In this document: positions 1 through 64,000 of the stretch, piece after piece
How positions within the stretch are numbered: the stretch's first letter is position 1
How the letters are laid out: every line of letters begins with the position of its first letter
NCBI GenBank assembly: GCA_905178155.1
Contig: CAJINV010000002.1
Location: 2,574,226-2,638,225 of the forward strand
Length of the DNA: 64,000 nucleotides
DNA from: Amoebophrya sp. A120
Taxonomy: Eukaryota > Protista > Dinoflagellata
Reading direction: 5' to 3'
Position numbers and translations under genes: made by a program
The notes under the pieces: model-generated
Database searches by the model: none
Seen by the model: the letters and a program-made list of their open reading frames with translations, nothing else
Told to the model about the DNA's origin: nothing

Positions 1-166
1 TCCTTCGCAGCACAACATCGATGGAGGAGAAGTAGGTGTAGTCCAACCTTCGAACAACAGTAGAAACTTCGATAGCAATTCGATCAATCCTCGACTCGTG
101 AAAATATCTTCGCCGCTCCATCGTCGCATCGAGCCGAAGCGTTCGTCTATAGCGGCGGAGGTCGGC

Positions 167-3100
167 ATGAAGCGACTTTTTGCTGGGGAGATAAATAGCA
201 AAGAAACTGTGAGGTCAAGAACCTCTAGTCAGGATCAGGAAGGAGCTGGTAATAGTGGAACAGTAGGAATAACTACGCATTCGCAGCATGGACTAGCGCA
301 AGAACAACACGAGGACCAAAGTTCTTCTGTGGCTTTTCCAACTGCGACCGAAAATGAAGACGAGCTGTACAACTTCGGGACGAGAACTAATACTAACAGC
401 CAGAACTTGGTGAGAAACGACCTTCACAGCGGCGCTCGTACGGGACGATTGTTCTTACCACCTGCCCGTCCTGTTGCAGCGAGTTCTAGCTCGGCCGCAG
501 CAGAAGTCGCACAACAACTACCCCAAGCACTATCACCAGACCGCTCTTCCGAGAACAACCGGAGTCGGCACGCTATCGTACCGGCCCAAGCTGTGGATAA
601 CGAGGCAGGTGACTGGTTCAATCCGTTTGTGAAGTCAAAGGAGACGAGTGTCAGTAAGAGCAGTGACAGTAGTTGTGACAAATCATCTGGCGATATCGCA
701 CATAGTAAACTGCAGAAAGATGAAACAGAATTTCTGGACACTGAAGAAGATTACTCGAACACCATCACTGCGGGTTCTCGTGCAGGAGTAAATCAAGCAG
801 GACAACTACAACATCAAAGGACAACTACAAATACAATCTCTGCTGCTGCCGTTCCGAAGAACCATATCAACCAAAACGTTCAACCAATTGCGAGTGCCAC
901 AGGACCACGAGCAGCAGCATCGTCACCGACCAATCAATCTTCGTCATCTGCCGCGGCGCATGATCCTCGCGTTGGGAATCTACTAGACCCGCAACAGCAG
1001 GTGCAGCAATCGAGCAGCGCAACGAGCGGCGAAGAAGACCTCGTCCACATCAGAGAAGAAACGCCTTTGAGCCGCAACGCGGTTTCGAAGCATCCCAGTT
1101 TTGCGTTAGCTCCGCAGAGTCGGAGTGTAGTAAATACAACAGCTCTTGTACTTCCTATCACAGCGGCATCAAATTTTGCTGGTGCATCTTCCACAGCAGC
1201 AAATCCCGCTGTACTACTCCTCGCCGCAGCCGCTCCTGCGTTAGGAGGTGTACAACTACCAACGGGAGGCAAAGGCGGCCAAGTCGTGGCTACTGATACG
1301 ACCCTAGGAACTTCTGCATCTTGTTCCCCTAGTGCAGCCACGAAGGGACTAAACCTACAACAACCATCAAGCTGGACCTCCAAGGGGACAGGGAAAAAAA
1401 TGACGGCCGGCTATAATTTAACATCCCCAGCTTTTTCTGTCCAGAACATTTACCAATCCCAGCTGGATACCGAGGAAGAGCGAAAACGCATCCTACAGTA
1501 CCAGCAGGCCATCCGCGCAGAGGATGAAAGAAGACTCCGGGAAGAAGAGCGGCGGGTTGCCATTGAAATGGCGGAAATCCAAAACAAGGCCTGCCCGGCG
1601 CACATCTACGAGCCGGGGAGCAATAGACTGCAGTTGGGAGGTGATGGAGAAGTATTGAATCCAGAGCCGGACAGCGATATCCTGTGCAAAAGTATCGTAC
1701 TCGTATTGCAATCATGCATTACAAATCTTTTGCGTAAGGTAATTCCGCATTACAAATTTTATTTCTCACGCTGAGGAAATTTGTAATGCATTTGTACGAG
1801 TACGATACTTTTGCGGGGCATAAGCGAGAGGAAGCGCCGGAAAAAAGATTTGAACGAGCGAGAAATGCATGAACTGGAAGAAAAGGGATTTATCAGGAGT
1901 AAACCGCCAATGCTGGTGGTGGGCAGCAGCAGCAGTAGTAGTCTTGGTGCCGCCGCGCCGCGGTCGAGTTCCGTGCCGGTAGAATTACTCTTCTTGATAT
2001 ATGGACTTTATTTTATCTTTTTGCTTACAGCGCGATGTGGTTTTTCAACTTGATTGAACATACCATGGTTGTTGCGTCAGTTGCTTTTGCAGGCTGCATC
2101 AAAGCATGTGCATTCTATTGGGTCACATCCACATGGCAACGAAAATCTTTTTCCTCAAAACGCACAGATCTCCGCCGCCAGTGCGAATCTTCTACCGCTC
2201 GTCCAAGGTGGCACGACGGACACAGCAGTTGCTGGCAGCCACACGACAACGTCTACCTTAACAACCCGGATGAACAACCCCCGCGCCTCCCTCGACCGTC
2301 GCCCCCCGCGGCTCGACGGAGGTCCGAAGTCCGCGACTCCGGGCCAAAAGTCATTTGTCGTTTCCAAGCCGAACGGCAAGTCGCCGCTCACAGGACCCGG
2401 CCGCGGGCGCGGCAGCGGGCGGAAGAATTTGATGAACACAATGTCCGGAAGTACTAGAGGGAAAGGATTCGGGAAACAACAACAACAGGATCTTCAAGGC
2501 TTTTCTCCAACACCTATCAAAAGGAAAAATCCCCCCTCCCCATATCGAAACGAAGTTTCTGATGCTGGATTTCCGTACACAAATCAGATTTGTCGTGCAG
2601 TAGAGGACTGCAGGCATATGTCAAGCCTCAGTCGAGAGGTTTTGACGTAGGCGCCTAGCATGGCAAACGTGTATGCTCTAATCTAAACAGCATCACAAAC
2701 CGCCTGCAAAATGCAGGGCGCTCTCTGGACTTGCCTTCTTGCAAGACAGACAGGATTTGAGGTCACAAATGCGCATCGTAAATTTTCAGACGGATAAGTT
2801 TTCAATATGGGGAGGGGGGATTTTTCCTTACGATAACACCGCACTTGCGGTCGTTCTCTTCGCCGGGCGTTGGGAAAGGTGAGGTGTATGCATTGCAAAT
2901 ATGATGTCTGGGTCTGTAATGGTGCAAGGTCTGATGCTGTCTCTGGATTCTAAAAAAATCTGTGTTGCATGACCGGCAGGAGGATTGCAGTTTGTACGAC
3001 GTGGGGATGACATTTGTCATGCGGGATAGGCATCAGGAAGCCCTTACAAAATCTGTGACGCTAGGTCACGCATTACAGGCATCATAGGTCATGCAAAATA

Positions 3101-3354
3101 TGCATGACAAACCTGGCAGTCATCCAGACCGAGACATATTTGCATTTCATAACGTGATGCGGTCTACTACTTCGCCACTTCCGGGTTTGTTCCCGGAGAT
3201 CCCACCCGGTGGGTACCTGACGGTTTACTCGCCAGACGGAGTGGCCGTGAAATCGTGGGAGATCGTGAAGCCGAGTACTGCGGACGAGTGGGATGGGTAT
3301 ACTTGTTTTAATATTGTGATTTTGTTTCATCTTTTACTTTTGCCAAGCATGTAG
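167..3354 (+). CDS. Gene 1: low-complexity Ser/Ala/Gln-rich hypothetical protein with short coiled coil (5 exons)
   Basis: ORFs 98, 1811, 2054, exon 2841-2886 and ORF 3091 join in frame after removing introners 1678, 2515, 2887 and GT-AG intron 1979-2092; start and 3' end uncertain. Confidence 0.65.
1678..1822. mobile_element. Introner family D
   Basis: TIR TATCCTGTGCAAAAGTATCGTAC; DR AGCGA/AGCGA. Confidence 0.9.
1979..2092 (+). other. GT-AG intron
   Basis: GTAGAA..TTTTGCAG, phase 0, joins ORFs in frame. Confidence 0.7.
2515..2835. mobile_element. Introner family B
   Basis: TIR TATCAAAAGGAAAAATCCCCCTCCCCATAT; DR ACACC. Confidence 0.9.
2887..3151. mobile_element. Introner family A
   Basis: TIR TAT..TGCAAATATG..TCTGGGTCTG; DR AGGTG/ACGTG. 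Confidence 0.9.
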
Positions 3355-3919
3355 TATAATCCTGATTGTGAATGATGTGCGATGTTTTTCTGAAGTATGG
3401 TAGCACCAAAAGAAAGGAAGTTTTGTTGTCGATGAAAGTCGAAAAGGTCGTTTTTGCAGCGATAGGCGTGGTGAAAATGTCAAGACTTCTGTAGCAGTAG
3501 GCATGATGGGTCCTCTTTACTGCGCTGTGCTGAGCCCCTGTTGTAACTACGAAAAAATTGCGATAGCGATATATCATGTAGTTGTCGTTGCTTTGGCGCC
3601 GGACGACGGATTTCCTTGTAGCCAAACCAAGATCTCTCCTTGTCGCTTTGATTCTGCCAGATGATCCTTGCCGCTGCACCTGTTTTCTTCTAAGCGCGCT
3701 TTCTTTTGCCATTTCAACAATACCTCAGCTTGATTTGCTGTTAGAACCTTTCGTCTCGAAGTAGTGAAACAGTGACTAAGTTGGTGGAGGTTGATGTGTA
3801 GGGTGAGTTGTGAGGAAGTATGTGAAAGACGATCAGTAGTAAAGCTTTACGTACCAGGTTCTTTTTATTTCGACATCAAGAGGAGACAGCATAATTTTAC
3901 CCAGCGACACCACGATCGC

Positions 3920-6900
3920 ATGACAGCAGTCCTGTCGAGCGCTGGGCAGCTGCAGGCTGCTGTGATTGGCAGGACTACTGCCACTGCTAGTACTATCGCT
4001 GACAGCGCTAGTACGAGCGCAACAGCAAGAACTGTTGACACGACAAGTTGTGCCAGTTCTTGCGCAGCTGCGAATATTAAAGCAACTGATGTGAATCTCC
4101 TGTCCGATTTGATCGATAGCCTCCAGCTCAGCAAGAGTCTCAGGCCTAGAAATCTGAAATCCCCCATGACCTCCACCGATGTGTTGGTGACAGCCGCAGC
4201 AGTTGTGCAGCCAGTAGAACCTGTGCGCCAGGTTGTTGTAGTACCGTCGCTTCCTAGTAGCAGTAGTACAGCAACATTATCAACATTTTCGGGCCCGCCT
4301 CATAGAACTAGTACAACCGGGGAGGTGACGGCTGGTGGTCTTCTTGCCGGCGCACCTGGTGGAGGTTGTACTGGTGAAGACAACATGGTGCAGCTGGCAC
4401 AATATTCGTCCTCGAAAGCAGCAGCACCCGTTATAATTCCCTACGGTAGCAGTTCCGCTAGCGAAACTTGCCATGCAGAAACAAGTAGACCACCAAGACA
4501 GTTGTACCCAAAGCCTGTGGGGAAGAGCGCCATGCTCAATTTGGCGAAGCATTTCAAGGAGTTGAGAACAAACAAACCTTCGTCAATAAATTTACAATCG
4601 GACGACCGTATTGCTCATCATCATCTCCTTGGGGATGGTACTTCTTCTAGTATGGCGGCCACAGTCAGCACATCAGCGACTTTATCTTCGCTTAACCACC
4701 AGCACCAGCGGCCGCCACCACCGGTGCTGCTGAAGGAGAATGTTTTCAACCAGGAAGGTGAACATGATCTGAAAGCAATTAAAGACCACGGCGAAAATGT
4801 GAAGATGATGATAGTACCCCGTCTCCGCAATGAAGTAGCAGTAGTAGGAGAACAACAGGCGCTGCCCCCACCTCCATTACAACCAGAACAACAACAGCAA
4901 AATAGTAGTAAAACTATGCTGCATCAAGTGCAGCAAAATCTGTGCCTGCAGACCATCTACAGCCAGAAGGATTTTCTAGAGCCAAACCCCTCGCCTATAC
5001 CGAGTAGACCGACAAGCCCGCCGCCAACCTACGATAATTCGATTGTCAGTGTAGTAGAAGTAGTAGATCAAGAAGAACTTCTAGACCGAATGAATTTTGG
5101 TTTACAACTATCCCAAACAAACAGCGCTGTCATTCCCGGCGATCAGCAGTTCAAGATCAAGGACAACATTTGTCTCATCGCCGACGTAGATGATGTGGAT
5201 CCGAATTTTGAGACAGTGAGGAGAGACAACGATTTGCTGAAGCAGCAGGAATTAGAAGACGAGAAAAAACGGGAAGAGGCGCAAAAAGTGAAAGAACGCC
5301 TGGAATTAGAACGAGAAAGGCGGGCGGAATGGGAACGGGAGCAGGAGGAATTGCGGGAGCGGGAGAAGTTGCGCAGGGAGCAGAGCCTGGAAAGGCAGAG
5401 ACAGGCTGCTGCCGCACAGCAGGCCGCAGGCGCTGGTGCTGCTGCGTCGAGTAGTTCCATCCGTGCCGCGCCCTCCGCCGCGTCTGCCGCAGGATCGAGT
5501 GCTTCCCAGGGACTGGGCGGGAATATGCAGAGATCATCTTCTTCGCATGCAGTAGCATCTGGTCAGCAGGTGTTTCTGGAGCAGACCGATTCCGGCACCA
5601 TGTTTTTCCGAACGGCCTCGGGCCAGAAAGTGTTTCCGAACGTTGCGCCGGGCGGAAATAGCAGCCGCGGGGGAGGAGATGAAGGGGGGGAACAGGTACA
5701 GGTGAGTTTGTTTTTTGGTTGATAAGTACAATTTCTATTCAGTCGCTTTTCATCTCTGTGTGGTGTGCAGTTCCTCTTCCCCGTCACCCATCATCCATGA
5801 AATAGCAACAATATGCTTCGCAAACGACATCAGGTTCAAGAGCCGCACGCCCTGGAGGACGTAGACGACGAAGATCCGGTTGAAAAGAACGACAGTGCCG
5901 AGTCCCGCTCGAAATCCTCCGGTTGCATCGACGAAGCCAGTGTCAGCCCAGACCAAGGGAAGAACAAGAAGTCGGTCGGGAACAATAAACCAGCTGCGAG
6001 TAGTTCCTCGAGTTCGGTACAGCCGCAAGCGCAAATGCAGAGCCGAGGCAGAGGAAGCGCAGTCACGACTGCGAGTGCGGGGGACCAGCAAGTGCCAGTG
6101 TTGGAGGACCACGCGGACGAAAATCAGCGGACCACTTCCCGGAAGAGGTCTTCTCTCCAAAGGCAGATATGGATTGCAAATATGTCTGGGTCTGGAAGAG
6201 CCAAACTTGTGATGCTGCATTTGCATGCTAAAACAATCTGTATTGCATGAGCAGCAAGAGGAGTCAAATTTGGCTACGCAGAGAGGGCATTTGTCATGCA
6301 GGATGCGCATCGATAGGCAAGGCGCTCCAAAAATCTGTGATGCTATGGCATACATCACAGACATCATGGATCATGGAAAATGTGCATGACAAACTTCTCC
6401 TCTTTCAGAGCCAGACACTTTTGCACTTGATAGCAGAGTCTTTCCCACGAAAAGGAAAGGGAGGAAATTTCCGCTGCGCCAGGAAAGCGGAGGTACTTAC
6501 AATTCATTGTTTCGAGTGTTTTTCTGATTCAGATTTTGCATGAGAAGTTTCATGCCTGGCGCATAGGGAATTATCGATGTTGTCATGCAAGACGCGACTG
6601 CAGGCACAGAACAAAAGTACATACGGAACAATTTGGCAATTATCAGGTCCGTCCGCGAGAAGTCCCCGGATGGAGACAACCTCCAACTTGACTCTTTCGA
6701 GCAGGACGACCTTGCTCCCTCGCCGGATGTCGAGCGGGAGACGCGGAGATTGCAGCTGAGCAAATCGAGCAATCAGGGCGGGAGTAAATCTTCCAGTGAC
6801 AAACAAGTTGAGGAACCCGATGACCAGCCAGGAAGGAGTCAAGCAGCGCCAGGAGCTTCTGCGTCTTCTTCACAAAATCTGCCACGACAGAAGTCCGCAC

Positions 6901-9900
6901 AATCCTGCCCCCAACCATCTCCTCCCCGTCTAGAGGACCACCGGGGCGGTACTATTTCATCGCAGCAAGGAACGAGTAAAGGTAGTTCCTCGTCAAATAA
7001 TAATGCGGTAGGAGAACAATCTCGATCTCCTGGTGTAATGATTCCTGAAGCATCTACTTCTTCCAACAACGATCAAAATCTCGATACTTTCGACCACGAC
7101 CACAACAATTTCGACGACGACGGTGGTCATGATGTCGGTACTTGTTTTGAAGACGACCTCGGCGGAGCATCAAATGGACTCCAGAATTCCGCCGGATCGG
7201 CGTTCTCCTTCGGCGGACGGCCAGATCAATATCAACTGCAAAGATGTCTGGGTCTGGAAGGATGCAGAGCTGTCATGCTTGTCTGGCATGACAGAAAAAC
7301 TTGTGATGCGTGTCCCAGAAGACGAAGAGACCCTTTTACTCGTCATGCGAAGATGCAGCTTGTCATGCGGAAAGCGCAACACTATAGCGGAGCACGTCTT
7401 TCTCATGCTCTGCTGTGCATTACAGTGCATTGTCGGTCGTTCACAACCCAGCATTACAAGTTTCCAGACCCAGACACATTTGCACTGCATAATCAACCGG
7501 GCACGCCAAATTTTGGTGGAACCAGCACCGGTTATTTTCAACAGCAACAGTTTCATCAAAACATTTCTAAGCCTCCGAAACAGCACCGCATCACCGGAAA
7601 TACAGACGCGCGACCGAAGTACGATATCAACGATCCAAGAAGAAGCAAAAGATCTTTCATCCCGGTCTTGAACCACAGTAACAACAACCGCTTGATCGTC
7701 CCCAACCTGCCCCCGATGGTGACCGAAGGGCTACTCGAAGACGTGGATGAGGACGACGAGGATTTGTTGCTAGGAGGGGAGAACAATTTTTCATCCAAGT
7801 CGAAGAATAAGAAACCGCGAAGGTCTGACTGGGAGATTATGCACGACCAGATGGAACTCGGGAAGTCGAAGCATGATGTGTCGAAGCCGAATTCTGCGCA
7901 TGCCATCGCGAAGGAGAAACGGCTATGAATTGCAAATATGTCTGGGTCTGGAAGGATGGAACTTGTGATGCTGGATTTGGATTCTAAAGAGATTTGTACT
8001 ATTGCATGACCAGCAAGAGGAGTCCAGTTTGTGCTACTTAGGGAGGGCATTTGTCATGCGGAATAGGCATCAGGAAGCCTTCGAAAGATGTCTGACGCTA
8101 GGCCATGCATCACATGCGTCATGGGTCATGCAAAACATGCATGGCAAACCTTGCACTCTTCCAGGCTCAGACGTTTTTACATTTGATAACGGCGAAAAGA
8201 GCGGGAACTCGCCATGCGCAACCGGTCGGCGCAGACCACCGTGCTCGTGCCTCATTTAAATCTGCAGCGCGACGTCAAATTCAACCGGGAGGCGGTGACG
8301 GTCGAGGCGATTCTGGACGCCGTGGCACAACTGAAGGAACACCAGGGAGGGAGTGGAGGAGATCATATTAACCCAGATGATGTTGAACACGATGATGAAT
8401 ATAATAACCTCACGGCAGAATTTCTCGTGGAGGAGCACAAGCGGAAAAACTTGCAGGGGAGTCCCGCCTCGTATGCATTGCAAATACTTTAGTCTGGGTC
8501 TGGAAAGTTGTGATGCTAATACATTAATAGCAAACTGACTCCAGTACGCGGTCCCGCATGACAAATTTATGAGCAATTCTGCAGCGTCTAAGAAATGCAC
8601 CTGTGCATGACAAGAAGCAGAGCTATTCCATCACATGCATCACAGAGTTCAGGAGCATGCCAGTTCAGCATTACAAGTCCCGACCCAGACATGTTTGCAA
8701 TGCATACTTCGTCCCGCGGCTCCATATCTAGGTCGAACAGTCCGGAGAAGAACTTTCACGTTTTGGAGGATAAAAACTTATCCACGTCCGGCAAGAGAAA
8801 TTCGGCCAAGGGCATCGTCCCGGAAAAATTGAAAAAGCAGAAAGAAATGGAGCGGCAACAAAGAGAAATGGAACTGCAACTGCAGAAGAAAGCCGCGGCG
8901 GTTCTTGCGGCGCAACAAGCCGGAATAGCTGGGAGTTCATCTGCGGTTCTGGGTAGCAGAATCCAAACTGGTGGATCATCATCATCGAGTGCGGTGCCGG
9001 GAAGGGGTGCAGGTAAGAGGATGCTCGTGTATTTGATTTGCAGACACATAGAGAGTACAACAGTTAGTGTTAGTTACAGTTATCCCTCGTCTTCTTTTTC
9101 GCTCGACTTTGTCATTCATATTGACGAATTTTCACAACAACATCGACCACCACCAAATTCTCTACAAATTATCAGCCATCAAAGCCTCGCCACCGACCGG
9201 TAATTATCCGCCAGAGACTTCCCCGCCCTCTTCCGCTCCGCCACCAGAAGCTTCACCCCAACACCTCCATTCCTACTGGAAGGACCCGAAAGTGTCGGTG
9301 CGCGACATCCACATCACCCCGGCCGGCAGGGTGAAGATTGACAAGAGGGCCGTGTTACCCCGGTTATCCGAGATCAAGGAGGGCAGCAAAGAGGTCAGCT
9401 CCAGTCCGGGCAGTGCTGGGTCGCAGTTGAGTCAGGACGAATTGGAGAAGATCAGGACAAAAATGAAACAGATGAAAAAGGGAAAACCATCCGTTCTGGA
9501 GCAGGTTCTCGAGGGGGACGAGGAAGATGAGGAAAGCAGCGCGGAGCATTTCGAAGGACAAAAAACCCGTAAAAAAGCCGCTGAACAAGATGTTGACGAA
9601 GATTTCCCCATGGAGGACATGCTGGACGAGCAGCACTTCCCAGCGGAAATTCTATCAACTGTAAAAATCCCTGGATGTCTGGAAACTTGTGATGCTGTGT
9701 GGCATATCATGAGGAGGCCACAATTGCTGGCTCAGCATGACAAGTTTCTGAGCTTCTAGGTGTTGCCTATTCTGCATGACAAACTACGTTTCTGCATGAC
9801 AGAAAAGTGGGGCTCTTTGTTAATGTGCATGACAGATTTAAGAGTCGTGCCAGACAAGCATGACAAACTTGCATTCTTCCAGACATCCAGGGATTTTTAC

Positions 9901-12178
9901 ATTTGATAAATTCTAAAACCGGACGACGATGAAGAATCCGAGGACTCCGAGGACCGCAGACACCGGCTGGAGCTCGAAGAGACGCTGAACAGAAGAAAAA
10001 ACAAAGGCGCACAGAAACAACTAAACCGCGCGCAAAAAGCAGCGGAAAAGCGGGCCAGTGAGGAGAGGAAAGCGGGAGCAGTAGCCGGGGCGGGAAAAAT
10101 AAACATCAACGTGAGGAAAAAGGCGATGAAGAAAGTCGTTTTGAAGAATTTTTATCAAATGTCGAAGCAACAGCAGGGGAGAATAGCCGCCAATACGAGA
10201 AGGGACGCGAAAGAGCTCGGGCTGAACGTATTAGATTAAATTAAAATTTTTACATTTGCGTTTCTTGTCGTCTGAATGGTGAGGGTCACTCATGCCTTGG
10301 GACGATGATGCAAAGTTGAAGAGCTGTGTTTTTTTTTCTCGATAACAAGGCACGATGTTGATTGTCTCTATCACACATCACTGCAGGTCGGACACCAAAA
10401 AATGGGACCTGTCGACGCGTACAAGAAGGCGCTGGATAAAAGTAGGATGCAAAGCAGCCCGAGTAGCAAGGCAAATCCGAAGGCTGCTGGTGCTGCGCCA
10501 AAAGCAAAAGCAAAGGCCGCTGCTGCTTCTTCCTCTACAACTTCCAGTCTCTTTGGTCTGAATCAACGGCAGTTTTACACCAATTACAACAAAAATAACA
10601 GTACGAACAATAACACTTCAAGTAGATCTCCGGGCAGTGCTGCAAGGCAATTGGTCGCAGCACAGGACGTATCAAATGCAAAAATGTCTGGGTCTAGACG
10701 GTTGGAACTTGTGATGCTAATTTTGGACTCTAAAGAAATCTGTATTGCATGACCAGCAAGAGGAGTCTAGTTTGTGCTACGCGGAGAGGGCATTTGTCAT
10801 GCGGAGTAGCATCAGGCAGCCCTCTAAAAATCCGTGATGCTAGGTCGTGCATTACAGACATCCTAGGTCACACAAAATATGCATCACAAACCCGGCAACA
10901 TTCCAGACCCAGACACTTTTGCATTTGATAGGACGAGGATGTTGAGCCAGCTCCGGCGAAACGCGGTCGGGGGAGGCCACGGAAAGACGCACAACAGGAA
11001 CCAGCTCTTGCAAATGCTGCTGCTGTGCCTAAAGCAAAAGCTGGAACAACGACCTCCAAACGGGGTAGCGGGGGCAATGAGAATGACGAGGACGATGAAA
11101 TAAATGGAGCTTCAGGGAAGAAAAATAAGTCCGGAAAAAAGATCACCCCGGACAAGAAGAAGAAGCCGAATTTGCCGGGATTTCAGACCGACAAAATTTT
11201 GGAAGAACTCCGAGCAGAGGAGACGCCGGAGAGCCCCGAAGAGGACACGCCGGAGGCTATTCTGAGTAAAAACGTCCCCATCCCACAGTAGTTGTCATGC
11301 AGCGGTGCAATGACAGGAACATTTGTAATGCGCAGCTCCATGAGAGGCATTTCCAATCGTGTTTTGGAATTTGTAGTGCTGTAAACAGGATCATAAAATG
11401 GCTTTGTCATGCGGCTTTCCTTGCCAACCAGCACTACACTGCAGAGGGAATTTTGTCTTGCACAGCTCCCAAAACTTGGAGACTTGTGTTGCTAGATCCC
11501 CAACTTGACTATGGGGTGGGGATGTTTTTGCTTAGGATAGAGGCACAGCAGGCGTTCGCGCAAATCAACGCCATGCAGCGGAGGGCGGCGGAGGAGAGGA
11601 AAAAGCGGGAACTGGAGCAAGAGAAGTTATTGAAGCAACAGGAAGTAGAGCAACGAAAACTGCAGCAACAGCAGCAGCAAAGACAACAGCAGCAACAAAG
11701 GCAGCAGCAACAGCAGAGACAGCAGCAGCAGCAGCCCGCTTCCTCTTCAGCTGCGTCTTCCTCTTCCGCCCCGAACATTTTTCAAAAGGCGTTGAACCGT
11801 CAGGGATCGAAAAACATTTTCCTCAACCCCTCTTCCTCCGGAGCCTCGTTGCAGAACCTGGGCGCGGCATTGGGTCTTGGCGGGGGAAGTGCCAGCCGGA
11901 ACAATAGCAAAAACACTTCATTATTTTCCGGGAATAATGCGTCGAGTAGCAGCTCCGCAAGTAAACCGAATATTAAAGGTGGTGGGGCTCCTGTGAAGAC
12001 GCCGCCGCAGGGAGGAGGTGCAGGAGGAGCAGGGGCGAATGATAATGGAATTAAAAACAACAACGGCCGGAAGATGAATACCAAGGCGAACAAAAGCGTT
12101 AATATTTCTCCACCGCCCGCCGCGTCTCCGGAGACTTTTGACGGCCCGAGTCCGGTCAGCGCGACGAAAAGGACGTGA
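3920..12178 (+). CDS. Gene 2: very large low-complexity/coiled-coil protein with AT-hook (KRGRGRPRK at about 10959-10985) and polyQ; probably nuclear
   Basis: ORFs 5813, 6585, 8214, 8595, 9067, 10402, 11025, 11297 join in frame via 7 introners and 3 GT-AG introns; junction near 5702-5805 unresolved, so this may be two genes. Confidence 0.6.
6168..6432. mobile_element. Introner family A
   Basis: TIR; DR GCAGA. Confidence 0.9.
6493..6646 (+). other. GT-AG intron carrying introner motifs
   Basis: AG|GT at both ends, in frame; GCATGAGA and TGTCATGC inside. Confidence 0.65.
7230..7491. mobile_element. Introner family A
   Basis: TIR; DR ATCAA; element+DR = 267 nt, stop-free. Confidence 0.9.
7924..8188. 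mobile_element. Introner family A
   Basis: TIR; DR ACGGC. Confidence 0.9.
8472..8706. mobile_element. Introner family A (diverged)
   Basis: TIR; DR CCTCG/CTTCG. Confidence 0.85.
9013..9175 (+). other. GT-AG intron
   Basis: AG|GTAAGA..ATCAG, phase 1, in frame. Confidence 0.7.
9653..9908. mobile_element. Introner family A variant
   Basis: TIR TATCAACTGTAAAAATCCCTGGATGTCTGGAA; DR AATTC. Confidence 0.9.
10228..10386 (+). other. GT-AG intron
   Basis: GTATTA..CTGCAG, phase 0, in frame. Confidence 0.6.
10670..10930. mobile_element. Introner family A
   Basis: TIR; DR GGACG. Confidence 0.9.
11258..11539. mobile_element. Introner family C
   Basis: TIR TATTCTGAGTAAAAACGTCCCCA; DR GAGGC. Confidence 0.9.
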
Positions 12179-12272
12179 GAAGTTTTGCTGAATGTCTTAC
12201 TTTACAACCAGTTGATATCATTTATTACAACACGTTACGCACGAAATACCTCAAAAATACTAACTTTTTATC

Positions 12273-12324
12273 CGTTACAGATTTCCAATCACAGTTTATT
12301 CGTTACAGAAATTTCCAATCACAG
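12273..12324. repeat. Short direct repeat CGTTACAGA(A)ATTTCCAATCACAG x2
   Basis: Two near-identical copies downstream of gene 2. Confidence 0.7.
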
Positions 12325-13019
12325 AACAGAAAATTTTCATTACAGCAGAAGTGTCAGTTTACAGCAGAAACCTAAAGTAACAAAAAAAAACTGCAGAACA
12401 GCAGACGAAGTTACGACGAATTTAAAAACGCTATTTCCAAACCAATTGATGAGAACCACTTAGGCAAACACTGGGTAAAAATCTTCAACACTTGATTTCA
12501 CCGTAAAAACTTTAACAACTATAATGCGCCGGCGCCACAGGGAACGTGAACGATAGTCACTACCCTCGAGTGTAGCCGACAGTTGCGCCTATTTTTTTTC
12601 AGCAGGAGTAGATTCACGACAACCAAAGTAAGTAGGCAGAATATGATCCAAGTTTATGTCAGTGTCTTAAACGCGCCGGAACTCAAAGCGACGTAGTACT
12701 AGTAGTCGTTCAACAATTAATGATTTCGGTTTGAGCAAATGTGAATTTACCGTCTCCGTCACCGTACGAAAGTCAATCGCGCACACTAATTTTTTTGGGA
12801 ACGAACGACAAGTATAATTCACTCTGAGTCGAAGCCTTTGTGTAGACGTAAAGATACCAAAGCAAAAGAAAATCCTTGTACTATAATTCGTCCACCAGGC
12901 AGCACTGACAGCACCGGAATCTGCCGCGCAAAATGTTTTTCGAAAATACTGTTCGGCGCGTCGTCCTGTTTTCGTTTCGTTCAAGAACTGGTTCGTGATT
13001 TCGTCTTCGTTCTGACTTC

Positions 13020-14270
13020 TAGCGCGGCAGCGGGGTCGTCGTTTCGCGTAAAGCCGTCGCCACCGGCAGCGAGGCAGGGCCTCCGGTCAGGGTCTTGGAG
13101 TCGCTCGCAGTGGCGCGCTTTCCCCCGCCAACGAGAGCACTACCCTGGGCGCGTGTCTCCTGCGAAACGGGGACGCGGAACGCCTTCGCAGGATGGAGCT
13201 CGGCGAATATCTTTTGAGCCTTACCGGGGCCGCATCCATAGCCCCCCGGGCCCTTTCCAAAGAATAGCAGGCGGCGGGCCCGCGGCCGCGCCCGTTCTTT
13301 CAGGGCGTAGCGCGCCCGGCAGCGCGCGCCTTCGGGGCGGCCGGCCGCAGTGTGGCGGGCCGTTCTACTGGGGCCAACTGGCTGAAAAACGAAGCAGGCG
13401 CCTGCCTTCGTGTGCGACGAGTTGGCCGGAGGGCTGGCGCGGAACGCCCCTCCCGGGCGTGGAGATTGTGGCCGGTCGGCGGATGGCGGCGCCGGCGGCG
13501 CGTCGCGGCCCCGACCGCCTTGGCCCCTTTGGGTTGCCGGCGGTTTTTGGGGTCAGTGGGACAGGGGGCGCGGCCCAGGTGCGGAAACTTCTCCGAAAGG
13601 GTCGGGAGCATTTCAACACTTGCGCGGCAACATTCCGACAAGCGGCGGCACTTCGGACCTGCGGCAGCGATTCGGGGCGGGGCGTATTAGTGAAAGGGGG
13701 CCCCCGCGGCAGTCGCGGGCGCCATTGCGGGGGCGCGCCTATTCGGCGGACGCCGCTCGGCCGACTGGGGCAGCAGCAGGGGGCGGCGAAAAAGGAGAAA
13801 GAGCTGCGAGATGAAGAGCCCGGGGCTGAGGATCTAGGCGGGCGCCCGCGAAAGGGGCCAAGGCGTGGAAGGATGAACCTGGGCCGCCCGGCTTCCTTTT
13901 GTGCTCCCAGCGCGCCGCGCTTCCCCCCCCCCGCAGGGGCCCGGGAGAGGGCGCCGCCTTGCGGCCCGCCGCCGGCCTTCCACCTATTTCGCGCGGCCCC
14001 CGCCCGCAAGGGCGCGCCCGATTCTCTCGGGCCGGCTGGCCCGGCGGCTTATATTGCGCCGCCCGCGACCCCGCCGCCCTGGTCTTGCGTGGCCCGCCGC
14101 GGTCCGCTAGCATATTGACACCCAGCCGGGGCGGCGTCCTCGGCGGCTGTCTTGCCGAGGGCCCCGGCCAACAGCTACCGCGCCGGGGCGGGCTTTTTTG
14201 GCCCTCGCCGGCGAGCGGAGCTACCGCCAGGCCAGTCGCTTCCCGTGCGCAGCCGGGGCCGCTGCCTGGC
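13020..14270. other. GC-rich, hairpin-rich intergenic island of unknown nature
   Basis: Visibly far higher GC than flanks; low-information ORFs in many frames. Confidence 0.7.
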
Positions 14271-14717
14271 TGTGCTTTCTCTCTGTTACGTCCAATCAAG
14301 TAAGCGCACTACTACGCGCGACAAAGAGAGTCGCTGCACTGCGCTCGACACCTTCTTTGCAGGCCGTGGAGTAGCGGCAGTTGGGTTCTTCATGCTCGAT
14401 AGGGGATCCATCGCTCTCTTCATCAACATCCGAAGCGACTTCTGCACAATAACGGAGGCTGGGACATGTATTTGATGTGCAGGAGAAGTTGAAGAAGGTT
14501 CTATCCGATCGCAAATAGAACTTTACCTGTTTTAGTAGTAAGCCCCAACAACTCAGCATAAGCTCTACCACCACGAGAGCTACATAAAACAGACGCCACA
14601 AGAAGAAGTAAATTTCTGCTCTGCGCCACAAAAACCTATTGCAGTAGACAACGAAATCGGAATCCGCCACGTGACAGCATCACTCTTCATCACTACATTC
14701 AAATTTTCTTCACAACC

Positions 14718-15786
14718 ATGGACCACCCGTCTCGCCGAGTGATGAACACCCACTCGTCTGCCCCGGCAGCGACCCGCGCCGCTCGGCTCCTCGCCACGGC
14801 CGCGAAGATTTCGACTGCAGGAATCGTGGTCTCCGCCAGCCGGGCTTCTCCTACTCCGTCCGATTCCCCCTCCTCTGCGTTGGAAGTTTCGCAGGGAGAA
14901 GTGGTCCAGGAGTACAACGGATCATCTCCGGAGCAAGTACAAACTGCAAACGCCGCAGCTGGTGGTCCCGAACATCTTCAGACCAAGCCGCTCTATTACA
15001 CGTCTGGAACTCTGAAAGGCCGCGAAGCCTATGACCACATGCTCTACTCTGACACGGACGAGTTTTTCGCGAACAATGAGCGCCTATGCATTGCAAATAT
15101 GTCATCTGGGTCTGGAAAACTGCAACTTGTGATGCGGATTCTGGATCTGGAACAGGCCAAAAATCTGTATTGCGTAGTCAGCAAAAGGTGCCCAATTTTT
15201 GTCTCTAGAAGAGGGCATTGGTCATGCGGAATAGGCATGGAGAAGCTGCCGCAGAGTTTGTCATGCTCTGTGTGCATTCCAGACGTTTTTGTAGATGTAA
15301 AAAATGCATGACAAATGTCTGACTTCTTCCAGACCCAGACATATTTGCATTTGATAGCGCCAAAACATCGACTACACAAGGAGTGGTCCTCGGCTTCCAC
15401 ACGGATCATACGGGAACAGCGCGTTTGCCAACACGTGGCTCACATCAACTTCCCCCATCAGCTACCTGCAGGGCCTGTGGCACCGGACCCTGTACGCAGG
15501 TGCTGGAACGTCGAACGCAAAACATGGCGACAACGAGGAGTCCTGCGGCCCGGAGGAGCTGGCTACAACCTCTCTGGCGAGCAAAAGTCCGGTGAAAGCA
15601 AATTTCGGAGTCGTGACAAAGTCGCCTTCCGGTGAACTCCTCCGAAAACAGGATGTCATGGAGGATCCGTTTTACACCCTGGCGGAGGCGTGCATGCGGG
15701 AGGGGAAAGAATCCTTCGCCTGCAAGAAAATGTACGGCTACAAGAAGGATGGGGACGTCTTCGAGGACGCGGCGCAGGTTTTGTAA
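14718..15786 (+). CDS. Gene 3: hypothetical protein, possibly secreted (2 exons)
   Basis: Removing introner 15085-15356 +5 nt gives an open frame ...NERQNIDY... to TAA at 15786. Confidence 0.75.
15085..15356. mobile_element. Introner family A
   Basis: TIR; DR GCGCC. Confidence 0.9.
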
Positions 15787-16890
15787 AAAAAGGATGGATC
15801 ATGTGAACTGATCAGTTTCATCAATATCACATGGCGTACGTCATTTTTGCACTGTAAGTTCTACGAACTTTCGCGCTCACAGCAGCATTTACTCCCCAGC
15901 GTCTGTTGAAAGTTACTACGGAGAGCGAGTTTGCGCTTGTACCAATACACAGCTCATCGCATTTTTGTAAAAGAAATTCAAGCTATTTTCATTTTGGCGT
16001 TTTGCGCATAAGCATGTTTCTAATTTGATTTTGTAGCTCAAATTTTTCTTCTGGAATCCTCATACATTCCCATACTAGCAGTACCCCTGCGCCGCATTGC
16101 TTTTCGATTTTGCAGATACACACGAGGAAAGATCGTTCTTCAAATAGCAGTCCCCTTGCATGCAAGAGAGTTGTACAACGATATTAAAGTAGAGACCATC
16201 TTCATGAGAACAGCACAACCGCAAGCCCGGTACATGTTTCCCATTCCTTTGTCATGACATGCATCTTCAACAGCTCGGATTTAAGTACCACATCCACTGT
16301 GCAAGTTTAGAATTTTGAACACATCTCTTTCGCATGTTGATTAGTAGCTGCGAAGAAAGTGGTGGCTGCCTGTTGCTTTTTAAGTGGTTTTGCCACCGGT
16401 TTTGTCTCAACGTCGGTCAGAAAAAAACACGCTTCGGTACTACCAGCTGATTTGCAGTGGAGTAATTATGCACAAATACCACGACAGCCTTTCATTCTGA
16501 TTCCATCGGTCTTGCCTTTGCAAAAAAACCGTTTCGGTTTTGTCGTGCAGAATTCAAAAATCTGTTTCGTACAAATCGTTCTTGAAACAAGACTTCGGTC
16601 TGTACCAGTAGCTCGTCGTCCACGATGTGCCGTTTTGTCGTCCACCATGAATGTAAGCAGTCACAGAAAGGATGATGTGCATTTTAAATATTAGCATCCA
16701 GTCTATTACAACAAGAACTTACAGGTCTCTCCAACGCAAAAAGTCTCTCGACGATATTGCGAATTGCACTAGCGCTTGACAACAAGTCTATTGAAAGTTT
16801 AGGTGTAGCCCACCACATAAATTGTTTTTCCAATTCAAATATATTTAACGGCACAACTCAACAAACGATCACCATCACGCAAAAAAAAAA

Positions 16891-19800
16891 ATGGCCCCCA
16901 CAAGTAAATCTTCCAAAAGCGGTCAATCCGCCCTCCCTTTCAATCTCCTCCAACGGAAGGACTCCATTTCCGACCTTCCGCAAGACCAGCTGAACGACCA
17001 GAACGCGATCGCTTTTCTCAAAGACCGCCTGGACGATGAGCTTGGGTGGGCGTTCCTCGGGAATCTCCGGGACAACCATTTACTGGTCCTGGATGAGCAG
17101 AACTGCGAGGAGGGGATCAAAATTCTCCTCGGGCAGGATGTCGACCATGTGGAGTTGCAGCAGCAAAATTTGAAGCAACTCGGAATTAATAAGCCGGGCG
17201 GGAACCAGGCTTTCTTGGCCAGAGCTACTCTCGGCGGGGAATTAGGCGCTCGGTCTCTCCGGAAGTTGACGGACAGTGATAACTGCTTTGTCTGTCTCGG
17301 AGATAGCAAACGCGTCATCGGCCACAGTTTGATCACAAATTTGCTGAAGAAGTCGGATGAATTTCAGCTCCAAACGGTTGTTTACGACAAAATCCTGAAA
17401 GAAAATTCCTTTTTGAAAAACCACCTCCGTCCGAGAATCCCGCTCGCCGATAAATTTCGCGTCGGGTGCTACATTCTGCGCGAGTTCGCGCAACTGCCGA
17501 ATTCCCGCATGGCGTTCCCCCACATGACGGAGCTGGTTTTTGACCACAACGACCACTGCCTCGGCTTGTTGATCGAACCGTCCCTCGGCCCGTGCCACAC
17601 AAAGCAGTGCACGGAATACCGGATCTTCGACGCGTTGTGTTTCCCGAACGACGGAAGATATGCGCCGACGCGAGCGAGTATCAAATGTAAAAATGTCTGG
17701 GTCTGGAAGGTTGCCAGGTTTGTCATGCATATTTTGCATGACTCAGGATGTCTGTAATGCATGATCTAGCATTACATATTTCTAGAGGCGCTCCTGATGC
17801 CTATCCCGCATGACAAATGCCCTCCCCGCGTAGCACAAACTGGGCGCCTCTTGCTGGTCATGCAATACAGATTTTTTTAGAGTCCAAAGTTAGCATCACA
17901 AGTTGCATTCTTCCAGACCCAGACATCTTTACATTTGATAGCGAGCATTCGGGACAGCTACGTGGATCAGGGGGGGATGACGGGGCAAGACGACAGTTCC
18001 AAATTCGGCAAAACGGAGGACATTATCGAGGACGTCGTCGGTTTACCCGGGTTCCAGATGGTGAAACCCGGAAATACGAAAAAAGCAAGCAAAGACGGCG
18101 AGGACCAGTCCAAACAGCAGCAAAAATTCACTTATGAAAACGAAACGAAGCAACCCTTCATCGACGCGAACATCACTTTCGCAAACCCATCGCTCCGCAA
18201 GGCGTTTGAAATGCTGGACGTGTCGGACAAAAACGTTGCGCAAATTGCGTCGATTCTCGCCGCAATCGCGATTTTGTCCAAAATCGAATTCACCAACCGC
18301 CAAGAATCCGCGGTCAATGCGCCGATCACGCCAGAGTCCGGGAAAGAACCGCACGACAATGAAGTTCCAACTTTGACGAAGTCGAGCCAACAGCGGGCCA
18401 AGGACGCGGCGAAATATCTGGGGGTGGAATCCGACGATTTGATCGCGTTTCTGACCATGACGAAGGTGAAAGTCCCGGAGGGGGTTTTGCAGCGGAATTC
18501 GATGTACAAAGGGGCGAATCCAGCAGCTGCAAATGCGGACGGTACAAGTAAAAATGTGAACAATCCGAACCAGACCGGTCGCTTCCTGGACGAAAACCGG
18601 TTTGCCACCGACATCGACCCGGCTAGTCTGGATTTAGCCGGGAAAACTTCACTGTCCTTTCTGAAACTGGAACTCCGGCGGTTTGTCCGGGTGTTGTACA
18701 ACCGTTTGTATTACCGGGTGATCCTCCGCTCGATCAACCGGGGTCTTTCCGACAAAATCGCGCCGATGTTCTTGGAGTTAGTCGAGCAGTTCGGGCAACA
18801 GAATTTGACGAGTGCTAATTCCAGCAATTTTCCGATCGACTCCCCGGCGATTATCCCGTGTCAAGCCCGACCGGGTTGTTTGATGCACGCCAGGGCTTTG
18901 GTCCGGAAGCAGATTGAGGAAGGGCAAATTTCGGACAACAGCAACTCTTTGCCCTTTTTAACCCAAAACTGCAAGTCGGTTGTGTCTGTCATCGATGGTC
19001 TCTCCGACGTTGTCGAACCTTTCGAATTGAATGATTCCTGGACGCAATTTTTCAAGAACTACGCGTTCGAGAAGTTCCAGGGTTTGTTCGAGGAAAACCT
19101 CGTGATGCAGCAAGCCTTGTACCGGAAAGAGGGGGTGAAACTCCACTTCTCCGGCGTGTCCGCCGATAATTCATCCTCTGCGGTGACAATGTCGAAGGAT
19201 AAGACTGGTCAACACCAACACGCCGGACACATTCTCGCGGATCTGGGCCCGAGTAAGGAGGAGCGGATTGGGTTGCTGGATAACATGAACCTGATCATCA
19301 ACATTCTCGACAACTTTCTCCACGAAAACTCCGAGAAGGGAAAGGAGCACCGGCAGACGGCGAGAACCGGGGGGAATTTGGATTCGAAATTTCACGAGGA
19401 GCTGATTTTAGAAACTAGCGGGTTGAACAGCAGCAATACGACCGAGGCGGGAGCCGCTGGCGGTGCTACTTCCAGTGCACAACCTACTACAACGTCGAAT
19501 AAAACCTTCCAGACTGTTGCCGCGAAGAAAAGATTGGATATTTCTTCGAAATCCAAATCTGGCGGGCGTGTGGTTTCCTTCCAACTCATCCACTACACGG
19601 AATCCCTATCAAGTGTAAAAATGTCTGGGTCTCTGGAAGAGGGCAAGACTTGTCTTGCAGGTTTTCCATGACCCATGAGGCCTGGCATGCCGATCCTGCA
19701 TGAGAAACTGCCTCTAAGAACCTGTGGCAAAAGTGGGAAACTTTTGGCGACCACGCAACACAGATTTTTGTATGATTTAGATTTACCATGACAAGTTGCA

Positions 19801-22800
19801 GCATGCCAGACCCAGACATATTTGCAATGGATAATCGCGCGTCGAGTACGACTTCACCAACTGGGTGTCGCGGAACGAACGGTCTATTTCGTTAAACGGG
19901 GAGAATTTGCTGAAGGGGTCGAGCTTACCGATGGTCCGGGTTGTGTTAGCTGGCGAGGATGCGGAATCTGTGTTGAAGATCGGTGCGAATAACGCGAATA
20001 ATTTGCGTGGTAAATTGTCGGAGGAGGAACAACAGCAAAACTACCCGACCTTGCACACCCGTTCGTTCGCATCGTGTTATCGGAAGAAAATCCAGGACAT
20101 GCTGAACACGATTGATACCTCTGTGGCCGGGAAAACGAAGTTCGTCCGGTGCTTGCGGATCAACAGCTTGGCGGGGAGTAAAGCGCTGCCGGATCAGGCG
20201 ACTTGGTCGAAGATTGTGGACAACAAATACTTGGCGCAACAACTCCTCGCGACGAAGTCGACCCATTTGTACCAATTACTGTCGCATGGGTTCGAATGGG
20301 TGTTACCGCATGAACCCTTATGCAATGCTTTCATGCAGGAGCTGATGCAGTTGAAAAAGAAGCAAAACTCTTCTTCCGGGCAGGCGAGATCCGGGTCGAA
20401 GAGCTCGAATCGGTCGTCTCTGTTGGAGATGAACGCTCTGGAGTACAAGCAGCGGTTTCTGCTCTTAAACACGGAAAACAACTCACCCCACCACGGACAC
20501 GTGCTGCATCAAATCGGAGCTTCGAACCGAGCGTCAGGCGGTTTGAATCTTGGTCAAGGATCTCGTGGTTCTACTGGCATCAACGATATACCGTCGGGTC
20601 AGCAGGCGTTCAGTTCGAACGTGTTGGAGTTTTTGGAATTGCTGTTGAACCTGGTGTTGAAACGGATTTTAAAAGACCACCGGAAGGAGTTTCTGAACAG
20701 TTTCGCGTCAGAATTCCCCGACGAATCCTCCTCCTCCGAAGAATCCGACGAGTCCACGGCGATTGACGATCCGACGGTGGCGAATCACCTCATGGTGAAC
20801 GCGCCGAGCCGGATCAAACCGATGAAGGACGTGATGGTCGGGAAATCGTTGTTGTTTTTACATGCTCGGCACAAACGGGTTTATTTGTTCTTACGTGAAT
20901 TACTGGAATTGGTTTTCAACGGGGATTTGCAAACCGCGAGGGTAAGACTCGGGTTGACGAAGGAGCAGATGGGGCAAGATTTGAGTGTGGTTCCGTCAGG
21001 GATTTTGGTGAAGAAAAAATCCAAATTATCCTCAGTAAAAACGTACCCACACCAGAGTTGTAATGCAAATCTGCATGCTGAAAATGTTTCTCATGCGGAG
21101 CCCCATGAGAAGCATTTTCCAATCGTGTTTTGCAACTTGTCATGCTCCAATCAGCATGGTATGCTAGATCTGTGATGCTGCCGAGCTAGCTCAAGCAGCA
21201 CTACACTACGAATCCAAATTTGTCATGCAAAACAGCCAAAGCTTGTGGATTTGTCTAGCTGATTCCCCAACTTGACTCTGGTGTGGGTACGTTTTTACTC
21301 AGGATACAAATCGACCTCGGTCTTGTTCAAGGACATGCCGAGTACATCGGGAGATTCTGGTGAGAAGAAGCGTGAATCTTCTTCGAAAAAGGACCGCAAA
21401 TCCCTGTCGGAAAAGGAAAAGAAACGGCAGCAGCAAATCGCGGACAGCTTGGAAGGGAAACAGGAACGGCAATCAGAAATGGAAAAGAAGAAAACCCCAG
21501 TCCTCGACGAGCCCCTTTCTGGTGTTTACAAGCGCCCGAAGAAAGAGGACTTGCTGGAGAAAATCCGCACTTCCCTCGACAACGGAGAAACACTCCTACC
21601 CGGTTCCGTATCAACTGCAACTATGTCTGGGTCCGGAAACTTGTGATGCATGTCAGTCAAAAATAAGCACACTGTAATGCACCGCCAAACATGACAGATT
21701 TCTCCGCAGCTCTGTGTTGCGTATTCGGCATGAGAAGCAGCCACTTTGCATGACACAAAAGAGGAGCTCTTCGTAGCGACGCAATACAGAGCTTAGTGTC
21801 AACATGCCAGACTAGCATGACAAATGTCGCATTCTTCCAGACCCAGACATATTTGCATTTCATATTCCGCGCACACTGACAACATGCCACGGGTCGATGT
21901 GGAGAAAGATTTCCAGCCTAAATTCAAACGGCCGCCGCTACAATTGCTGAAATCCGCGGTGAAGCAGGTGGTCGCGGCTAAATCGAGCAAATTGTCCAAG
22001 AAGAAGGAAAAGGGTATTGTCGTTGACCTATCCGACGGCATCCCTTTAAACGCCGTGCAGATCAAGGAAAACGTGCGGAAATCCATGGCGAGAGGCGATG
22101 TTTTGGATAAAAACGTGAGCCCGCAGCCGGAAGTTGCTGGGAATAACGTAGTGCCGAAGTTCTTGAAGGCGACGACCGAGGATAAAGAGGGGGTTGCGGC
22201 GCAAGTTCGCAAGTCGAGTTCTGGGGAGCGGAAGTTGATGGACAGAGCGGGCATGGGTGCGAATGTGAACACGAGTAACATGGTACAACTATCCGCCAGC
22301 ACTGTATGAAATGCAAATATGTCTGGGTCTGCAAGAGTGCAAGTTTGTCATGCTTGTCTGGCATGACTCTCAAATCTGTGATGCGTGAGCAGGAAAAGGG
22401 CCTCTTGCCTGTCATGCAAAAACGCAGCTTGTCATGCGAAAAACGAAACACACAGCAGCACGAAAAACTTGTCATGCTGGGCTGCATATTACAGTGCGCC
22501 CACCATTCGCAAATTAGCATTACAAGTTCTTATTTCCAGACCCAGACATTATATTTGCAATGCATACACTGCACCTCCTGCGAAGAAGAGATCCAGCACG
22601 ACATCCCCGCCGCCGCAGAGACGGGTCAGTAAGTCGGACGGGATCGTTCGCAGGATGAGCCAGGGTAGTACGACTGGGAAGCAAGAGAAAGAGCAAATTC
22701 CTGCGCAGCCAGCCGCGGAGACGCAGCGATTCTCTGCAGGTCGGAGGTTTGGGTTCACCGCGGGGTCTATCAAATGTAAAAATGTCTGGGTCTGGAAGGA

Positions 22801-24448
22801 TGCAAATTGTGATGCGGCCTTTGGATTCTACAAAAATCTGTATTGCGTGAGCAGCAAGAGGAGTTCAGTTTTTGCCACGCAGAGGGGGCATTTCTCATGC
22901 GGTATAGGCATCAGGAAGCGCTCACAAAATCTGTGATGCTGGGGCATGCATCACAGGCATCATGGATCATGCAAAATGAGCATGAGAAATCTCACAACCT
23001 TCCAGACCCAGACATTTTTACAGTTGATAGGGTCAAGGGGCGAGTCCGCGCAAGCAGCAAACGCGGTGGCGGCAAACGCTACGCAAGAAAGAGCTTCCAC
23101 CTCTAGTACCAGGAAGAGTAAGAAAACCGACGCCGATGTCATCACGCAGAGCTCTTCTTTAGATCACGCTTTGACGTTGAAGGAGCGGATGGCGATGTTC
23201 AACAAAGCTGCCCACGTGGAGAACCAGATTGTCAAAGCGCCCCGGTCGCCCAGCCCGACTTTGACGCGAAAAGCGCCGTCGGTGCCCGCGACTAGTAGTG
23301 CGGCGGTGGTGTCCAATGTGGCGGGAATAAATCCGCCAGAAGGGAGGAAGTCTCTGTCGCGGAAATCTGTGAAGAAGCAGGAACAACCTGTTGTTCCAGA
23401 ACCGATATGGATTGCAAAAATGTCTGGGTCTGGAAGAATGCAAGATTTGTCATGCATATTTCTCATGACCCACGATGCCTGTAATGCATGCCCCAGCGTC
23501 ACAGGTTTTTTGAGGGATTCTTGATGCCCATTCCGCATGACAAATGCCCTCTCCGCGTAGCAAAAATTAGACTCTGTTTGCTGCTCATGCAACACAAATT
23601 TTTTAGGCATCGAAACACAGCATCACAAGTTGCATTCTTCCAGACCCAGACATTTTTACAGTTGATATCCAGAACCGAATGACAACGACGACATTGAAAT
23701 CGTCGTGGACGGGTCTCCTCGAGAAGCTGCTGCTTCTATCAAATGCAAAAATGTCTGGGTCTGGAAGGATGCAAGGTTTGTCATGCACATTTTGCATGAC
23801 TCCTGATGTCTGCGATGAATGCCCTAGCATCACAGATCTTGTGAGGGCTTTCTGATGCCTATACCGCATGAGAAATGCCCTCTCGCCGTGGCCAAAACCA
23901 GACCTCTTTTGCTGTTCATGCAATACAGATTTTAGGATAATGCAGACGCAGCATCACAAGTTACATCCTTCCAGACCCAGACATTTTTACATTTGATAGC
24001 TTCCGCACCGGCACGAAAGAGCGCTTCACGAGGGCCCGAACAGCAAGACCAGCGAAAAATTTTCCGAAAATCGTCCACCGAGACCTTCGTGAGGGGTTCC
24101 GAATCAAAAGAAGCTGCTGTCATTGCTGCTGCAGCAAACTCGGCGAAGAAGACAACTGTGCCAGTAACCGCCTCTACCCTGCCCGATACAAACCTGCGAA
24201 AGTCCGTTCGCAGCAGCAGAACAGCTGCTGCTACCACGGCGCCGGTGATGCCCACAAAGATTTTAAAATCCGAGGGGAGCAGCCAAATTGCAGCCAGGGC
24301 TGCGGTAGCGGCAGCGAGAGGGCAAAATGTTTCTGCGAAGGGGAAGGGGAAGATGATGGGACCGCCGAAGGGGAAGGGAAAGGCCGTGAGAGCCGCGCCG
24401 CCACCGGTCGAGGATGATACTGGGTTCTTTGGCGGATTGTTTGGTTAA
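16891..24448 (+). CDS. Gene 4: highly divergent myosin (motor-like domain plus long basic low-complexity tail), 9 exons
   Basis: Ordered myosin-head motifs: ILAAIAILSKIEF, AAKYLGV, VLYNRLY..IN, FELNDSWTQFFKNYAFEKFQ..YRKEGV, FQLIHY..VEY, FVRCLRIN, VGKSLLF; 8 introners removable in frame. Confidence 0.85.
17679..17940. mobile_element. Introner family A (inverted relative to 7924 copy)
   Basis: TIR; DR GCGAG. Confidence 0.9.
19607..19833. mobile_element. Introner family A
   Basis: TIR; DR ATCCC/ATCGC. Confidence 0.9.
21027..21306. mobile_element. Introner family C
   Basis: TIR; DR CAAAT. Confidence 0.9.
21609..21864. mobile_element. Introner family A
   Basis: TIR; DR TTCCG. Confidence 0.9.
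22305..22566. mobile_element. Introner family A
   Basis: TIR; DR CACTG. Confidence 0.9.
22768..23029. mobile_element. Introner family A
   Basis: TIR; DR GGGTC. Confidence 0.9.
23406..23667. mobile_element. Introner family A with 11-bp DR
   Basis: TIR; DR TCCAGAACCGA. Confidence 0.9.
23737..23998. mobile_element. Introner family A
   Basis: TIR; DR GCTTC. Confidence 0.9.
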
Positions 24449-25439
24449 GTTTTTAGTCCGCATTTTTCGAGCGATTTGTTTTTTTTCTAAATTTCGAAAC
24501 AAGCGTGTGTACACGCATCCACTTGTACGAATCTCTGAAATACATGGTAGTTTCATTCGTTCTGTATTTTGCACTACCTTCTACGCATACATTATCCGAC
24601 GGTACATTCTTGTCCGTCGTTTCTCACACCGTACGTTTTGCGCGCAGCGCTTCCCAGCCTGTCGCCACGCTTTTATTTCATTCATAGCATAACATGGAAT
24701 CTCCTGAAATTAGTTGAGTGTCACACAACTTTTAATATTCGAGAAGTTTTCATCGACAGCTTATCAACGTAGCCCATTTTATTTACGAGTAGTCGTGTAT
24801 GGTCCCTCAGACTTCAAATCAAATTTTTGCGTTTACAGTACAACATACAAAGTAGTCAACTGATCTCATTGAACAATGCCGCGAACGCGATGGTGACGCA
24901 AGGACGAAAATGGTTTGAGGAAAGGATAACAAGCACAACGCGAGGACACTACTTTGTTCGTCTACTGAATTATCTTTTACTCCCGGAAAATAGTTGCCTA
25001 GCGCAAAAGCGAATCGCTCCTGCTGCCTGCGCGTGTGGATGGAAAAATCGTCATCGTCTTCGTCCTAAATGAAAATGCAAAGTCATTGTGCTCCACCTCG
25101 TCTTGTATCGTTGTGAGAGAGGACCCATGTAGTTGTACTCGTGTTTTGTATGAAAAGTTGAGTTGAGGTTTTGGCTTTCGTTTCTGGAGAGCTGACGTTG
25201 CAGGTGCGAAACAGAATAAGCGCGGACTTCTTCTTATCTGGAGAGCGAGAGGAAATCGTGATCGCTCTAATAAATTTCATCAAAGAGAACAAGTCGGGCT
25301 GCACACCACCACCATTGTTGTTCACGGAGAAAATGATAGGTACAGTATACGGAAGTAAAGAACTGTAAAATAGTGAATAGCGAGCAGACGACGGACTGCA
25401 ACCAAGTTTCTTCATTCGACGTCCAGGGTAAGTATCACC

Positions 25440-28400
25440 ATGGCGCGGCAGTTTTTCCAAACGCAGTTTCTGTCCTCGTTTTTCTTCCTGCTACGACGGT
25501 TTTCCCCTAGAACAAACAACAGCCGAGCAGCAAAACTCCTGCAGATAACAGCGGTGCTATTCGTGTCCTCGGTTTTCGCCCGGTTTGAAGAGCAAAGCGG
25601 GGCTCATAGCGATGCTGTCGACGGGAATGAGCAGGTCCTTGTAGACGAAGGAGTTGAGGACCTCGGCGAGGACTTCTACGAGGGTGTAGACGACGTCGAT
25701 ACTGGTGTCGTCCTAACTCAGCGACACTACGAAGTAGAAGAAGATGAAGAGGACTACTCCAGCGGTGCATCCTACACGCCGGACGAGGATTCCAACTACC
25801 CCCGAGAAGTAGAAGATGATCACAGTGAAGATCCCTTCGAAGATCATGATGCACTTGTTCCACCAGAAGCCTTCGTCCAGCAACTAAGCATTGCAAATAT
25901 GTCTGGCTCTGGAACTCTGCCACTTGTCATGCCAACACTGAATCATGCAAAAATCTGTGTTGCATGATTACCAAATGCTGTTTAACACTTTTGACCTAAA
26001 AACCGAGAGGCGGTTTCTCATGCAGGACAGGCATGATAGAACTCTCGTCAAAGAGTCTGTCATGCTATGTCCTACTTGTGAGATTTTATGGGTCATGGAA
26101 GACCTGCATGACAAGTCTGGCACTCGTCCAGACCCAGACATATTTGCAGTTGATAGCAACGCGCGTTTTACGCCAACGACGATCCGAACGAACTCGTATC
26201 AAGTGTAAAAATGTCTGGGTCTGGAAGAATGGAAGGCTTGTCATGCTTGTCTGGCATGACCCATGATGCTTGTAATGCATGACCCAGCATCACAGATTTT
26301 TGGAAAGCTTCCTGATGCCCTATCCGCATGACAAATGCCCTCCTCGCGTAGCACAAATGTGGCTCCTCTTGCTGGTCATGCAATTCAGATTTTTTTAGCG
26401 CCAAAGTTAGCATCACAAGTTCCAACTTTCCAGACCCAGACATTTTTACATTTGATAATTCGAGAATAGGCACAACTTCAAACGGAAGATCGGACCAATA
26501 GCAGACAAGGGAAAAAAGAAAGAACAAGCGGGTGCTGGCACAAAGGACAACAGTTCTTCAAATAATAACGCGAAAGAACTACCCTCGAAAACAACGAGCA
26601 CCGCCGAGCAAGAGATCGAGGAAATTTATTTGAACGAAATCATCCACAACGACATAGCGCCACCGCTGGAATACCCCTGTTGTTGCCCAGCGGATTTGAC
26701 AGTCAACCTGTGCGTCTCGCTTGTGGAAGGTGGGTGCTTGGAAGATGAGGAGAAAAATCATAGCGAAACGACGAATAAAGCGAAACCAACATCTTCAAAA
26801 GAGCTGCAGGGAAACAAGCACCATGATCACCTCGAGCCTTCTGTCTGCGAGTACCACAAATCCGACGGGAAATACATCCGGGGGAACACGAGGGCACTGT
26901 CCTTCAAAACACCGGAGGGGAGAAAGAGACTGCAGCGGCTGAAGCAGCTAAATACGGTGGGAAAGGACGGGAAAAAGATTTCCGAGATAGAAGATGAACA
27001 GCAAGACCCAGATAGTACAGATAAAACAGGAGGTGCTGGAGCATCCTCTTCTTCTTCCCCTTCTCCCAACGGAAAAGCAACAAAAACCGACGCAGGTGGT
27101 TCTTCGCGACCCGCAGCAGCAACAGAAGGTAAAACCGACGGTGGTCCTCCAACGGTCCCATTAGACAGTAAAATCTTCATGAACAGCGCGAATCCGTTCT
27201 CAAAAAGCGAGGAGGAGGTGCCGTTGAATGCGGAGATGTACCCGTGTTGCTGTAGAATTGTCGGACAGGAGGTCATAGAAAACACAGGATCAGCATCTTC
27301 TTCTTCACAAACTGTTTTACCAAAACAACATGACAAAATACAATACGAGTGTGGCGTTTTATCGGAAATCTGCCTCAAAGACTTGAGAGAGAAATTCGCA
27401 GCGGCCGCGCACTTGCCGGAACAACTACCAGACTCTTTCGTCAAAGAAACCGCAAACCTCATGACCACCGGGGATCGGGACGGAAATTTGGAGAAACCGA
27501 ACGAAGTTTTCAAAACCACTTTGTGCCACCGGTATAGGAAGTACGACGTAGATGCGGCGAGGGAAGAGGAACTAGCTGAACAAGCCAGAACAACTGCGGC
27601 CGCGGAGAAGATGAACAAGGAAATATTAGACAAGGATAATGATCCTGCAGCGGAAAGCGAAAGTACAACTTCGTCAAACTGGCAGTGGCATTACGTGAAA
27701 TCAAAAATCCGGGAATTGAACGACGAGGAGAAAGTGCAGCTGGTGACATTGCCGGTCGGGTATACCTATCAAGTGTAAAAATGTCTGGGTCTGGAAGAGT
27801 CATGCTGTTTCCGCATGACACAGAAGGTCTGGCATGGAAGCTCTAGCATCACAGGTTTCGCGAAGCTTCCGCAATGCCGAATCCGCATGACAAATCTTGA
27901 CTTTGGTGACAGAAAGCGGGAACTTTTGCTGCCTCTGCATGAAGTATTTTTTTGTGTTCTGAAATGCGCATCACAAGTTTGTACTCTTCCAGACCCAGAC
28001 ACTTTTACATTCGATAATACCGCTGGGACGGAGGACATCAAGCCGACGATTGTGGAGGGGTATAGAAATTTGCCATGCAGAAATAGCATACGTTTATGTC
28101 TTTGTCATGCAAAATTTCGATGAAAAAAAAATTTATTCAACAGCGCGCCCAACCTGGACTGGTCTGCGATCGATAAGCGAGAAGCGGACAAGGTATCCTG
28201 TGCAAAAGTATCGTACTCGTAGTAATCGCATTCATGCATTACAAATCTCACTCTCAACGTAAATCCGCATTACAAATTTTATTTTTCATGCTGAGGAAAT
28301 CGAAATTTGTAATGCATTTATACTAGTACGATGCTTTTGCAATGCATACAAGGACCCAACGGATGACGAGTATTACGACTCCCCGGTGATTATCGGCGAC

Positions 28401-29789
28401 GGCAAGGACGATTTTTCCCTCTCCGAAGTGATTAATGGGAAGGAGGACCGGACGACGTTTCTGTGCACGGAAATAGTCGGGGAGTTCGGGGAGTACGGCT
28501 GCGAAGACAACCGCTCGATCGTGAAATCCGATACGGCGGTGTGCGAAGTTTCCTCTTCCAACGGGTTTATGAGCGACAAACAAGAATTTTTCCAGCCCGA
28601 AGATTTTGCCGCGGTCAGCGAAGAGTTGTCGAAAAAAGTGAACGCCACCCGGGAAAAAGACGTGAAACGGTCGCAGTCGGAGTGCGAAGCGCAGTGCTGC
28701 ATGCATGTCGATGAGAAGCGGGAGCGGGACCTGTTGATGAAGATCGAGTTCGCCGTATCCTGTGTAAAAACGTCCCCACCCCAGAGTCAAGAACAAGATG
28801 GAAATCCTGCAACACAAATCCACACGTTTTGGGAATCACGCATGACAAGTTGCAGTGTGTAGGGTACTAGTGCAGGTCAGTAAGGACAGCCGCATTACAA
28901 ATCCGTCTCATCATCCTGCTCACAGCATCACAAATTCCAAAACACAACTGAAAATGCTTGTCGTGAGGATGCGCATCACAAATGTTCGTGCCATTGCAAC
29001 TCTGCATGACAACTCTGGGGCGGGGACGTTTTTCCACAGGATATGCCGGTTCACTGCTGGCGCTGAACGACACGGAGCAATTTGAGTTGAAGACGTTGGA
29101 GGGAAAACGGATGAAGTTGAATCTCCTGGCCGAGGAGATTGAGCAGGAAAGGCAGGGTAAAAACGACAACGGCACCGCTGGGTATGCATTATCCTGTGCA
29201 AAAGTATCGTACTATGTAGTAATTGCGTTTATGCATCACAAATCTCTTTCTGAAGCTGAATCCGCATGACGAATTCCTTTTGTCGTGCTGAGCTAACAAT
29301 TTGTATTGGAATAGATTACTACGAGTACGATACTTTTGCAATGCATATGCCTCGGACGAGGCAGACATAGACACGATGCTGGCGAACGAAATCAAACAGG
29401 AAAGCAGTTTGGAGTTATTAGATAACTTTGTCGGGAATTTGAAAAGAGGAAACTTGCGGGGCGCGGGTAGAAGTACTTCTAGCAGGCCGCCGGAGATGAA
29501 AGTAGAAGTAGAACAGCAACAGTATGAAAAATCAACAATACCAACGACGACGGACACAATTCCCCTAACAACGAGACCCGGAAACGATATCATAGAAGCC
29601 GCGAGCACGGAAATAGCCGCAGCAGCGGCGCTCAGTGCTGCAGCAACAACGACGAAAAGGCCGAGATTGAGGGGAACGGCAAAGCAAGCGGCGAAAGTGG
29701 CGGCGGCGGAGAAAAAACAGGAAGACAGGAAAAGTGATAAAATGACAATAGCAGACGAAGCAATGCACCTGTTGCAGGAGATTACCTAG
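25440..29789 (+). CDS. Gene 5: putative secreted Cys-containing protein with acidic N-terminal region
   Basis: Hydrophobic leader, two YPCCC motifs; in frame after removing 6 introners and GT-AG intron 28060-28143; TAG at 29789. Confidence 0.75.
25885..26155. mobile_element. Introner family A
   Basis: TIR (left end TAA); DR GCAAC. Confidence 0.9.
26197..26457. mobile_element. Introner family A
   Basis: TIR; DR ACTCG/ATTCG. Confidence 0.9.
27767..28016. mobile_element. Introner family A
   Basis: TIR; DR ATACC. Confidence 0.9.
28060..28143 (+). other. GT-AG intron with introner motif
   Basis: GTATAG..CAACAG; internal inverted repeat with TGTCATGC; in frame. Confidence 0.65.
28194..28348. 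mobile_element. Introner family D
   Basis: TIR; DR CAAGG (GT-AG compatible). Confidence 0.9.
28756..29043. mobile_element. Introner family C
   Basis: TIR; DR CGCCG/TGCCG. Confidence 0.9.
29190..29347. mobile_element. Introner family D
   Basis: TIR; DR TGCAT/TGCCT. Confidence 0.9.
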
Positions 29790-29853
29790 TAATAAATACT
29801 TCTTAGAAGTATTTATTATTAGGTAAGAGATACTTCCTAGAATCTAGGAGGTA
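29782..29853. repeat. Tandem palindromes over the gene 5 stop codon
   Basis: TTACCTAGTAATAAATACTTCT-T-AGAAGTATTTATTATTAGGTAA then TACTTCCTAGA-A-TCTAGGAGGTA. Confidence 0.8.
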
Positions 29854-30591
29854 CTAAGGTTTACGCAAAATAACTGCGCTGTAGGATGAAACGAAGTTGT
29901 AGTAATGCTTTTAGTTGTTTCACACGGGAAAACAACATTTCAATCGCGCCTCCAGCCCAACTGAGCTTGGTATCAGGGCAGCTTGGTTGTACATGTTTTT
30001 TCAAGATAGTTGTTCTTTTTGCAAAATTTTTCCAGTAGGTGGTCGACGATGTAGGTGGTCGACTATCCGAGAACTAAGCGCAGTGGTACTGCTTCCTCGT
30101 GGGGATTATTTGTTTGACATGCAATTGTAATCGTCTCTCTTCGTCATGACAGTAGACGAAGCTGCGTTGAATCAAGAAACAAATTACAAACGACCTCGTA
30201 TGATCATCACTCGCCACCTCCTCGTGCTCGTCGCATTGAAAATATGCCAGACCGCTTGAGATGAGAGATCGGACAGAGAGGATCGGATGAGAGCAGCAGC
30301 CTGTTTTGGTGAGAGTACTTAAAAGTTTATCACGAGTGATTTCTTTGGGAGCGATTTCCATCGGTCGAGGTCAACGATATCATCGGATCGATGGTTTTAC
30401 GTATTTCATCGGCATGTATAACAAGACCAAATAAACCATAAACCAACATAGAAGAAACAAACCCTCGACGAGGTGAACGAGGAGATAGGAAAATTCATGT
30501 GCGTAAACGGAACCGACCTGGCTCGTCCACGTCTTCCAGCTTAATCCCAACTACATCTTCGAAACACGACTGCACATCAGCGTCCGGCGGA

Positions 30592-33500
30592 ATGAGAGGA
30601 CGGTCGTCCACCGGGAGTCATTGTACGGCAATGTCTACTTCAAGCAGAGGTCATCATCCTCTTCTGCTGCAAAAGGCCGCGACACGTTTGGGTTTGCTCC
30701 TCCTAGCGCAGAGCGACGATGCGCTGTTTAACCTCCGCGCCATGCAGGTGGACGTGCATGAGGGAGGGGCGAATAGTGCTGACCCAGATCTTGTTCACCT
30801 AGACGCCGAGATCACGACTACCTCCAAGAAATCAACCGCCAGCGTCCTCGAGATCGCGGGAACAAAGCGAGAAGGTGCTGCACCATCAAAAGGAGAGGGA
30901 AAGGGGACGGATGACGAAGATGAGAGCGACGACGCAGAGTATAATAAATTTGGCTTTTCATCCTTTGTACTATGGGTAGGGTATTATACGTGGGTCATCT
31001 TGTGCGAAAAAGTTTCACAGTGTATGGAAGGGAAAAATGAAAAAAATGATAGATCCCCCTTGCAGGTCCTACACCGAAGCTTTTAGAATGTTGAACTTGT
31101 TGTACAACTACTGGCTATGATTTTTGAACATCACAGGGACGATGAAGCCGACCACACCGTCCGGATCCACGGTCCGCCCGGCAAAGCGCCTGCTCCGGTG
31201 ACGACTGCGCAAATGACCGCTGCCATCGCCGCGGGGGGCGACGATCCAGGGGCGGTGCGGAGCAAAGTGCTGGCTTTGTTCGGCGTCTCCGCGGCGGAAG
31301 AGGAGGAGGCGGAGGCGGAGGACTGGTCAAAAATCTGGGTCGCCGTGTCCTCGGGCCTGACGGCCGCCGGCGTGGAGGTCGCGGACGAGGTGCAAGAAAT
31401 GGATAAAGACCTGCAGCCCGCCTACGTTATCGCGAGAAAAAAGCGTTACAGTTGCACATCGTGTTGCAGCCCAAGCAAGACAGACGTGATCTGTCATGCC
31501 AGATATGCATAGACATCCTTTTTTCATGCGTGTTTTATTTCCTTATGATCTCTGCATTGCAAGTTTCCTCTGTCAGGCAGAACAAATTTGTGTAGCTGAT
31601 TGCCCAACTGTAACACTTTTTGCTTTGGATATACGTGGACTTGCAGGTACTGATGCAGCCCGCCATATGGAAGCGTCAGGTTTGAAATCGTCAAAGTTGA
31701 AATAATTTGTAATGCATAAAATGCATGACCCGAGGCACGTGCGTTGCAGAGCAGGCAAGTGGGGCCGATTGTAAGCCTGTTTGGGGTTACAGCTCGAGCT
31801 GCTAAAGTAGCATGAGAAAATCGCTCTTCTTTGCCTAAAGAGCATGACAAACTGGATTTAGGGACCACCTAGATTTGTCATGCTCCACTTGGAAACTGGG
31901 TTCCAACTCGCATCCATTTTATGCATGACAAATTATTTCAACTTTGTCGATTTCAACTCTGACACATCCATACGCCAGCGACGAAAACGTGCAGAAGGTG
32001 AAAACAGCGGTCGCGGCACTATATCCATTGCAAAAGTATCGTACTCGTTGTATAAATGCATTACAAATTTCCTCAGCATGAGAAATGAAATTTGTAATGC
32101 GGATTTAGCTTCAGAAAAAAATTTGTAATGCATGACTGCAATTAATACTACGAGTGCCATAGTACTTTTGCACATGATACTTTGCAAGCTATGGTGGACG
32201 AGATGGCCGAGTACATGGCTATGGATACCGACGTATGAGAGTACAGAACTCCCTTCCTCCGGATTTGTCATGCAAAATACCAAATCCACCCTTTAATACC
32301 TCTTCGCACTTTTCGCATGACAAGTTCTGGAACAAGCTCAAACAGCACTACAATCTTCCTGGGTCGTGATTTTGTCATGCAAAACCTGCATGCTTGCCGA
32401 CGCTTGTAGTGCTGTTTTTGCCATACAAATGAGGTGGAGGGGTAGTTGTGCGCTCGCATATGACGGAGACGGTCAGATCAACACGAATGAGGTGCACGAA
32501 AAGTGTGAAATCGGCCTGGCCGACAAACTATGCATTGCAAATATGTTGGGATCTGGATTTGTGATGCGAGAATTGAAGGACAAGAAGATCTGTGATGCAG
32601 CACGCATAGGAGTGACCACTTTTTCTGTCATGCTGGGAGAGAGTTTGTCATGCCAAACACGGTAGAAAAAGAAATCGCGCTAACAGCCGGAGGATTTGTG
32701 ATGCGTTCACGCCGTACAAAGCATTGCTCTGTCATGCAAGACTCAGCATGGGAGGTCCTCGCGTGCTTTAATCCAGAACCAGACGCATTTCTATTTGATA
32801 CAAACAAGGCGACAGCGACGACAAGCTCACGCCCTGGGAACTGCACACAGTGTGCAAAACCATCTGCGTGGTGGGTTCGCCGGAGCTGGAGCATCTCGAG
32901 GAAGCCGTGGTGCACGGCATCTGCCACTGCTGCACGGAGAAGGTGCGGACGGTGTTTTTCGCGGGCTACAAGCCGCCTGCAGAGATCACGCCCGATGATT
33001 TTTTTGACTCCATGGACGTGGACGGAAATGGTCACATCGAAAAGCACGAGGTGGTATCAGATGCAAACATCTATGTCTGGCTCTGGAAGGACGTACCTTG
33101 TAATGCTGTCGTTCGATTCTAAAAAAATCTGCATTGCACTAGCAGCAAGGGGAATCTACTACTTTGTTTTTGCTACGCGAAAAGGCATTTGAAAAGGCAT
33201 TTCTCATGCGGGAGAAGCATCACGAGGCCCTCACGAAACAAATCTGTGATGCTAGTGCATACATGACAATCGTCGCGGGTCATGCAGTATGTGTATAGCA
33301 AACCCTGCCTCTTTCCAGATTCAGACCCAGATCGAGATATTTGCACTGCATAGCTGGACGAGGAGTGCGATCTCGAAAAGACGGACGCGGAGCACGGCGA
33401 TGGCGACGGAAAGCTGACGCCGGCGGAGCTGATATGCGTTGCAAAAGTATCGTACTAGTACAAGTCGCATGACAAATTTTTTTAAGAAGAAAATTGGAAT

Positions 33501-36500
33501 TGGAACTTGTAATGCAGATTCATGTAGGAAACCAGATTTGTCATGCCTACCTGCAATTGATACGAGTGCGATACTCTTTTGCAGTGGATAGCTGAAGGAA
33601 ATCTGCAACAAAGTGTGCGTCCCCGGTTCGGCGGACTCGCGGAACCTGATGGAAGCAAACGTGGTATGAACTGCAAATATGTCTGGGTCTGGGAGACTGC
33701 GAGATTTGTCATGCTAGTCTGGCATGACGCTGAACTCTGTATTGCGTACCTACGAAGAGGTCCTCTTGTCTGTCACGCAAAAACGCGGTGTCTCATGCGG
33801 AGTATGCAACTCTGAACCACGGAAAAACTACTTCTCATGCTGGGGAGCGCATTACAGTGTGCTGACTATTACCTTACTCGCATCACAAGTTTATTCCAGA
33901 CATCCAGGAATATTTGCAATGCATATGTGGTGGCGATTTGCCACTGCTGTCCGGCGAAAATGCAGGAGGTGTTCTTTTATCAAATGTAAAAATGTCTGGG
34001 TCTGGAAGGATGCGAACTTGTGATGCGTGTTGTGGAGCATACAAAAATCTGTGTTGCATGACTCACAAAAGGTTCCCACTTCTGGCCATGTTGAGAGGGC
34101 ATTTCTCATGCAGAATAGGCATCACCAAGGGGCTGCAGAACCTGTGATGCTAGGGCCTGCATTCCAGACTTGGCAAGGCTTGGAAAAACTGCATGACAAA
34201 TCTCGGAATCTTCCAGACCCAGACATTTTTACATTTGATATCTTTGCCTCCTACATTCCCACCGAGAGCAAGCGGTCGAAACCAGGAGAGGAAGTGCCGG
34301 ACGAAATTGACCTTCCGGACGTGGACCTCGACGCGATCGTCGAGAAGCACGAGGTGAGCGAGGAGTGTGACCTCGAGATGGCCGACACCGACCACGGCAA
34401 TGGTGACGGCTCGCTGACAAAGGGCGAACTGAAGGAAATGTGCGACAAGGTTTGCGTCCCCGACTCGAAAGACAGCAAGCTCCTCGTGGAAGCGAGCGTG
34501 GTCGCGGTCTGCCACTGCTGCCCGGCGGAGCAGCAGAAGGTCTTTTTTGCCTCGTACGTACCCACCGAGAGCAAGCGGTCCAAACCGGGCGATGTATGGA
34601 TTGCAAAAATTTCTGGGTCTGGAAGATTGCAACTTGTCATGCAGGTTTTCCATGACCCGTGAGGTCTGGAATGCGGGACCTAGCATGACAGAGTCTGCGA
34701 TGTCTCTGCCATGCCTATCCTGCATGAGAAACTTCCTCCAAACTTGGTCGAAAGTGGACAGCTTTTGGCACTCATGCAACACAGATTTCTGCATGATTCA
34801 GATTTGGCATGACAAGTTGCAATATTCCAGACCCAGACATTTTTGCAACTCATACGATGAGGGGCCGGACGACATTGAGCTGCCGGACGTCGACTTTGAC
34901 AAAGTGGTGGAAAAACACGAAGTGCACGAGGAGTGTGATCTATCGCAAGAAAAAACTGTTTCACTGTGAACCTGTGATGCAGAAAATGGAACACAAAACT
35001 ATTTGTCTTGCTACACATGCAAGGCATTGGATTTCCCAGCGTGTTTTCCCTTTGGAAGTGCGCGTGACAAATTTTGTCATGCGTAACAAAGTTGTGATGC
35101 AGATCTTGCAAAATCATCACAGTGAAACAGTTTTTTCGTGGGATATGATCTCGACATGGCCGACGCGAATCACGGCAATGGCGACGGGTCTTTGACGAAG
35201 GCAGAACTCAAGGCAATGTGCGACAAGGTCTGCGTCCCCGGCTCGGAGGATTCGAAGAATCTCATGGAATCGAGCGTGGTTGCGGTGTGCCATATTACCA
35301 TGAAAAATGCCCCCGCCCCCGAACTTGGGAGCATTTGTATTGCAAACCTTTCCAAATGAAACATTCGCCCGCTTGCATCTATTAGCATCACAGGTTTATT
35401 CCAATTGTGATGAATAGCAAAAATTTGTATTGCAAAAGACCCCAGCAAAAGCGGCGCTTATCATGCAAGCGATGCGATACACGCCTAGACTGTGCATCAG
35501 AAAGATTCATACTTCTTTCATGCATGACAAAAAGTTTTCATTTGGAAGCTTCGCATCACAAATTTTTGCAATGTCAGGGGTGGGGGGCACTTTTCACTGC
35601 AATATGCCACTGCTGCCCGGCGGAGCAGCAGGAGATCTTTTTTGCGCAGTACGTGCTATCAAATGTAAAAATGTCTGGGTCTGGAAGATTTCCAGGTTTG
35701 TCATGCATATTTCCCATGGGCTATGATGCCTGTAATGCATGACCTAGCATGACAGATTGTTTGCGGGTATCTTGATGCCTATCCCGCATGACAAATGCCC
35801 TCTCCGCGGAGCAAAAACTGGACGCCTCTTGCTGCTCATGCAATACAGATTCTTTTAGATTCCAAAAATAGCATCACAAGTTGCATTCTTCGAGACCCAG
35901 ACATTTTTGCAATCCATACGTACCCGCCGCAGACAAGAAATCCAGACCAGGAGATGAGGAGCCGGACGACATTGAGCTGCCGGATGTCGACTTTGACGCG
36001 GTGGTCGAGAAGCACGAAGTGCACGAGAAGTGCGACCTCCAGAAAGCCGACGCTGAGCACGGGGATGGCGACGGCAAGCTGACCAAGAAAGAGCTAGACA
36101 CAATCTGCAACAATGTCTGCGTGCCTGGCTATCCTGAGCAAAAACGTGGTCCCCACCTCCCCAGAGTTGTTTTCATGCAGATTTGCAATTGATGCAGAAA
36201 CGGTTGCAATGCGCATCGCCATCGAAATTATTTGTAATGCTGTAACCGGGAAGAGAAGCGGATGGCTTTGTGATGCGGCTCTCGTCCTTGCTAATTTGGA
36301 CTGCAGTAGGTACAGAGAGCAACTTGTCATGCGTGATTCCCAAAACTTCTGGATTTGTGTTGCGAGATCCCCATAATTTTGACTCTGGGGTCCGGGTCGT
36401 GGGGACGTTTTCACACAGGATACCGGCTCGGAGCAGTCCATGTCCATGATGGAGTCGAGTGTCGTCGCGGTCTGCCACTGCTATGCCTTGCAAAAGTACT

Positions 36501-39500
36501 ATCGTGTACTCGTATAATTAATGCCAAACTTGCATGACAAGTTTGGTTTCTATAGGTAATTCAGCATGACAAAAAATTCCATTTGTCATGTTGAGCACAT
36601 TTGTCATGCGATAATTCATACGTAGTAAGCGATAGTACTTTTGCAGTTCATAACTGCTGCCCCGCGGAAATGCAGGAGAAGTTCTTTGCGCAGTACACAC
36701 CGGCGGCAGACAAGAAAACGCGAGGTGGACTCGATGAGGAGCCGGATTATCCTGAGTAAAAGCGTCCCCACACCTCCAGAGTCAAGATGGGGAATCTGCT
36801 AGACAAATCAGCCAGCTTTGATGGTTGTTTCGCATGACAGATGTGTCGTCGTATGGTGTTCCTGTTTAGGTAGTTCCGCAGCATCACAGACCTACCACAT
36901 CATGCTGATTATAGCATCACAAATTCAAAATCAAAAGCACGACTTTAGAGAATGCTTCTCATGGGGCTCCGCATGAGAAGTAAATTTTTTTGGCATGCAG
37001 ATTTGCGTGACAACTCTGGGGTGGGGACGTTTTTACACAGGATACGGACATGTTCGACCTCATGGACTTGGACGTGGACGGAATCGTCACAAAGGAAGAG
37101 GCTATCGCAAGAAAAAACTGCTTCCCTGTATTAAACTTGTGATGCATAGAACGGAACGCAACTGTGTTTGTCTTGCTACACATGCAAGACATTGGATTTT
37201 TAGCTGTGTTTTCCCTTAGGAAGCACGCATGCCAAGTTTTCTCTGTCATGTGTAACAAACTTGTGATGCAAATCTTGCAAAATCATCACAGTGAAGCAGT
37301 TTTTTCGTGGGATAGAAGTGAACGAAGAGTGCGACATTGAGATGGTCGATGAATCGGGCGATGGCGACGGAACGCTGACGACGAAGGAACTGCGGGGTAT
37401 CTGCAACAAGGTCTGCGTGCCAGATTCGCCGGACTCGAAGCTGCTCATGGAGGCCAGCGTGAAGAAGATCTGCAACTGCTGTCCCAAGTCCATGCAGGAC
37501 GTGTTTTTCGCTTCCTACGTACCCGCCGAAGACAAGAAGTCGAAACCGGGAGATGATGGGCCGGACGAAATCGAACTTCCGGATCCGGACGACCTCGACA
37601 GCAACAACGACGGCGAGATCACCCAAGACGAAGTGGGCGAGAAGTGCGACGTCCCGAAAGCTGAAAAAACCTTTGGGGACGGCGACGGCAAGCTGACGCT
37701 GTTCGAGTTGCACGAGGGGTGCGACAGCGTTTGTGTGCCGGATTCGGAGAATATGAAAGTGCACAACTCCCCCTCCCCCTTATTTGTCATGCAAAATTCC
37801 AAACCCACCCTTTGCCTGTTAGGGATACTGTTAGTACTGCTTGCATGACAGATTCCGGAATCCGAAACAGCACTGCAATCCCCTAGGAATTTGTGATGCA
37901 AAAGCTGCATGTTTGCCAGCGCTTGTGTTGCTGTTCATGCAACACAAAGGAGGGGGAGGGGGAGTTGTGCACTGTCATAGAGAAGTCGAAAACGCTGGAT
38001 GGAGCTACCGTGGTCTCGGTTTGCAGCTGCTGCTCGAAGCAATCTCAGGAGAAGTTTTTCAAGTGGTACGACACCCAGGTTGACACGCACTTCGCAGGCT
38101 TGGACAAACTCGTGTATCCTCTGCAAAAGTAATAAATCGCACTAGTAGGAGAAATCGCATGGCGACGGTGCAAAGGTTTTTGATGTGGTGCAGTCGGATA
38201 TGCATGACAAATTTCTGCTCAGCATGAAGAATGGAATCTGTAATGCGGATTGACAGTAAGAAAGAGATTTGTGTTGCATGACCGCAAACATTTAGTGAAA
38301 CAAGTGCGATAGATGTACTTTTGCAATGCATATCGTGAATGAGGCCTCGAAGGACGTCGTCGACAACGAGGAGAAACAGGTGATTTTGAATGAGACGGGC
38401 GGTGTGTATCGCAGGAAAAAACTGTTTCACTGTAAACTTGTGATGCATAGAATGCAACACAGACGGCGCATTTGTCTTGCTACATATGCAAGACATTGTC
38501 TTTTTCAGTGTGTTTTCCCTTAGGAAGTACGCATGGCAGGTTTTCCTTGTCATGTGTAACGAACTTGTAATGCAAAACTTACAAAGTCCTTTCAGCGAAA
38601 CAGTTTTTTCTCACGATAGCGTGGCCCAGCTGCCTACTATGTTGGGAGCGTCATATCCAGGAAAAAAAACTGTGTTTACACATAGTGTAACTGTCTTGGA
38701 GGGACTGCATGACCAAATGTAATTTGCTCCGCATGACAGAAAATCTTGTTAAAGCCTGTCATGCGTACTAGCTAGCACGTGAAAACTACGCATCTGAAAA
38801 GGGGCGACCTCATGGCTGTGCCCCGGCATGAGAGGTGTACTGACTATGTAGCTTTGATTTCTGCATTACAGACTTGTTACACGACATAGTTCTTTTCCTG
38901 CATAGCGTGGCGGAACTGCCCATTTCAACTTCCTCGACGACGACGCCCAAGCCAGCGCTGCGGGGCACCCGGGGCAACTACCAATTCCAGAAGGCGGAAG
39001 GATCCTCGAGCTACAGCTGGTCCAAGTTGCACGAGTCCAGTGGCTATCAAATGCAAAAATGTCTGGGTCTGGAAATTTGTGATGCCAAAATGCCCGTGAC
39101 GAAAGCGCCTCTCATGCAGGAGAGCATGACAAAGACAAGTTTGCAGAGCGCCTCCTCATACGCACTCCGCATGAGAAACGGCGTTGTTGTATGGCAATAG
39201 AGGCTGCGACTTTTGTTGGTCATGCAATGCAGATCTCACAAGAATGGAAGACCAGCATTACAAATTCCAACTCTCAAGACACATTTTTGCACTGGATAGT
39301 GGCAGGATGAACCCGAGCATGTGGCCTGACACACCCGGGAGCGCTGGGCCGTATTTTGTTTTTCATAATGATGTTTTGACGCATGAACACGACAAATGTA
39401 TGCACTCTTAGGATTTTCGCCTGACAAATCGATGAATATCAATATCTTCCAGGATCACGAAGAACAAGGTCGACGACGTGCTCAAGCAGCAGATCAAGGA

Positions 39501-41023
39501 TCGCGAAGAAAAAATGGAAGTATCAAAAAGCACAAGGTCAAGTGTCCCTTGCCGCGCATTCTTTTTTTGTCTGCCAATAAAAATACAAGATCTACTTTTA
39601 CTCTACATGCTGCCTGTGAGCGCTACTTGCTTTGTCGATGACACGTCTCTGACGGCAGTTGTGCCGCTGCAGGAGCGCATCATCAGGTTTGTTCAAATGG
39701 TCGGGAGGAGGATCACCACTGCTTGTGCCCTTGCATAGAAATCCGAGCTGAACGCGAAGCTGGGAGAAAACGGCAAGAAAAACGGAAAAGGAGCAGAAGA
39801 AGAAGACCAAGAAGGGCCGCTGGGCTTTCTGGACGAGTGGTACTTCCTGATTCCCTGCGGCTGCGTGGTGCTCTTGTGCATCATCGGCGCTTTCGTGCAC
39901 GTGCGGCGCGAGCGCGCCCGGGCCCGGTTGAGCTCGGTGCGCATGTCCAGTGGCGGCCCAGAATCGTCCGTCTCGGGGTCGACGCAACCAGCGTCCGGCG
40001 CAACTAGGTCCAGCCGCGGTTCGCAACGAAGCAGCCGCGGCTCCGTGCGCCCGTCCCAAGCGTCGAACGCCTACAAGAGCGCAGTGTTGGCCTCGGACCT
40101 GCCCTCGGCGATCCCGGAAGGTTATCAAATGCAAATATGGCTGGGTCTGGAATAAACTTGCGATGCAAGAAACGAAATAGTGAGCACACTCTGATGCGCT
40201 GCCAAGCATGACAAGTTTTCCCGTGGTTCTGAGTTGCGTACTCCGCTTGAGAAACTGCGTTTTTGCATGAAAGGCAAGAGGAGCGCTTTGCGGCCGCGCA
40301 ATACAAAGTTCAGAGTCATGCTAGACTAGCATGACAAATCTCGCAATTATCCAGACCCAGATATATTTGCAATGCATATGGGCGGGCCGGGAGAGGAGGG
40401 TGTCCCGGACGAGGAGCCCGGTACGTCGGAAGAGGAGGTATCAAATGCAAATATGTCTGGGTCTGGAAGAATGCAGATTTTTGTCATGCTGTTTTTGCAT
40501 GACGCGGAAGGTCTGGCATGGAAGCCCTAGCATCACAGGTTTCGAGAAGGTTCCGCAATGCCTAACCTGCATGACAAGATTCCCACTGTGGCGACTGGAA
40601 AAAATGGGCAACACTTGCTGCCTACGCATGAGAGATTTGTATGTGTTGTGAAATGCGCATCACAACTGCGCACTTCTACAGACCCAAACATATTTGCCAT
40701 GCATAGGAGGAAGAGGAAGTCGACGAGCTCTCGGAGAACGACTACCAAAAAACAGTGACCAGGGCGAGCAGGGTATGCAAGAAAAAAACTGTGTAAGTGT
40801 AACTTTGTAATGCAGAACATGCAACAGAGTTACGCCTGTCATGCCAGACAGCCATGAAGTCCACTTTGCATGTGTGTTTTCCCTTACAAGCCACGCATGA
40901 TAGGTTTTCTCTGTCATGTAGAGCAAATTTGTGATGCTGTCAACCAAAGAAAGTTACACTAACACAGTTTTTTTCTCGCGATACAGGGCCAGCGATTCGC
41001 GGAACGGATTGTTGGAAGGGTGA
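30592..41023 (+). CDS. Gene 6: type I membrane protein with about 6 Cys-rich EF-hand-like repeats
   Basis: Spliced frame gives MDTDGDGQINTNEV, MDVDGNGHIEKHEV, DLDSNNDGEITQDEV, GDGDGKLTxxEL..CxxVCVP..VCHCCP repeats and TM WYFLIPCGCVVLLCIIGAFV; 26 introners plus 2 GT-AG introns; TGA 41021-41023; start uncertain. Confidence 0.8.
30939..31136 (+). other. GT-AG intron
   Basis: GTATAA..TCACAG, phase 2, in frame. Confidence 0.6.
31428..31631. mobile_element. Introner family F-like
   Basis: TIR TATCGCGAGAAAAAAGCGTTACAGTTG; DR TACGT. Confidence 0.85.
31666..31972. mobile_element. Introner family E
   Basis: TIR TATGGAAGCGTCAGGTTTGAAATCGTCAAAGTTGAAAT; DR CGCCA. Confidence 0.9.
32022..32179. mobile_element. 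Introner family D
   Basis: TIR; DR diverged CACTA/CTTTG. Confidence 0.85.
32234..32460. mobile_element. Introner family G
   Basis: TIR TATGAGAGTACAGAACTCCC; DR CGACG/TGACG. Confidence 0.85.
32529..32800. mobile_element. Introner family A-like
   Basis: TIR; DR CAAAC. Confidence 0.85.
33055..33352. mobile_element. Introner family A (diverged)
   Basis: TIR; DR GGTGG/GCTGG. Confidence 0.85.
33433..33590. mobile_element. Introner family D
   Basis: TIR; DR GCTGA. Confidence 0.9.
33665..33925. mobile_element. Introner family A (mixed A/A-variant ends)
   Basis: TIR; DR CGTGG/TGTGG. Confidence 0.85.
33978..34240. mobile_element. Introner family A
   Basis: TIR; DR TCTTT. Confidence 0.9.
34595..34854. 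mobile_element. Introner family A
   Basis: TIR; DR CGATG. Confidence 0.9.
34941..35145. mobile_element. Introner family F
   Basis: TIR TATCGCAAGAAAAAACTGTTTCACTGTGA; DR TGATC. Confidence 0.9.
35293..35604. mobile_element. Introner family H
   Basis: TIR TATTACCATGAAAAATGCCCCC; DR TGCCA. Confidence 0.9.
35657..35918. mobile_element. Introner family A
   Basis: TIR; DR CGTGC/CGTAC. Confidence 0.9.
36130..36422. mobile_element. Introner family C
   Basis: TIR; DR CTGGC/CCGGC. Confidence 0.85.
36482..36652. mobile_element. Introner family D
   Basis: TIR; DR ACTGC. Confidence 0.9.
36748..37044. mobile_element. Introner family C
   Basis: TIR; DR CGGAT/CGGAC. Confidence 0.9.
37103..37314. mobile_element. 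Introner family F
   Basis: TIR; DR GAGGC/GAAGT. Confidence 0.85.
37752..37979. mobile_element. Introner family G
   Basis: TIR TATGAAAGTGCACAACTCCCCCTCCCCCT; DR GAGAA. Confidence 0.9.
38115..38332. mobile_element. Introner family D-like
   Basis: TIR; DR TCGTG. Confidence 0.85.
38407..38618. mobile_element. Introner family F
   Basis: TIR; DR GTGTG/GCGTG. Confidence 0.9.
38654..38904. mobile_element. Introner family F-like (old)
   Basis: TIR TATCCAGGAAAA/TTTTCCTGCATA; DR not intact. Confidence 0.75.
39045..39298. mobile_element. Introner family A
   Basis: TIR; DR GTGGC. Confidence 0.9.
39351..39452 (+). other. GT-AG intron
   Basis: GTATTT..TTCCAG, phase 2, in frame. Confidence 0.65.
39521..39737. 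mobile_element. Degenerate introner, unassigned family
   Basis: TATCAAAAAGCACAAG/CTTGTGCCCTTGCATA; DR GGAAG/GAAAT. Confidence 0.7.
40123..40378. mobile_element. Introner family A
   Basis: TIR; DR diverged AAGGT/TGGGC. Confidence 0.85.
40439..40705. mobile_element. Introner family A
   Basis: TIR; DR GGAGG. Confidence 0.9.
40774..40983. mobile_element. Introner family F
   Basis: TIR; DR CAGGG. Confidence 0.85.
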
Positions 41024-42654
41024 GAGAAAAAGAATTAGAATCATCTATCGCAACTGATTCAGCTGCGTACAGGCACATGTATTGAAGAGGAAAAGGTGCT
41101 ACGCTTCAATTTCTAGCTCTCAGCATATCCAAATTAACTCTCGCCCGGAATCAATTTTACTGTAAAACGAAGTTGAACACGAGCAGACACCGCAGTTGCC
41201 AGTTACTCAAACTCACACGAACAATGATTGCGCAGAATTTTCAGCAGATTTTAGAAAAGCTTACGTCGAAAGAATGATACGCAAGAATGATACGCAGTAG
41301 ACTGATAAATAAACGCGACAGAAAATAAAAATCATTTGTAACGTGCCACACGGATGAACCGAAATTAAAACTAGTTTACTGTACGATGCTGAATTTATCC
41401 TCACATTTACTTTGAGAATACAACGAACCGTTTCGCTTTACAGAGTCAAAGATTGTTTCACACAAAAATAGCTTCATTTGCAACTCCGTTGACAACTTTT
41501 GAACAGACTTACAACAGTTTTACCTTTGACGCCTGAACCACGAATTTTATCAAAAATTGCATTGCAGTTTCGCTAACAAATTTCTATTGTACCAAAACCA
41601 AATAGAATATGCACCTTTTCGATCCGTTTCACAATTTTAACAGACTTTTTACAACCACTTGAATTTGTTCTTGAGCCACCAGTCACAATTACGACCGAAT
41701 CGAAATCAGACGCGACAGGCAAAAATGTAAGATTGAATAGTTTCGAAGAAAAATCAAAATGAATCAGTGTCGTGTGCTGCAAAAAAAGTACAATCAAACG
41801 TACGCTGTACAGAAAAAATTAGGAGAAAAATTAGAAGAAAGAGTAGCCCCATTGTACACAAACCAGGACTAGCTTCGGGGCTACTTTTATTTAAGACTAA
41901 GTAGCACCAGCAAAAACAAACCGAGGTACACGAAGAAGCAATCGAGAGGCAGCCATCGCGGATGCTGGGTACTGTGCAAAACGTGAGAAAAATAGTCCTT
42001 TCCTGGCGATATGCTCCTCACAGGGCGAACGAGAAGCTTCTTTTTCACGATTGACTTTCTTGGTGATGCGAAAAAAGAAAAAAACAAAACTTTCTTCGGC
42101 GGCGGGTAAGGAAGGGAGAAGCCCGTGCTTGTTTCATCGTCTTTTCGCTGCAATGTTCATTCTTCAGTCTGGCATTGTTGATAGTTCCTTTTTTGTTTCG
42201 TAATCTAGCACGCAACGATCACCAAGTTGAACTGCCAATGTGGGCGATCATCTTCTCTGCGAGAACGGCCTGACAAGATCCTTTCTTTAGTGTGATCTGA
42301 AGCCGAAGTTCGGGTTTTTTGCTCCGCTTCGAGCGCGATCAGTTTTTGTTTTTTTTTCACAAGCTGTGTCGTGCCTCGCAGGTCGGTCGTTGTGCCCAAA
42401 AAAAACTCGCACGGTGAGACCGCTTTTCTTCAGATAAAAAGTTGACTCTCGTCTTGCCGCAACGACGGAGCCAAGATCCTTTTTTTTACAAAGTAATAAA
42501 AGTAAAGTGCGAAGTAGAACTACGTCCCAACATAAAAATCACACCCAAAAGAAAAAAGATGCATGCCTCGATACTTCCGTGCAGAAAACGAAAAAGCAAT
42601 CCAAATCACAGAAGCAGATCCAGGACAATATGAAACACGAAAGAGGATCATAGG

Positions 42655-45600
42655 ATGGCGCCTTGTTTCTTGCTAAAACGCACCACCGTCGCGGTGAGTT
42701 TTCTCTACTCCTGCTTCTTCCACCAAGCAACTGCTATTTCGTTCTTCACGGAATCCGAGGAAAGCTTCAGGTCCGCGGTGAATCTCTACCGGCACACGGA
42801 TTCCAAGGGGAATTTAAAACTTCCGATAATCTACCATCTGGATGGAAAGAAGTGCGAGGGCCTGGAGTGGGACGACAACACTGATCCAGGCGGGACGGAG
42901 ATCCGCCAGTGCGAGTGGCGGTGTTACGTGAATCAGCAATGCGAAGCCTGGCAGATGTTCAACGTGAGTACGCTGGTTAGAAGTACAGCCAGTGCAGGAA
43001 CTACAGACTCTTCCACCGGAGCCGTTGGCCGTTGCTACCTCGGTACCCCGACAAATTTCGCGAAGTGCGATGGCATAGGGGAATGGTTCGACTGCTTTGG
43101 AAAGGTGTTCGGAGATGAGGTGGTAAGGGGATTGGAGAACATTAAAACTGGCAACAAGAACCGAGATGGTACTACAGCAATAAAACCCAGTTCCTGGGAG
43201 GACATAATGGACGCAGAGCTAAATCGAGACAGGGAGAAAAAGGGGAAAGTGAAGATACAGGAAGACGATAGCGAAGATAGCGACGGGGCGGGCGAAGATA
43301 CTGCGGGAAGTAATGAAGACGAGCAGACAGAAGAGCAAGAGCAAAATTTTCACCACGAAGAGGATACAACTTCTAGTGGAACAACAGAACAGAGACACGC
43401 AGAGCTTTCTCCAATAAAACCAAGAAGTACCGCAACTGTTAAAAAGAAAAAACCTCGCTCCCGGTTAAAGCAGTCCTGGTATGAAAGAGCCAGGACGAAG
43501 TATCAAAAGGAAAAGTCCCCCCTCCCCATACCAAAACTGAAATCTGTGATGCGGAATTTGTGTACACAAATAGGATTTGTCTTGCAGTGGAGGACCGCAG
43601 GCAGACGCACTGCCTGAAGTAGGGGCGTTTTGGTGATGTAGGCACCTAGCATGGCAGGCGTCTGCCCTGTAGCCTTATCAGCGTGACAAATCACCTGCAT
43701 AGCGCGGTGCTCTCTCTCAATTTGCCTTCCTGCAAGACAGACAGGATTTGTGGCCACAAATCCGCATCACAAATTTTCGGACGGATACGTTTTCTATATG
43801 GGGCGGGGGGATTTTTCCTTGCAATACGAAGTGGATTGAGCAGAAGCTCTCCACGGCGAGTAATGAACAGCTAACGGAGTTCACCCACTGCAAGAAAGTC
43901 GCTCCGTACTTCAACCGCCAAGTCCTCGGCGCTAGAATGCGGTGGATGCAAAAGATTTACACAACCGACGAGTCTGATGCGGAGAATGATAAGTTCGCTA
44001 TGCGGTTCTTCAGCTACCATGGTGTGATGGGCGGGATTTGCTACAACGACGACGGATCGTTCTGTCACTGGTCCCGGCAGATTTCCGAGAAGCAGTATAG
44101 GAAGAACCGGTTTCGGTACAGAATAGGAAAACACGCCGATGAAGACACGATCAATTTCTGTACGGATACGGAGGAAGCAAGAGAAAAAGTGGAAAAGACC
44201 CAGTATCTCTTCACGTCGAAAAACCATTTAGCGGAAAAAGCGTTACTCAAACTGCGAGCCGCTATCCCGAAAAAGTGGAAGACGGGCCGGTTTCTGAACT
44301 TCGGGGTGGGGACGTGTAGCACCAATGATCCGATGTATTTCCTCTTTAAAAACCGGGAAAATGAGAGAAGAACGGACTTCTACAAGGCGAAAAGGTTGGA
44401 AAAATTAAACAGGAAAGACGGAAGTTTTGATTCGGAAAAAGCGCTGCAATGGCAGTCCGAGGACGGAGCAGAGGATTTGAACGAGCCGCCGCTTTACGGT
44501 TTCGGATTTGAACTGTTCCGTTCCGTCGCAGAGCAGTGCCGGTACCCCAATACCACCATAATCCTCGCGCCGGTCACTCTGGACAACTTACCGACTTTGT
44601 TGGCAAAAACGAAATTTTTCCCAAACTTACTAATAGAGCGGGAATCGGAGGCGCAGCTCCGGAAAAATCCGCCGCTAGACATGCGGATTCTGGTGGAAGC
44701 TGCGGAAGTGCACGAATCGCAGGGCGCGAAAAAAATGGTCGGCTACACAAGGCCGGAAGTTGCGGCGGTGGAGACGAAATATAGTTATGTTTCGTTTTCT
44801 ATCCATGGTGCAAATTACATGTCTGGATCTGGAAGCTTGTCTTGCTGATACTCGCATTACAGCCTGGCCGCTTGGACGGCAGAACAGCATCAGAAGTTTT
44901 TCAGGCCTGTTGTAGCGGATTCATTCATAAAACGCATGACAAACTGGCTTCCACCATGGGGAAAATCAAAATACTTGCCGATCGTATTCTGGCATCACAG
45001 ATCTTGTTGTCCTTCAACTCTGACATCACAAATCTAGACCCAGACAGATTTGCAATGCATATTGTCCGAGACGGTCACGAAGAAGAAGCTGAACATCGAC
45101 AATGTGGACGGGATATCGATTGCAAGAGTGTCTTGGTCTGGAAACTTGTATTGCTGAAGCTTGCATTGCAGCGTAGCACCTTGTACGGCATACGAGCATG
45201 AGAAATCTTTTCAGGTTTATTTTTGCAGATTCATTTGTAAAACGCATGACAAACGTCGGAGTTTCACAACATGACAAAGAAGTTGCTCACACGTATTTTA
45301 TGCATGACAATTCCTTGCTTTCCTTCAAATTTCGCATGACAAATCCAGTCCCAAACGTATTTGCAATGCATACAGGAGTCCGAAAATGCTGGAAACCAGG
45401 GACGAACTAGAGGAGCTGATAGAATCGTACGGCGGTCGGGAAGAGATGTGGAAGAAGGAAAAGAAACTAGAACAGTTTTTCGATGACCACAGTGAGAAAG
45501 ACATTGAGAAGCTGCAAGCCGAACAAGGGACGACTTCTAACACGAACAACAAATTGGAAGAAACCTTTCCAATTCAACACCCCATTATCGAGTACGTGAT

Positions 45601-46634
45601 TCTGGATTTAGACAGCTACGAGTATCAGGTTTTAGAATTCTTGCAAAAAACCCGGCAGACGGTGTTGATCTACCGGTTGGAGATAGCGCAGCACTTCCCG
45701 CCCCCGTATAAGTACGCGATGCTCTATCACCCAGAGAAGGTGAAACAATACCGGAAACACATGAAATACGCCGAAGACATGTACTTCTCCCCACTGTACG
45801 GAATGAGTCTGTCCGCAGCAATATCGGTGTTGAAGGAGACGCATTATCTACTGTACTTGACAGATAAAACCGACGCGGTGTTCGTACACAAACTCCTAAA
45901 ACCGTACTTGGATAAGGCGTTTGGAATCGATTTCAAATTGCCCTTATCAAATGCAAATATGTCTGGGTCTGGAAAGTTGGAACTTGTGATGCTAACTTTG
46001 GTTTCCAAAAAAATCTGTATTGCATGACCAGCAAGAGGAGTCCTGTTTGCCTTACGCGGGGAGGGCATTTGTCATGCTGAATCGGCATCAGGAAGCCTGC
46101 TAAAAATCTGTGATGCTGGGCCATGCATTAGAGGCAATATAGGCCATGCAAAACATGCATGACAAACCTGGCGCTTTCCAGACCCAGACAGATTTGCAAT
46201 GCATTGCCCTTAGACGAGTTTCAGTGCTACCGGTCCTCGCATTTGTGGCACCAGATGAACCAGCTTTTCGTGCTATCCTGAGCAAAAACGTCCCCAGATG
46301 GGAAACCTGCAACAGAAATCGCCAAGTATGAGAAATCGCTGGTTAGCAAGGAAAGCCGCATGAGAAAGCTATTTTCGCATCCTGTTATACAGCATTACAA
46401 ATGCCAACACGCGACTGGAAATGCTTCGCATGGAGATACGCATTACGAATGTTTCTGTCATTGCGCATTTGCATGACAACTCTGGCGCGCAGACTTTTTT
46501 GCTCAGGATACGTCCGGAGTTGGGCGTTCAACGAGGAGATTCACGAGGGCCTGATGCACATTCACGATAACATCACCTACTATTCGCCGGTGCCGATCGA
46601 GGAGGGGAATGTGCCGTTTCTGCTGTGGGTGTGA
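42655..46634 (+). CDS. Gene 7: secreted/lumenal protein with PAN/apple-like Cys module and C-terminal FkbM-like (SAM-methyltransferase fold) domain
   Basis: Signal-like N-terminus; CEWRC..CEAWQ..CYLG; FLNFGVG, ILDLDSYEY, EIAQHFPPP, YGMSLSA, DAVFVH resemble FkbM-like proteins; 5 introners removable in frame. Confidence 0.65.
43501..43826. mobile_element. Introner family B
   Basis: TIR; DR CGAAG. Confidence 0.9.
44800..45061. mobile_element. Introner family A-like
   Basis: TIR; DR TTTTC/TTGTC. Confidence 0.8.
45114..45372. mobile_element. Introner family A-like
   Basis: TIR; DR CGGGA/CAGGA. Confidence 0.8.
45945..46205. mobile_element. Introner family A
   Basis: TIR (right end ATT); DR GCCCT. 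Confidence 0.9.
46274..46510. mobile_element. Introner family C (internally deleted)
   Basis: TIR TATCCTGAGCAAAAA; DR CGTGC/CGTCC. Confidence 0.85.
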
Positions 46635-47595
46635 CGGAGGAGGGTGGAGAATTAACATGAAGGTGTGTTTGTGAAGACCTTCGTGATGTTGAACATAAGT
46701 TCAGTACCTGTACGTCATTCGACAATAGACATGAGAGCAGCTGCTGTGGATCTTCAGTGCGTATAGCAGAGGTCCATGGTTCGATAGGCTTTTTCACCCG
46801 CGGCTGCTCGCTCGGGTTGAGATGTTATTGAGATTGAGTACTACACGCAAATCAATGGAATACTTCATGCTGCATTTGCACAATGCTGGGTCGATTGCAA
46901 GAACCGCTGTAAGAATAAAACGCATCATCAATTCGCACAGCTGTACCAGTGCCGCTTACCAGCATTTTGTGCCGGTGTCCGCGCACAATGAACTTGCGGT
47001 TCCCATCATGCGCATTTTTTTCCCTGTTCTTTGTATTCATCATGAGGGTCGTTCTCGTCGTTTCAGCACTAAAGATCGAGGATACTCATTTATCTGTCTC
47101 GAATCTTCGTGAGAGAGCATCGCAGAAGATCGTGTCTTTTCATCTCGCATCATCTTCGTGTCGTGATCGTCGTTTCGTTTCGGGGAGAATGAATGGGATG
47201 ACAGCAAATAAAATCTTCGTGATAGAACAAGAATAACAGATCGAATGTCACCCTCTACGAGTACTTCTATCGTTGTCAAAGTCAGTGGATTCACGTCGAA
47301 CAACTCGATCGTTGCACAGTACACTTGGGCCGCCGGTGCAAGAATCTAACTTGAAAACTGACTCAAAATTGGTGCTGTCTCGGGTCGTTGTCGTTTGATG
47401 AAGAAGCAGCCACTGTGGTTAGGTAGTAAGTGGCAGTACCAACCGCGCCCTGCCGTCGTTTCAAACAGTTAAAATTCCAAACATTTTTACTAGCAGATCG
47501 CATCCTTTTTTTTTCGTCAATAGAGTTTTCATCTTCAGAAAGACCCAGTAGAAATCACGAGAAAACAAAGCAAATCCAAGTGGTAGATCGAAGCG

Positions 47596-49879
47596 ATGCG
47601 GTATCGAAAGGAAAAATCCCCCCTCCCCATATCGAAAACGAAATGTGTGATGCTGTATTTGAGGTCACAAATCGACTTGTCATGCTAGAAGGCCAAGAGC
47701 CGCAGTCGTGGCCTCGTTTGCAGGCAATTTGTCATGCTGAAGATGCAAGGCTTCCCCACGTCAACCTGCACTACAGTCCGCATCTTTTCCCGTGTAGCAT
47801 GACAAAGCTGATTTGTGACAACAAATCTGCATCACAGATTTCCGTTTTGATATGGGGAGGGGGAGTTTTTCCTCTCGATATGCGGCTGTTCGCCAAGGCC
47901 GTCCTGGCCACCACCGCGTGCACCGTCGCCGTGGATGCGAAGCGCATGTGGAAAAACAAGGAATTATTCCGGGCAAAAACGTCCCCACCCCAAAGTCACG
48001 ATGGGGACTTAGCTACACAAACCAACAAGTTTTGGTTGTTGCGCATGACAAGTTTGGACAAGGAAAAATCCAGTCGTGATTACCTAGGTAGTGAAGCCGC
48101 ATCACAAATTGCGCGCGTGCTCCTAATTCTAGTATGACAAACTCGTCCCGGATAGCACTACAAAAAATTTTTCCCATGTGGCTGCGCATGAGACGCATTT
48201 CAGGTACTGCAGATTTGCATGACAAGAACTCTGGGGTGGGGACGTTTTCACACGGGATAGGAAGGCCAGCAAGTGACGAAGAAAACCACCCTTACGACCT
48301 ATTACAATGAAAAGTGCCCCCACCCCAGAACTTGGGAGCATTTGTATTGCAAACCTTTCCAAATGAAACACTCGCCCTCTTGCATCTATCAGCATCACAG
48401 GTTTTCAAGCGTGAATAGCGAAAATTTGTATTGCAAAAGATCCCAGCAGAAGCGGCGGTTGTCATGCAAGCGATGCTATATACGACTAGACTCTGCATGT
48501 GCGGCAGAAAGATTCATACTCCTTTCATGCATGACAAAAAGTTTTCATTTGGAAACTTCGCATCACAAATTATTGCAACTTTGGGGGTGGCGGGGGCATT
48601 TTTCCTTGCAATACGACCCACACGGCGGAGCACAAGTTGGCTGTTAGCATGAAAAAGATCGGGAACATGCAGAAAAAGTTGGCCCAGAAATTCGAGAAGG
48701 CGCGCTCGCTGGCCAAGCAGAATAAAAAGAAGCACCACCTGGTCGAGGAGGTGCAGAAGAAGCAGGACCTCCAGGAGCTGCAGCAAACCATGGTTGTCAC
48801 CGCGACCGGCTCTCTGCTCGAGCTGAAGGGTGACGATGACGACGACGATATCCTGAGCAAAAACGTCCCCACCCCAAAGCTGTCATGCAGATTTGCATCC
48901 ACAGAAACGTCTGTAATGCGCATCGGCATTAGAGGATTTTGTAGTCGTATTATTAGATTTGTAATGCTCTAAACAGGATGTGCATGCGTTTTTGTGATGC
49001 GGCTGTCCTTGCTAAACAACACTATACTACGGATGGAAATTTGTCATGCACAACTCCCAAAACTTGGAGATTTGTGTTGCAGATTTACCAACTTGACAAT
49101 GGGGGCGGGACGTTTTTACACAGGATAGACGACGGTGATGGTGATGACGACGACGGTGATGGTGATGACGAGGGTGACGGTGACGGTGATGTATCAACTG
49201 CATTTATGTCCGGGTCCGGAAAAACCTTGTAATGCTGGAAAGGAAAAGTGAAAGCACTGCAATATTACGTAGCCAAGCATGACAAATTTTTGGGCTGCTA
49301 TGTGTTGCGTATTCCTATGCGGCATGGCAGCCCGCGTTCTTCTAGCTCGACAGGCGAGAGGAGGGCCTTTTCGTGGCCATGTGATCATGTCAGACAAGCA
49401 TGACAAATTTGGCAATCGTCTTCCAGACCCCGACCGGTGTTTGCAATGCATATGAAGATGATCAGGACGACGATGATGATGGCGGCGGCGGCGGTGGCGG
49501 TGGTCGCTCGGGTCCGGGTGTCGCGCGGTTCTGGTACTCGGTGTTGATTTATGCATTGCAAACATCGACCTAATTGAAAGGAGGAACTTCTGATGCTCAT
49601 TTTGCATGCCTGCAAAATCTGTGTTGCATGACGAGCAAATGCGGCGCTTGTTCGCCATGCAGAAACGCAGTTTGTAATGCGTACCGCGTACTACGGAAAC
49701 AAAAGCTCCACCAAAACTTGTGATGCTTGGCAGCACTTTGAAGTAATGGAGCCATCCAGGGTAGAAGTTCAGCATCACAGGTTATTTGTTCCAGATTCAG
49801 ATCGATGTTTGTAATGCATACACACTGCTGTGGTGTGTCCGCCTACGTCTACGCGCTCTGGTACCTGGTCGAAAACTGA
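47596..49879 (+). CDS. Gene 8: small signal-peptide protein with Asp/Gly linker and C-terminal TM helix
   Basis: MRLFAKAVLATTACTVAVDA...FWYSVLICCGVSAYVYALWYLVEN* after removing 6 introners. Confidence 0.75.
47602..47880. mobile_element. Introner family B at start codon
   Basis: TIR; DR TGCGG. Confidence 0.9.
47965..48259. mobile_element. Introner family C
   Basis: TIR; DR GGAAT/GGAAG. Confidence 0.9.
48300..48613. mobile_element. Introner family H
   Basis: TIR; DR CGACC; close relative of 35293 copy. Confidence 0.9.
48849..49127. mobile_element. Introner family C
   Basis: TIR; DR GACGA. Confidence 0.9.
49192..49452. mobile_element. Introner family A-like
   Basis: TIR; DR TGATG/TGAAG. Confidence 0.8.
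49550..49820. mobile_element. Introner family A-like, DR lost
   Basis: TIR TATGCATTGCAAACATCGA; flanks TGATT/CACAC. Confidence 0.8.
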
Positions 49880-51339
49880 GGAGGGTTTTCTCGAACAAAA
49901 CCAGGAAAAAGGTGTACTTCGTTTCTTACAGACTTTGAATTTTCGTTTGTTGTCATGCATTTCCGTTACGGTAGGGGTAGCTTGACTACAATAAATGCAG
50001 GAGTACTCTTGTTCATCAAAAACAAAACGAAAAAACTATCAGGTCACGACCAGACCGTTTTCACATCACAAGCAAAGGCAAGGATTTGACTTGCAGATCA
50101 GGATTTGATTTGAAGATTTTTGACGGAAAAGACAAGTAAATACGGTGGAGCTATTAAAAGAGGGGGAAAACGCTACTACCGTATAAAAAACAAAAAGTAC
50201 TATTACCGCCGAAATTAACCCTGCGGGGTGGAAGAATATCAATATACTGACCGTTGTTGTGATCGATCGCTGCCAAATAGTTTGTTGTCACTTTACCTTT
50301 ACTGTTACCTTTTACACCACTAAGTTTGAATGAAACCAAAATTAATTGTAAAAATTGTTGCTTGATATTTGAATTTGTTATTGTTTTACACTTGTTCTGC
50401 CCACACAGCTTTTTAGTTTTACTGCGCAAGTACTGTAAAATAGAGTTCACGGTCTTCAACTGCGAAGCAAAATTAAACGCTACTGGCACGACTTGCGTGC
50501 TGGATGAACACGACCGAAAACGTATACTACGCACAGGTGGTTGAACAAATTATTTGCTGCAGAAGTTTACTTGTGTCAACTTCATGAACTTCGGCAACAG
50601 CTTCCGGAAAAATCGCGGATTTTTAGGGGCAGCTACTCGCTTCGACACCTTTTTATAGTTTGGCAGAACCGCAATCATGGTCGAGGCAGTGCTCCTCCGC
50701 GGTCTTGTTCACATCGTCGCACTGGAAAGCGAGGGGGTAAAGGAGAGGAAGAACAAGGTACTTACAATATTAAACAAAAAGCGGCTTTCTCTTCTTCTCG
50801 AATTCAATCCTTTGCCTCGATCGGGGTGTCTTCGTTCGAATCCATACGTCTTGTTCGTGGGCTTCTGAAGAGCAGATCAAGTTCGTCGATTCGCTGGCGA
50901 TTATGTCGTAAAATCGTCACCTAAGATCTAAGAATTGATGTATTTCTAAGAATCATTATTCTTCTATGTTCGCCTGCATCGACGGACGAGGGCATTGCAG
51001 AATTCATCGAAGAGTGGCATCGAAAGCTCTCGGAACAGTCGTCGATTACTTTCGTGGTCGTGCCATAAATCGTCGAGTAGCCTTTCGTGGGGCCGCTACA
51101 ACTCAATACCTTCAATTTTAGTCTTCACGGTTCCACCAATTTTCTTTTCTCTGGCTCCGGTTTTAGCAGAACGCGATGAAATAGTAGGATGTTGTTTTAG
51201 GTTTAAGTAGACCAAATTAAGGCTTCGAAACTCGAAAGCTAAAATTATTTGGGAAGATATTCGAAGCTGAAGGCGTTTCAATCATACCTCAATTTATTTC
51301 AAGAGTTATCTCGAGACTGATACGGTATTAAATGAAAAG

Positions 51340-54300
51340 ATGGAGATGGCGACGTCCAGTGCTCTCAACTTCGATGGTGACGAAATCGATGTCGTGAAGC
51401 GTTTCGCTTCCTCGTCTTCTTCTTCCTCATCGTCCTCTATTTGTGCAGCTTCTTGTTCATCCGGCATTGGCCACCACCACCATCTATTTCCCCAAGAACA
51501 AAAAAAGATGTTGCACCGGCAGAACAAAAAACAATTTCCGCTTCTGCTCCGTGCGAGCGGAAGCCTCTGTGCACTTTACTCGGGAGTAGCTAGTCCAACA
51601 GGAGCGGCCTATTTCTTCTCGCAGCAAGTTGTACTGGGGGCAGGAGCGGCCGAAGATTCTGATAGGAACTACGCAGAGAAGAAGATTGACACGGGGGTCG
51701 TAGTGCCACAAAGGAGCAACTTGCGCCGTCGTGGGGGCAGGAAGAACTTTTTCGGGACGAGTCGTGAAGAAGGAGATGCGGGCAGCAGTGCAGCAGAACC
51801 AACATCGACTCTGTCGAGCACTACTACTTCTAGGCCCAATCTCCGGCATGGCGCGCGACTGAAATCGCTCCTGGAAATCAAGCAGAAAACAACTGCGCAG
51901 GATGTGCTGGCAGAGAGACCAGAACCAGCAGTCGGGACGAATCACGGGCGGGAAACATCAGAACAAATTTTCATCCCGGCGGATGAAATAGTAAATTCGA
52001 CGCAGTCAACATCAATTCCGTTCTCGACTTTGGAAAAAGTGAGCAAAATCAGTGAGGAAAAAACCAGTCTCGGCCAGCAGCTCTCGACAGCAGTAGAAAG
52101 AAACACGAGAACCTCGGAAAAGCAGGAAGAAGGTCGTGAGGAGCAAAAGTTCACCCTTGAAAAACAAACCCTCCAGCAGAAAGAACACCGCCGAGAGCAG
52201 ATTGCGAGGAAGATTTCGGAACTGAAGCAGAAAACGGCGACCGCGCAACAGCAAATGGAGCGGTTTTACCGGGAGCAGGTGCAAAAACGGATGCGGCTGG
52301 CGCGGTTGGACAAGGTGAGGACTACGAGAGTTGTGCAGGGGACCGGGGAGGTAGTGGCTGAAGGAAGTACAACTACCGGACGCAAAGCTCTAACTTCTTC
52401 TACGATGAAAGCCCGGGAAAACGAAGAACAGGCGAGCAAGCTCGCGGCGCGAATTAGTCAGGCGAGGAAAACGAAGGCGAAACAGAACCTCCAGGTGCGG
52501 AGAAAAGTGCAACGGAAGCGGAACTTGCGCGCGCGACGGCGTCTCGACCGGGACTCGGGCGATGACGAGGATGATGACGGTGACAATGATGAAGACGGCG
52601 GTGACGATGACAATGACGATGGCGGTGGGAACAGTGCGAGTGTGGAAGACAGCAGTGAAAGCGGCGGGTCCTCGGGCTCGTCGTCGGGGAGCGGGAAGAA
52701 GAGCAAGGTCGACAGTTGCGGTTTGTTGGGCTTGTGTGACTCGAGCAAGTATCCTCGATGAACTGGTGCAATAGTGCTTCGTACTTCTTCTTCTTCTTCG
52801 GTCTGATATACTGCATGACAGATTTGCTTTGTTCATTCTGAATCTGCATGACAAAAAATAATTTCCATGCATTCGAAAAACATAATGTCATGCAATGTCC
52901 CCTAGAAGTACAAGTAAGTCAAGAAGTGCGAAGACCAAAGTAGTTTTGCCTTGCATAGGAGGAAGAAAGCTTCCGGGGGAAAGAAGGAAGACAAAACGGT
53001 ACAGAATGTTGCCATCTGTGCCGGAGTGCTCTTCGTCTTTCTGCTGATAGCGGTCGGGCTGTGTGTCTGGAAAGAGAAGGAGCGCCAGGAAAAAATGCGC
53101 CAGGCGAGGCTGCGCAAGCGAATCGCCCAGGAGGCGGCGGCGACAGGAGGCGCGCAATATCGTATTTAAAAACGTCCCCACCCCAGAGTTGTAATGCAAA
53201 TCTGCATGCTCAGAATGTTTCTCATGCGGAGCCCCATGAGAAGCATTTTTTAGTCGTGTTTTGCAATTTGTCATGCTCCAATCTGCATGATGTACTAGAT
53301 CTGTGATACTGCTGAGCTAGCTCAAACAGCATTACGCTAAGAGCAGTCCGAATTTGTCATGCAAAACAGCCAAAACTTGTGGATTTGTGTTTGTCTAGCC
53401 GATTCCCCAGCTTGACTATGGGGTGGGGACGTTTTTACATAGGATACGCAAAGTGACGGCTTCACCCTGACGGGCTACCGGCGGGGGGACGTGCAAGCGA
53501 GGGGTATGATTCGGTGCAAAAGTGATAGTATCTTCGCCGGGTGGTCGTTGTAATTGCAATTGCAATAATGCACGACAGATATGCAGTTTTTTTTTTCCGA
53601 TTCCGAGTTAATATATGATTATCTGCACGACGATTTTTAATTGTAGTCCCCTTGTGCCTCTGAAAATAAAGTTTGTGATGCAATTTCTAGAAGGGCGGCG
53701 ATAGTACCTAATGCTTTTGCAATGCATAAGAGCTCAAGCGGAGCAGCGCGCGTTGGATGCGTACGAGCAAGATCAGAGCCAGCGGCATTTGGACGAGGTA
53801 ACTATTTTGGTGTTTGTCATGCATAGAAACGAATGCAGCTTGCTGCTGTCATGCATCGACCACATCATAACTGAATAATTTTCTTTGATGCAAATTGAAA
53901 TTTCGCATGCGTTTTCCCAACTAAAAAAAACAAGGTGAAGGAGCGCGGGTTTTGGTTAGCGCAGGATGAAGCGGACCGGTTAAAGGAAGAGCTATCCATT
54001 GCAAATATGTCTGATTCGGGACGAATGCAATATTTGTCATGCATCTCGCAGACCAAGACCATCCACATGGTTTGGAATGTGCACAAGCATCACAGTTTTT
54101 GCGAGACCTTGTTGATGCCTCTCCCGCATGAGAGGTCCTTTTGCCTAGGAAGAGGTGGAGGCCTTTTGTCTTCATGCAACACAGATTTCTTTTTGGTCGA
54201 GGCCTCGCATGACAAGCTACATGCTTCCAGACCCAGAGACATTTGCAGTGGATAAGGGCGGGATGGGTACAATGCTTATTACGAGGAATATCAAAATGAA

Positions 54301-54651
54301 AAATCTCCCCTCCCCATATCAAAACGGAAATTTGTGATGCTGATTTGTGAGCACAAATCAGCTTTGTATTGCACAAGGGCACTGCGGCCAGATCCCCAGG
54401 CTAGGTAGGGGCGTATGGGTCTAGTAGTTCAGCATGGCAAACGGCCCCCCTTTAGGCCCAACAGCATGAAAAATCGCTTCCATAATGGGGCGGAAGCTTC
54501 TGCCCTTGTCTTCTTGCAAGACAGGTGTGATTTGTGACCTCAAATCCGCAGCGCAAATTTTTGGAAACATACCTTTTCAATATGGGGAGGGGGGATTTTT
54601 CCTCTCAATAAGGAAGAGGACGAGTATTACGACGACGGTTCCTGGTGGTGA
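51340..54651 (+). CDS. Gene 9: coiled-coil single-pass membrane protein
   Basis: ORF 51340, TM VAICAGVLFVFLLIAVGLCVW, tail ending YYDDGSWW*; 5 internal introners, one at the stop codon, GT-AG intron 53798-53934. Confidence 0.7.
52750..52957. mobile_element. Degenerate introner, unassigned family
   Basis: TAT..ATA, GCATGACA motifs; DR GCAAG/GGAGG; in-frame removal. Confidence 0.65.
53158..53446. mobile_element. Introner family C
   Basis: TIR; DR CGCAA; close relative of 21027 copy. Confidence 0.9.
53505..53728. mobile_element. Introner family D-like (old)
   Basis: TIR remnant TGCAAAAG; DR AGGGG/AGAGC. Confidence 0.75.
53798..53934 (+). other. GT-AG intron with introner motifs
   Basis: AG|GT at both ends; TGTCATGC x2; in frame. 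Confidence 0.7.
53993..54254. mobile_element. Introner family A
   Basis: TIR; DR AGAGC/AGGGC. Confidence 0.85.
54289..54610. mobile_element. Introner family B
   Basis: TIR; DR AGGAA. Confidence 0.9.
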
Positions 54652-54958
54652 TATGGAAGCGTCAGGTTTGAAATCGACAAAGTTGAAATGATTTGTCATG
54701 CATAAAATGCATGACGCGACTTACGTGTGTTGCAGAGCAACCAAGTGAGACCGATTGTAAGCCTGTTTGGGGTTAGAGGTTGAGCTGCTAAAGTAGCATG
54801 AGAAAATCAGTCCTCTTTGCCTAAACAGCATGACAAACTGGATTGCGGTAACGCCGGAATTTGTCTTGCGCCACTTGGAAACTGGGTTCCGACTGGCATC
54901 CAATTCATGCATGGCAAACTATTTCAACTTTGACGATTTCAATCCTGACACTCCCATA
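54652..54958. mobile_element. Introner family E at stop codon
   Basis: TIR; DR GGTGA; close relative of 31666 copy. Confidence 0.9.
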
Positions 54959-56265
54959 GGTGACCAGGAAGTGAAAAATCGAGCACAAAAAAAATGAAGG
55001 CAGAACTCATCGGAGTAGAAATTAGTTTACAATATCCTAACCAGCCCGTCGATGACGTTGAAATTGAATAAAGACCTGTTTGAATTTTTGCAAGAATCAG
55101 ATTTTTACTACAACCACACTGTTCACCTCGTGCTGTCTTTTACGTTTGATAAATTTCTTACAGTTTTACAACAAGAGAAGTCATTGACCTAGTTTACTTT
55201 TACCTCATTTGTGCCTTTTACTTGTTTCGCGGACCACAGTGCCTGACGTCGATGTTGATGATGTATACTAAACAAATATTTATCTTGATTCTGTATCAAA
55301 AAACTCGTTTTCTTGCTACACAGATTGAACAGAGTTTATGCATGCTTCGTACTAGTTTGCATGAAAATTCGGAAAAATTGGTCTCACCTCAGTTTTGTGA
55401 CTACAATAATTAATCAGCACTTCTTCTTGTACCATTTGAGAAAACAGAATTATCTGTGAAATTAGCTCTACTATTCACTTCCGAGATTTTCTACTGTACC
55501 ATAGGAAGGAAGCTAAATTTGGTTTCGAAGAAAGAGGAGCTGCACACAAAAGAACAATTCCTGCAAAAATAAAAATCGTTGCAAGGCCACAGGCACTACA
55601 GATTCTCGAAAAAGAATTTCTACCGGACTAGACAGATCGTGGCATTTCTGTAAACGATTTCTTGCAGCAGCAAAAAGACTATGCGAAACAGGCACGGGTA
55701 TGATTTCGCTTGTGTGAAAGAACACGGACTCCGCCTGTTGCGTTTTCAACCAGAGGGAAGTCGTGTAGCGCTCCTTATCGTGATGGAAAGAACAAACACA
55801 ATCCGAACTCGTTGGGGACGAAGAATCGTTTTTATCGCTGAGCGACGAGGTTGTAGAAGAGAGGCATCGAACATGTAAAGTTTGTCGTCTGTGATCGTTA
55901 TATTATTCGGAGAGCAGTCTCAGCCAGGAGTCCTCGTAAAGGAAAATCGTTTTCATTTCGTGGTCAGTCGTTGTCGTTGGCTGATGCTGGTATCGCACTC
56001 GTCAATATCGTTTTACTTCGGTGATAAATGGTATCGGTTCGCGCTGCATCAAATACTCAAGGGCGGCACTAGTTAGTACAACACCTCTCAGCCACGCTTA
56101 CTAACAATTTTACACGAAGATCCACGCGGCGTGTTCTGCACAGTACTTTCCTGTGGAGGGAAAAATAGAGATACTTTCAATAAGTTGTCCTCAGGGTCAC
56201 CGTGAAGAAAAAAGAAGAAAAGCCAGAGTTTTATTACCAGATTCCCCACCTAGTTTATTAACAAA

Positions 56266-59200
56266 ATGAGGCGACTCAACACCGGGAATAAAAAAGCATC
56301 ATTGTTGCTCGGCTTTCTCTCCCACCAGCACCAAATCGCCCTTGTGACCGGCAGGATAGGTCGTGGTGGCCGAAGTAGAGGGAAAAATAGTGGAGAGAAG
56401 AATCTTCACGCAGCCGCTCCTTTCACGACGCAGCAAGAGGAAACACAAACTACACCATCAGCATTTCACGCCGAAACTAAAAGTCTCCTCGACCTCGACG
56501 AAGGAGGGGGTGTCCTCCAGGAGCCCAAAATAAATACGGGAGAGGATGATGATAGTACAACTAGCACGACCTTCGACCTCGAGGCGCATGAAAACGCGTT
56601 TTCCGCACTGGAGATAAATTTCAGCGTGAAGATGTTGAACAAGGAGAAGGAAAACGAGGTGGAGGCGAAACACACTAAATTGAACGTCGAGGAGGAGAAA
56701 ATGAGCAGCAAAGAGGGACGAGAAAATGTCGAAAAAACATCCTCCGAAAGAACGGCCTCCCAATACGAGCAGAAGAAAGAACAGACTTCTGCTAAGCAAC
56801 TCTCCGCTGCTACCGCTGCTGCGCCGAAGAAAAAAGACGAGGAAAGCGAGGACGATGAGGGCGGGGATGACGACTATGGGAGTGTAGTCAGGTTTGAAGT
56901 CGACAAAGTTGTCCACTTGCTAGACCTGCAAGACAGGCACTCTGTGCATGGCTTTTCATGCATGGCAAATCCCATTCCAACTTTGTCAATCTCGGTCCTC
57001 TGGGCGCTTCCATATTTGCGACGGAGATGATGATGATGACGGACACGGAGATGAGGACGAGTATGGAAATTGAAAGCTCCAACCGAATTCTGAGGCGTGA
57101 ATCGAAGCATAATTGCTGCATCAAATTATCACCAGGATCATGAACAAGCACTGTGTGAACGAACTCCTGCGCTGCACGGAGCTACTTCACCATAACAAGA
57201 ACAGAGGAAATTTGTTGATATTTCAGAATTCGTTTTTACCCCTTCCATACCCTCGGCGGAGAAGACGAGCACGAGGAGGGCGGGGAAGACGAAGGTACCG
57301 AGGAGGAGGAGGAGGATCCCAAAAAAGCGAAAAAGGACGCCGCTATCGCCGCCAAGAAAGGCGCGAAGTCAGCTGCACCTCCTGCGAAAGCGGCAAAACC
57401 GGCAGCGAAAAAAGAGGAACCGGAGGAGGAGGAGGGTGAAGAGGAAGAGAATTATCTGGCGGAAAAGAAAGTTGAATCGTTTTCATCAGTCAAAGCACAC
57501 GGTAGAAACATCGCGCACACACCCACAATTGATGCATGACTTCACCTCTCATGGTCGGGAGCGGAAAGAACTACATGTTTGGAGCATAGCCCTACAAGAT
57601 TGTTATATTTTTTCTTGTAGACGAGGACGACGACGAGCCGACTGACGGATCGATACGTTTAAATCTTTTCTGAATCTCCATACCGGCGAAGAGGGAGGTG
57701 ACGATGACGCAGAAGAAGATCGCGACGGTGACGATGCTGAACCGAAAAAAGGCAAAGACAAGAAAGCCGCGGCGGGGGGTAAAAAAGGGGGTACTAAAAA
57801 GCCCAAAGGTATGGGGGTGTCAGAATCGAAATCGTCAAAGTTGAAATAGTTTGTCATGCATAAAATGCAGCCCACAAAGTGCCTGTCTTGCAGATTAGGC
57901 ACGTCAGGCAGATTGTAAATTTCCTGTTGAGGGGAAGGGGTAGACATTGAGATGCTAAAGTAGCATGACAAAAGGCGTCTTCCTTACGCAAACAGCATGA
58001 TAAACTGACTTTCGGCTCTGCCCAAATTTGTCATGCGCCACTTAGCAACTGGGTTACACTTACAACTTTCATCCATTTTATGCATTACAAGTCATTTCAA
58101 CTTTGTCGATTTCAATTCTGACACATCCATAAAAGGCCCAGCGAAGAATCCGGAGGAGGAACAAGCGGAAGAAGAGCCAGCGGATGATAAACCGAAGAAA
58201 AAAGAACCCTGCTGTGCGGGCGCGGCGACGGAGAAAATGCACAAAGCAGCGGACAAGAAAATCCGAAAGACCGGCAATCTTGCGGAAGATGACGATGAGT
58301 TTCTGCACAGCTGTGGCTGCTCCAACTCCTCCGCGCTCCTGCTCATTTTCTGCCTGACCCTCCTCTGCGGCATGATCGCTTTTATCGTGCACAGCTACAA
58401 GCGGCAACAGTTTCTCGCGGAGCGCGGGGCCGGGCACGCGCACAACTCCGCGGCACGAGCGAACGCGCACAAGGGCGTCGACACGCAGGGTTTCGGCGGC
58501 GACAACCTGGATATCAACGGCAAATATGTCTGGACGGTCTGCAAATCTGTATTGCGCATTTTTCTTGACTTGAAAATCTGTGATGCATGAACCGGATCGG
58601 GAGCACCACAGCGCGACTGTCTACCATGCAAAAGCAAAACTTGTCATGCTAACTCCGCATTGCGTACACCACTTGCTTCAAGAACCTTTTGATGCTTAGC
58701 TAGATGCTGAGGTTCGTCTCTTATGGAGCGAGTAGCATCACAACTTTCCAAAGAGCGCAGACATATTTGCAATGCATACTGGACGACATCAAGTTTCCGG
58801 CCGGTGGTGGCACAGCACCCCGACCAGAACGGATGAAAGGACCGCCGGAGCAGTATCAAATAAAGGAGAAATCCCCCGTCCCCCTATCAAAACGAAGTTT
58901 CTGATGCAGGATTTGCGTACACAAATCAGATTTGTCTTGCTGGAGAGGAATGCAGGCCCATACTAAGCCTAAGTCTAGAGGTTTTGGCCTAGGCGTCTAG
59001 CATGAGAAACGTCCACACTGTAGGCCCATCAGCATCACAAACCGCCTGCACAATGCTGCGGAGCTTGTGGAGTTGTCTTCTTGCAAGACAGACGCGATTT
59101 GTGGTCTCAAATCAGCAACGCAAATTTCCGGAAACATACCCCTTCGATATGGGGAGGGGGGATGTTTCCTTTTGATAAGCAGGGGAAGGGCATGTCCCCG

Positions 59201-59290
59201 GCTGGCAGTCCAGGCGCAGGCTGGGGCATGGGGGGCAAGGGGCCAGTCGCGGCGAACACGTGGGCTCCGTTTCAGGATTGGCGGACGTAA
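56266..59290 (+). CDS. Gene 10: acidic/Lys-rich single-pass membrane protein
   Basis: Signal-like leader, D/E-rich exons, TM ALLLIFCLTLLCGMIAFIV; 6 introners removable in frame; TAA at 59290. Confidence 0.7.
56875..57014. mobile_element. Introner family E-like, short, DR lost
   Basis: TATGGGAG..GACAAAGTTG / CAACTTTGTC..CTTCCATA. Confidence 0.75.
57062..57249. mobile_element. Degenerate introner, DR lost
   Basis: TATGGAA..CGAATTCTGA / TCAGAATTCG..TTCCATA. Confidence 0.75.
57453..57682. mobile_element. Degenerate introner, DR lost
   Basis: TAT..GAAAAGA / TCTTTTC..ATA; in-frame removal. Confidence 0.6.
57810..58131. mobile_element. Introner family E
   Basis: TIR; DR AAAGG. Confidence 0.9.
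58512..58778. mobile_element. Introner family A (diverged)
   Basis: TIR; DR CTGGA. Confidence 0.85.
58854..59177. mobile_element. Introner family B
   Basis: TIR; DR AGCAG. Confidence 0.9.
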
Positions 59291-60716
59291 ATTTTTCTTG
59301 GTATCTTCGAAGATCTTCTTGGGGTCGTGCTGTGAATGGAATTATTGATTTCTTCACAGGCTATCTCAAGCGGGGAGTGGAGATCAACTTCTTTTCAGTT
59401 TTCCACTGCTGTTCTAGCAAGTTTGAAGAGAGGAAGAGAAACTATCAACGTTCCAGGAGGCAGGGACAAACTGGAACCTCTTCTAGTTTATGACAGACAA
59501 CAAAGAAGTTTCGTTCTCATTGACTTTTGACAATAACTTTTGACAACTTTCAGTTATGATCGACCTTTAGTTTCAACGCAGAAAATATGTACTTACCTAA
59601 AGTTTCAGCTTCAACTAGAGTACTGCTCTTGAAATTAATTCACACCGGATTTTGATATGCCGGGGATGAGAAGCCCGCAAATTAAGTAAAATGTACAAAA
59701 ATCCGCTTAAAAGATCAGCTTTCGGAACAAAGATTTGTCCGTTCGAGACATGTACACAATGAATTCAAAAGCAGATGCAGATGATTGGGTACCACCGAAA
59801 TTGAAAAATTTGGAATTGTACGCTGAAAACCTGTACAGTAGTAGCGATGATTTTTAAGAATAAGATGTCGATTTCGATAGGTCGATATATATCACTCTGT
59901 GTCATCTGGTCGATGGGCCGCCCTTTGTTGTTCCTTTTTCGTTGCATTACGTACAAATAGTTGTTTCTGTGCTGGAAAAGGCAACGAGTCAACACGAGAG
60001 AAGCCGCAGCGGTTAAATAGGCTAAACACGTTTAGAAGAGCCACTGAGACTGACTTCCACGTCGCGTTGGTGTCGTGCATGAACTATTGCTCGTCGTGCT
60101 TCTGAGTTACAGGAATGCAGTGTAGTCCGAGGTGTCGTATAAACTACCCAATCGGTCGTCCAATTCCAAATCCGGTTTTTTTTCCGCACTGTTTGTTTTC
60201 GTGTAAAATGATTTATGGAGCTACAGCCGGTCGGTCGAAAATTTGTCCTTCGTACAACGGAAGATTCTGGTTGTTGTTATCACATCGTTCACAAAGCGCT
60301 TCGTCCTACCGATATAGCATTTTTCTTTTCCCTTGTACTTTTCATGAAGTTGGATAGAGCCCTAAGTTCATCTTCTTTCACGACCTTGAAAACAACAGTG
60401 CTTACTCCACATGCCCCCCTCATCGCACAACTACAACGACCCATAGCTTTTTACGTACGTGTAGAGTGTACAAAAGAACTATCACCCCCATATTTTTAGA
60501 GCTTTAGCAATACAAATCCCCCTTACAACGTAAAAGAAAAGCCACATCAAAACTGCTACTCCTCCTCTCCCAAAAGTCAGAGTCAAATAAGGCAAACCAA
60601 GCAAGCTTTTTTTTTGACTTTGTTTCGAGTCACTGTTCGATCGATTTGCCGGTGCGAGTTGGTTTGTCACAAATACTAACTTCGCATTCGACGAATCTAA
60701 CCGAGACTCGTCCGAC

Positions 60717-63134
60717 ATGGGAGGCGCTTGCGCATCGAAGCAAGCGGTAGCAGCAGCGGAACCCGCTGCGGCAGCTCCGAAAGCCGAGAAAGGTACGAGA
60801 AATTATGGAGAGAAAAAAGTTTGTCACAGTCACTATCTTGCAGGTTTTGCATTACAAATTTTCTCAGCATCACAAACTTTCCTTGTATTGCAGAAACACT
60901 AGGGAAATCCCTAATGAAGTTTGGCTGTGATGCATTTTTACGCATGACAAACAATTTTGTATTGCAGGAATGCGCATGAGTGATCGTGACGAACTTTTTT
61001 TCTTTGATAGAAATGGTAGTAACAACAATAATTCTGATAACGAAAGTACTCCCCCACCTCCGTTGAAGTTCAACGATGAGAGCATTCCAAAAATAATAAT
61101 ACACCCCCCAGTGCCCACGCCCGAGCCGAGCAGCGCGAACGCCATCACACCGCAGCAGAGTGTATGGAAAGGAAAAACTGTTTCACTGTAGTAAACTTGT
61201 GATTGGCATAGAATGCAAGAACACAGACGCGTTTGGCTTGCTACACATGCAAGACAGTGATTGGGTTTTGAAACGTGTTTATTTCTCGTAGGAAGTACGC
61301 ATTGCAAGTTTTCTCTGTCATGTGTACTGAACTTGTGATGCAAAACCTGCAAAAAAATCCTTGCAGTGAAACATTCCTTTCCCTCTCCATACTCCGCGGA
61401 CGTCGCTATCCCCCGTGAGGAGTCCAAACCCGCTGCCCCGATTCCGACCGGGAAATTCACCGAGGATGCTATCCTATGTAAAAACGTCCCCACCCCATAG
61501 TTGTCATGCATATGTGCAATGTACAGGAAGATTTGTAATGCGCATCTCCATGAGGGACATTTCCAGTCGTGTTTCGGACTTTGTAAATATAATGCTGTAA
61601 ACAGGATGAGAAGCTGGGTTTCTCATGCGGCTGCCCTTGCTAACCAGCACTACACTGCAGATGGAAATTTGTGATGCACAACTCACAAAACTTGGAGATT
61701 TGTGTTGCAGCCTTCCCATCTTGATTCTGGCGCGGGGACGTAGTTTTTACTCAGGATAGATGCGTACTTTGAGCTACCGGAAGGCGTCGCTGCCGAAGAG
61801 GTCACCAAGTTTCACTCGGCCGTGCGGTGGGGCATATGCATTGCAAACGTATCTTGCTGGTAGAAGTCCTTGCAGTCTTGCATGACAAAGCTGGTTTCTG
61901 TAGGCAATGCACCACGACAAGTTCCAATTCCATTTGTCATGCTGAGCAAATTTGTGTTGCCATTACTCCTATCACGCTACTTTAACTTTTGCAATGCATA
62001 GGGCAAGCCGATCGCGGATTTGGAGCCGTTTTTGGTAGAGGACATGGGCGGAAAACCGGATTTGCTCAACGCCGCTGATTATCAAATGCAAAAATGTCTG
62101 GGTCTGGAAGAATGCAACTTGTAATGCGTATTTCAGAACACCATGCATACGTAGCAAAAGCTCCCACTTTTTGTCAGAAAAATAGGGGACTTGTCATGCG
62201 GATTCGGCATTGCGGAAGGTTCTCCAAACCTGTGATGCTAGAGCTTCCATGCCAGCCCTTCTGGGTAATGCAAAAACAGCATGACTCTTCCAGACCCAGA
62301 CATTTTTACATTTGATACTGATCAGAAGAACGGGAACCGGGCCGTGCACATCGCCGCGCAGAATGGGCATGAGGAGATCACGAAGTGGCTGATTGGCACG
62401 CTGAGTGCGGATGCGAACGCGCAGAATCGGAAGGGGCAGACGCCGTTGCACATGTATAAAATTGTGTTGAATGAACGTGCTTCACCTTTTTATGCATGAC
62501 AAACCACGGTTCTGAATGGTACACTCTGCATCACAAATCTATATGGCAAATCAGGTCTATCGAGTACGACTTTTACTTTCAAAACGTTTTTCTCCTGACG
62601 TCCGGCGCGGACCAAACCTTAACCAACGCGGACGGGCACCCGGCGATGTTGGGCATCGACGGGAAATATGCATTGCAAATATGTCTGGGTCTGGAAAGTT
62701 GGAACTTGTAATGCTGGTCTTGCATTCCTGTCAGATCTGTATTGCATGACTCACAAAAGTCGCAGCCTCTACTGTCATACAAAAACGCAGTTTCTCATGC
62801 GGAGCGCGTATGAGGAAGCGTTTTGCAAACGTGTAATGCGTTCCTGCATGAGGGAGCGTTTTCGTCATGCACATTTCAGCATCACAAATTTCCAGACCCA
62901 GACATATTTGCATTTGATAGGAAAAAATCCGGGGTGGAGGCCTGGGATCACGCCATGCAGAAGCTGAAGGCCGTCCGGGATGAAGCGAGTATGGAAGACG
63001 CGTTTGCGGCACTGGAAGCGTGCACGGATGAACTGGACAAGGGCATGCTGGGCATGACGGGGATGAAGAAAAAGAAGCAATACAAGGAGTGGTGGGATGT
63101 GAAACGGTTCACGGAAATCATGTCGAAGTTTTGA
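60717..63134 (+). CDS. Gene 11: ankyrin-repeat protein with N-terminal myristoylation/palmitoylation-type motif (MGGACAS)
   Basis: FHSAVRWG, NGNRAVHIAAQNGH, NRKGQTPLHMS ankyrin motifs; 6 introners plus GT-AG intron 62454-62554. Confidence 0.85.
60804..61009. mobile_element. Introner family F-like
   Basis: TIR TAT..AGAAAAAAGTTTGTCAC; DR GAAAT. Confidence 0.85.
61163..61391. mobile_element. Introner family F
   Basis: TIR; DR diverged GAGTG/CTCCG. Confidence 0.8.
61470..61758. mobile_element. Introner family C
   Basis: TIR; DR GATGC. Confidence 0.9.
61835..62000. mobile_element. Introner family D-like
   Basis: TIR TATGCATTGCAAA; DR GGGCA. Confidence 0.85.
62080..62317. mobile_element. Introner family A
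   Basis: TIR; DR CTGAT. Confidence 0.9.
62454..62554 (+). other. GT-AG intron with introner motifs
   Basis: GTATAA..ATCAG; GCATGACA and GCATCACA inside; restores TPLHMSIEYD. Confidence 0.75.
62667..62919. mobile_element. Introner family A
   Basis: TIR; DR GGAAA. Confidence 0.9.
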
Positions 63135-64000
63135 TGATAAAGTAAAAACCAAATGGAATGGATCGATAAACGACATATGAAACCGTTTGAGTTTTGACAA
63201 GACATCTACAGGAGCCTGTAGTTCTGCTGGGGGTTACTATTTATGAATTGTAAAAAATGCACCATCTAGTATAGCACGTGCTGTAGTTACAACACATTAG
63301 TCGCGCGCAGCCACGAAGATCCGATTTCTGACCAATCATCCGCCGGCCGAAAACTTTATCTGGGGCAAGTAGCTTGCTTCTCAACAGGAAAAGGCATAGA
63401 CCTTAAAAGTACTAAGTAGTACTCTAGAAAGTAGTTATTTCGCGACCATTTATGATACCTATGATTTTAGGAAGTAGAAGATACTCATTCTCGCCGATCT
63501 ACTACGTCTACCCACGAAGGAACTTGAGAATACAACTTTTTACGCCTGCACATTGCTTGAGCTTCACGCCTGTACAATATTTTGAGCAACGACTCTAAGT
63601 GCATAATTCCAAGGTATGTCCGCATCATGTATCGTCCATTTTGGGAGCGGCAAAGCGCAGGTTTGGTTTTCAATGCTTTGAAAAAGTAGAATCTGCGGTG
63701 TTCAACAAGTACAGCACACGTAATATATTCGACTGCTTAGTCGCGATGTGCAGGGACGAGTCAAAATCATGCATTGTGCAAAAACATTGAATAATCGGTC
63801 TAGAAGAGGTTCATTGCTTGGGCATGTGCTGCATAAATGTCGGTTTTTTTTTTCACCCTTTCCCTGCGTCTACTCGGTGAAGGTGCACACGACCAGAATT
63901 GAGGTCCATGAAAGGACGCACTGGTAGCTCCACATGCGTAAACACGATTCGGTTTCTTTTGTTTTTGTGCATACACTACATCATGATTTCTGTACAAGTA

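What the first reader, a model, noticed from the sequence alone, without database searches (positions are those of the whole stretch)
1678..62919. About 80 TIR elements acting as non-canonical introns under one rule: DR5-TAT...ATA-DR5, remove element+5 nt
Seen: about 80 elements of at least 8 TIR families that differ in sequence, nearly all ending TAT...ATA, mostly flanked by a 5-bp DR of arbitrary sequence. They generally lack a GT-AG register, yet removing element+5 nt restores recognisable myosin, EF-hand and ankyrin frames. Known: non-canonical introns with inverted and direct repeats (introners) are reported in Amoebophrya (Farhat et al. 2021), so the class is not new, but to my knowledge the excision mechanism is unresolved. 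Inference: a transposon-derived intron system defined by terminal hairpin geometry rather than splice dinucleotides. No transposase is encoded here.
Basis: partly seen in the sequence, partly recalled or inferred. Interest (0 to 1): 0.9.

Follow-up and report, generated by a model that had tools for sequence, protein, structure and literature searches.

The report
Fixed-register transposon introns in Amoebophrya
The genes of this marine parasite are packed with small transposon copies that are missing from its spliced transcripts, with the cut one base before and four bases after the element wherever it can be placed and mostly without the usual GT-AG signals; the elements are already known, but this cutting rule, likely read by a modified spliceosome, makes their unsolved removal mechanism testable.

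Summary
Confirmed, but a known class in a known genome: an exon matches a protein labelled Amoebophrya sp. A120 at 100%, the strain whose TAT-starting introners Farhat et al. 2021 described. I find 79 TAT…ATA elements (140-326 nt, 31% of the window), 48 with a perfect 5-bp direct repeat. Transcript contigs remove exactly element+5 nt for 44 of 79; 40 of these 44 are not GT-AG. What I did not find in the texts read: a single register. All 26 usable junctions fit an intron that starts 1 nt before TAT and ends 4 nt after ATA (N-TAT…ATA-NNNN); two have no repeat and fix it exactly. It holds in both element orientations and without the repeat. An orthologous allele from a metagenome lacks one element and keeps one copy of the 5-mer, so the repeat is a target-site duplication. 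The hairpin itself is not shown to be the signal. Most likely a relaxed spliceosome that keeps U+2/A+3 (0.55); otherwise a Euglena-like non-spliceosomal excision (0.35). The scan noted similar hairpin-bounded introns in other genomes (unchecked).

The parts
1678..11539 (+). 10 elements in low-complexity + strand gene(s): 1678-1822, 2515-2835, 2887-3151, 6168-6432, 7230-7491, 7924-8188, 8472-8706, 9653-9908, 10670-10930, 11258-11539
   Evidence: frame evidence only; no RNA laid here
15085..15356 (+). single element, repeat GCGCC
   Evidence: frame only
16891..24448 (+). myosin gene (1814 aa) with 8 elements: 17679-17940, 19607-19833, 21027-21306, 21609-21864, 22305-22566, 22768-23029, 23406-23667, 23737-23998
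   Evidence: Pfam Myosin_head; my element+5 model is identical to database protein P0001, labelled Amoebophrya sp. A120
25377..29789 (+). unknown gene with 6 elements: 25885-26155 (starts TAA), 26197-26457, 27767-28016, 28194-28348 (GT-AG), 28756-29043, 29190-29347
   Evidence: 28756 and 29190 length-verified together in transcript contig
30456..41498 (+). EF-hand repeat transcript (one 4340-nt contig) with 26 elements: 31428-31631, 31666-31972, 32022-32179, 32234-32460, 32529-32800, 33055-33352, 33433-33590, 33665-33925, 33978-34240, 34595-34854, 34941-35145, 35293-35604, 35657-35918, 36130-36422, 36482-36652, 36748-37044, 37103-37314, 37752-37979, 38115-38332, 38407-38618, 38654-38904, 39045-39298, 39521-39737, 40123-40378, 40439-40705, 40774-40983; plain GT-AG introns 30939-31136 and 39351-39452
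   Evidence: record 10; sums of element+5 plus the two plain introns match the removed lengths exactly; Pfam EF-hand
39045..39298 (+). element with repeat GTGGC whose site is empty (one GTGGC) in orthologous allele L103; L103 instead carries another copy with repeat CCAAG 18 nt upstream, where the window is empty
42634..46918 (+). unknown gene (876 aa) with 5 elements: 43501-43826, 44800-45061, 45114-45372, 45945-46205 (ends ATT), 46274-46510
   Evidence: 45945 and 46274 length-verified together
47587..50657 (+). unknown gene with 6 elements: 47602-47880, 47965-48259, 48300-48613, 48849-49127, 49192-49452, 49550-49820; plain intron 49912-50042
49549..49824 (+). intron with unambiguous ends: T-TAT…ATA-CACA, element 49550-49820, no direct repeat
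   Evidence: joint 49548|49825, both=0, in runs X3 and X4
51172..55679 (+). unknown transcript with 6 elements: 52750-52957 (GT-AG), 53158-53446, 53505-53728 (GT-AG), 53993-54254, 54289-54610, 54652-54958; plain intron 53798-53934
   Evidence: all six joints
56188..59863 (+). acidic low-complexity transcript with 5 elements: 56875-57014, 57062-57249, 57810-58131 (GT-AG), 58512-58778, 58854-59177
57061..57253 (+). intron with unambiguous ends: G-TAT…ATA-CCCT, decayed element 57062-57249, no direct repeat
   Evidence: joint 57060|57254, both=0, in runs X3 and X4
60397..63131 (+). ankyrin-like gene (by eye) with 6 elements: 60804-61009 (inside plain GT-AG intron 60793-61111), 61163-61391, 61470-61758, 61835-62000, 62080-62317, 62667-62919

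Best explanation
These are non-autonomous DNA-transposon copies that insert with a 5-bp target-site duplication and are missing from transcripts as introns of element+5 nt, cut 1 nt before TAT and 4 nt after ATA wherever the cut can be placed, likely by a relaxed major spliceosome that reads U+2/A+3 at the 5' end and is predicted to set the 3' cut by distance from the inverted-repeat end rather than by AG. Shown: the elements, the 5-bp duplication, removal of element+5, the -1/+4 register, independence from element orientation and from the repeat, and no preference at intron +1, -1 or -2. Inferred: mobilisation in trans by an integrase-like DDE transposase (Ginger or IS3EU/GingerRoot type) encoded elsewhere; spliceosomal catalysis; the role of the paired ends as ruler. 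Because 1+4 equals the duplication length, any insertion at any exonic site in either orientation would restore the exact mRNA, which would explain the invasion.
For: Removal: 44 of 79 elements length-verified in transcript contigs, 40 of them non-GT-AG, and only 5 of 44 can be written GT-AG in any equivalent slide. Register: 26 of 26 usable junction ends allow the -1/+4 cut and no other cut is allowed by all; 14 are informative and 2 fix it alone; chance under a random cut about 5e-6. Orientation: cluster 0 has 16 and 15 copies in the two orientations, and reverse copies 40123, 46274 and 53993 exclude the mirror register, so the cut follows the transcript. Transposon origin: empty allele in L103; 272 of 345 elements in metagenome loci have a perfect 5-bp repeat, with pairs up to 98% identical at unrelated sites. 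For the spliceosome: the register puts T at +2 and A at +3 in 79 of 79 and a T run at -15 to -17; in Table S4 of PMC7789003 all nine top A120 non-canonical types start NT and all nine top A25 types start TT, with A25 repeats said to start TTA, so both strains keep U+2/A+3 at apparently different offsets from the repeat; 5 of 79 are plain GT-AG in the same register; 2 of the 5 elements without a predicted end stem are GT-AG (Fisher p 0.03); U2, U4, U5, U6 and PRP8 are reported in A120; the spliceosome is reported to remove transposon-derived non-canonical introns in Fritillaria.
Against: No call tests catalysis. Intron +1, -1 and -2 are at background (G at +1 in 120 of 375, AG in 31 of 375, GT-AG in 13 of 375) with no clear +1/-1 pairing rule (p 0.40 window, 0.03 loci, 0.07 pooled), whereas the spliceosome normally reads these bases (established knowledge). 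No drift of decayed repeats toward GT or AG. No branch-point motif was identified, and U1 was not detected in A120. T+2/A+3 invariance is partly by construction and TA ends are also a transposon signature. The ruler-by-hairpin step is weak: no G·U bias, equal end pairing on both strands (61 of 79 each), and 32529 and 56875 are spliced without a predicted stem. The GT-AG link to lost pairing rests on 2 cases and was not seen in the loci set (p 0.66, whose filter drops decayed copies). All genes in the window are on one strand, so the flip of the register on minus-strand genes is untested. X3 and X4 are only guessed to be RNA by the tool.
Confidence: 0.55

Rival explanations
1. Same elements and same register, but removal is non-spliceosomal: a nuclease and ligase (or a separate RNP) recognises the paired TAT:ATA ends and cuts at fixed spacers of 1 and 4 nt, convergent with Euglena nonconventional introns (N3-CAG…CTG-N5).
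For: Same architecture as the Euglena code, a complementary triplet with fixed spacers (PMC12501133); terminal bases free; works in both orientations; arm-to-arm pairing predicted in 74 of 79; U1 not detected in A120 and A25 but reported in the GT-AG strain Kv.
Against: The 5' cut lands so that U+2/A+3 is kept in A120 and, by the published table, in A25; no RNA-strand signature in the stem; no candidate enzyme known to me.
Confidence: 0.35
2. The elements are excised from DNA during development (IES-like), and the element-free contigs are DNA or transcripts of rearranged DNA.
For: Transposon ends and duplication; the tool only guesses that X3 and X4 are RNA; only 15 of 3125 joints were shown, so rare element-free DNA is not excluded.
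Against: The same contigs also skip plain GT-AG introns, so they are spliced products; single-copy contigs of run X1 run unbroken through elements 33055-33352 and 36482-36652 at depth 49-52, and through intergenic DNA and a plain intron at 45; an asymmetric -1/+4 cut that ignores element orientation does not suit a symmetric DNA transposase.
Confidence: 0.05
3. The genes are dead or the elements are retained or spliced at nearby GT-AG sites.
For: 35 of 79 elements have no RNA length check; raw RNA runs X9, X10 and X11 gave no usable exon coverage.
Against: 44 of 79 removed as element+5, only 5 of 44 writable as GT-AG; full-length frames and a database protein identical to the model.
Confidence: 0.02

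Closest known systems
Introner elements (IEs) among the non-canonical introns of Amoebophrya sp. A120 (Farhat et al. 2021, PMC7789003)
   Same: Same organism label; inverted repeats that start TAT, then seven looser bases, then at least three A; length about 240 nt; direct repeats of 3-5 nt with a 5-bp example in Fig. S19; no transposase inside.
   Different: The text calls the splice sites variable relative to the hairpin and the border unknown (Fig. 3 legend; Fig. S23 legend: 1-5 nt). Here the repeat is always 5 bp and one register fits all 26 junctions. The figures themselves could not be seen and may show part of this.
A120 introner families in Gozashti et al. 2025 (PMC12130899), especially family 38
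   Same: Classed as TIR DNA elements; the family 38 row reads 'Ginger, 5-bp TSD, TA/TA termini', with integrase-like ORFs: the best candidate type of mobiliser.
   Different: Family 38 is about 810 nt; no copy here has such an ORF. The 22 further A120 rows seen (of 58) give automated TSDs of 2-5 or none and mixed co-opt/carry labels, not one rule. I could not compare sequences with family 38.
Euglena nonconventional introns (PMC12501133; review PMC11282704)
   Same: Complementary triplets at fixed spacers from the cuts, slidable direct repeats, MITE-like origin, machinery unknown.
   Different: N3-CAG…CTG-N5-6 with a purine after the cut, against N1-TAT…ATA-N4 with no purine bias; circular products are reported there and untested here; unrelated lineage.
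Fritillaria borealis non-canonical introns (bioRxiv 10.1101/2025.08.15.670264)
   Same: Transposon-derived non-GT-AG introns in bulk, reported to need the U2-type spliceosome.
   Different: There the splice sites correspond to the inverted-repeat ends; here both cuts lie outside the repeats, in free target sequence.
IS3EU/GingerRoot DNA transposons (PMC10045372)
   Same: TA…TA termini.
   Different: Duplication usually 6 bp there and 5 bp here; no transposase available to test.

Membership tests
Amoebophrya A120 introner elements | Located in the A120 genome | tested here: met
   exon 17947-19602 is 100% identical to a protein labelled Amoebophrya sp. A120; whole model identical
Amoebophrya A120 introner elements | Inverted repeats starting TAT, seven looser bases, then AAA | tested here: met
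   position counts
Amoebophrya A120 introner elements | Direct repeat of 3-5 nt at the borders | tested here: met
   5 bp; 67 of 79 with 4 or 5 matches
Amoebophrya A120 introner elements | Removed from transcripts with non-canonical ends | tested here: met
   44 of 79 length-verified, 40 non-GT-AG
Amoebophrya A120 introner elements | Repeated families | tested here: met
   9 multi-copy clusters; relatives up to 95% identical in metagenome loci
MITE (non-autonomous TIR DNA transposon) | Target-site duplication made on insertion | tested here: met
   reciprocal empty sites between window and L103; one locus only
MITE (non-autonomous TIR DNA transposon) | Autonomous partner with the same ends | tested here: inconclusive
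   no genome held; 6 candidates over 450 nt among 345 had no ORF I could call a transposase by eye (not scanned against Pfam)
IS3EU/GingerRoot or Ginger | TA…TA termini | tested here: met
   77 of 79 TAT…ATA; definition
IS3EU/GingerRoot or Ginger | 6-bp duplication (IS3EU/GingerRoot) | tested here: not met
   0 of 79 perfect at 6 bp, 48 at 5 bp
IS3EU/GingerRoot or Ginger | Integrase-like DDE transposase | not testable with these tools
   no coding copy in hand
U2-type spliceosomal intron | GT-AG termini | tested here: not met
   5 of 79; 13 of 375 pooled
U2-type spliceosomal intron | U+2 and purine +3 at the donor | tested here: met
   79 of 79 under the RNA-derived register, partly by construction
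U2-type spliceosomal intron | Branch point and lariat product | not testable with these tools
   only contigs covered the genes; raw RNA runs did not
Euglena nonconventional intron | N3-CAG…CTG-N5-6 followed by a purine | tested here: not met
   N1-TAT…ATA-N4; first exon base A15 C27 G28 T9
Euglena nonconventional intron | Complementary ends at fixed spacers from the cuts | tested here: met
Euglena nonconventional intron | Released as full-length circles | not testable with these tools
   no raw-read coverage

The most novel reading that the evidence does not exclude
Amoebophrya A120 runs a second splicing code, N-TAT…ATA-N4, executed by machinery that ignores both terminal intron bases and measures from the transposon ends: either a U1-less spliceosome with rebuilt 3'-site docking or an unknown RNA nuclease-ligase convergent with Euglena. 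Because the spacers add up to the target-site duplication, it makes every insertion silent, at any site and in either orientation.
Probability: 0.4. Interest if true: 0.85.

Novelty: already known. Interest (0 to 1): 0.5.

Why it matters
How more than 60% of Amoebophrya introns are removed without GT-AG has been open since 2021, and the published text leaves the cut sites undefined. A single register turns this into direct tests: exact junction primers for lariat or circle, re-annotation of tens of thousands of introns, and reporter mutants of TAT, ATA and the 1- and 4-nt spacers as was done in Euglena. It also explains why the invasion is tolerated: the splice register matches the duplication length, so insertion needs no proto-splice site. 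If the spliceosome does it, it shows that neither terminal intron base is needed for catalysis in a living cell.

Tried and rejected
No genome was held, so no genome-wide search for an autonomous copy. The 45-kb contig behind L103 could not be opened, so the allele comparison rests on 628 nt. No RNA holder is on record in the run list; raw RNA runs X9 and X10 gave only element or stray reads and X11 none, so strand, retention and lariats are untested. Including DNA run X1 at 90% likeness filled the joint table with other copies. The inverted-repeat pattern had 0 matches in viral contigs. Rfam found nothing in the window. G·U against A·C bias, sense against antisense end pairing, +1/-1 covariation and drift toward GT-AG: no clear signal; whole-element MFE was slightly lower on the sense strand (p 0.03), too weak to use. 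A bulge-helix-bulge substrate was considered and rejected because the last four intron bases copy, not complement, the exon end. Repeat lengths other than 5 were rejected. Six longer candidates in the loci are copies with foreign filler or, for L075, probably a chance pairing across a host exon. The ankyrin homologue search found nothing.
Full report
Observation. A scan for TAT…ATA pairs with matching 25-nt ends gave 148 pairs, 41 with a perfect 5-bp flanking repeat, against none with 4 or 5 matches among 79 pairs in five Markov resamples. Profile scans, inspection and one RNA joint gave 79 non-overlapping elements of 140-326 nt, 31% of the window. The repeat is 5 bp and no other length: 48 of 79 perfect, 19 with one mismatch, 4 with two, 8 with more. 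They fall into 9 multi-copy clusters and 9 singletons, yet share the end pattern TAT-S-N6-AAA and an internal motif present in 75 of 79, which suggests one mobiliser. All host frames are on the + strand.

Organism and prior description. An exon is 100% identical to a database protein labelled Amoebophrya sp. A120 with a myosin head, and my model with 8 elements removed equals that 1814-aa protein residue for residue. Farhat et al. 2021 (PMC7789003; I read the abstract, sections 10, 11, 12 and 16, passages, supplement legends and part 3 of 5 of the supplement; no figures) describe A120 introner elements that start TAT, seven looser bases, then AAA, with direct repeats of 3-5 nt, 29,850 repeated introns, no transposase found in A120, U1 not detected, and splice sites called variable relative to the hairpin. 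Gozashti et al. 2025 (PMC12130899; passages, supplement passages, 23 of 58 A120 dataset rows) class most rows seen as TIR DNA elements of unknown type and note family 38 as Ginger with 5-bp TSD and TA/TA termini. The system is therefore already known.

Are they introns? The run search listed no holder on record as RNA, but four runs guessed to be RNA held 36-37% of the words, about the exon share. In one search, contig pieces of run X3 skip the elements; removed lengths equal the sum of element+5 in three gaps of 2, 2 and 3 elements, and in two gaps of 6 and 17 elements once plain GT-AG introns of 102 and 198 nt are added. In one search, 15 of 20 joints were shown, each in both X3 and X4: 12 are elements with exactly element+5 skipped and 3 are plain GT-AG introns; one more gap fits 2 elements. 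That the same contigs skip plain introns shows they are spliced products. In all 44 of 79 are length-verified, 40 are non-GT-AG and only 5 of 44 can be slid to GT-AG. The other 35 rest on frames, 8 of them also on the database protein, and one lies within a plain intron. Single-copy contigs of run X1 pass unbroken through elements, so the DNA holds them; rare element-free DNA is not excluded, since only 15 of 3125 joints were shown. Frames alone would not have fixed +5, since +2 and mostly +8 also read through.

The register. Perfect repeats hide the cut; decayed ones reveal it. Of 26 junction ends available (11 piece ends, 12 joints and 3 piece ends), all allow an intron that starts 1 nt before TAT and ends 4 nt after ATA, and no other cut is allowed by all (next best 20 of 26). 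Two have no repeat and no ambiguity: 49549-49824 and 57061-57253. Fourteen are informative; under a random cut the chance is about 5e-6. For piece ends I assumed element+5 at each junction, checked in sum for all but 28194, 45114 and 48300. Reverse-oriented copies (40123, 46274, 53993) obey the same register, so it follows the transcript and not the element; minus-strand genes were not available. Under this register +1, -1 and -2 match flank composition in the window and in 296 of 344 locus elements whose strand could be called, so no proto-splice site is used; GT-AG members are those with target NNAGG or drifted to it. The published Table S4 agrees: the nine top A120 types all start NT, the nine top A25 types all start TT. 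I did not find the fixed register stated in the texts read. Figures, unread dataset rows and Roy et al. 2023 (not read) could contain it.

Transposon origin. A metagenome scan returned 144 stretches, 141 loci, with the same repeat: 345 elements, 272 with a perfect 5-bp repeat (the repeat entered the ranking), pairs up to 98% identical at unrelated sites. L103 is orthologous to window 38950-39580: the site of element 39045-39298 is empty with one GTGGC, and another copy with repeat CCAAG lies 18 nt upstream where the window has one CCAAG. This shows the repeat is a target-site duplication, at one locus. No transposase hit in 59 window ORF pieces and none by eye in six long candidates. TA…TA ends match IS3EU/GingerRoot, whose duplication is usually 6 bp (PMC10045372, passages); family 38 is the best candidate type of partner, untested.

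Mechanism. Insertion duplicates 5 bp; splicing removes the last base of the upstream copy, the element, and the first four of the downstream copy, restoring the mRNA exactly. The catalyst is inferred. For a relaxed spliceosome: U+2 and A+3 in 79 of 79, apparently also in A25 at another offset; a U run at -15 to -17; GT-AG members in the same register, 2 of which are among the 5 elements without a predicted stem (p 0.03); retained U2, U4, U5, U6 and PRP8; and the Fritillaria precedent (bioRxiv 10.1101/2025.08.15.670264, passages, supplements closed). Against: free terminal bases, no branch motif identified, no U1 detected. For a separate nuclease-ligase: the likeness to the Euglena code N3-CAG…CTG-N5-6 (PMC12501133, passages; review PMC11282704, passages), and U1 reported in the GT-AG strain Kv (PMC12005148, passages). 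PMC11453091 and PMC12787238 (passages) added nothing on mechanism. Three earlier AI notes report similar hairpin-bounded introns in other genomes; I did not check them and they are not used as support; none exists for this genome.

Verdict. Real, expressed and already described as a class in this strain. The added value is one splice register, independence from repeat and orientation, and an empty allele. Novelty: already known. Interest 0.5, because the register makes an open mechanism directly testable; 0.85 if new machinery is shown.

Noticed in passing
L103:301-551 against window 39026-39298: Reciprocal presence and absence of two different cluster-0 copies (69% alike) 18 nt apart in an allele whose flanks differ at 4 of 312 nt. 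The window copy looks old (best relative 76%), so precise loss in the relative is as possible as recent gain.
   Followed up: partly
window 39521-39580 against L103: The shared element differs at 3 of its first 9 nt and nowhere else in the 60 nt covered; repeat ends may be converted between copies.
   Followed up: no
window 23406, 32022, 38654, 40123, 49550, 56875, 57062, 61163: 8 of 79 elements have 2 or fewer repeat matches, a tail that looks too heavy for uniform decay; old age or recombination between two copies (exon loss or shuffling) could explain it. 23406 has a 9-nt repeat offset by one base on each side.
   Followed up: partly
window 28103, 49951, 53815, 53847: The internal element motif occurs only 8 times outside elements; three hits lie in RNA-shown plain GT-AG introns and one in a likely one, so some plain introns may be decayed elements.
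   Followed up: no
window 60793-61111: Element 60804-61009 sits inside a plain GT-AG intron; order of removal unknown.
   Followed up: partly
L047:5001-5972, L031:3862-4492, L048:8959-9454, L030:571-1051, L018:5314-5770: Longer copies with intact ends and 5-bp repeats that carry foreign filler sequence.
   Followed up: partly
window 28756, 32234, 33665, 45114: Several repeat mismatches are C-to-T or G-to-A at a CG in the intronic copy, as expected from methyl-cytosine decay.
   Followed up: no
window 30456-41498: A large protein of cysteine-rich, EF-hand-like repeats with a predicted membrane segment near its end, holding 26 elements in 11 kb.
   Followed up: partly
window 12001-16000: GC-rich stretch (54-57%) almost free of elements, with a 442-codon open frame without Pfam hit.
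   Followed up: partly

Follow-up and report, generated by a model that had tools for sequence, protein, structure and literature searches.

The closest described counterparts of the elements analysed here, whose host is probably Amoebophrya, a marine parasite, are the introners of Amoebophrya A120, for which the searchable text of Farhat et al. 2021 (PMC7789003) gives approximately 30,000 such introns, splice sites called variable relative to the hairpin and direct repeats of 3 to 5 nt at exon borders (5 bp in the legend to Figure S19), and reports no putative transposase. In the accessible part of Gozashti et al. 2025 (PMC12130899), the 19 of 58 A120 family rows included are mostly classed as 'TIR DNA, Unknown', and one A120 family is described as having inverted ends together with an integrase-like frame. 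Short repeated motifs internal to, and separate from, the inverted repeat are described for hAT elements in the accessible text of PMC3143072, where the Herves transposase binds a short subterminal motif with suggested cooperativity and the reference list includes titles on Ac, Tol2 and Tag1. IS3EU/GingerRoot elements usually have a 6-bp target duplication, and their fungal members end in TAYGG..CCRTA, according to the accessible portions of PMC10045372 and PMC12730594, the latter of which also names the subgroups hAT5 and hAT6.

The window, by which we mean the whole 64,000-nucleotide stretch of DNA that was analysed, contains 80 elements (1678..62919, without assigned strand) covering 20,066 bp. 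Seventy-one were detected without reference to the motif described below, using TAT...ATA ends, a 5-bp direct repeat and end-to-end inverted similarity; seven were added by inspection, five of these flagged by leftover motif matches outside the 71, and two came from transcript-length arithmetic. The 5-bp target duplication was found at 0 to 1 mismatch in 67 of the 80. Elements fall into many families in the window and in a close relative, which is 94% identical to the window at locus L117 (L117 and L118 are its only loci overlapping the window) and whose RPB1 has alveolates as its best named matches, the top match overall being at 86%. All families have ends consisting of TAT, seven variable bases and a run of A; in 355 elements of the relative this A-run occupied positions 11 to 15, which the detector had not imposed, although it had imposed TAT. 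Summed DNA contig depth, which is not a copy number, reached approximately 140,000 over elements versus 41 to 52 for single pieces. The elements are best explained as inverted-repeat transposons of the non-autonomous kind, left out of transcript-like contigs in the manner of introns. They match published A120-type introners, with an identical end consensus (PMC7789003) and the same 5-bp direct repeats, lengths (approximately 150 to 330 bp), non-canonical junctions, many families and co-oriented genes in the accessible parts of PMC7789003 and PMC12130899, and are therefore already known as a class; in strain A25 the ends start with TTA. The internal motif and its paired spacing appear to be new; neither these nor a fixed cut rule relative to the ends was found described in the searchable text and supplements on A120 introners.

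The sequence-only reading had pointed to an octamer, GCAT(G/C/T)ACA, recurring in both orientations throughout families A to H, and this was borne out by 241 octamers in the 80 elements (12.0 per kb) versus 8 in the other 44 kb. Its rarity elsewhere also held: five octamers lay in five GT-AG introns (622 bp), one in the 12,690 bp delimited as intergenic by eye, which contained no element, and two in the remaining 30,622 bp. Using only the 71 motif-blind elements, the strict motif had 227 matches in 18,076 bp (110 on + and 117 on -) versus 22 in the remaining 45,924 bp. One hundred dinucleotide shuffles of the elements, as a composition control, gave 5.5 ± 2.4 octamers with a maximum of 12. The fuller consensus is GCA(T/A)(G/C/T)ACA(A/G)(A/G), and every family carries the motif at 3.5 to 7.5 sites per element. 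Where about 8 variants had been counted in the family A element at 17679..17940 (TAT...ATA ends, target duplication GCGAG), 7 sites scored at least 7 bits. TTGT..ATGC had been placed next to the left end, on its inner side, and its complement likewise at the right; families A, E, F, G and H conform to this, but in C the sites are often reversed and in B nearly all point one way. Family bodies were indeed unalignable once the motif was masked, whereas the ends, also described as unalignable, all share one pattern.

The motif unit is usually two octamers in the same orientation with starts 31 to 33 bp apart, a feature that the sequence-only reading had missed. Same-orientation pairs numbered 111 at 31 to 33 bp versus 1 at 26 to 29 bp and 5 at 35 to 38 bp, and family-weighted counts at 31 to 33 bp were 12.2, whereas 2000 shuffles of position gave 2.3 ± 0.6 and never more than 5.0. 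The relative's elements alone gave the same peak (6.4 at 31 bp, 12.8 at 32 and 3.9 at 33), with the 32-bp distance present in 15 clusters. Within the window, 72 of the 80 elements have a same-orientation pair at 30 to 35 bp with at most one mismatch per site, and the pair occurs in all eight motif-bearing families. Including the relative, it was found in 358 of 433 elements; in the other 75, a pair at 30 to 34 bp is missing, and one 7-copy family of the relative has alternating sites approximately 47 to 50 bp apart instead. Four elements of 112 to 129 bp have a single pair, 31 to 35 bp apart, between their ends, so that the smallest (112 bp) are two ends and one pair.

Families differ in how many pairs they have and in how these are ordered and oriented, as well as in site orientation relative to the ends, while the spacing is kept. 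In the family A element at 17679..17940, pairs start at 17721/17753 (-, 32 bp), 17736/17769 (+, 33 bp) and 17862/17893 (+, 31 bp), the last forming a unit at 17862..17900 on the + strand. The 145-bp family C element at 1678..1822 has one pair (1716/1747, +, 31 bp), as does the family G element at 37752..37979 (37892/37924, -, 32 bp). Two pairs are present in the elements of family D at 34941..35145 (34973/35004 on - and 34988/35019 on +, each 31 bp), family E at 54289..54610 (54333/54365 on - and 54432/54464 on +, each 32 bp), family F at 54652..54958 (TATGG...CCATA ends, both pairs 32 bp) and family H at 48300..48613 (48427/48460, -, 33 bp, and 48529/48560, +, 31 bp). Family B is polar: the three pairs at 11258..11539 are all on - (31, 33 and 31 bp), those of the oppositely oriented copy at 28756..29043 are all on +, and sites at 53158..53446 are mainly on -. 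Spacers between paired sites hold little information, and tandem duplication was rejected as the origin of the pair (identity 0.28 to 0.30 versus 0.25). Relative to the inferred sense strand, sites were evenly divided (544 versus 525 in 223 elements, p = 0.58); none of 18 subfamilies had a significant motif strand bias, nor was there a significant bias in insertion orientation. Divergent (back-to-back) pairs were phased at approximately 10.25 to 10.5 bp: their coherence of 0.40 exceeded the 0.30 that marks the 99th percentile of the null. Convergent pairs showed no significant phasing (0.20, with the null's 95th percentile at 0.32), and same-orientation pairs outside 29 to 35 bp gave no significant sign of a wider 10.5-bp comb (0.13 versus 0.17). 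Matches to the pair in viral contigs (17, none resembling elements) were judged unrelated.

Motif cores are also conserved. Across five bins and 390 copies they diverged at 0.28 to 0.40 times the rate measured for other internal sites, and singletons occurred at 0.020 in cores versus 0.036 to 0.037 at other sites; these tests cover selection before and after insertion together, the two not being separable. Splitting copies by duplication mismatches gave core ratios of 0.33 and 0.35, a split that does not isolate post-insertion decay. Together with the enrichment over the composition control and the lack of alignment between masked families, the slower cores support the earlier suggestion of a common cis code and run against both outcomes that had been named beforehand as refuting it.

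Removal from transcript-like runs, all from one study and with an RNA label that is a guess, was seen directly as joints for 12 elements and one more nested in a GT-AG intron, and 37 further removals follow from length arithmetic. Directly seen joints include those of the family E and F elements above, the family A element at 62667..62919 and the family B element at 53158..53446 (53152|53447, in four runs). The oppositely oriented family B copy at 28756..29043 is removed by length arithmetic, so this polar family is removed in either orientation. One run, X9, had coverage only over element-like stretches. Removed elements often have ends other than GT-AG, and the cuts likely fall one nucleotide ahead of TAT and four beyond ATA. 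This -1/+4 rule suggests splice-site positioning by the paired ends, and splicing is likely directed by them separately from the motif. Such a rule would permit exact annotation of these introns.

Taken together, we consider it somewhat more probable than otherwise that the motif pair is a predicted double-stranded DNA binding site for one transposition protein common to the families. Three helical turns would bring the two sites onto the same side of the helix; there the binder may be a dimer or a two-domain protein, either the transposase itself or a host helper that the transposase needs. The bound sites would be set back approximately 35 bp or more from each element end, and catalysis would take place at the common TAT-N7-AAA ends, leaving the 5-bp duplication. 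We propose that selection acts through copying success, so that the pair is retained in each family even as the body changes. Herves (PMC3143072) provides a precedent for such a site. Similar layouts are known from bacteria: the Hin enhancer with Fis, the Mu enhancer and the TnsB sites of Tn7 have two or more sites for known proteins, helically phased and acting apart from the cut ends. The window pairs resemble these in being helically phased multiple sites, with no sequence relation claimed. Target duplications of hAT elements are usually 8 bp, as opposed to 5 bp here, and the window differs from hAT subterminal repeats in having one motif across unalignable families, filling the whole element, in pairs at a fixed three-turn spacing. 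IS3EU/GingerRoot elements share the TA..TA termini of the window elements, and the TAYGG..CCRTA ends of the fungal members recur in family F and in one family of the relative; the usual duplication of 6 bp in the accessible portions of PMC10045372 and PMC12730594 differs from the 5 bp of the window elements. Pfam identified no transposase or binding protein among 96 reading frames (16 from the window plus the 80 longest among 260 from the loci), and approximately 560 kb yielded neither an autonomous copy nor any long element containing a coding frame. Six long stretches of the relative, examined as candidates for an autonomous element, turned out to be chance pairings or small elements into which DNA had been inserted; none had a transposase-like frame. 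A homology search with a myosin-like exon of the window gave no match.

A distinctly less probable alternative is that, once an element has inserted, its pair is read by a DNA-binding protein of the host, perhaps in chromatin or in co-transcriptional intron marking; the elements would then have co-opted a host signal and thereby be tolerated in exons. The spacing, phasing and strand neutrality fit such a reader equally well. The intergenic 12.7 kb, with one strict site and no element, also speaks for it, as do element-free GT-AG introns: of the five in the window, three have lost all inverted ends yet retain near-perfect pairs, which shuffles matched at a frequency of at most 0.0004. These are 28060..28143 (+, 84 nt by length arithmetic; pair 28071/28103, -, 32 bp), 53798..53934 (+, joint seen; exact pair 53815/53847, -, 32 bp) and 62454..62554 (+, joint seen; exact pair 62494/62528, +, 34 bp). 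About eight further end-less pairs, picked by eye, lie in unique-looking sequence of the relative. These pairs hint at a host role, for which selection on copying alone is an insufficient explanation. Moreover, U1 snRNA is reported as undetected in the searchable text of PMC7789003, so another route of intron recognition would be needed. Against a host reader, three old elements with ends other than GT-AG appear removed by length arithmetic, their joints not being individually seen, and lack both the exact site and the pair: 57062..57249 (TAT...ATA, non-AG 3' end), 57453..57682 (TAT...ATA) and 39521..39737 (TAT...ATA, no motif even at one mismatch). The pair is likewise absent from all six element-free intron stretches of RPB1 (locus L054) and from intron 30939-31136, and the window copy at 40123 is still removed with one site mutated relative to its orthologue. 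A doubtful extension would have a single host protein read the pair on double-stranded DNA, both licensing copying and marking the intron during transcription (DNA-level intron definition), which would explain how the pair survives in GT-AG introns after loss of the inverted ends. As candidate reader of the motif we considered an ApiAP2-type protein, presumably with a TGCATGCA site; no literature linking Amoebophrya to ApiAP2 was found.

The earlier suggestion had left the choice between a DNA-level binding site and an RNA mark, and the rigid 31 to 33 bp, the lack of strand bias and the divergent-pair phasing fit the former, whereas an RNA mark as a required signal fits poorly. A single-stranded splicing enhancer marking introns for an unusual spliceosome would agree with confinement of the motif to introns in the window and with its GCAUG, a known core for RNA-binding proteins. 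It is improbable because the three pair-less elements appear spliced and the six RPB1 introns have no pair; in addition, sites show no strand preference, family B offers one strand version to the RNA and is removed either way, and such rigid spacing with a free spacer would be unusual for single-stranded RNA. It is most improbable that motif and complement merely base-pair, lengthening the RNA hairpin that joins the splice sites. In predicted folds, 28 to 30 of 54 motif bases in family A and 28 of 56 in family F pair with another motif, but three of four folded family B elements had no motif-motif paired bases. Same-orientation pairs are unable to pair mutually, family B and the single-pair 112-bp elements contradict a general role, and base-pairing would not demand one sequence across unrelated families. 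A relic of one ancestral element, with the octamer its last recognizable part and no current function, is very improbable. It draws on the TAT-N7-AAA end and 5-bp duplication common to all families, on the few masked cross-family scores that reach z 4 to 6.6, and on family A subfamilies that barely align to one another after masking, because of which remote homology can be invisible. Within subfamilies, however, cores diverge approximately three times more slowly than other sites, spacers are not homologous, and spacing is kept while pair number, order and orientation differ. The slow core divergence largely refutes a function-free relic; common ancestry together with function is possible.

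A shared transposition protein would bear on the mobility of A120 introners, which together with their splicing is a stated open question in the accessible text of PMC7789003 (no putative transposase; U1 undetected). The common motif is evidence of a single machinery on which many families rely. Its constrained spacing and the 112-bp minimal element provide a concrete bait for the protein, and the pair is a signature for finding an autonomous partner. Activity is recent: two different family A copies lie 18 bp apart, one in the window and one in the relative. Each copy has a 5-bp duplication of its own and the matching site is empty in the other strain, showing that the insertions were independent in the two strains.

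The genes of the window, which is eukaryotic DNA, are co-oriented on the + strand and broken up by short elements. A scan blind to the motif found 71 of these, all starting with TAT, ending with ATA, carrying inverted ends and mostly flanked by 5-bp direct repeats; inspection brought in another nine, of which five came to attention through leftover motif matches. The resulting 80 elements sort into families A to H and three old singletons, and the target-site duplication is present with at most one mismatch in 67 of them. Their end profile (TAT, seven variable bases, then an A-run) is that published for Amoebophrya sp. A120 introners in the available text of PMC7789003, which makes Amoebophrya the likely organism. 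The elements belong to this already known class, and what appears to be new is the motif grammar inside them. Pfam identified a divergent myosin-head protein (16890-24450, + strand) and an ankyrin-repeat protein (60718-63130, + strand) among the host genes, while most other frames in the window had no Pfam match. Ten intergenic zones drawn by eye (12,690 bp in total) hold none of the 80 elements; a bias towards genes is a general property of introners according to the accessible part of PMC9860276. Between genes, at about 12900-14330, lies a stretch of approximately 70% G+C with a perfect 15-bp inverted repeat (13516-13530/13851-13865) and no match in Pfam or among the relative's loci described below, possibly another mobile element.

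Metagenome contigs were searched by pattern, which gave 145 loci (497 kb), all belonging to one assembly of a close relative; where these loci overlap the window, identity is 94%. Alveolates are the best named matches of this relative's RPB1. The loci yielded 355 short elements, detected without use of the motif, in which family A is over-represented since the loci were picked by a family A end.

The strict octamer GCAT(G/C/T)ACA occurs 241 times in the 20,066 bp of window elements and eight times outside them: five in the 622 bp of five element-free GT-AG introns with transcript support, one in 12,690 bp of intergenic DNA and two in the remaining 30,622 bp. Dinucleotide shuffles predict 5.5 +/- 2.4, and the 71 motif-blind elements alone hold 227 octamers against 22 in the rest of the window, which bears out the concentration in elements claimed by the sequence-only reading. 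Across both strains, 432 of the 433 elements carry one or more sites, a count that omits two old elements added later, both lacking any site.

The motif unit is a pair of sites in the same orientation. The window has 111 such spacings of 31-33 bp, while one measures 26-29 bp and five measure 35-38 bp. Weighted by family, the count at 31-33 bp is 12.2, versus 2.3 +/- 0.6 in 2000 position shuffles. Pairs at 30-34 bp were found in 34 of 36 elements of family A, 10 of 10 of B, 8 of 10 of C, 6 of 8 of D, and all members of E (5), F (4), G (2) and H (2), and in 358 of the 433 elements overall. At the lower limit of size, three elements of 112-113 bp contain only their two ends and a pair of same-direction sites, with centres at 40 and 72-75. 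Across elements, the outermost site almost never lies less than 35 bp from an element end. The spacer holds little information, and its origin as a tandem copy was rejected by spacer comparison. The pair is not universal, since 75 of the 433 elements lack it at the 30-34 bp threshold and a seven-copy, 236-bp family of the relative with TATGG...CCATA ends (L015:2891 and six other copies) has four alternating sites 47-50 bp apart and no 31-33 bp pair.

Once the motif and the ends were masked, alignment of 18 subfamily consensuses worked inside families (z up to 104) and hardly between them (z at most 6.6 and mostly below 4). Masking also left some family A subfamilies unalignable to one another, so there may be remote common ancestry. 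In five divergence bins of 390 copies (41 of 431 were set aside as aligned below 90% or diverged by 40% or more), motif-core positions depart from consensus 0.28-0.40 times as often as the remaining internal positions, and private differences per site are 0.020 in cores versus 0.036-0.037. Judged from these comparisons, sharing across families does not look like simple homology and the motif appears to be under constraint, in keeping with the earlier proposal of a common cis code. These data are compatible with selection on copying and with selection after insertion, which are inseparable here since few of the genome's copies were sampled. That the motif is a function-free relic fits the possible remote ancestry, yet the slower decay of the cores makes it very improbable.

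The elements are still mobile, and they are introns. Four runs, all from one study and labelled RNA by guess, gave contigs that agree with the exons at every base and leave out each element together with 5 nt. Direct observation covers twelve element joints plus one element lying within a GT-AG intron (among the 15 of 20 joints listed); in the nested case, a family D element (60804-61009) inside intron 60793-61111 is removed with it as one 319-nt piece. Contig-length arithmetic implies a further 37 removals; two residuals in it, 324 and 236 nt, were accounted for manually by intron 39351-39452, elements 39521-39737 and 57453-57682, and a shift of one base in the end at 57249. Decay of the duplication narrows down the cut at five joints (52748|52962, 53502|53732, 53990|54258, 56873|57019 and 61161|61396), and only a cut placed 1 nt before TAT and 4 nt after ATA suits every one of them; the ends then read GT-AG, GT-AG, CT-GG, CT-TG and GT-CC. 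On these five joints one rule fits all, independent of terminal dinucleotides; if it is valid, position +2 is always T and the 3' end is free, with all 16 dinucleotides among the 80 elements. A raw RNA run with the same species label, X9, is rich in reads of a family A copy that is related but differently flanked (window 34770-34844) and has none on the window's exons, and is therefore likely another strain with the element retained in a transcript.

The sequence-only reading had left open whether the code was a transposase or host-factor site or a splicing signal at the RNA level. Site strand relative to inferred transcription is balanced (544 to 525 in 223 elements, by a heuristic correct for 72 of 80 window elements). 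Family B, with nearly all sites in one direction, is inserted and removed both ways. Phasing, with a period of about 10.25-10.5 bp, is seen for back-to-back sites (0.40 versus a null 99th percentile of 0.30) but neither for convergent sites nor for same-direction sites away from the main peak. Three turns of B-DNA measure 31.5 bp, close to the pair spacing. Together these point to a duplex-binding protein as the candidate reader. Neither an exact site nor a pair is present in the old elements 57062, 57453 and 39521, which would have ends GT-CT, TT-GG and GT-AA and are apparently removed; the pair is also absent from intron 30939-31136 and from six element-free RPB1 intron stretches, defined by protein homology, in the relative's locus L054. 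The DNA-site option gains, and a required splicing signal fares badly. An RNA signal is improbable. That the motif merely fills a hairpin is hardly credible: motif-to-motif pairing was absent from three of four family B elements folded.

The misfit lies in the GT-AG introns. Three of the five element-free ones (28060, 53798 and 62454) hold near-perfect pairs, spaced 32, 32 and 34 bp, at shuffle frequencies of 0-0.0004, and a fourth carries a weak one at positions 40 and 72, as in minimal elements. None of them has inverted ends, and similarity to the relative's loci does not extend past the motif region; about eight similar end-less pairs were picked by eye in the relative. Since four of the five begin with GTAT, the pair-bearing introns could be minimal elements of great age, but neutral decay would be expected to remove the pair along with the ends. 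A host function once an element has inserted thus stays in play, and a host factor acting on the pair after insertion, though unlikely, is a serious rival. We lean somewhat towards the pair as a docking site in double-stranded DNA: a factor would dock there, the families would require it for being copied, and the paired ends would direct splicing. The subterminal repeats of hAT elements, as described in part of PMC3143072, offer a model of how such a pair might work. The closest termini (TA..TA) in the available parts of PMC10045372 and PMC12730594 are those of IS3EU/GingerRoot, whose duplication is usually 6 bp rather than 5 bp, and membership is therefore not claimed. Long elements, reading frames and Pfam searches of the window and the relative's loci revealed no transposase; PMC12130899 reports an A120 family that combines inverted ends with an integrase-like frame, which is a candidate for follow-up.

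The octamers, an internal motif and a spacing rule are all absent from the searched text and supplement text of PMC7789003 and from 12 of the 14 supplementary files and 19 of the 58 A120 family rows of PMC12130899, and the available text of PMC9860276, PMC11453091 and bioRxiv 10.1101/2020.10.14.339549 likewise has no internal motif or spacing rule. This negative covers text; a description could sit in figures, in the remaining two supplementary files, in subscription journals or in the version of the bioRxiv paper that Current Biology published. The cis code, with its precise grammar inside a known introner class, is real and apparently undescribed.

Recent movement is visible between the two strains, where different family A subfamilies inserted independently 18 bp apart (window 38948-39580 versus the relative's locus L118), and at either position the other strain shows a clean empty site. 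In an orthologous copy in L117, a patch (window 40259-40281) resembles another part of the same element, which suggests a template switch or gene conversion. The relative also holds enlarged elements that keep their ends and duplication around 170-870 bp of unrelated, motif-poor DNA (L018:4314-4770, L033:571-1051, L034:3862-4492, L054:4001-4972 and L061:2779-3926), and the copy in L054 sits at an RPB1 intron position.
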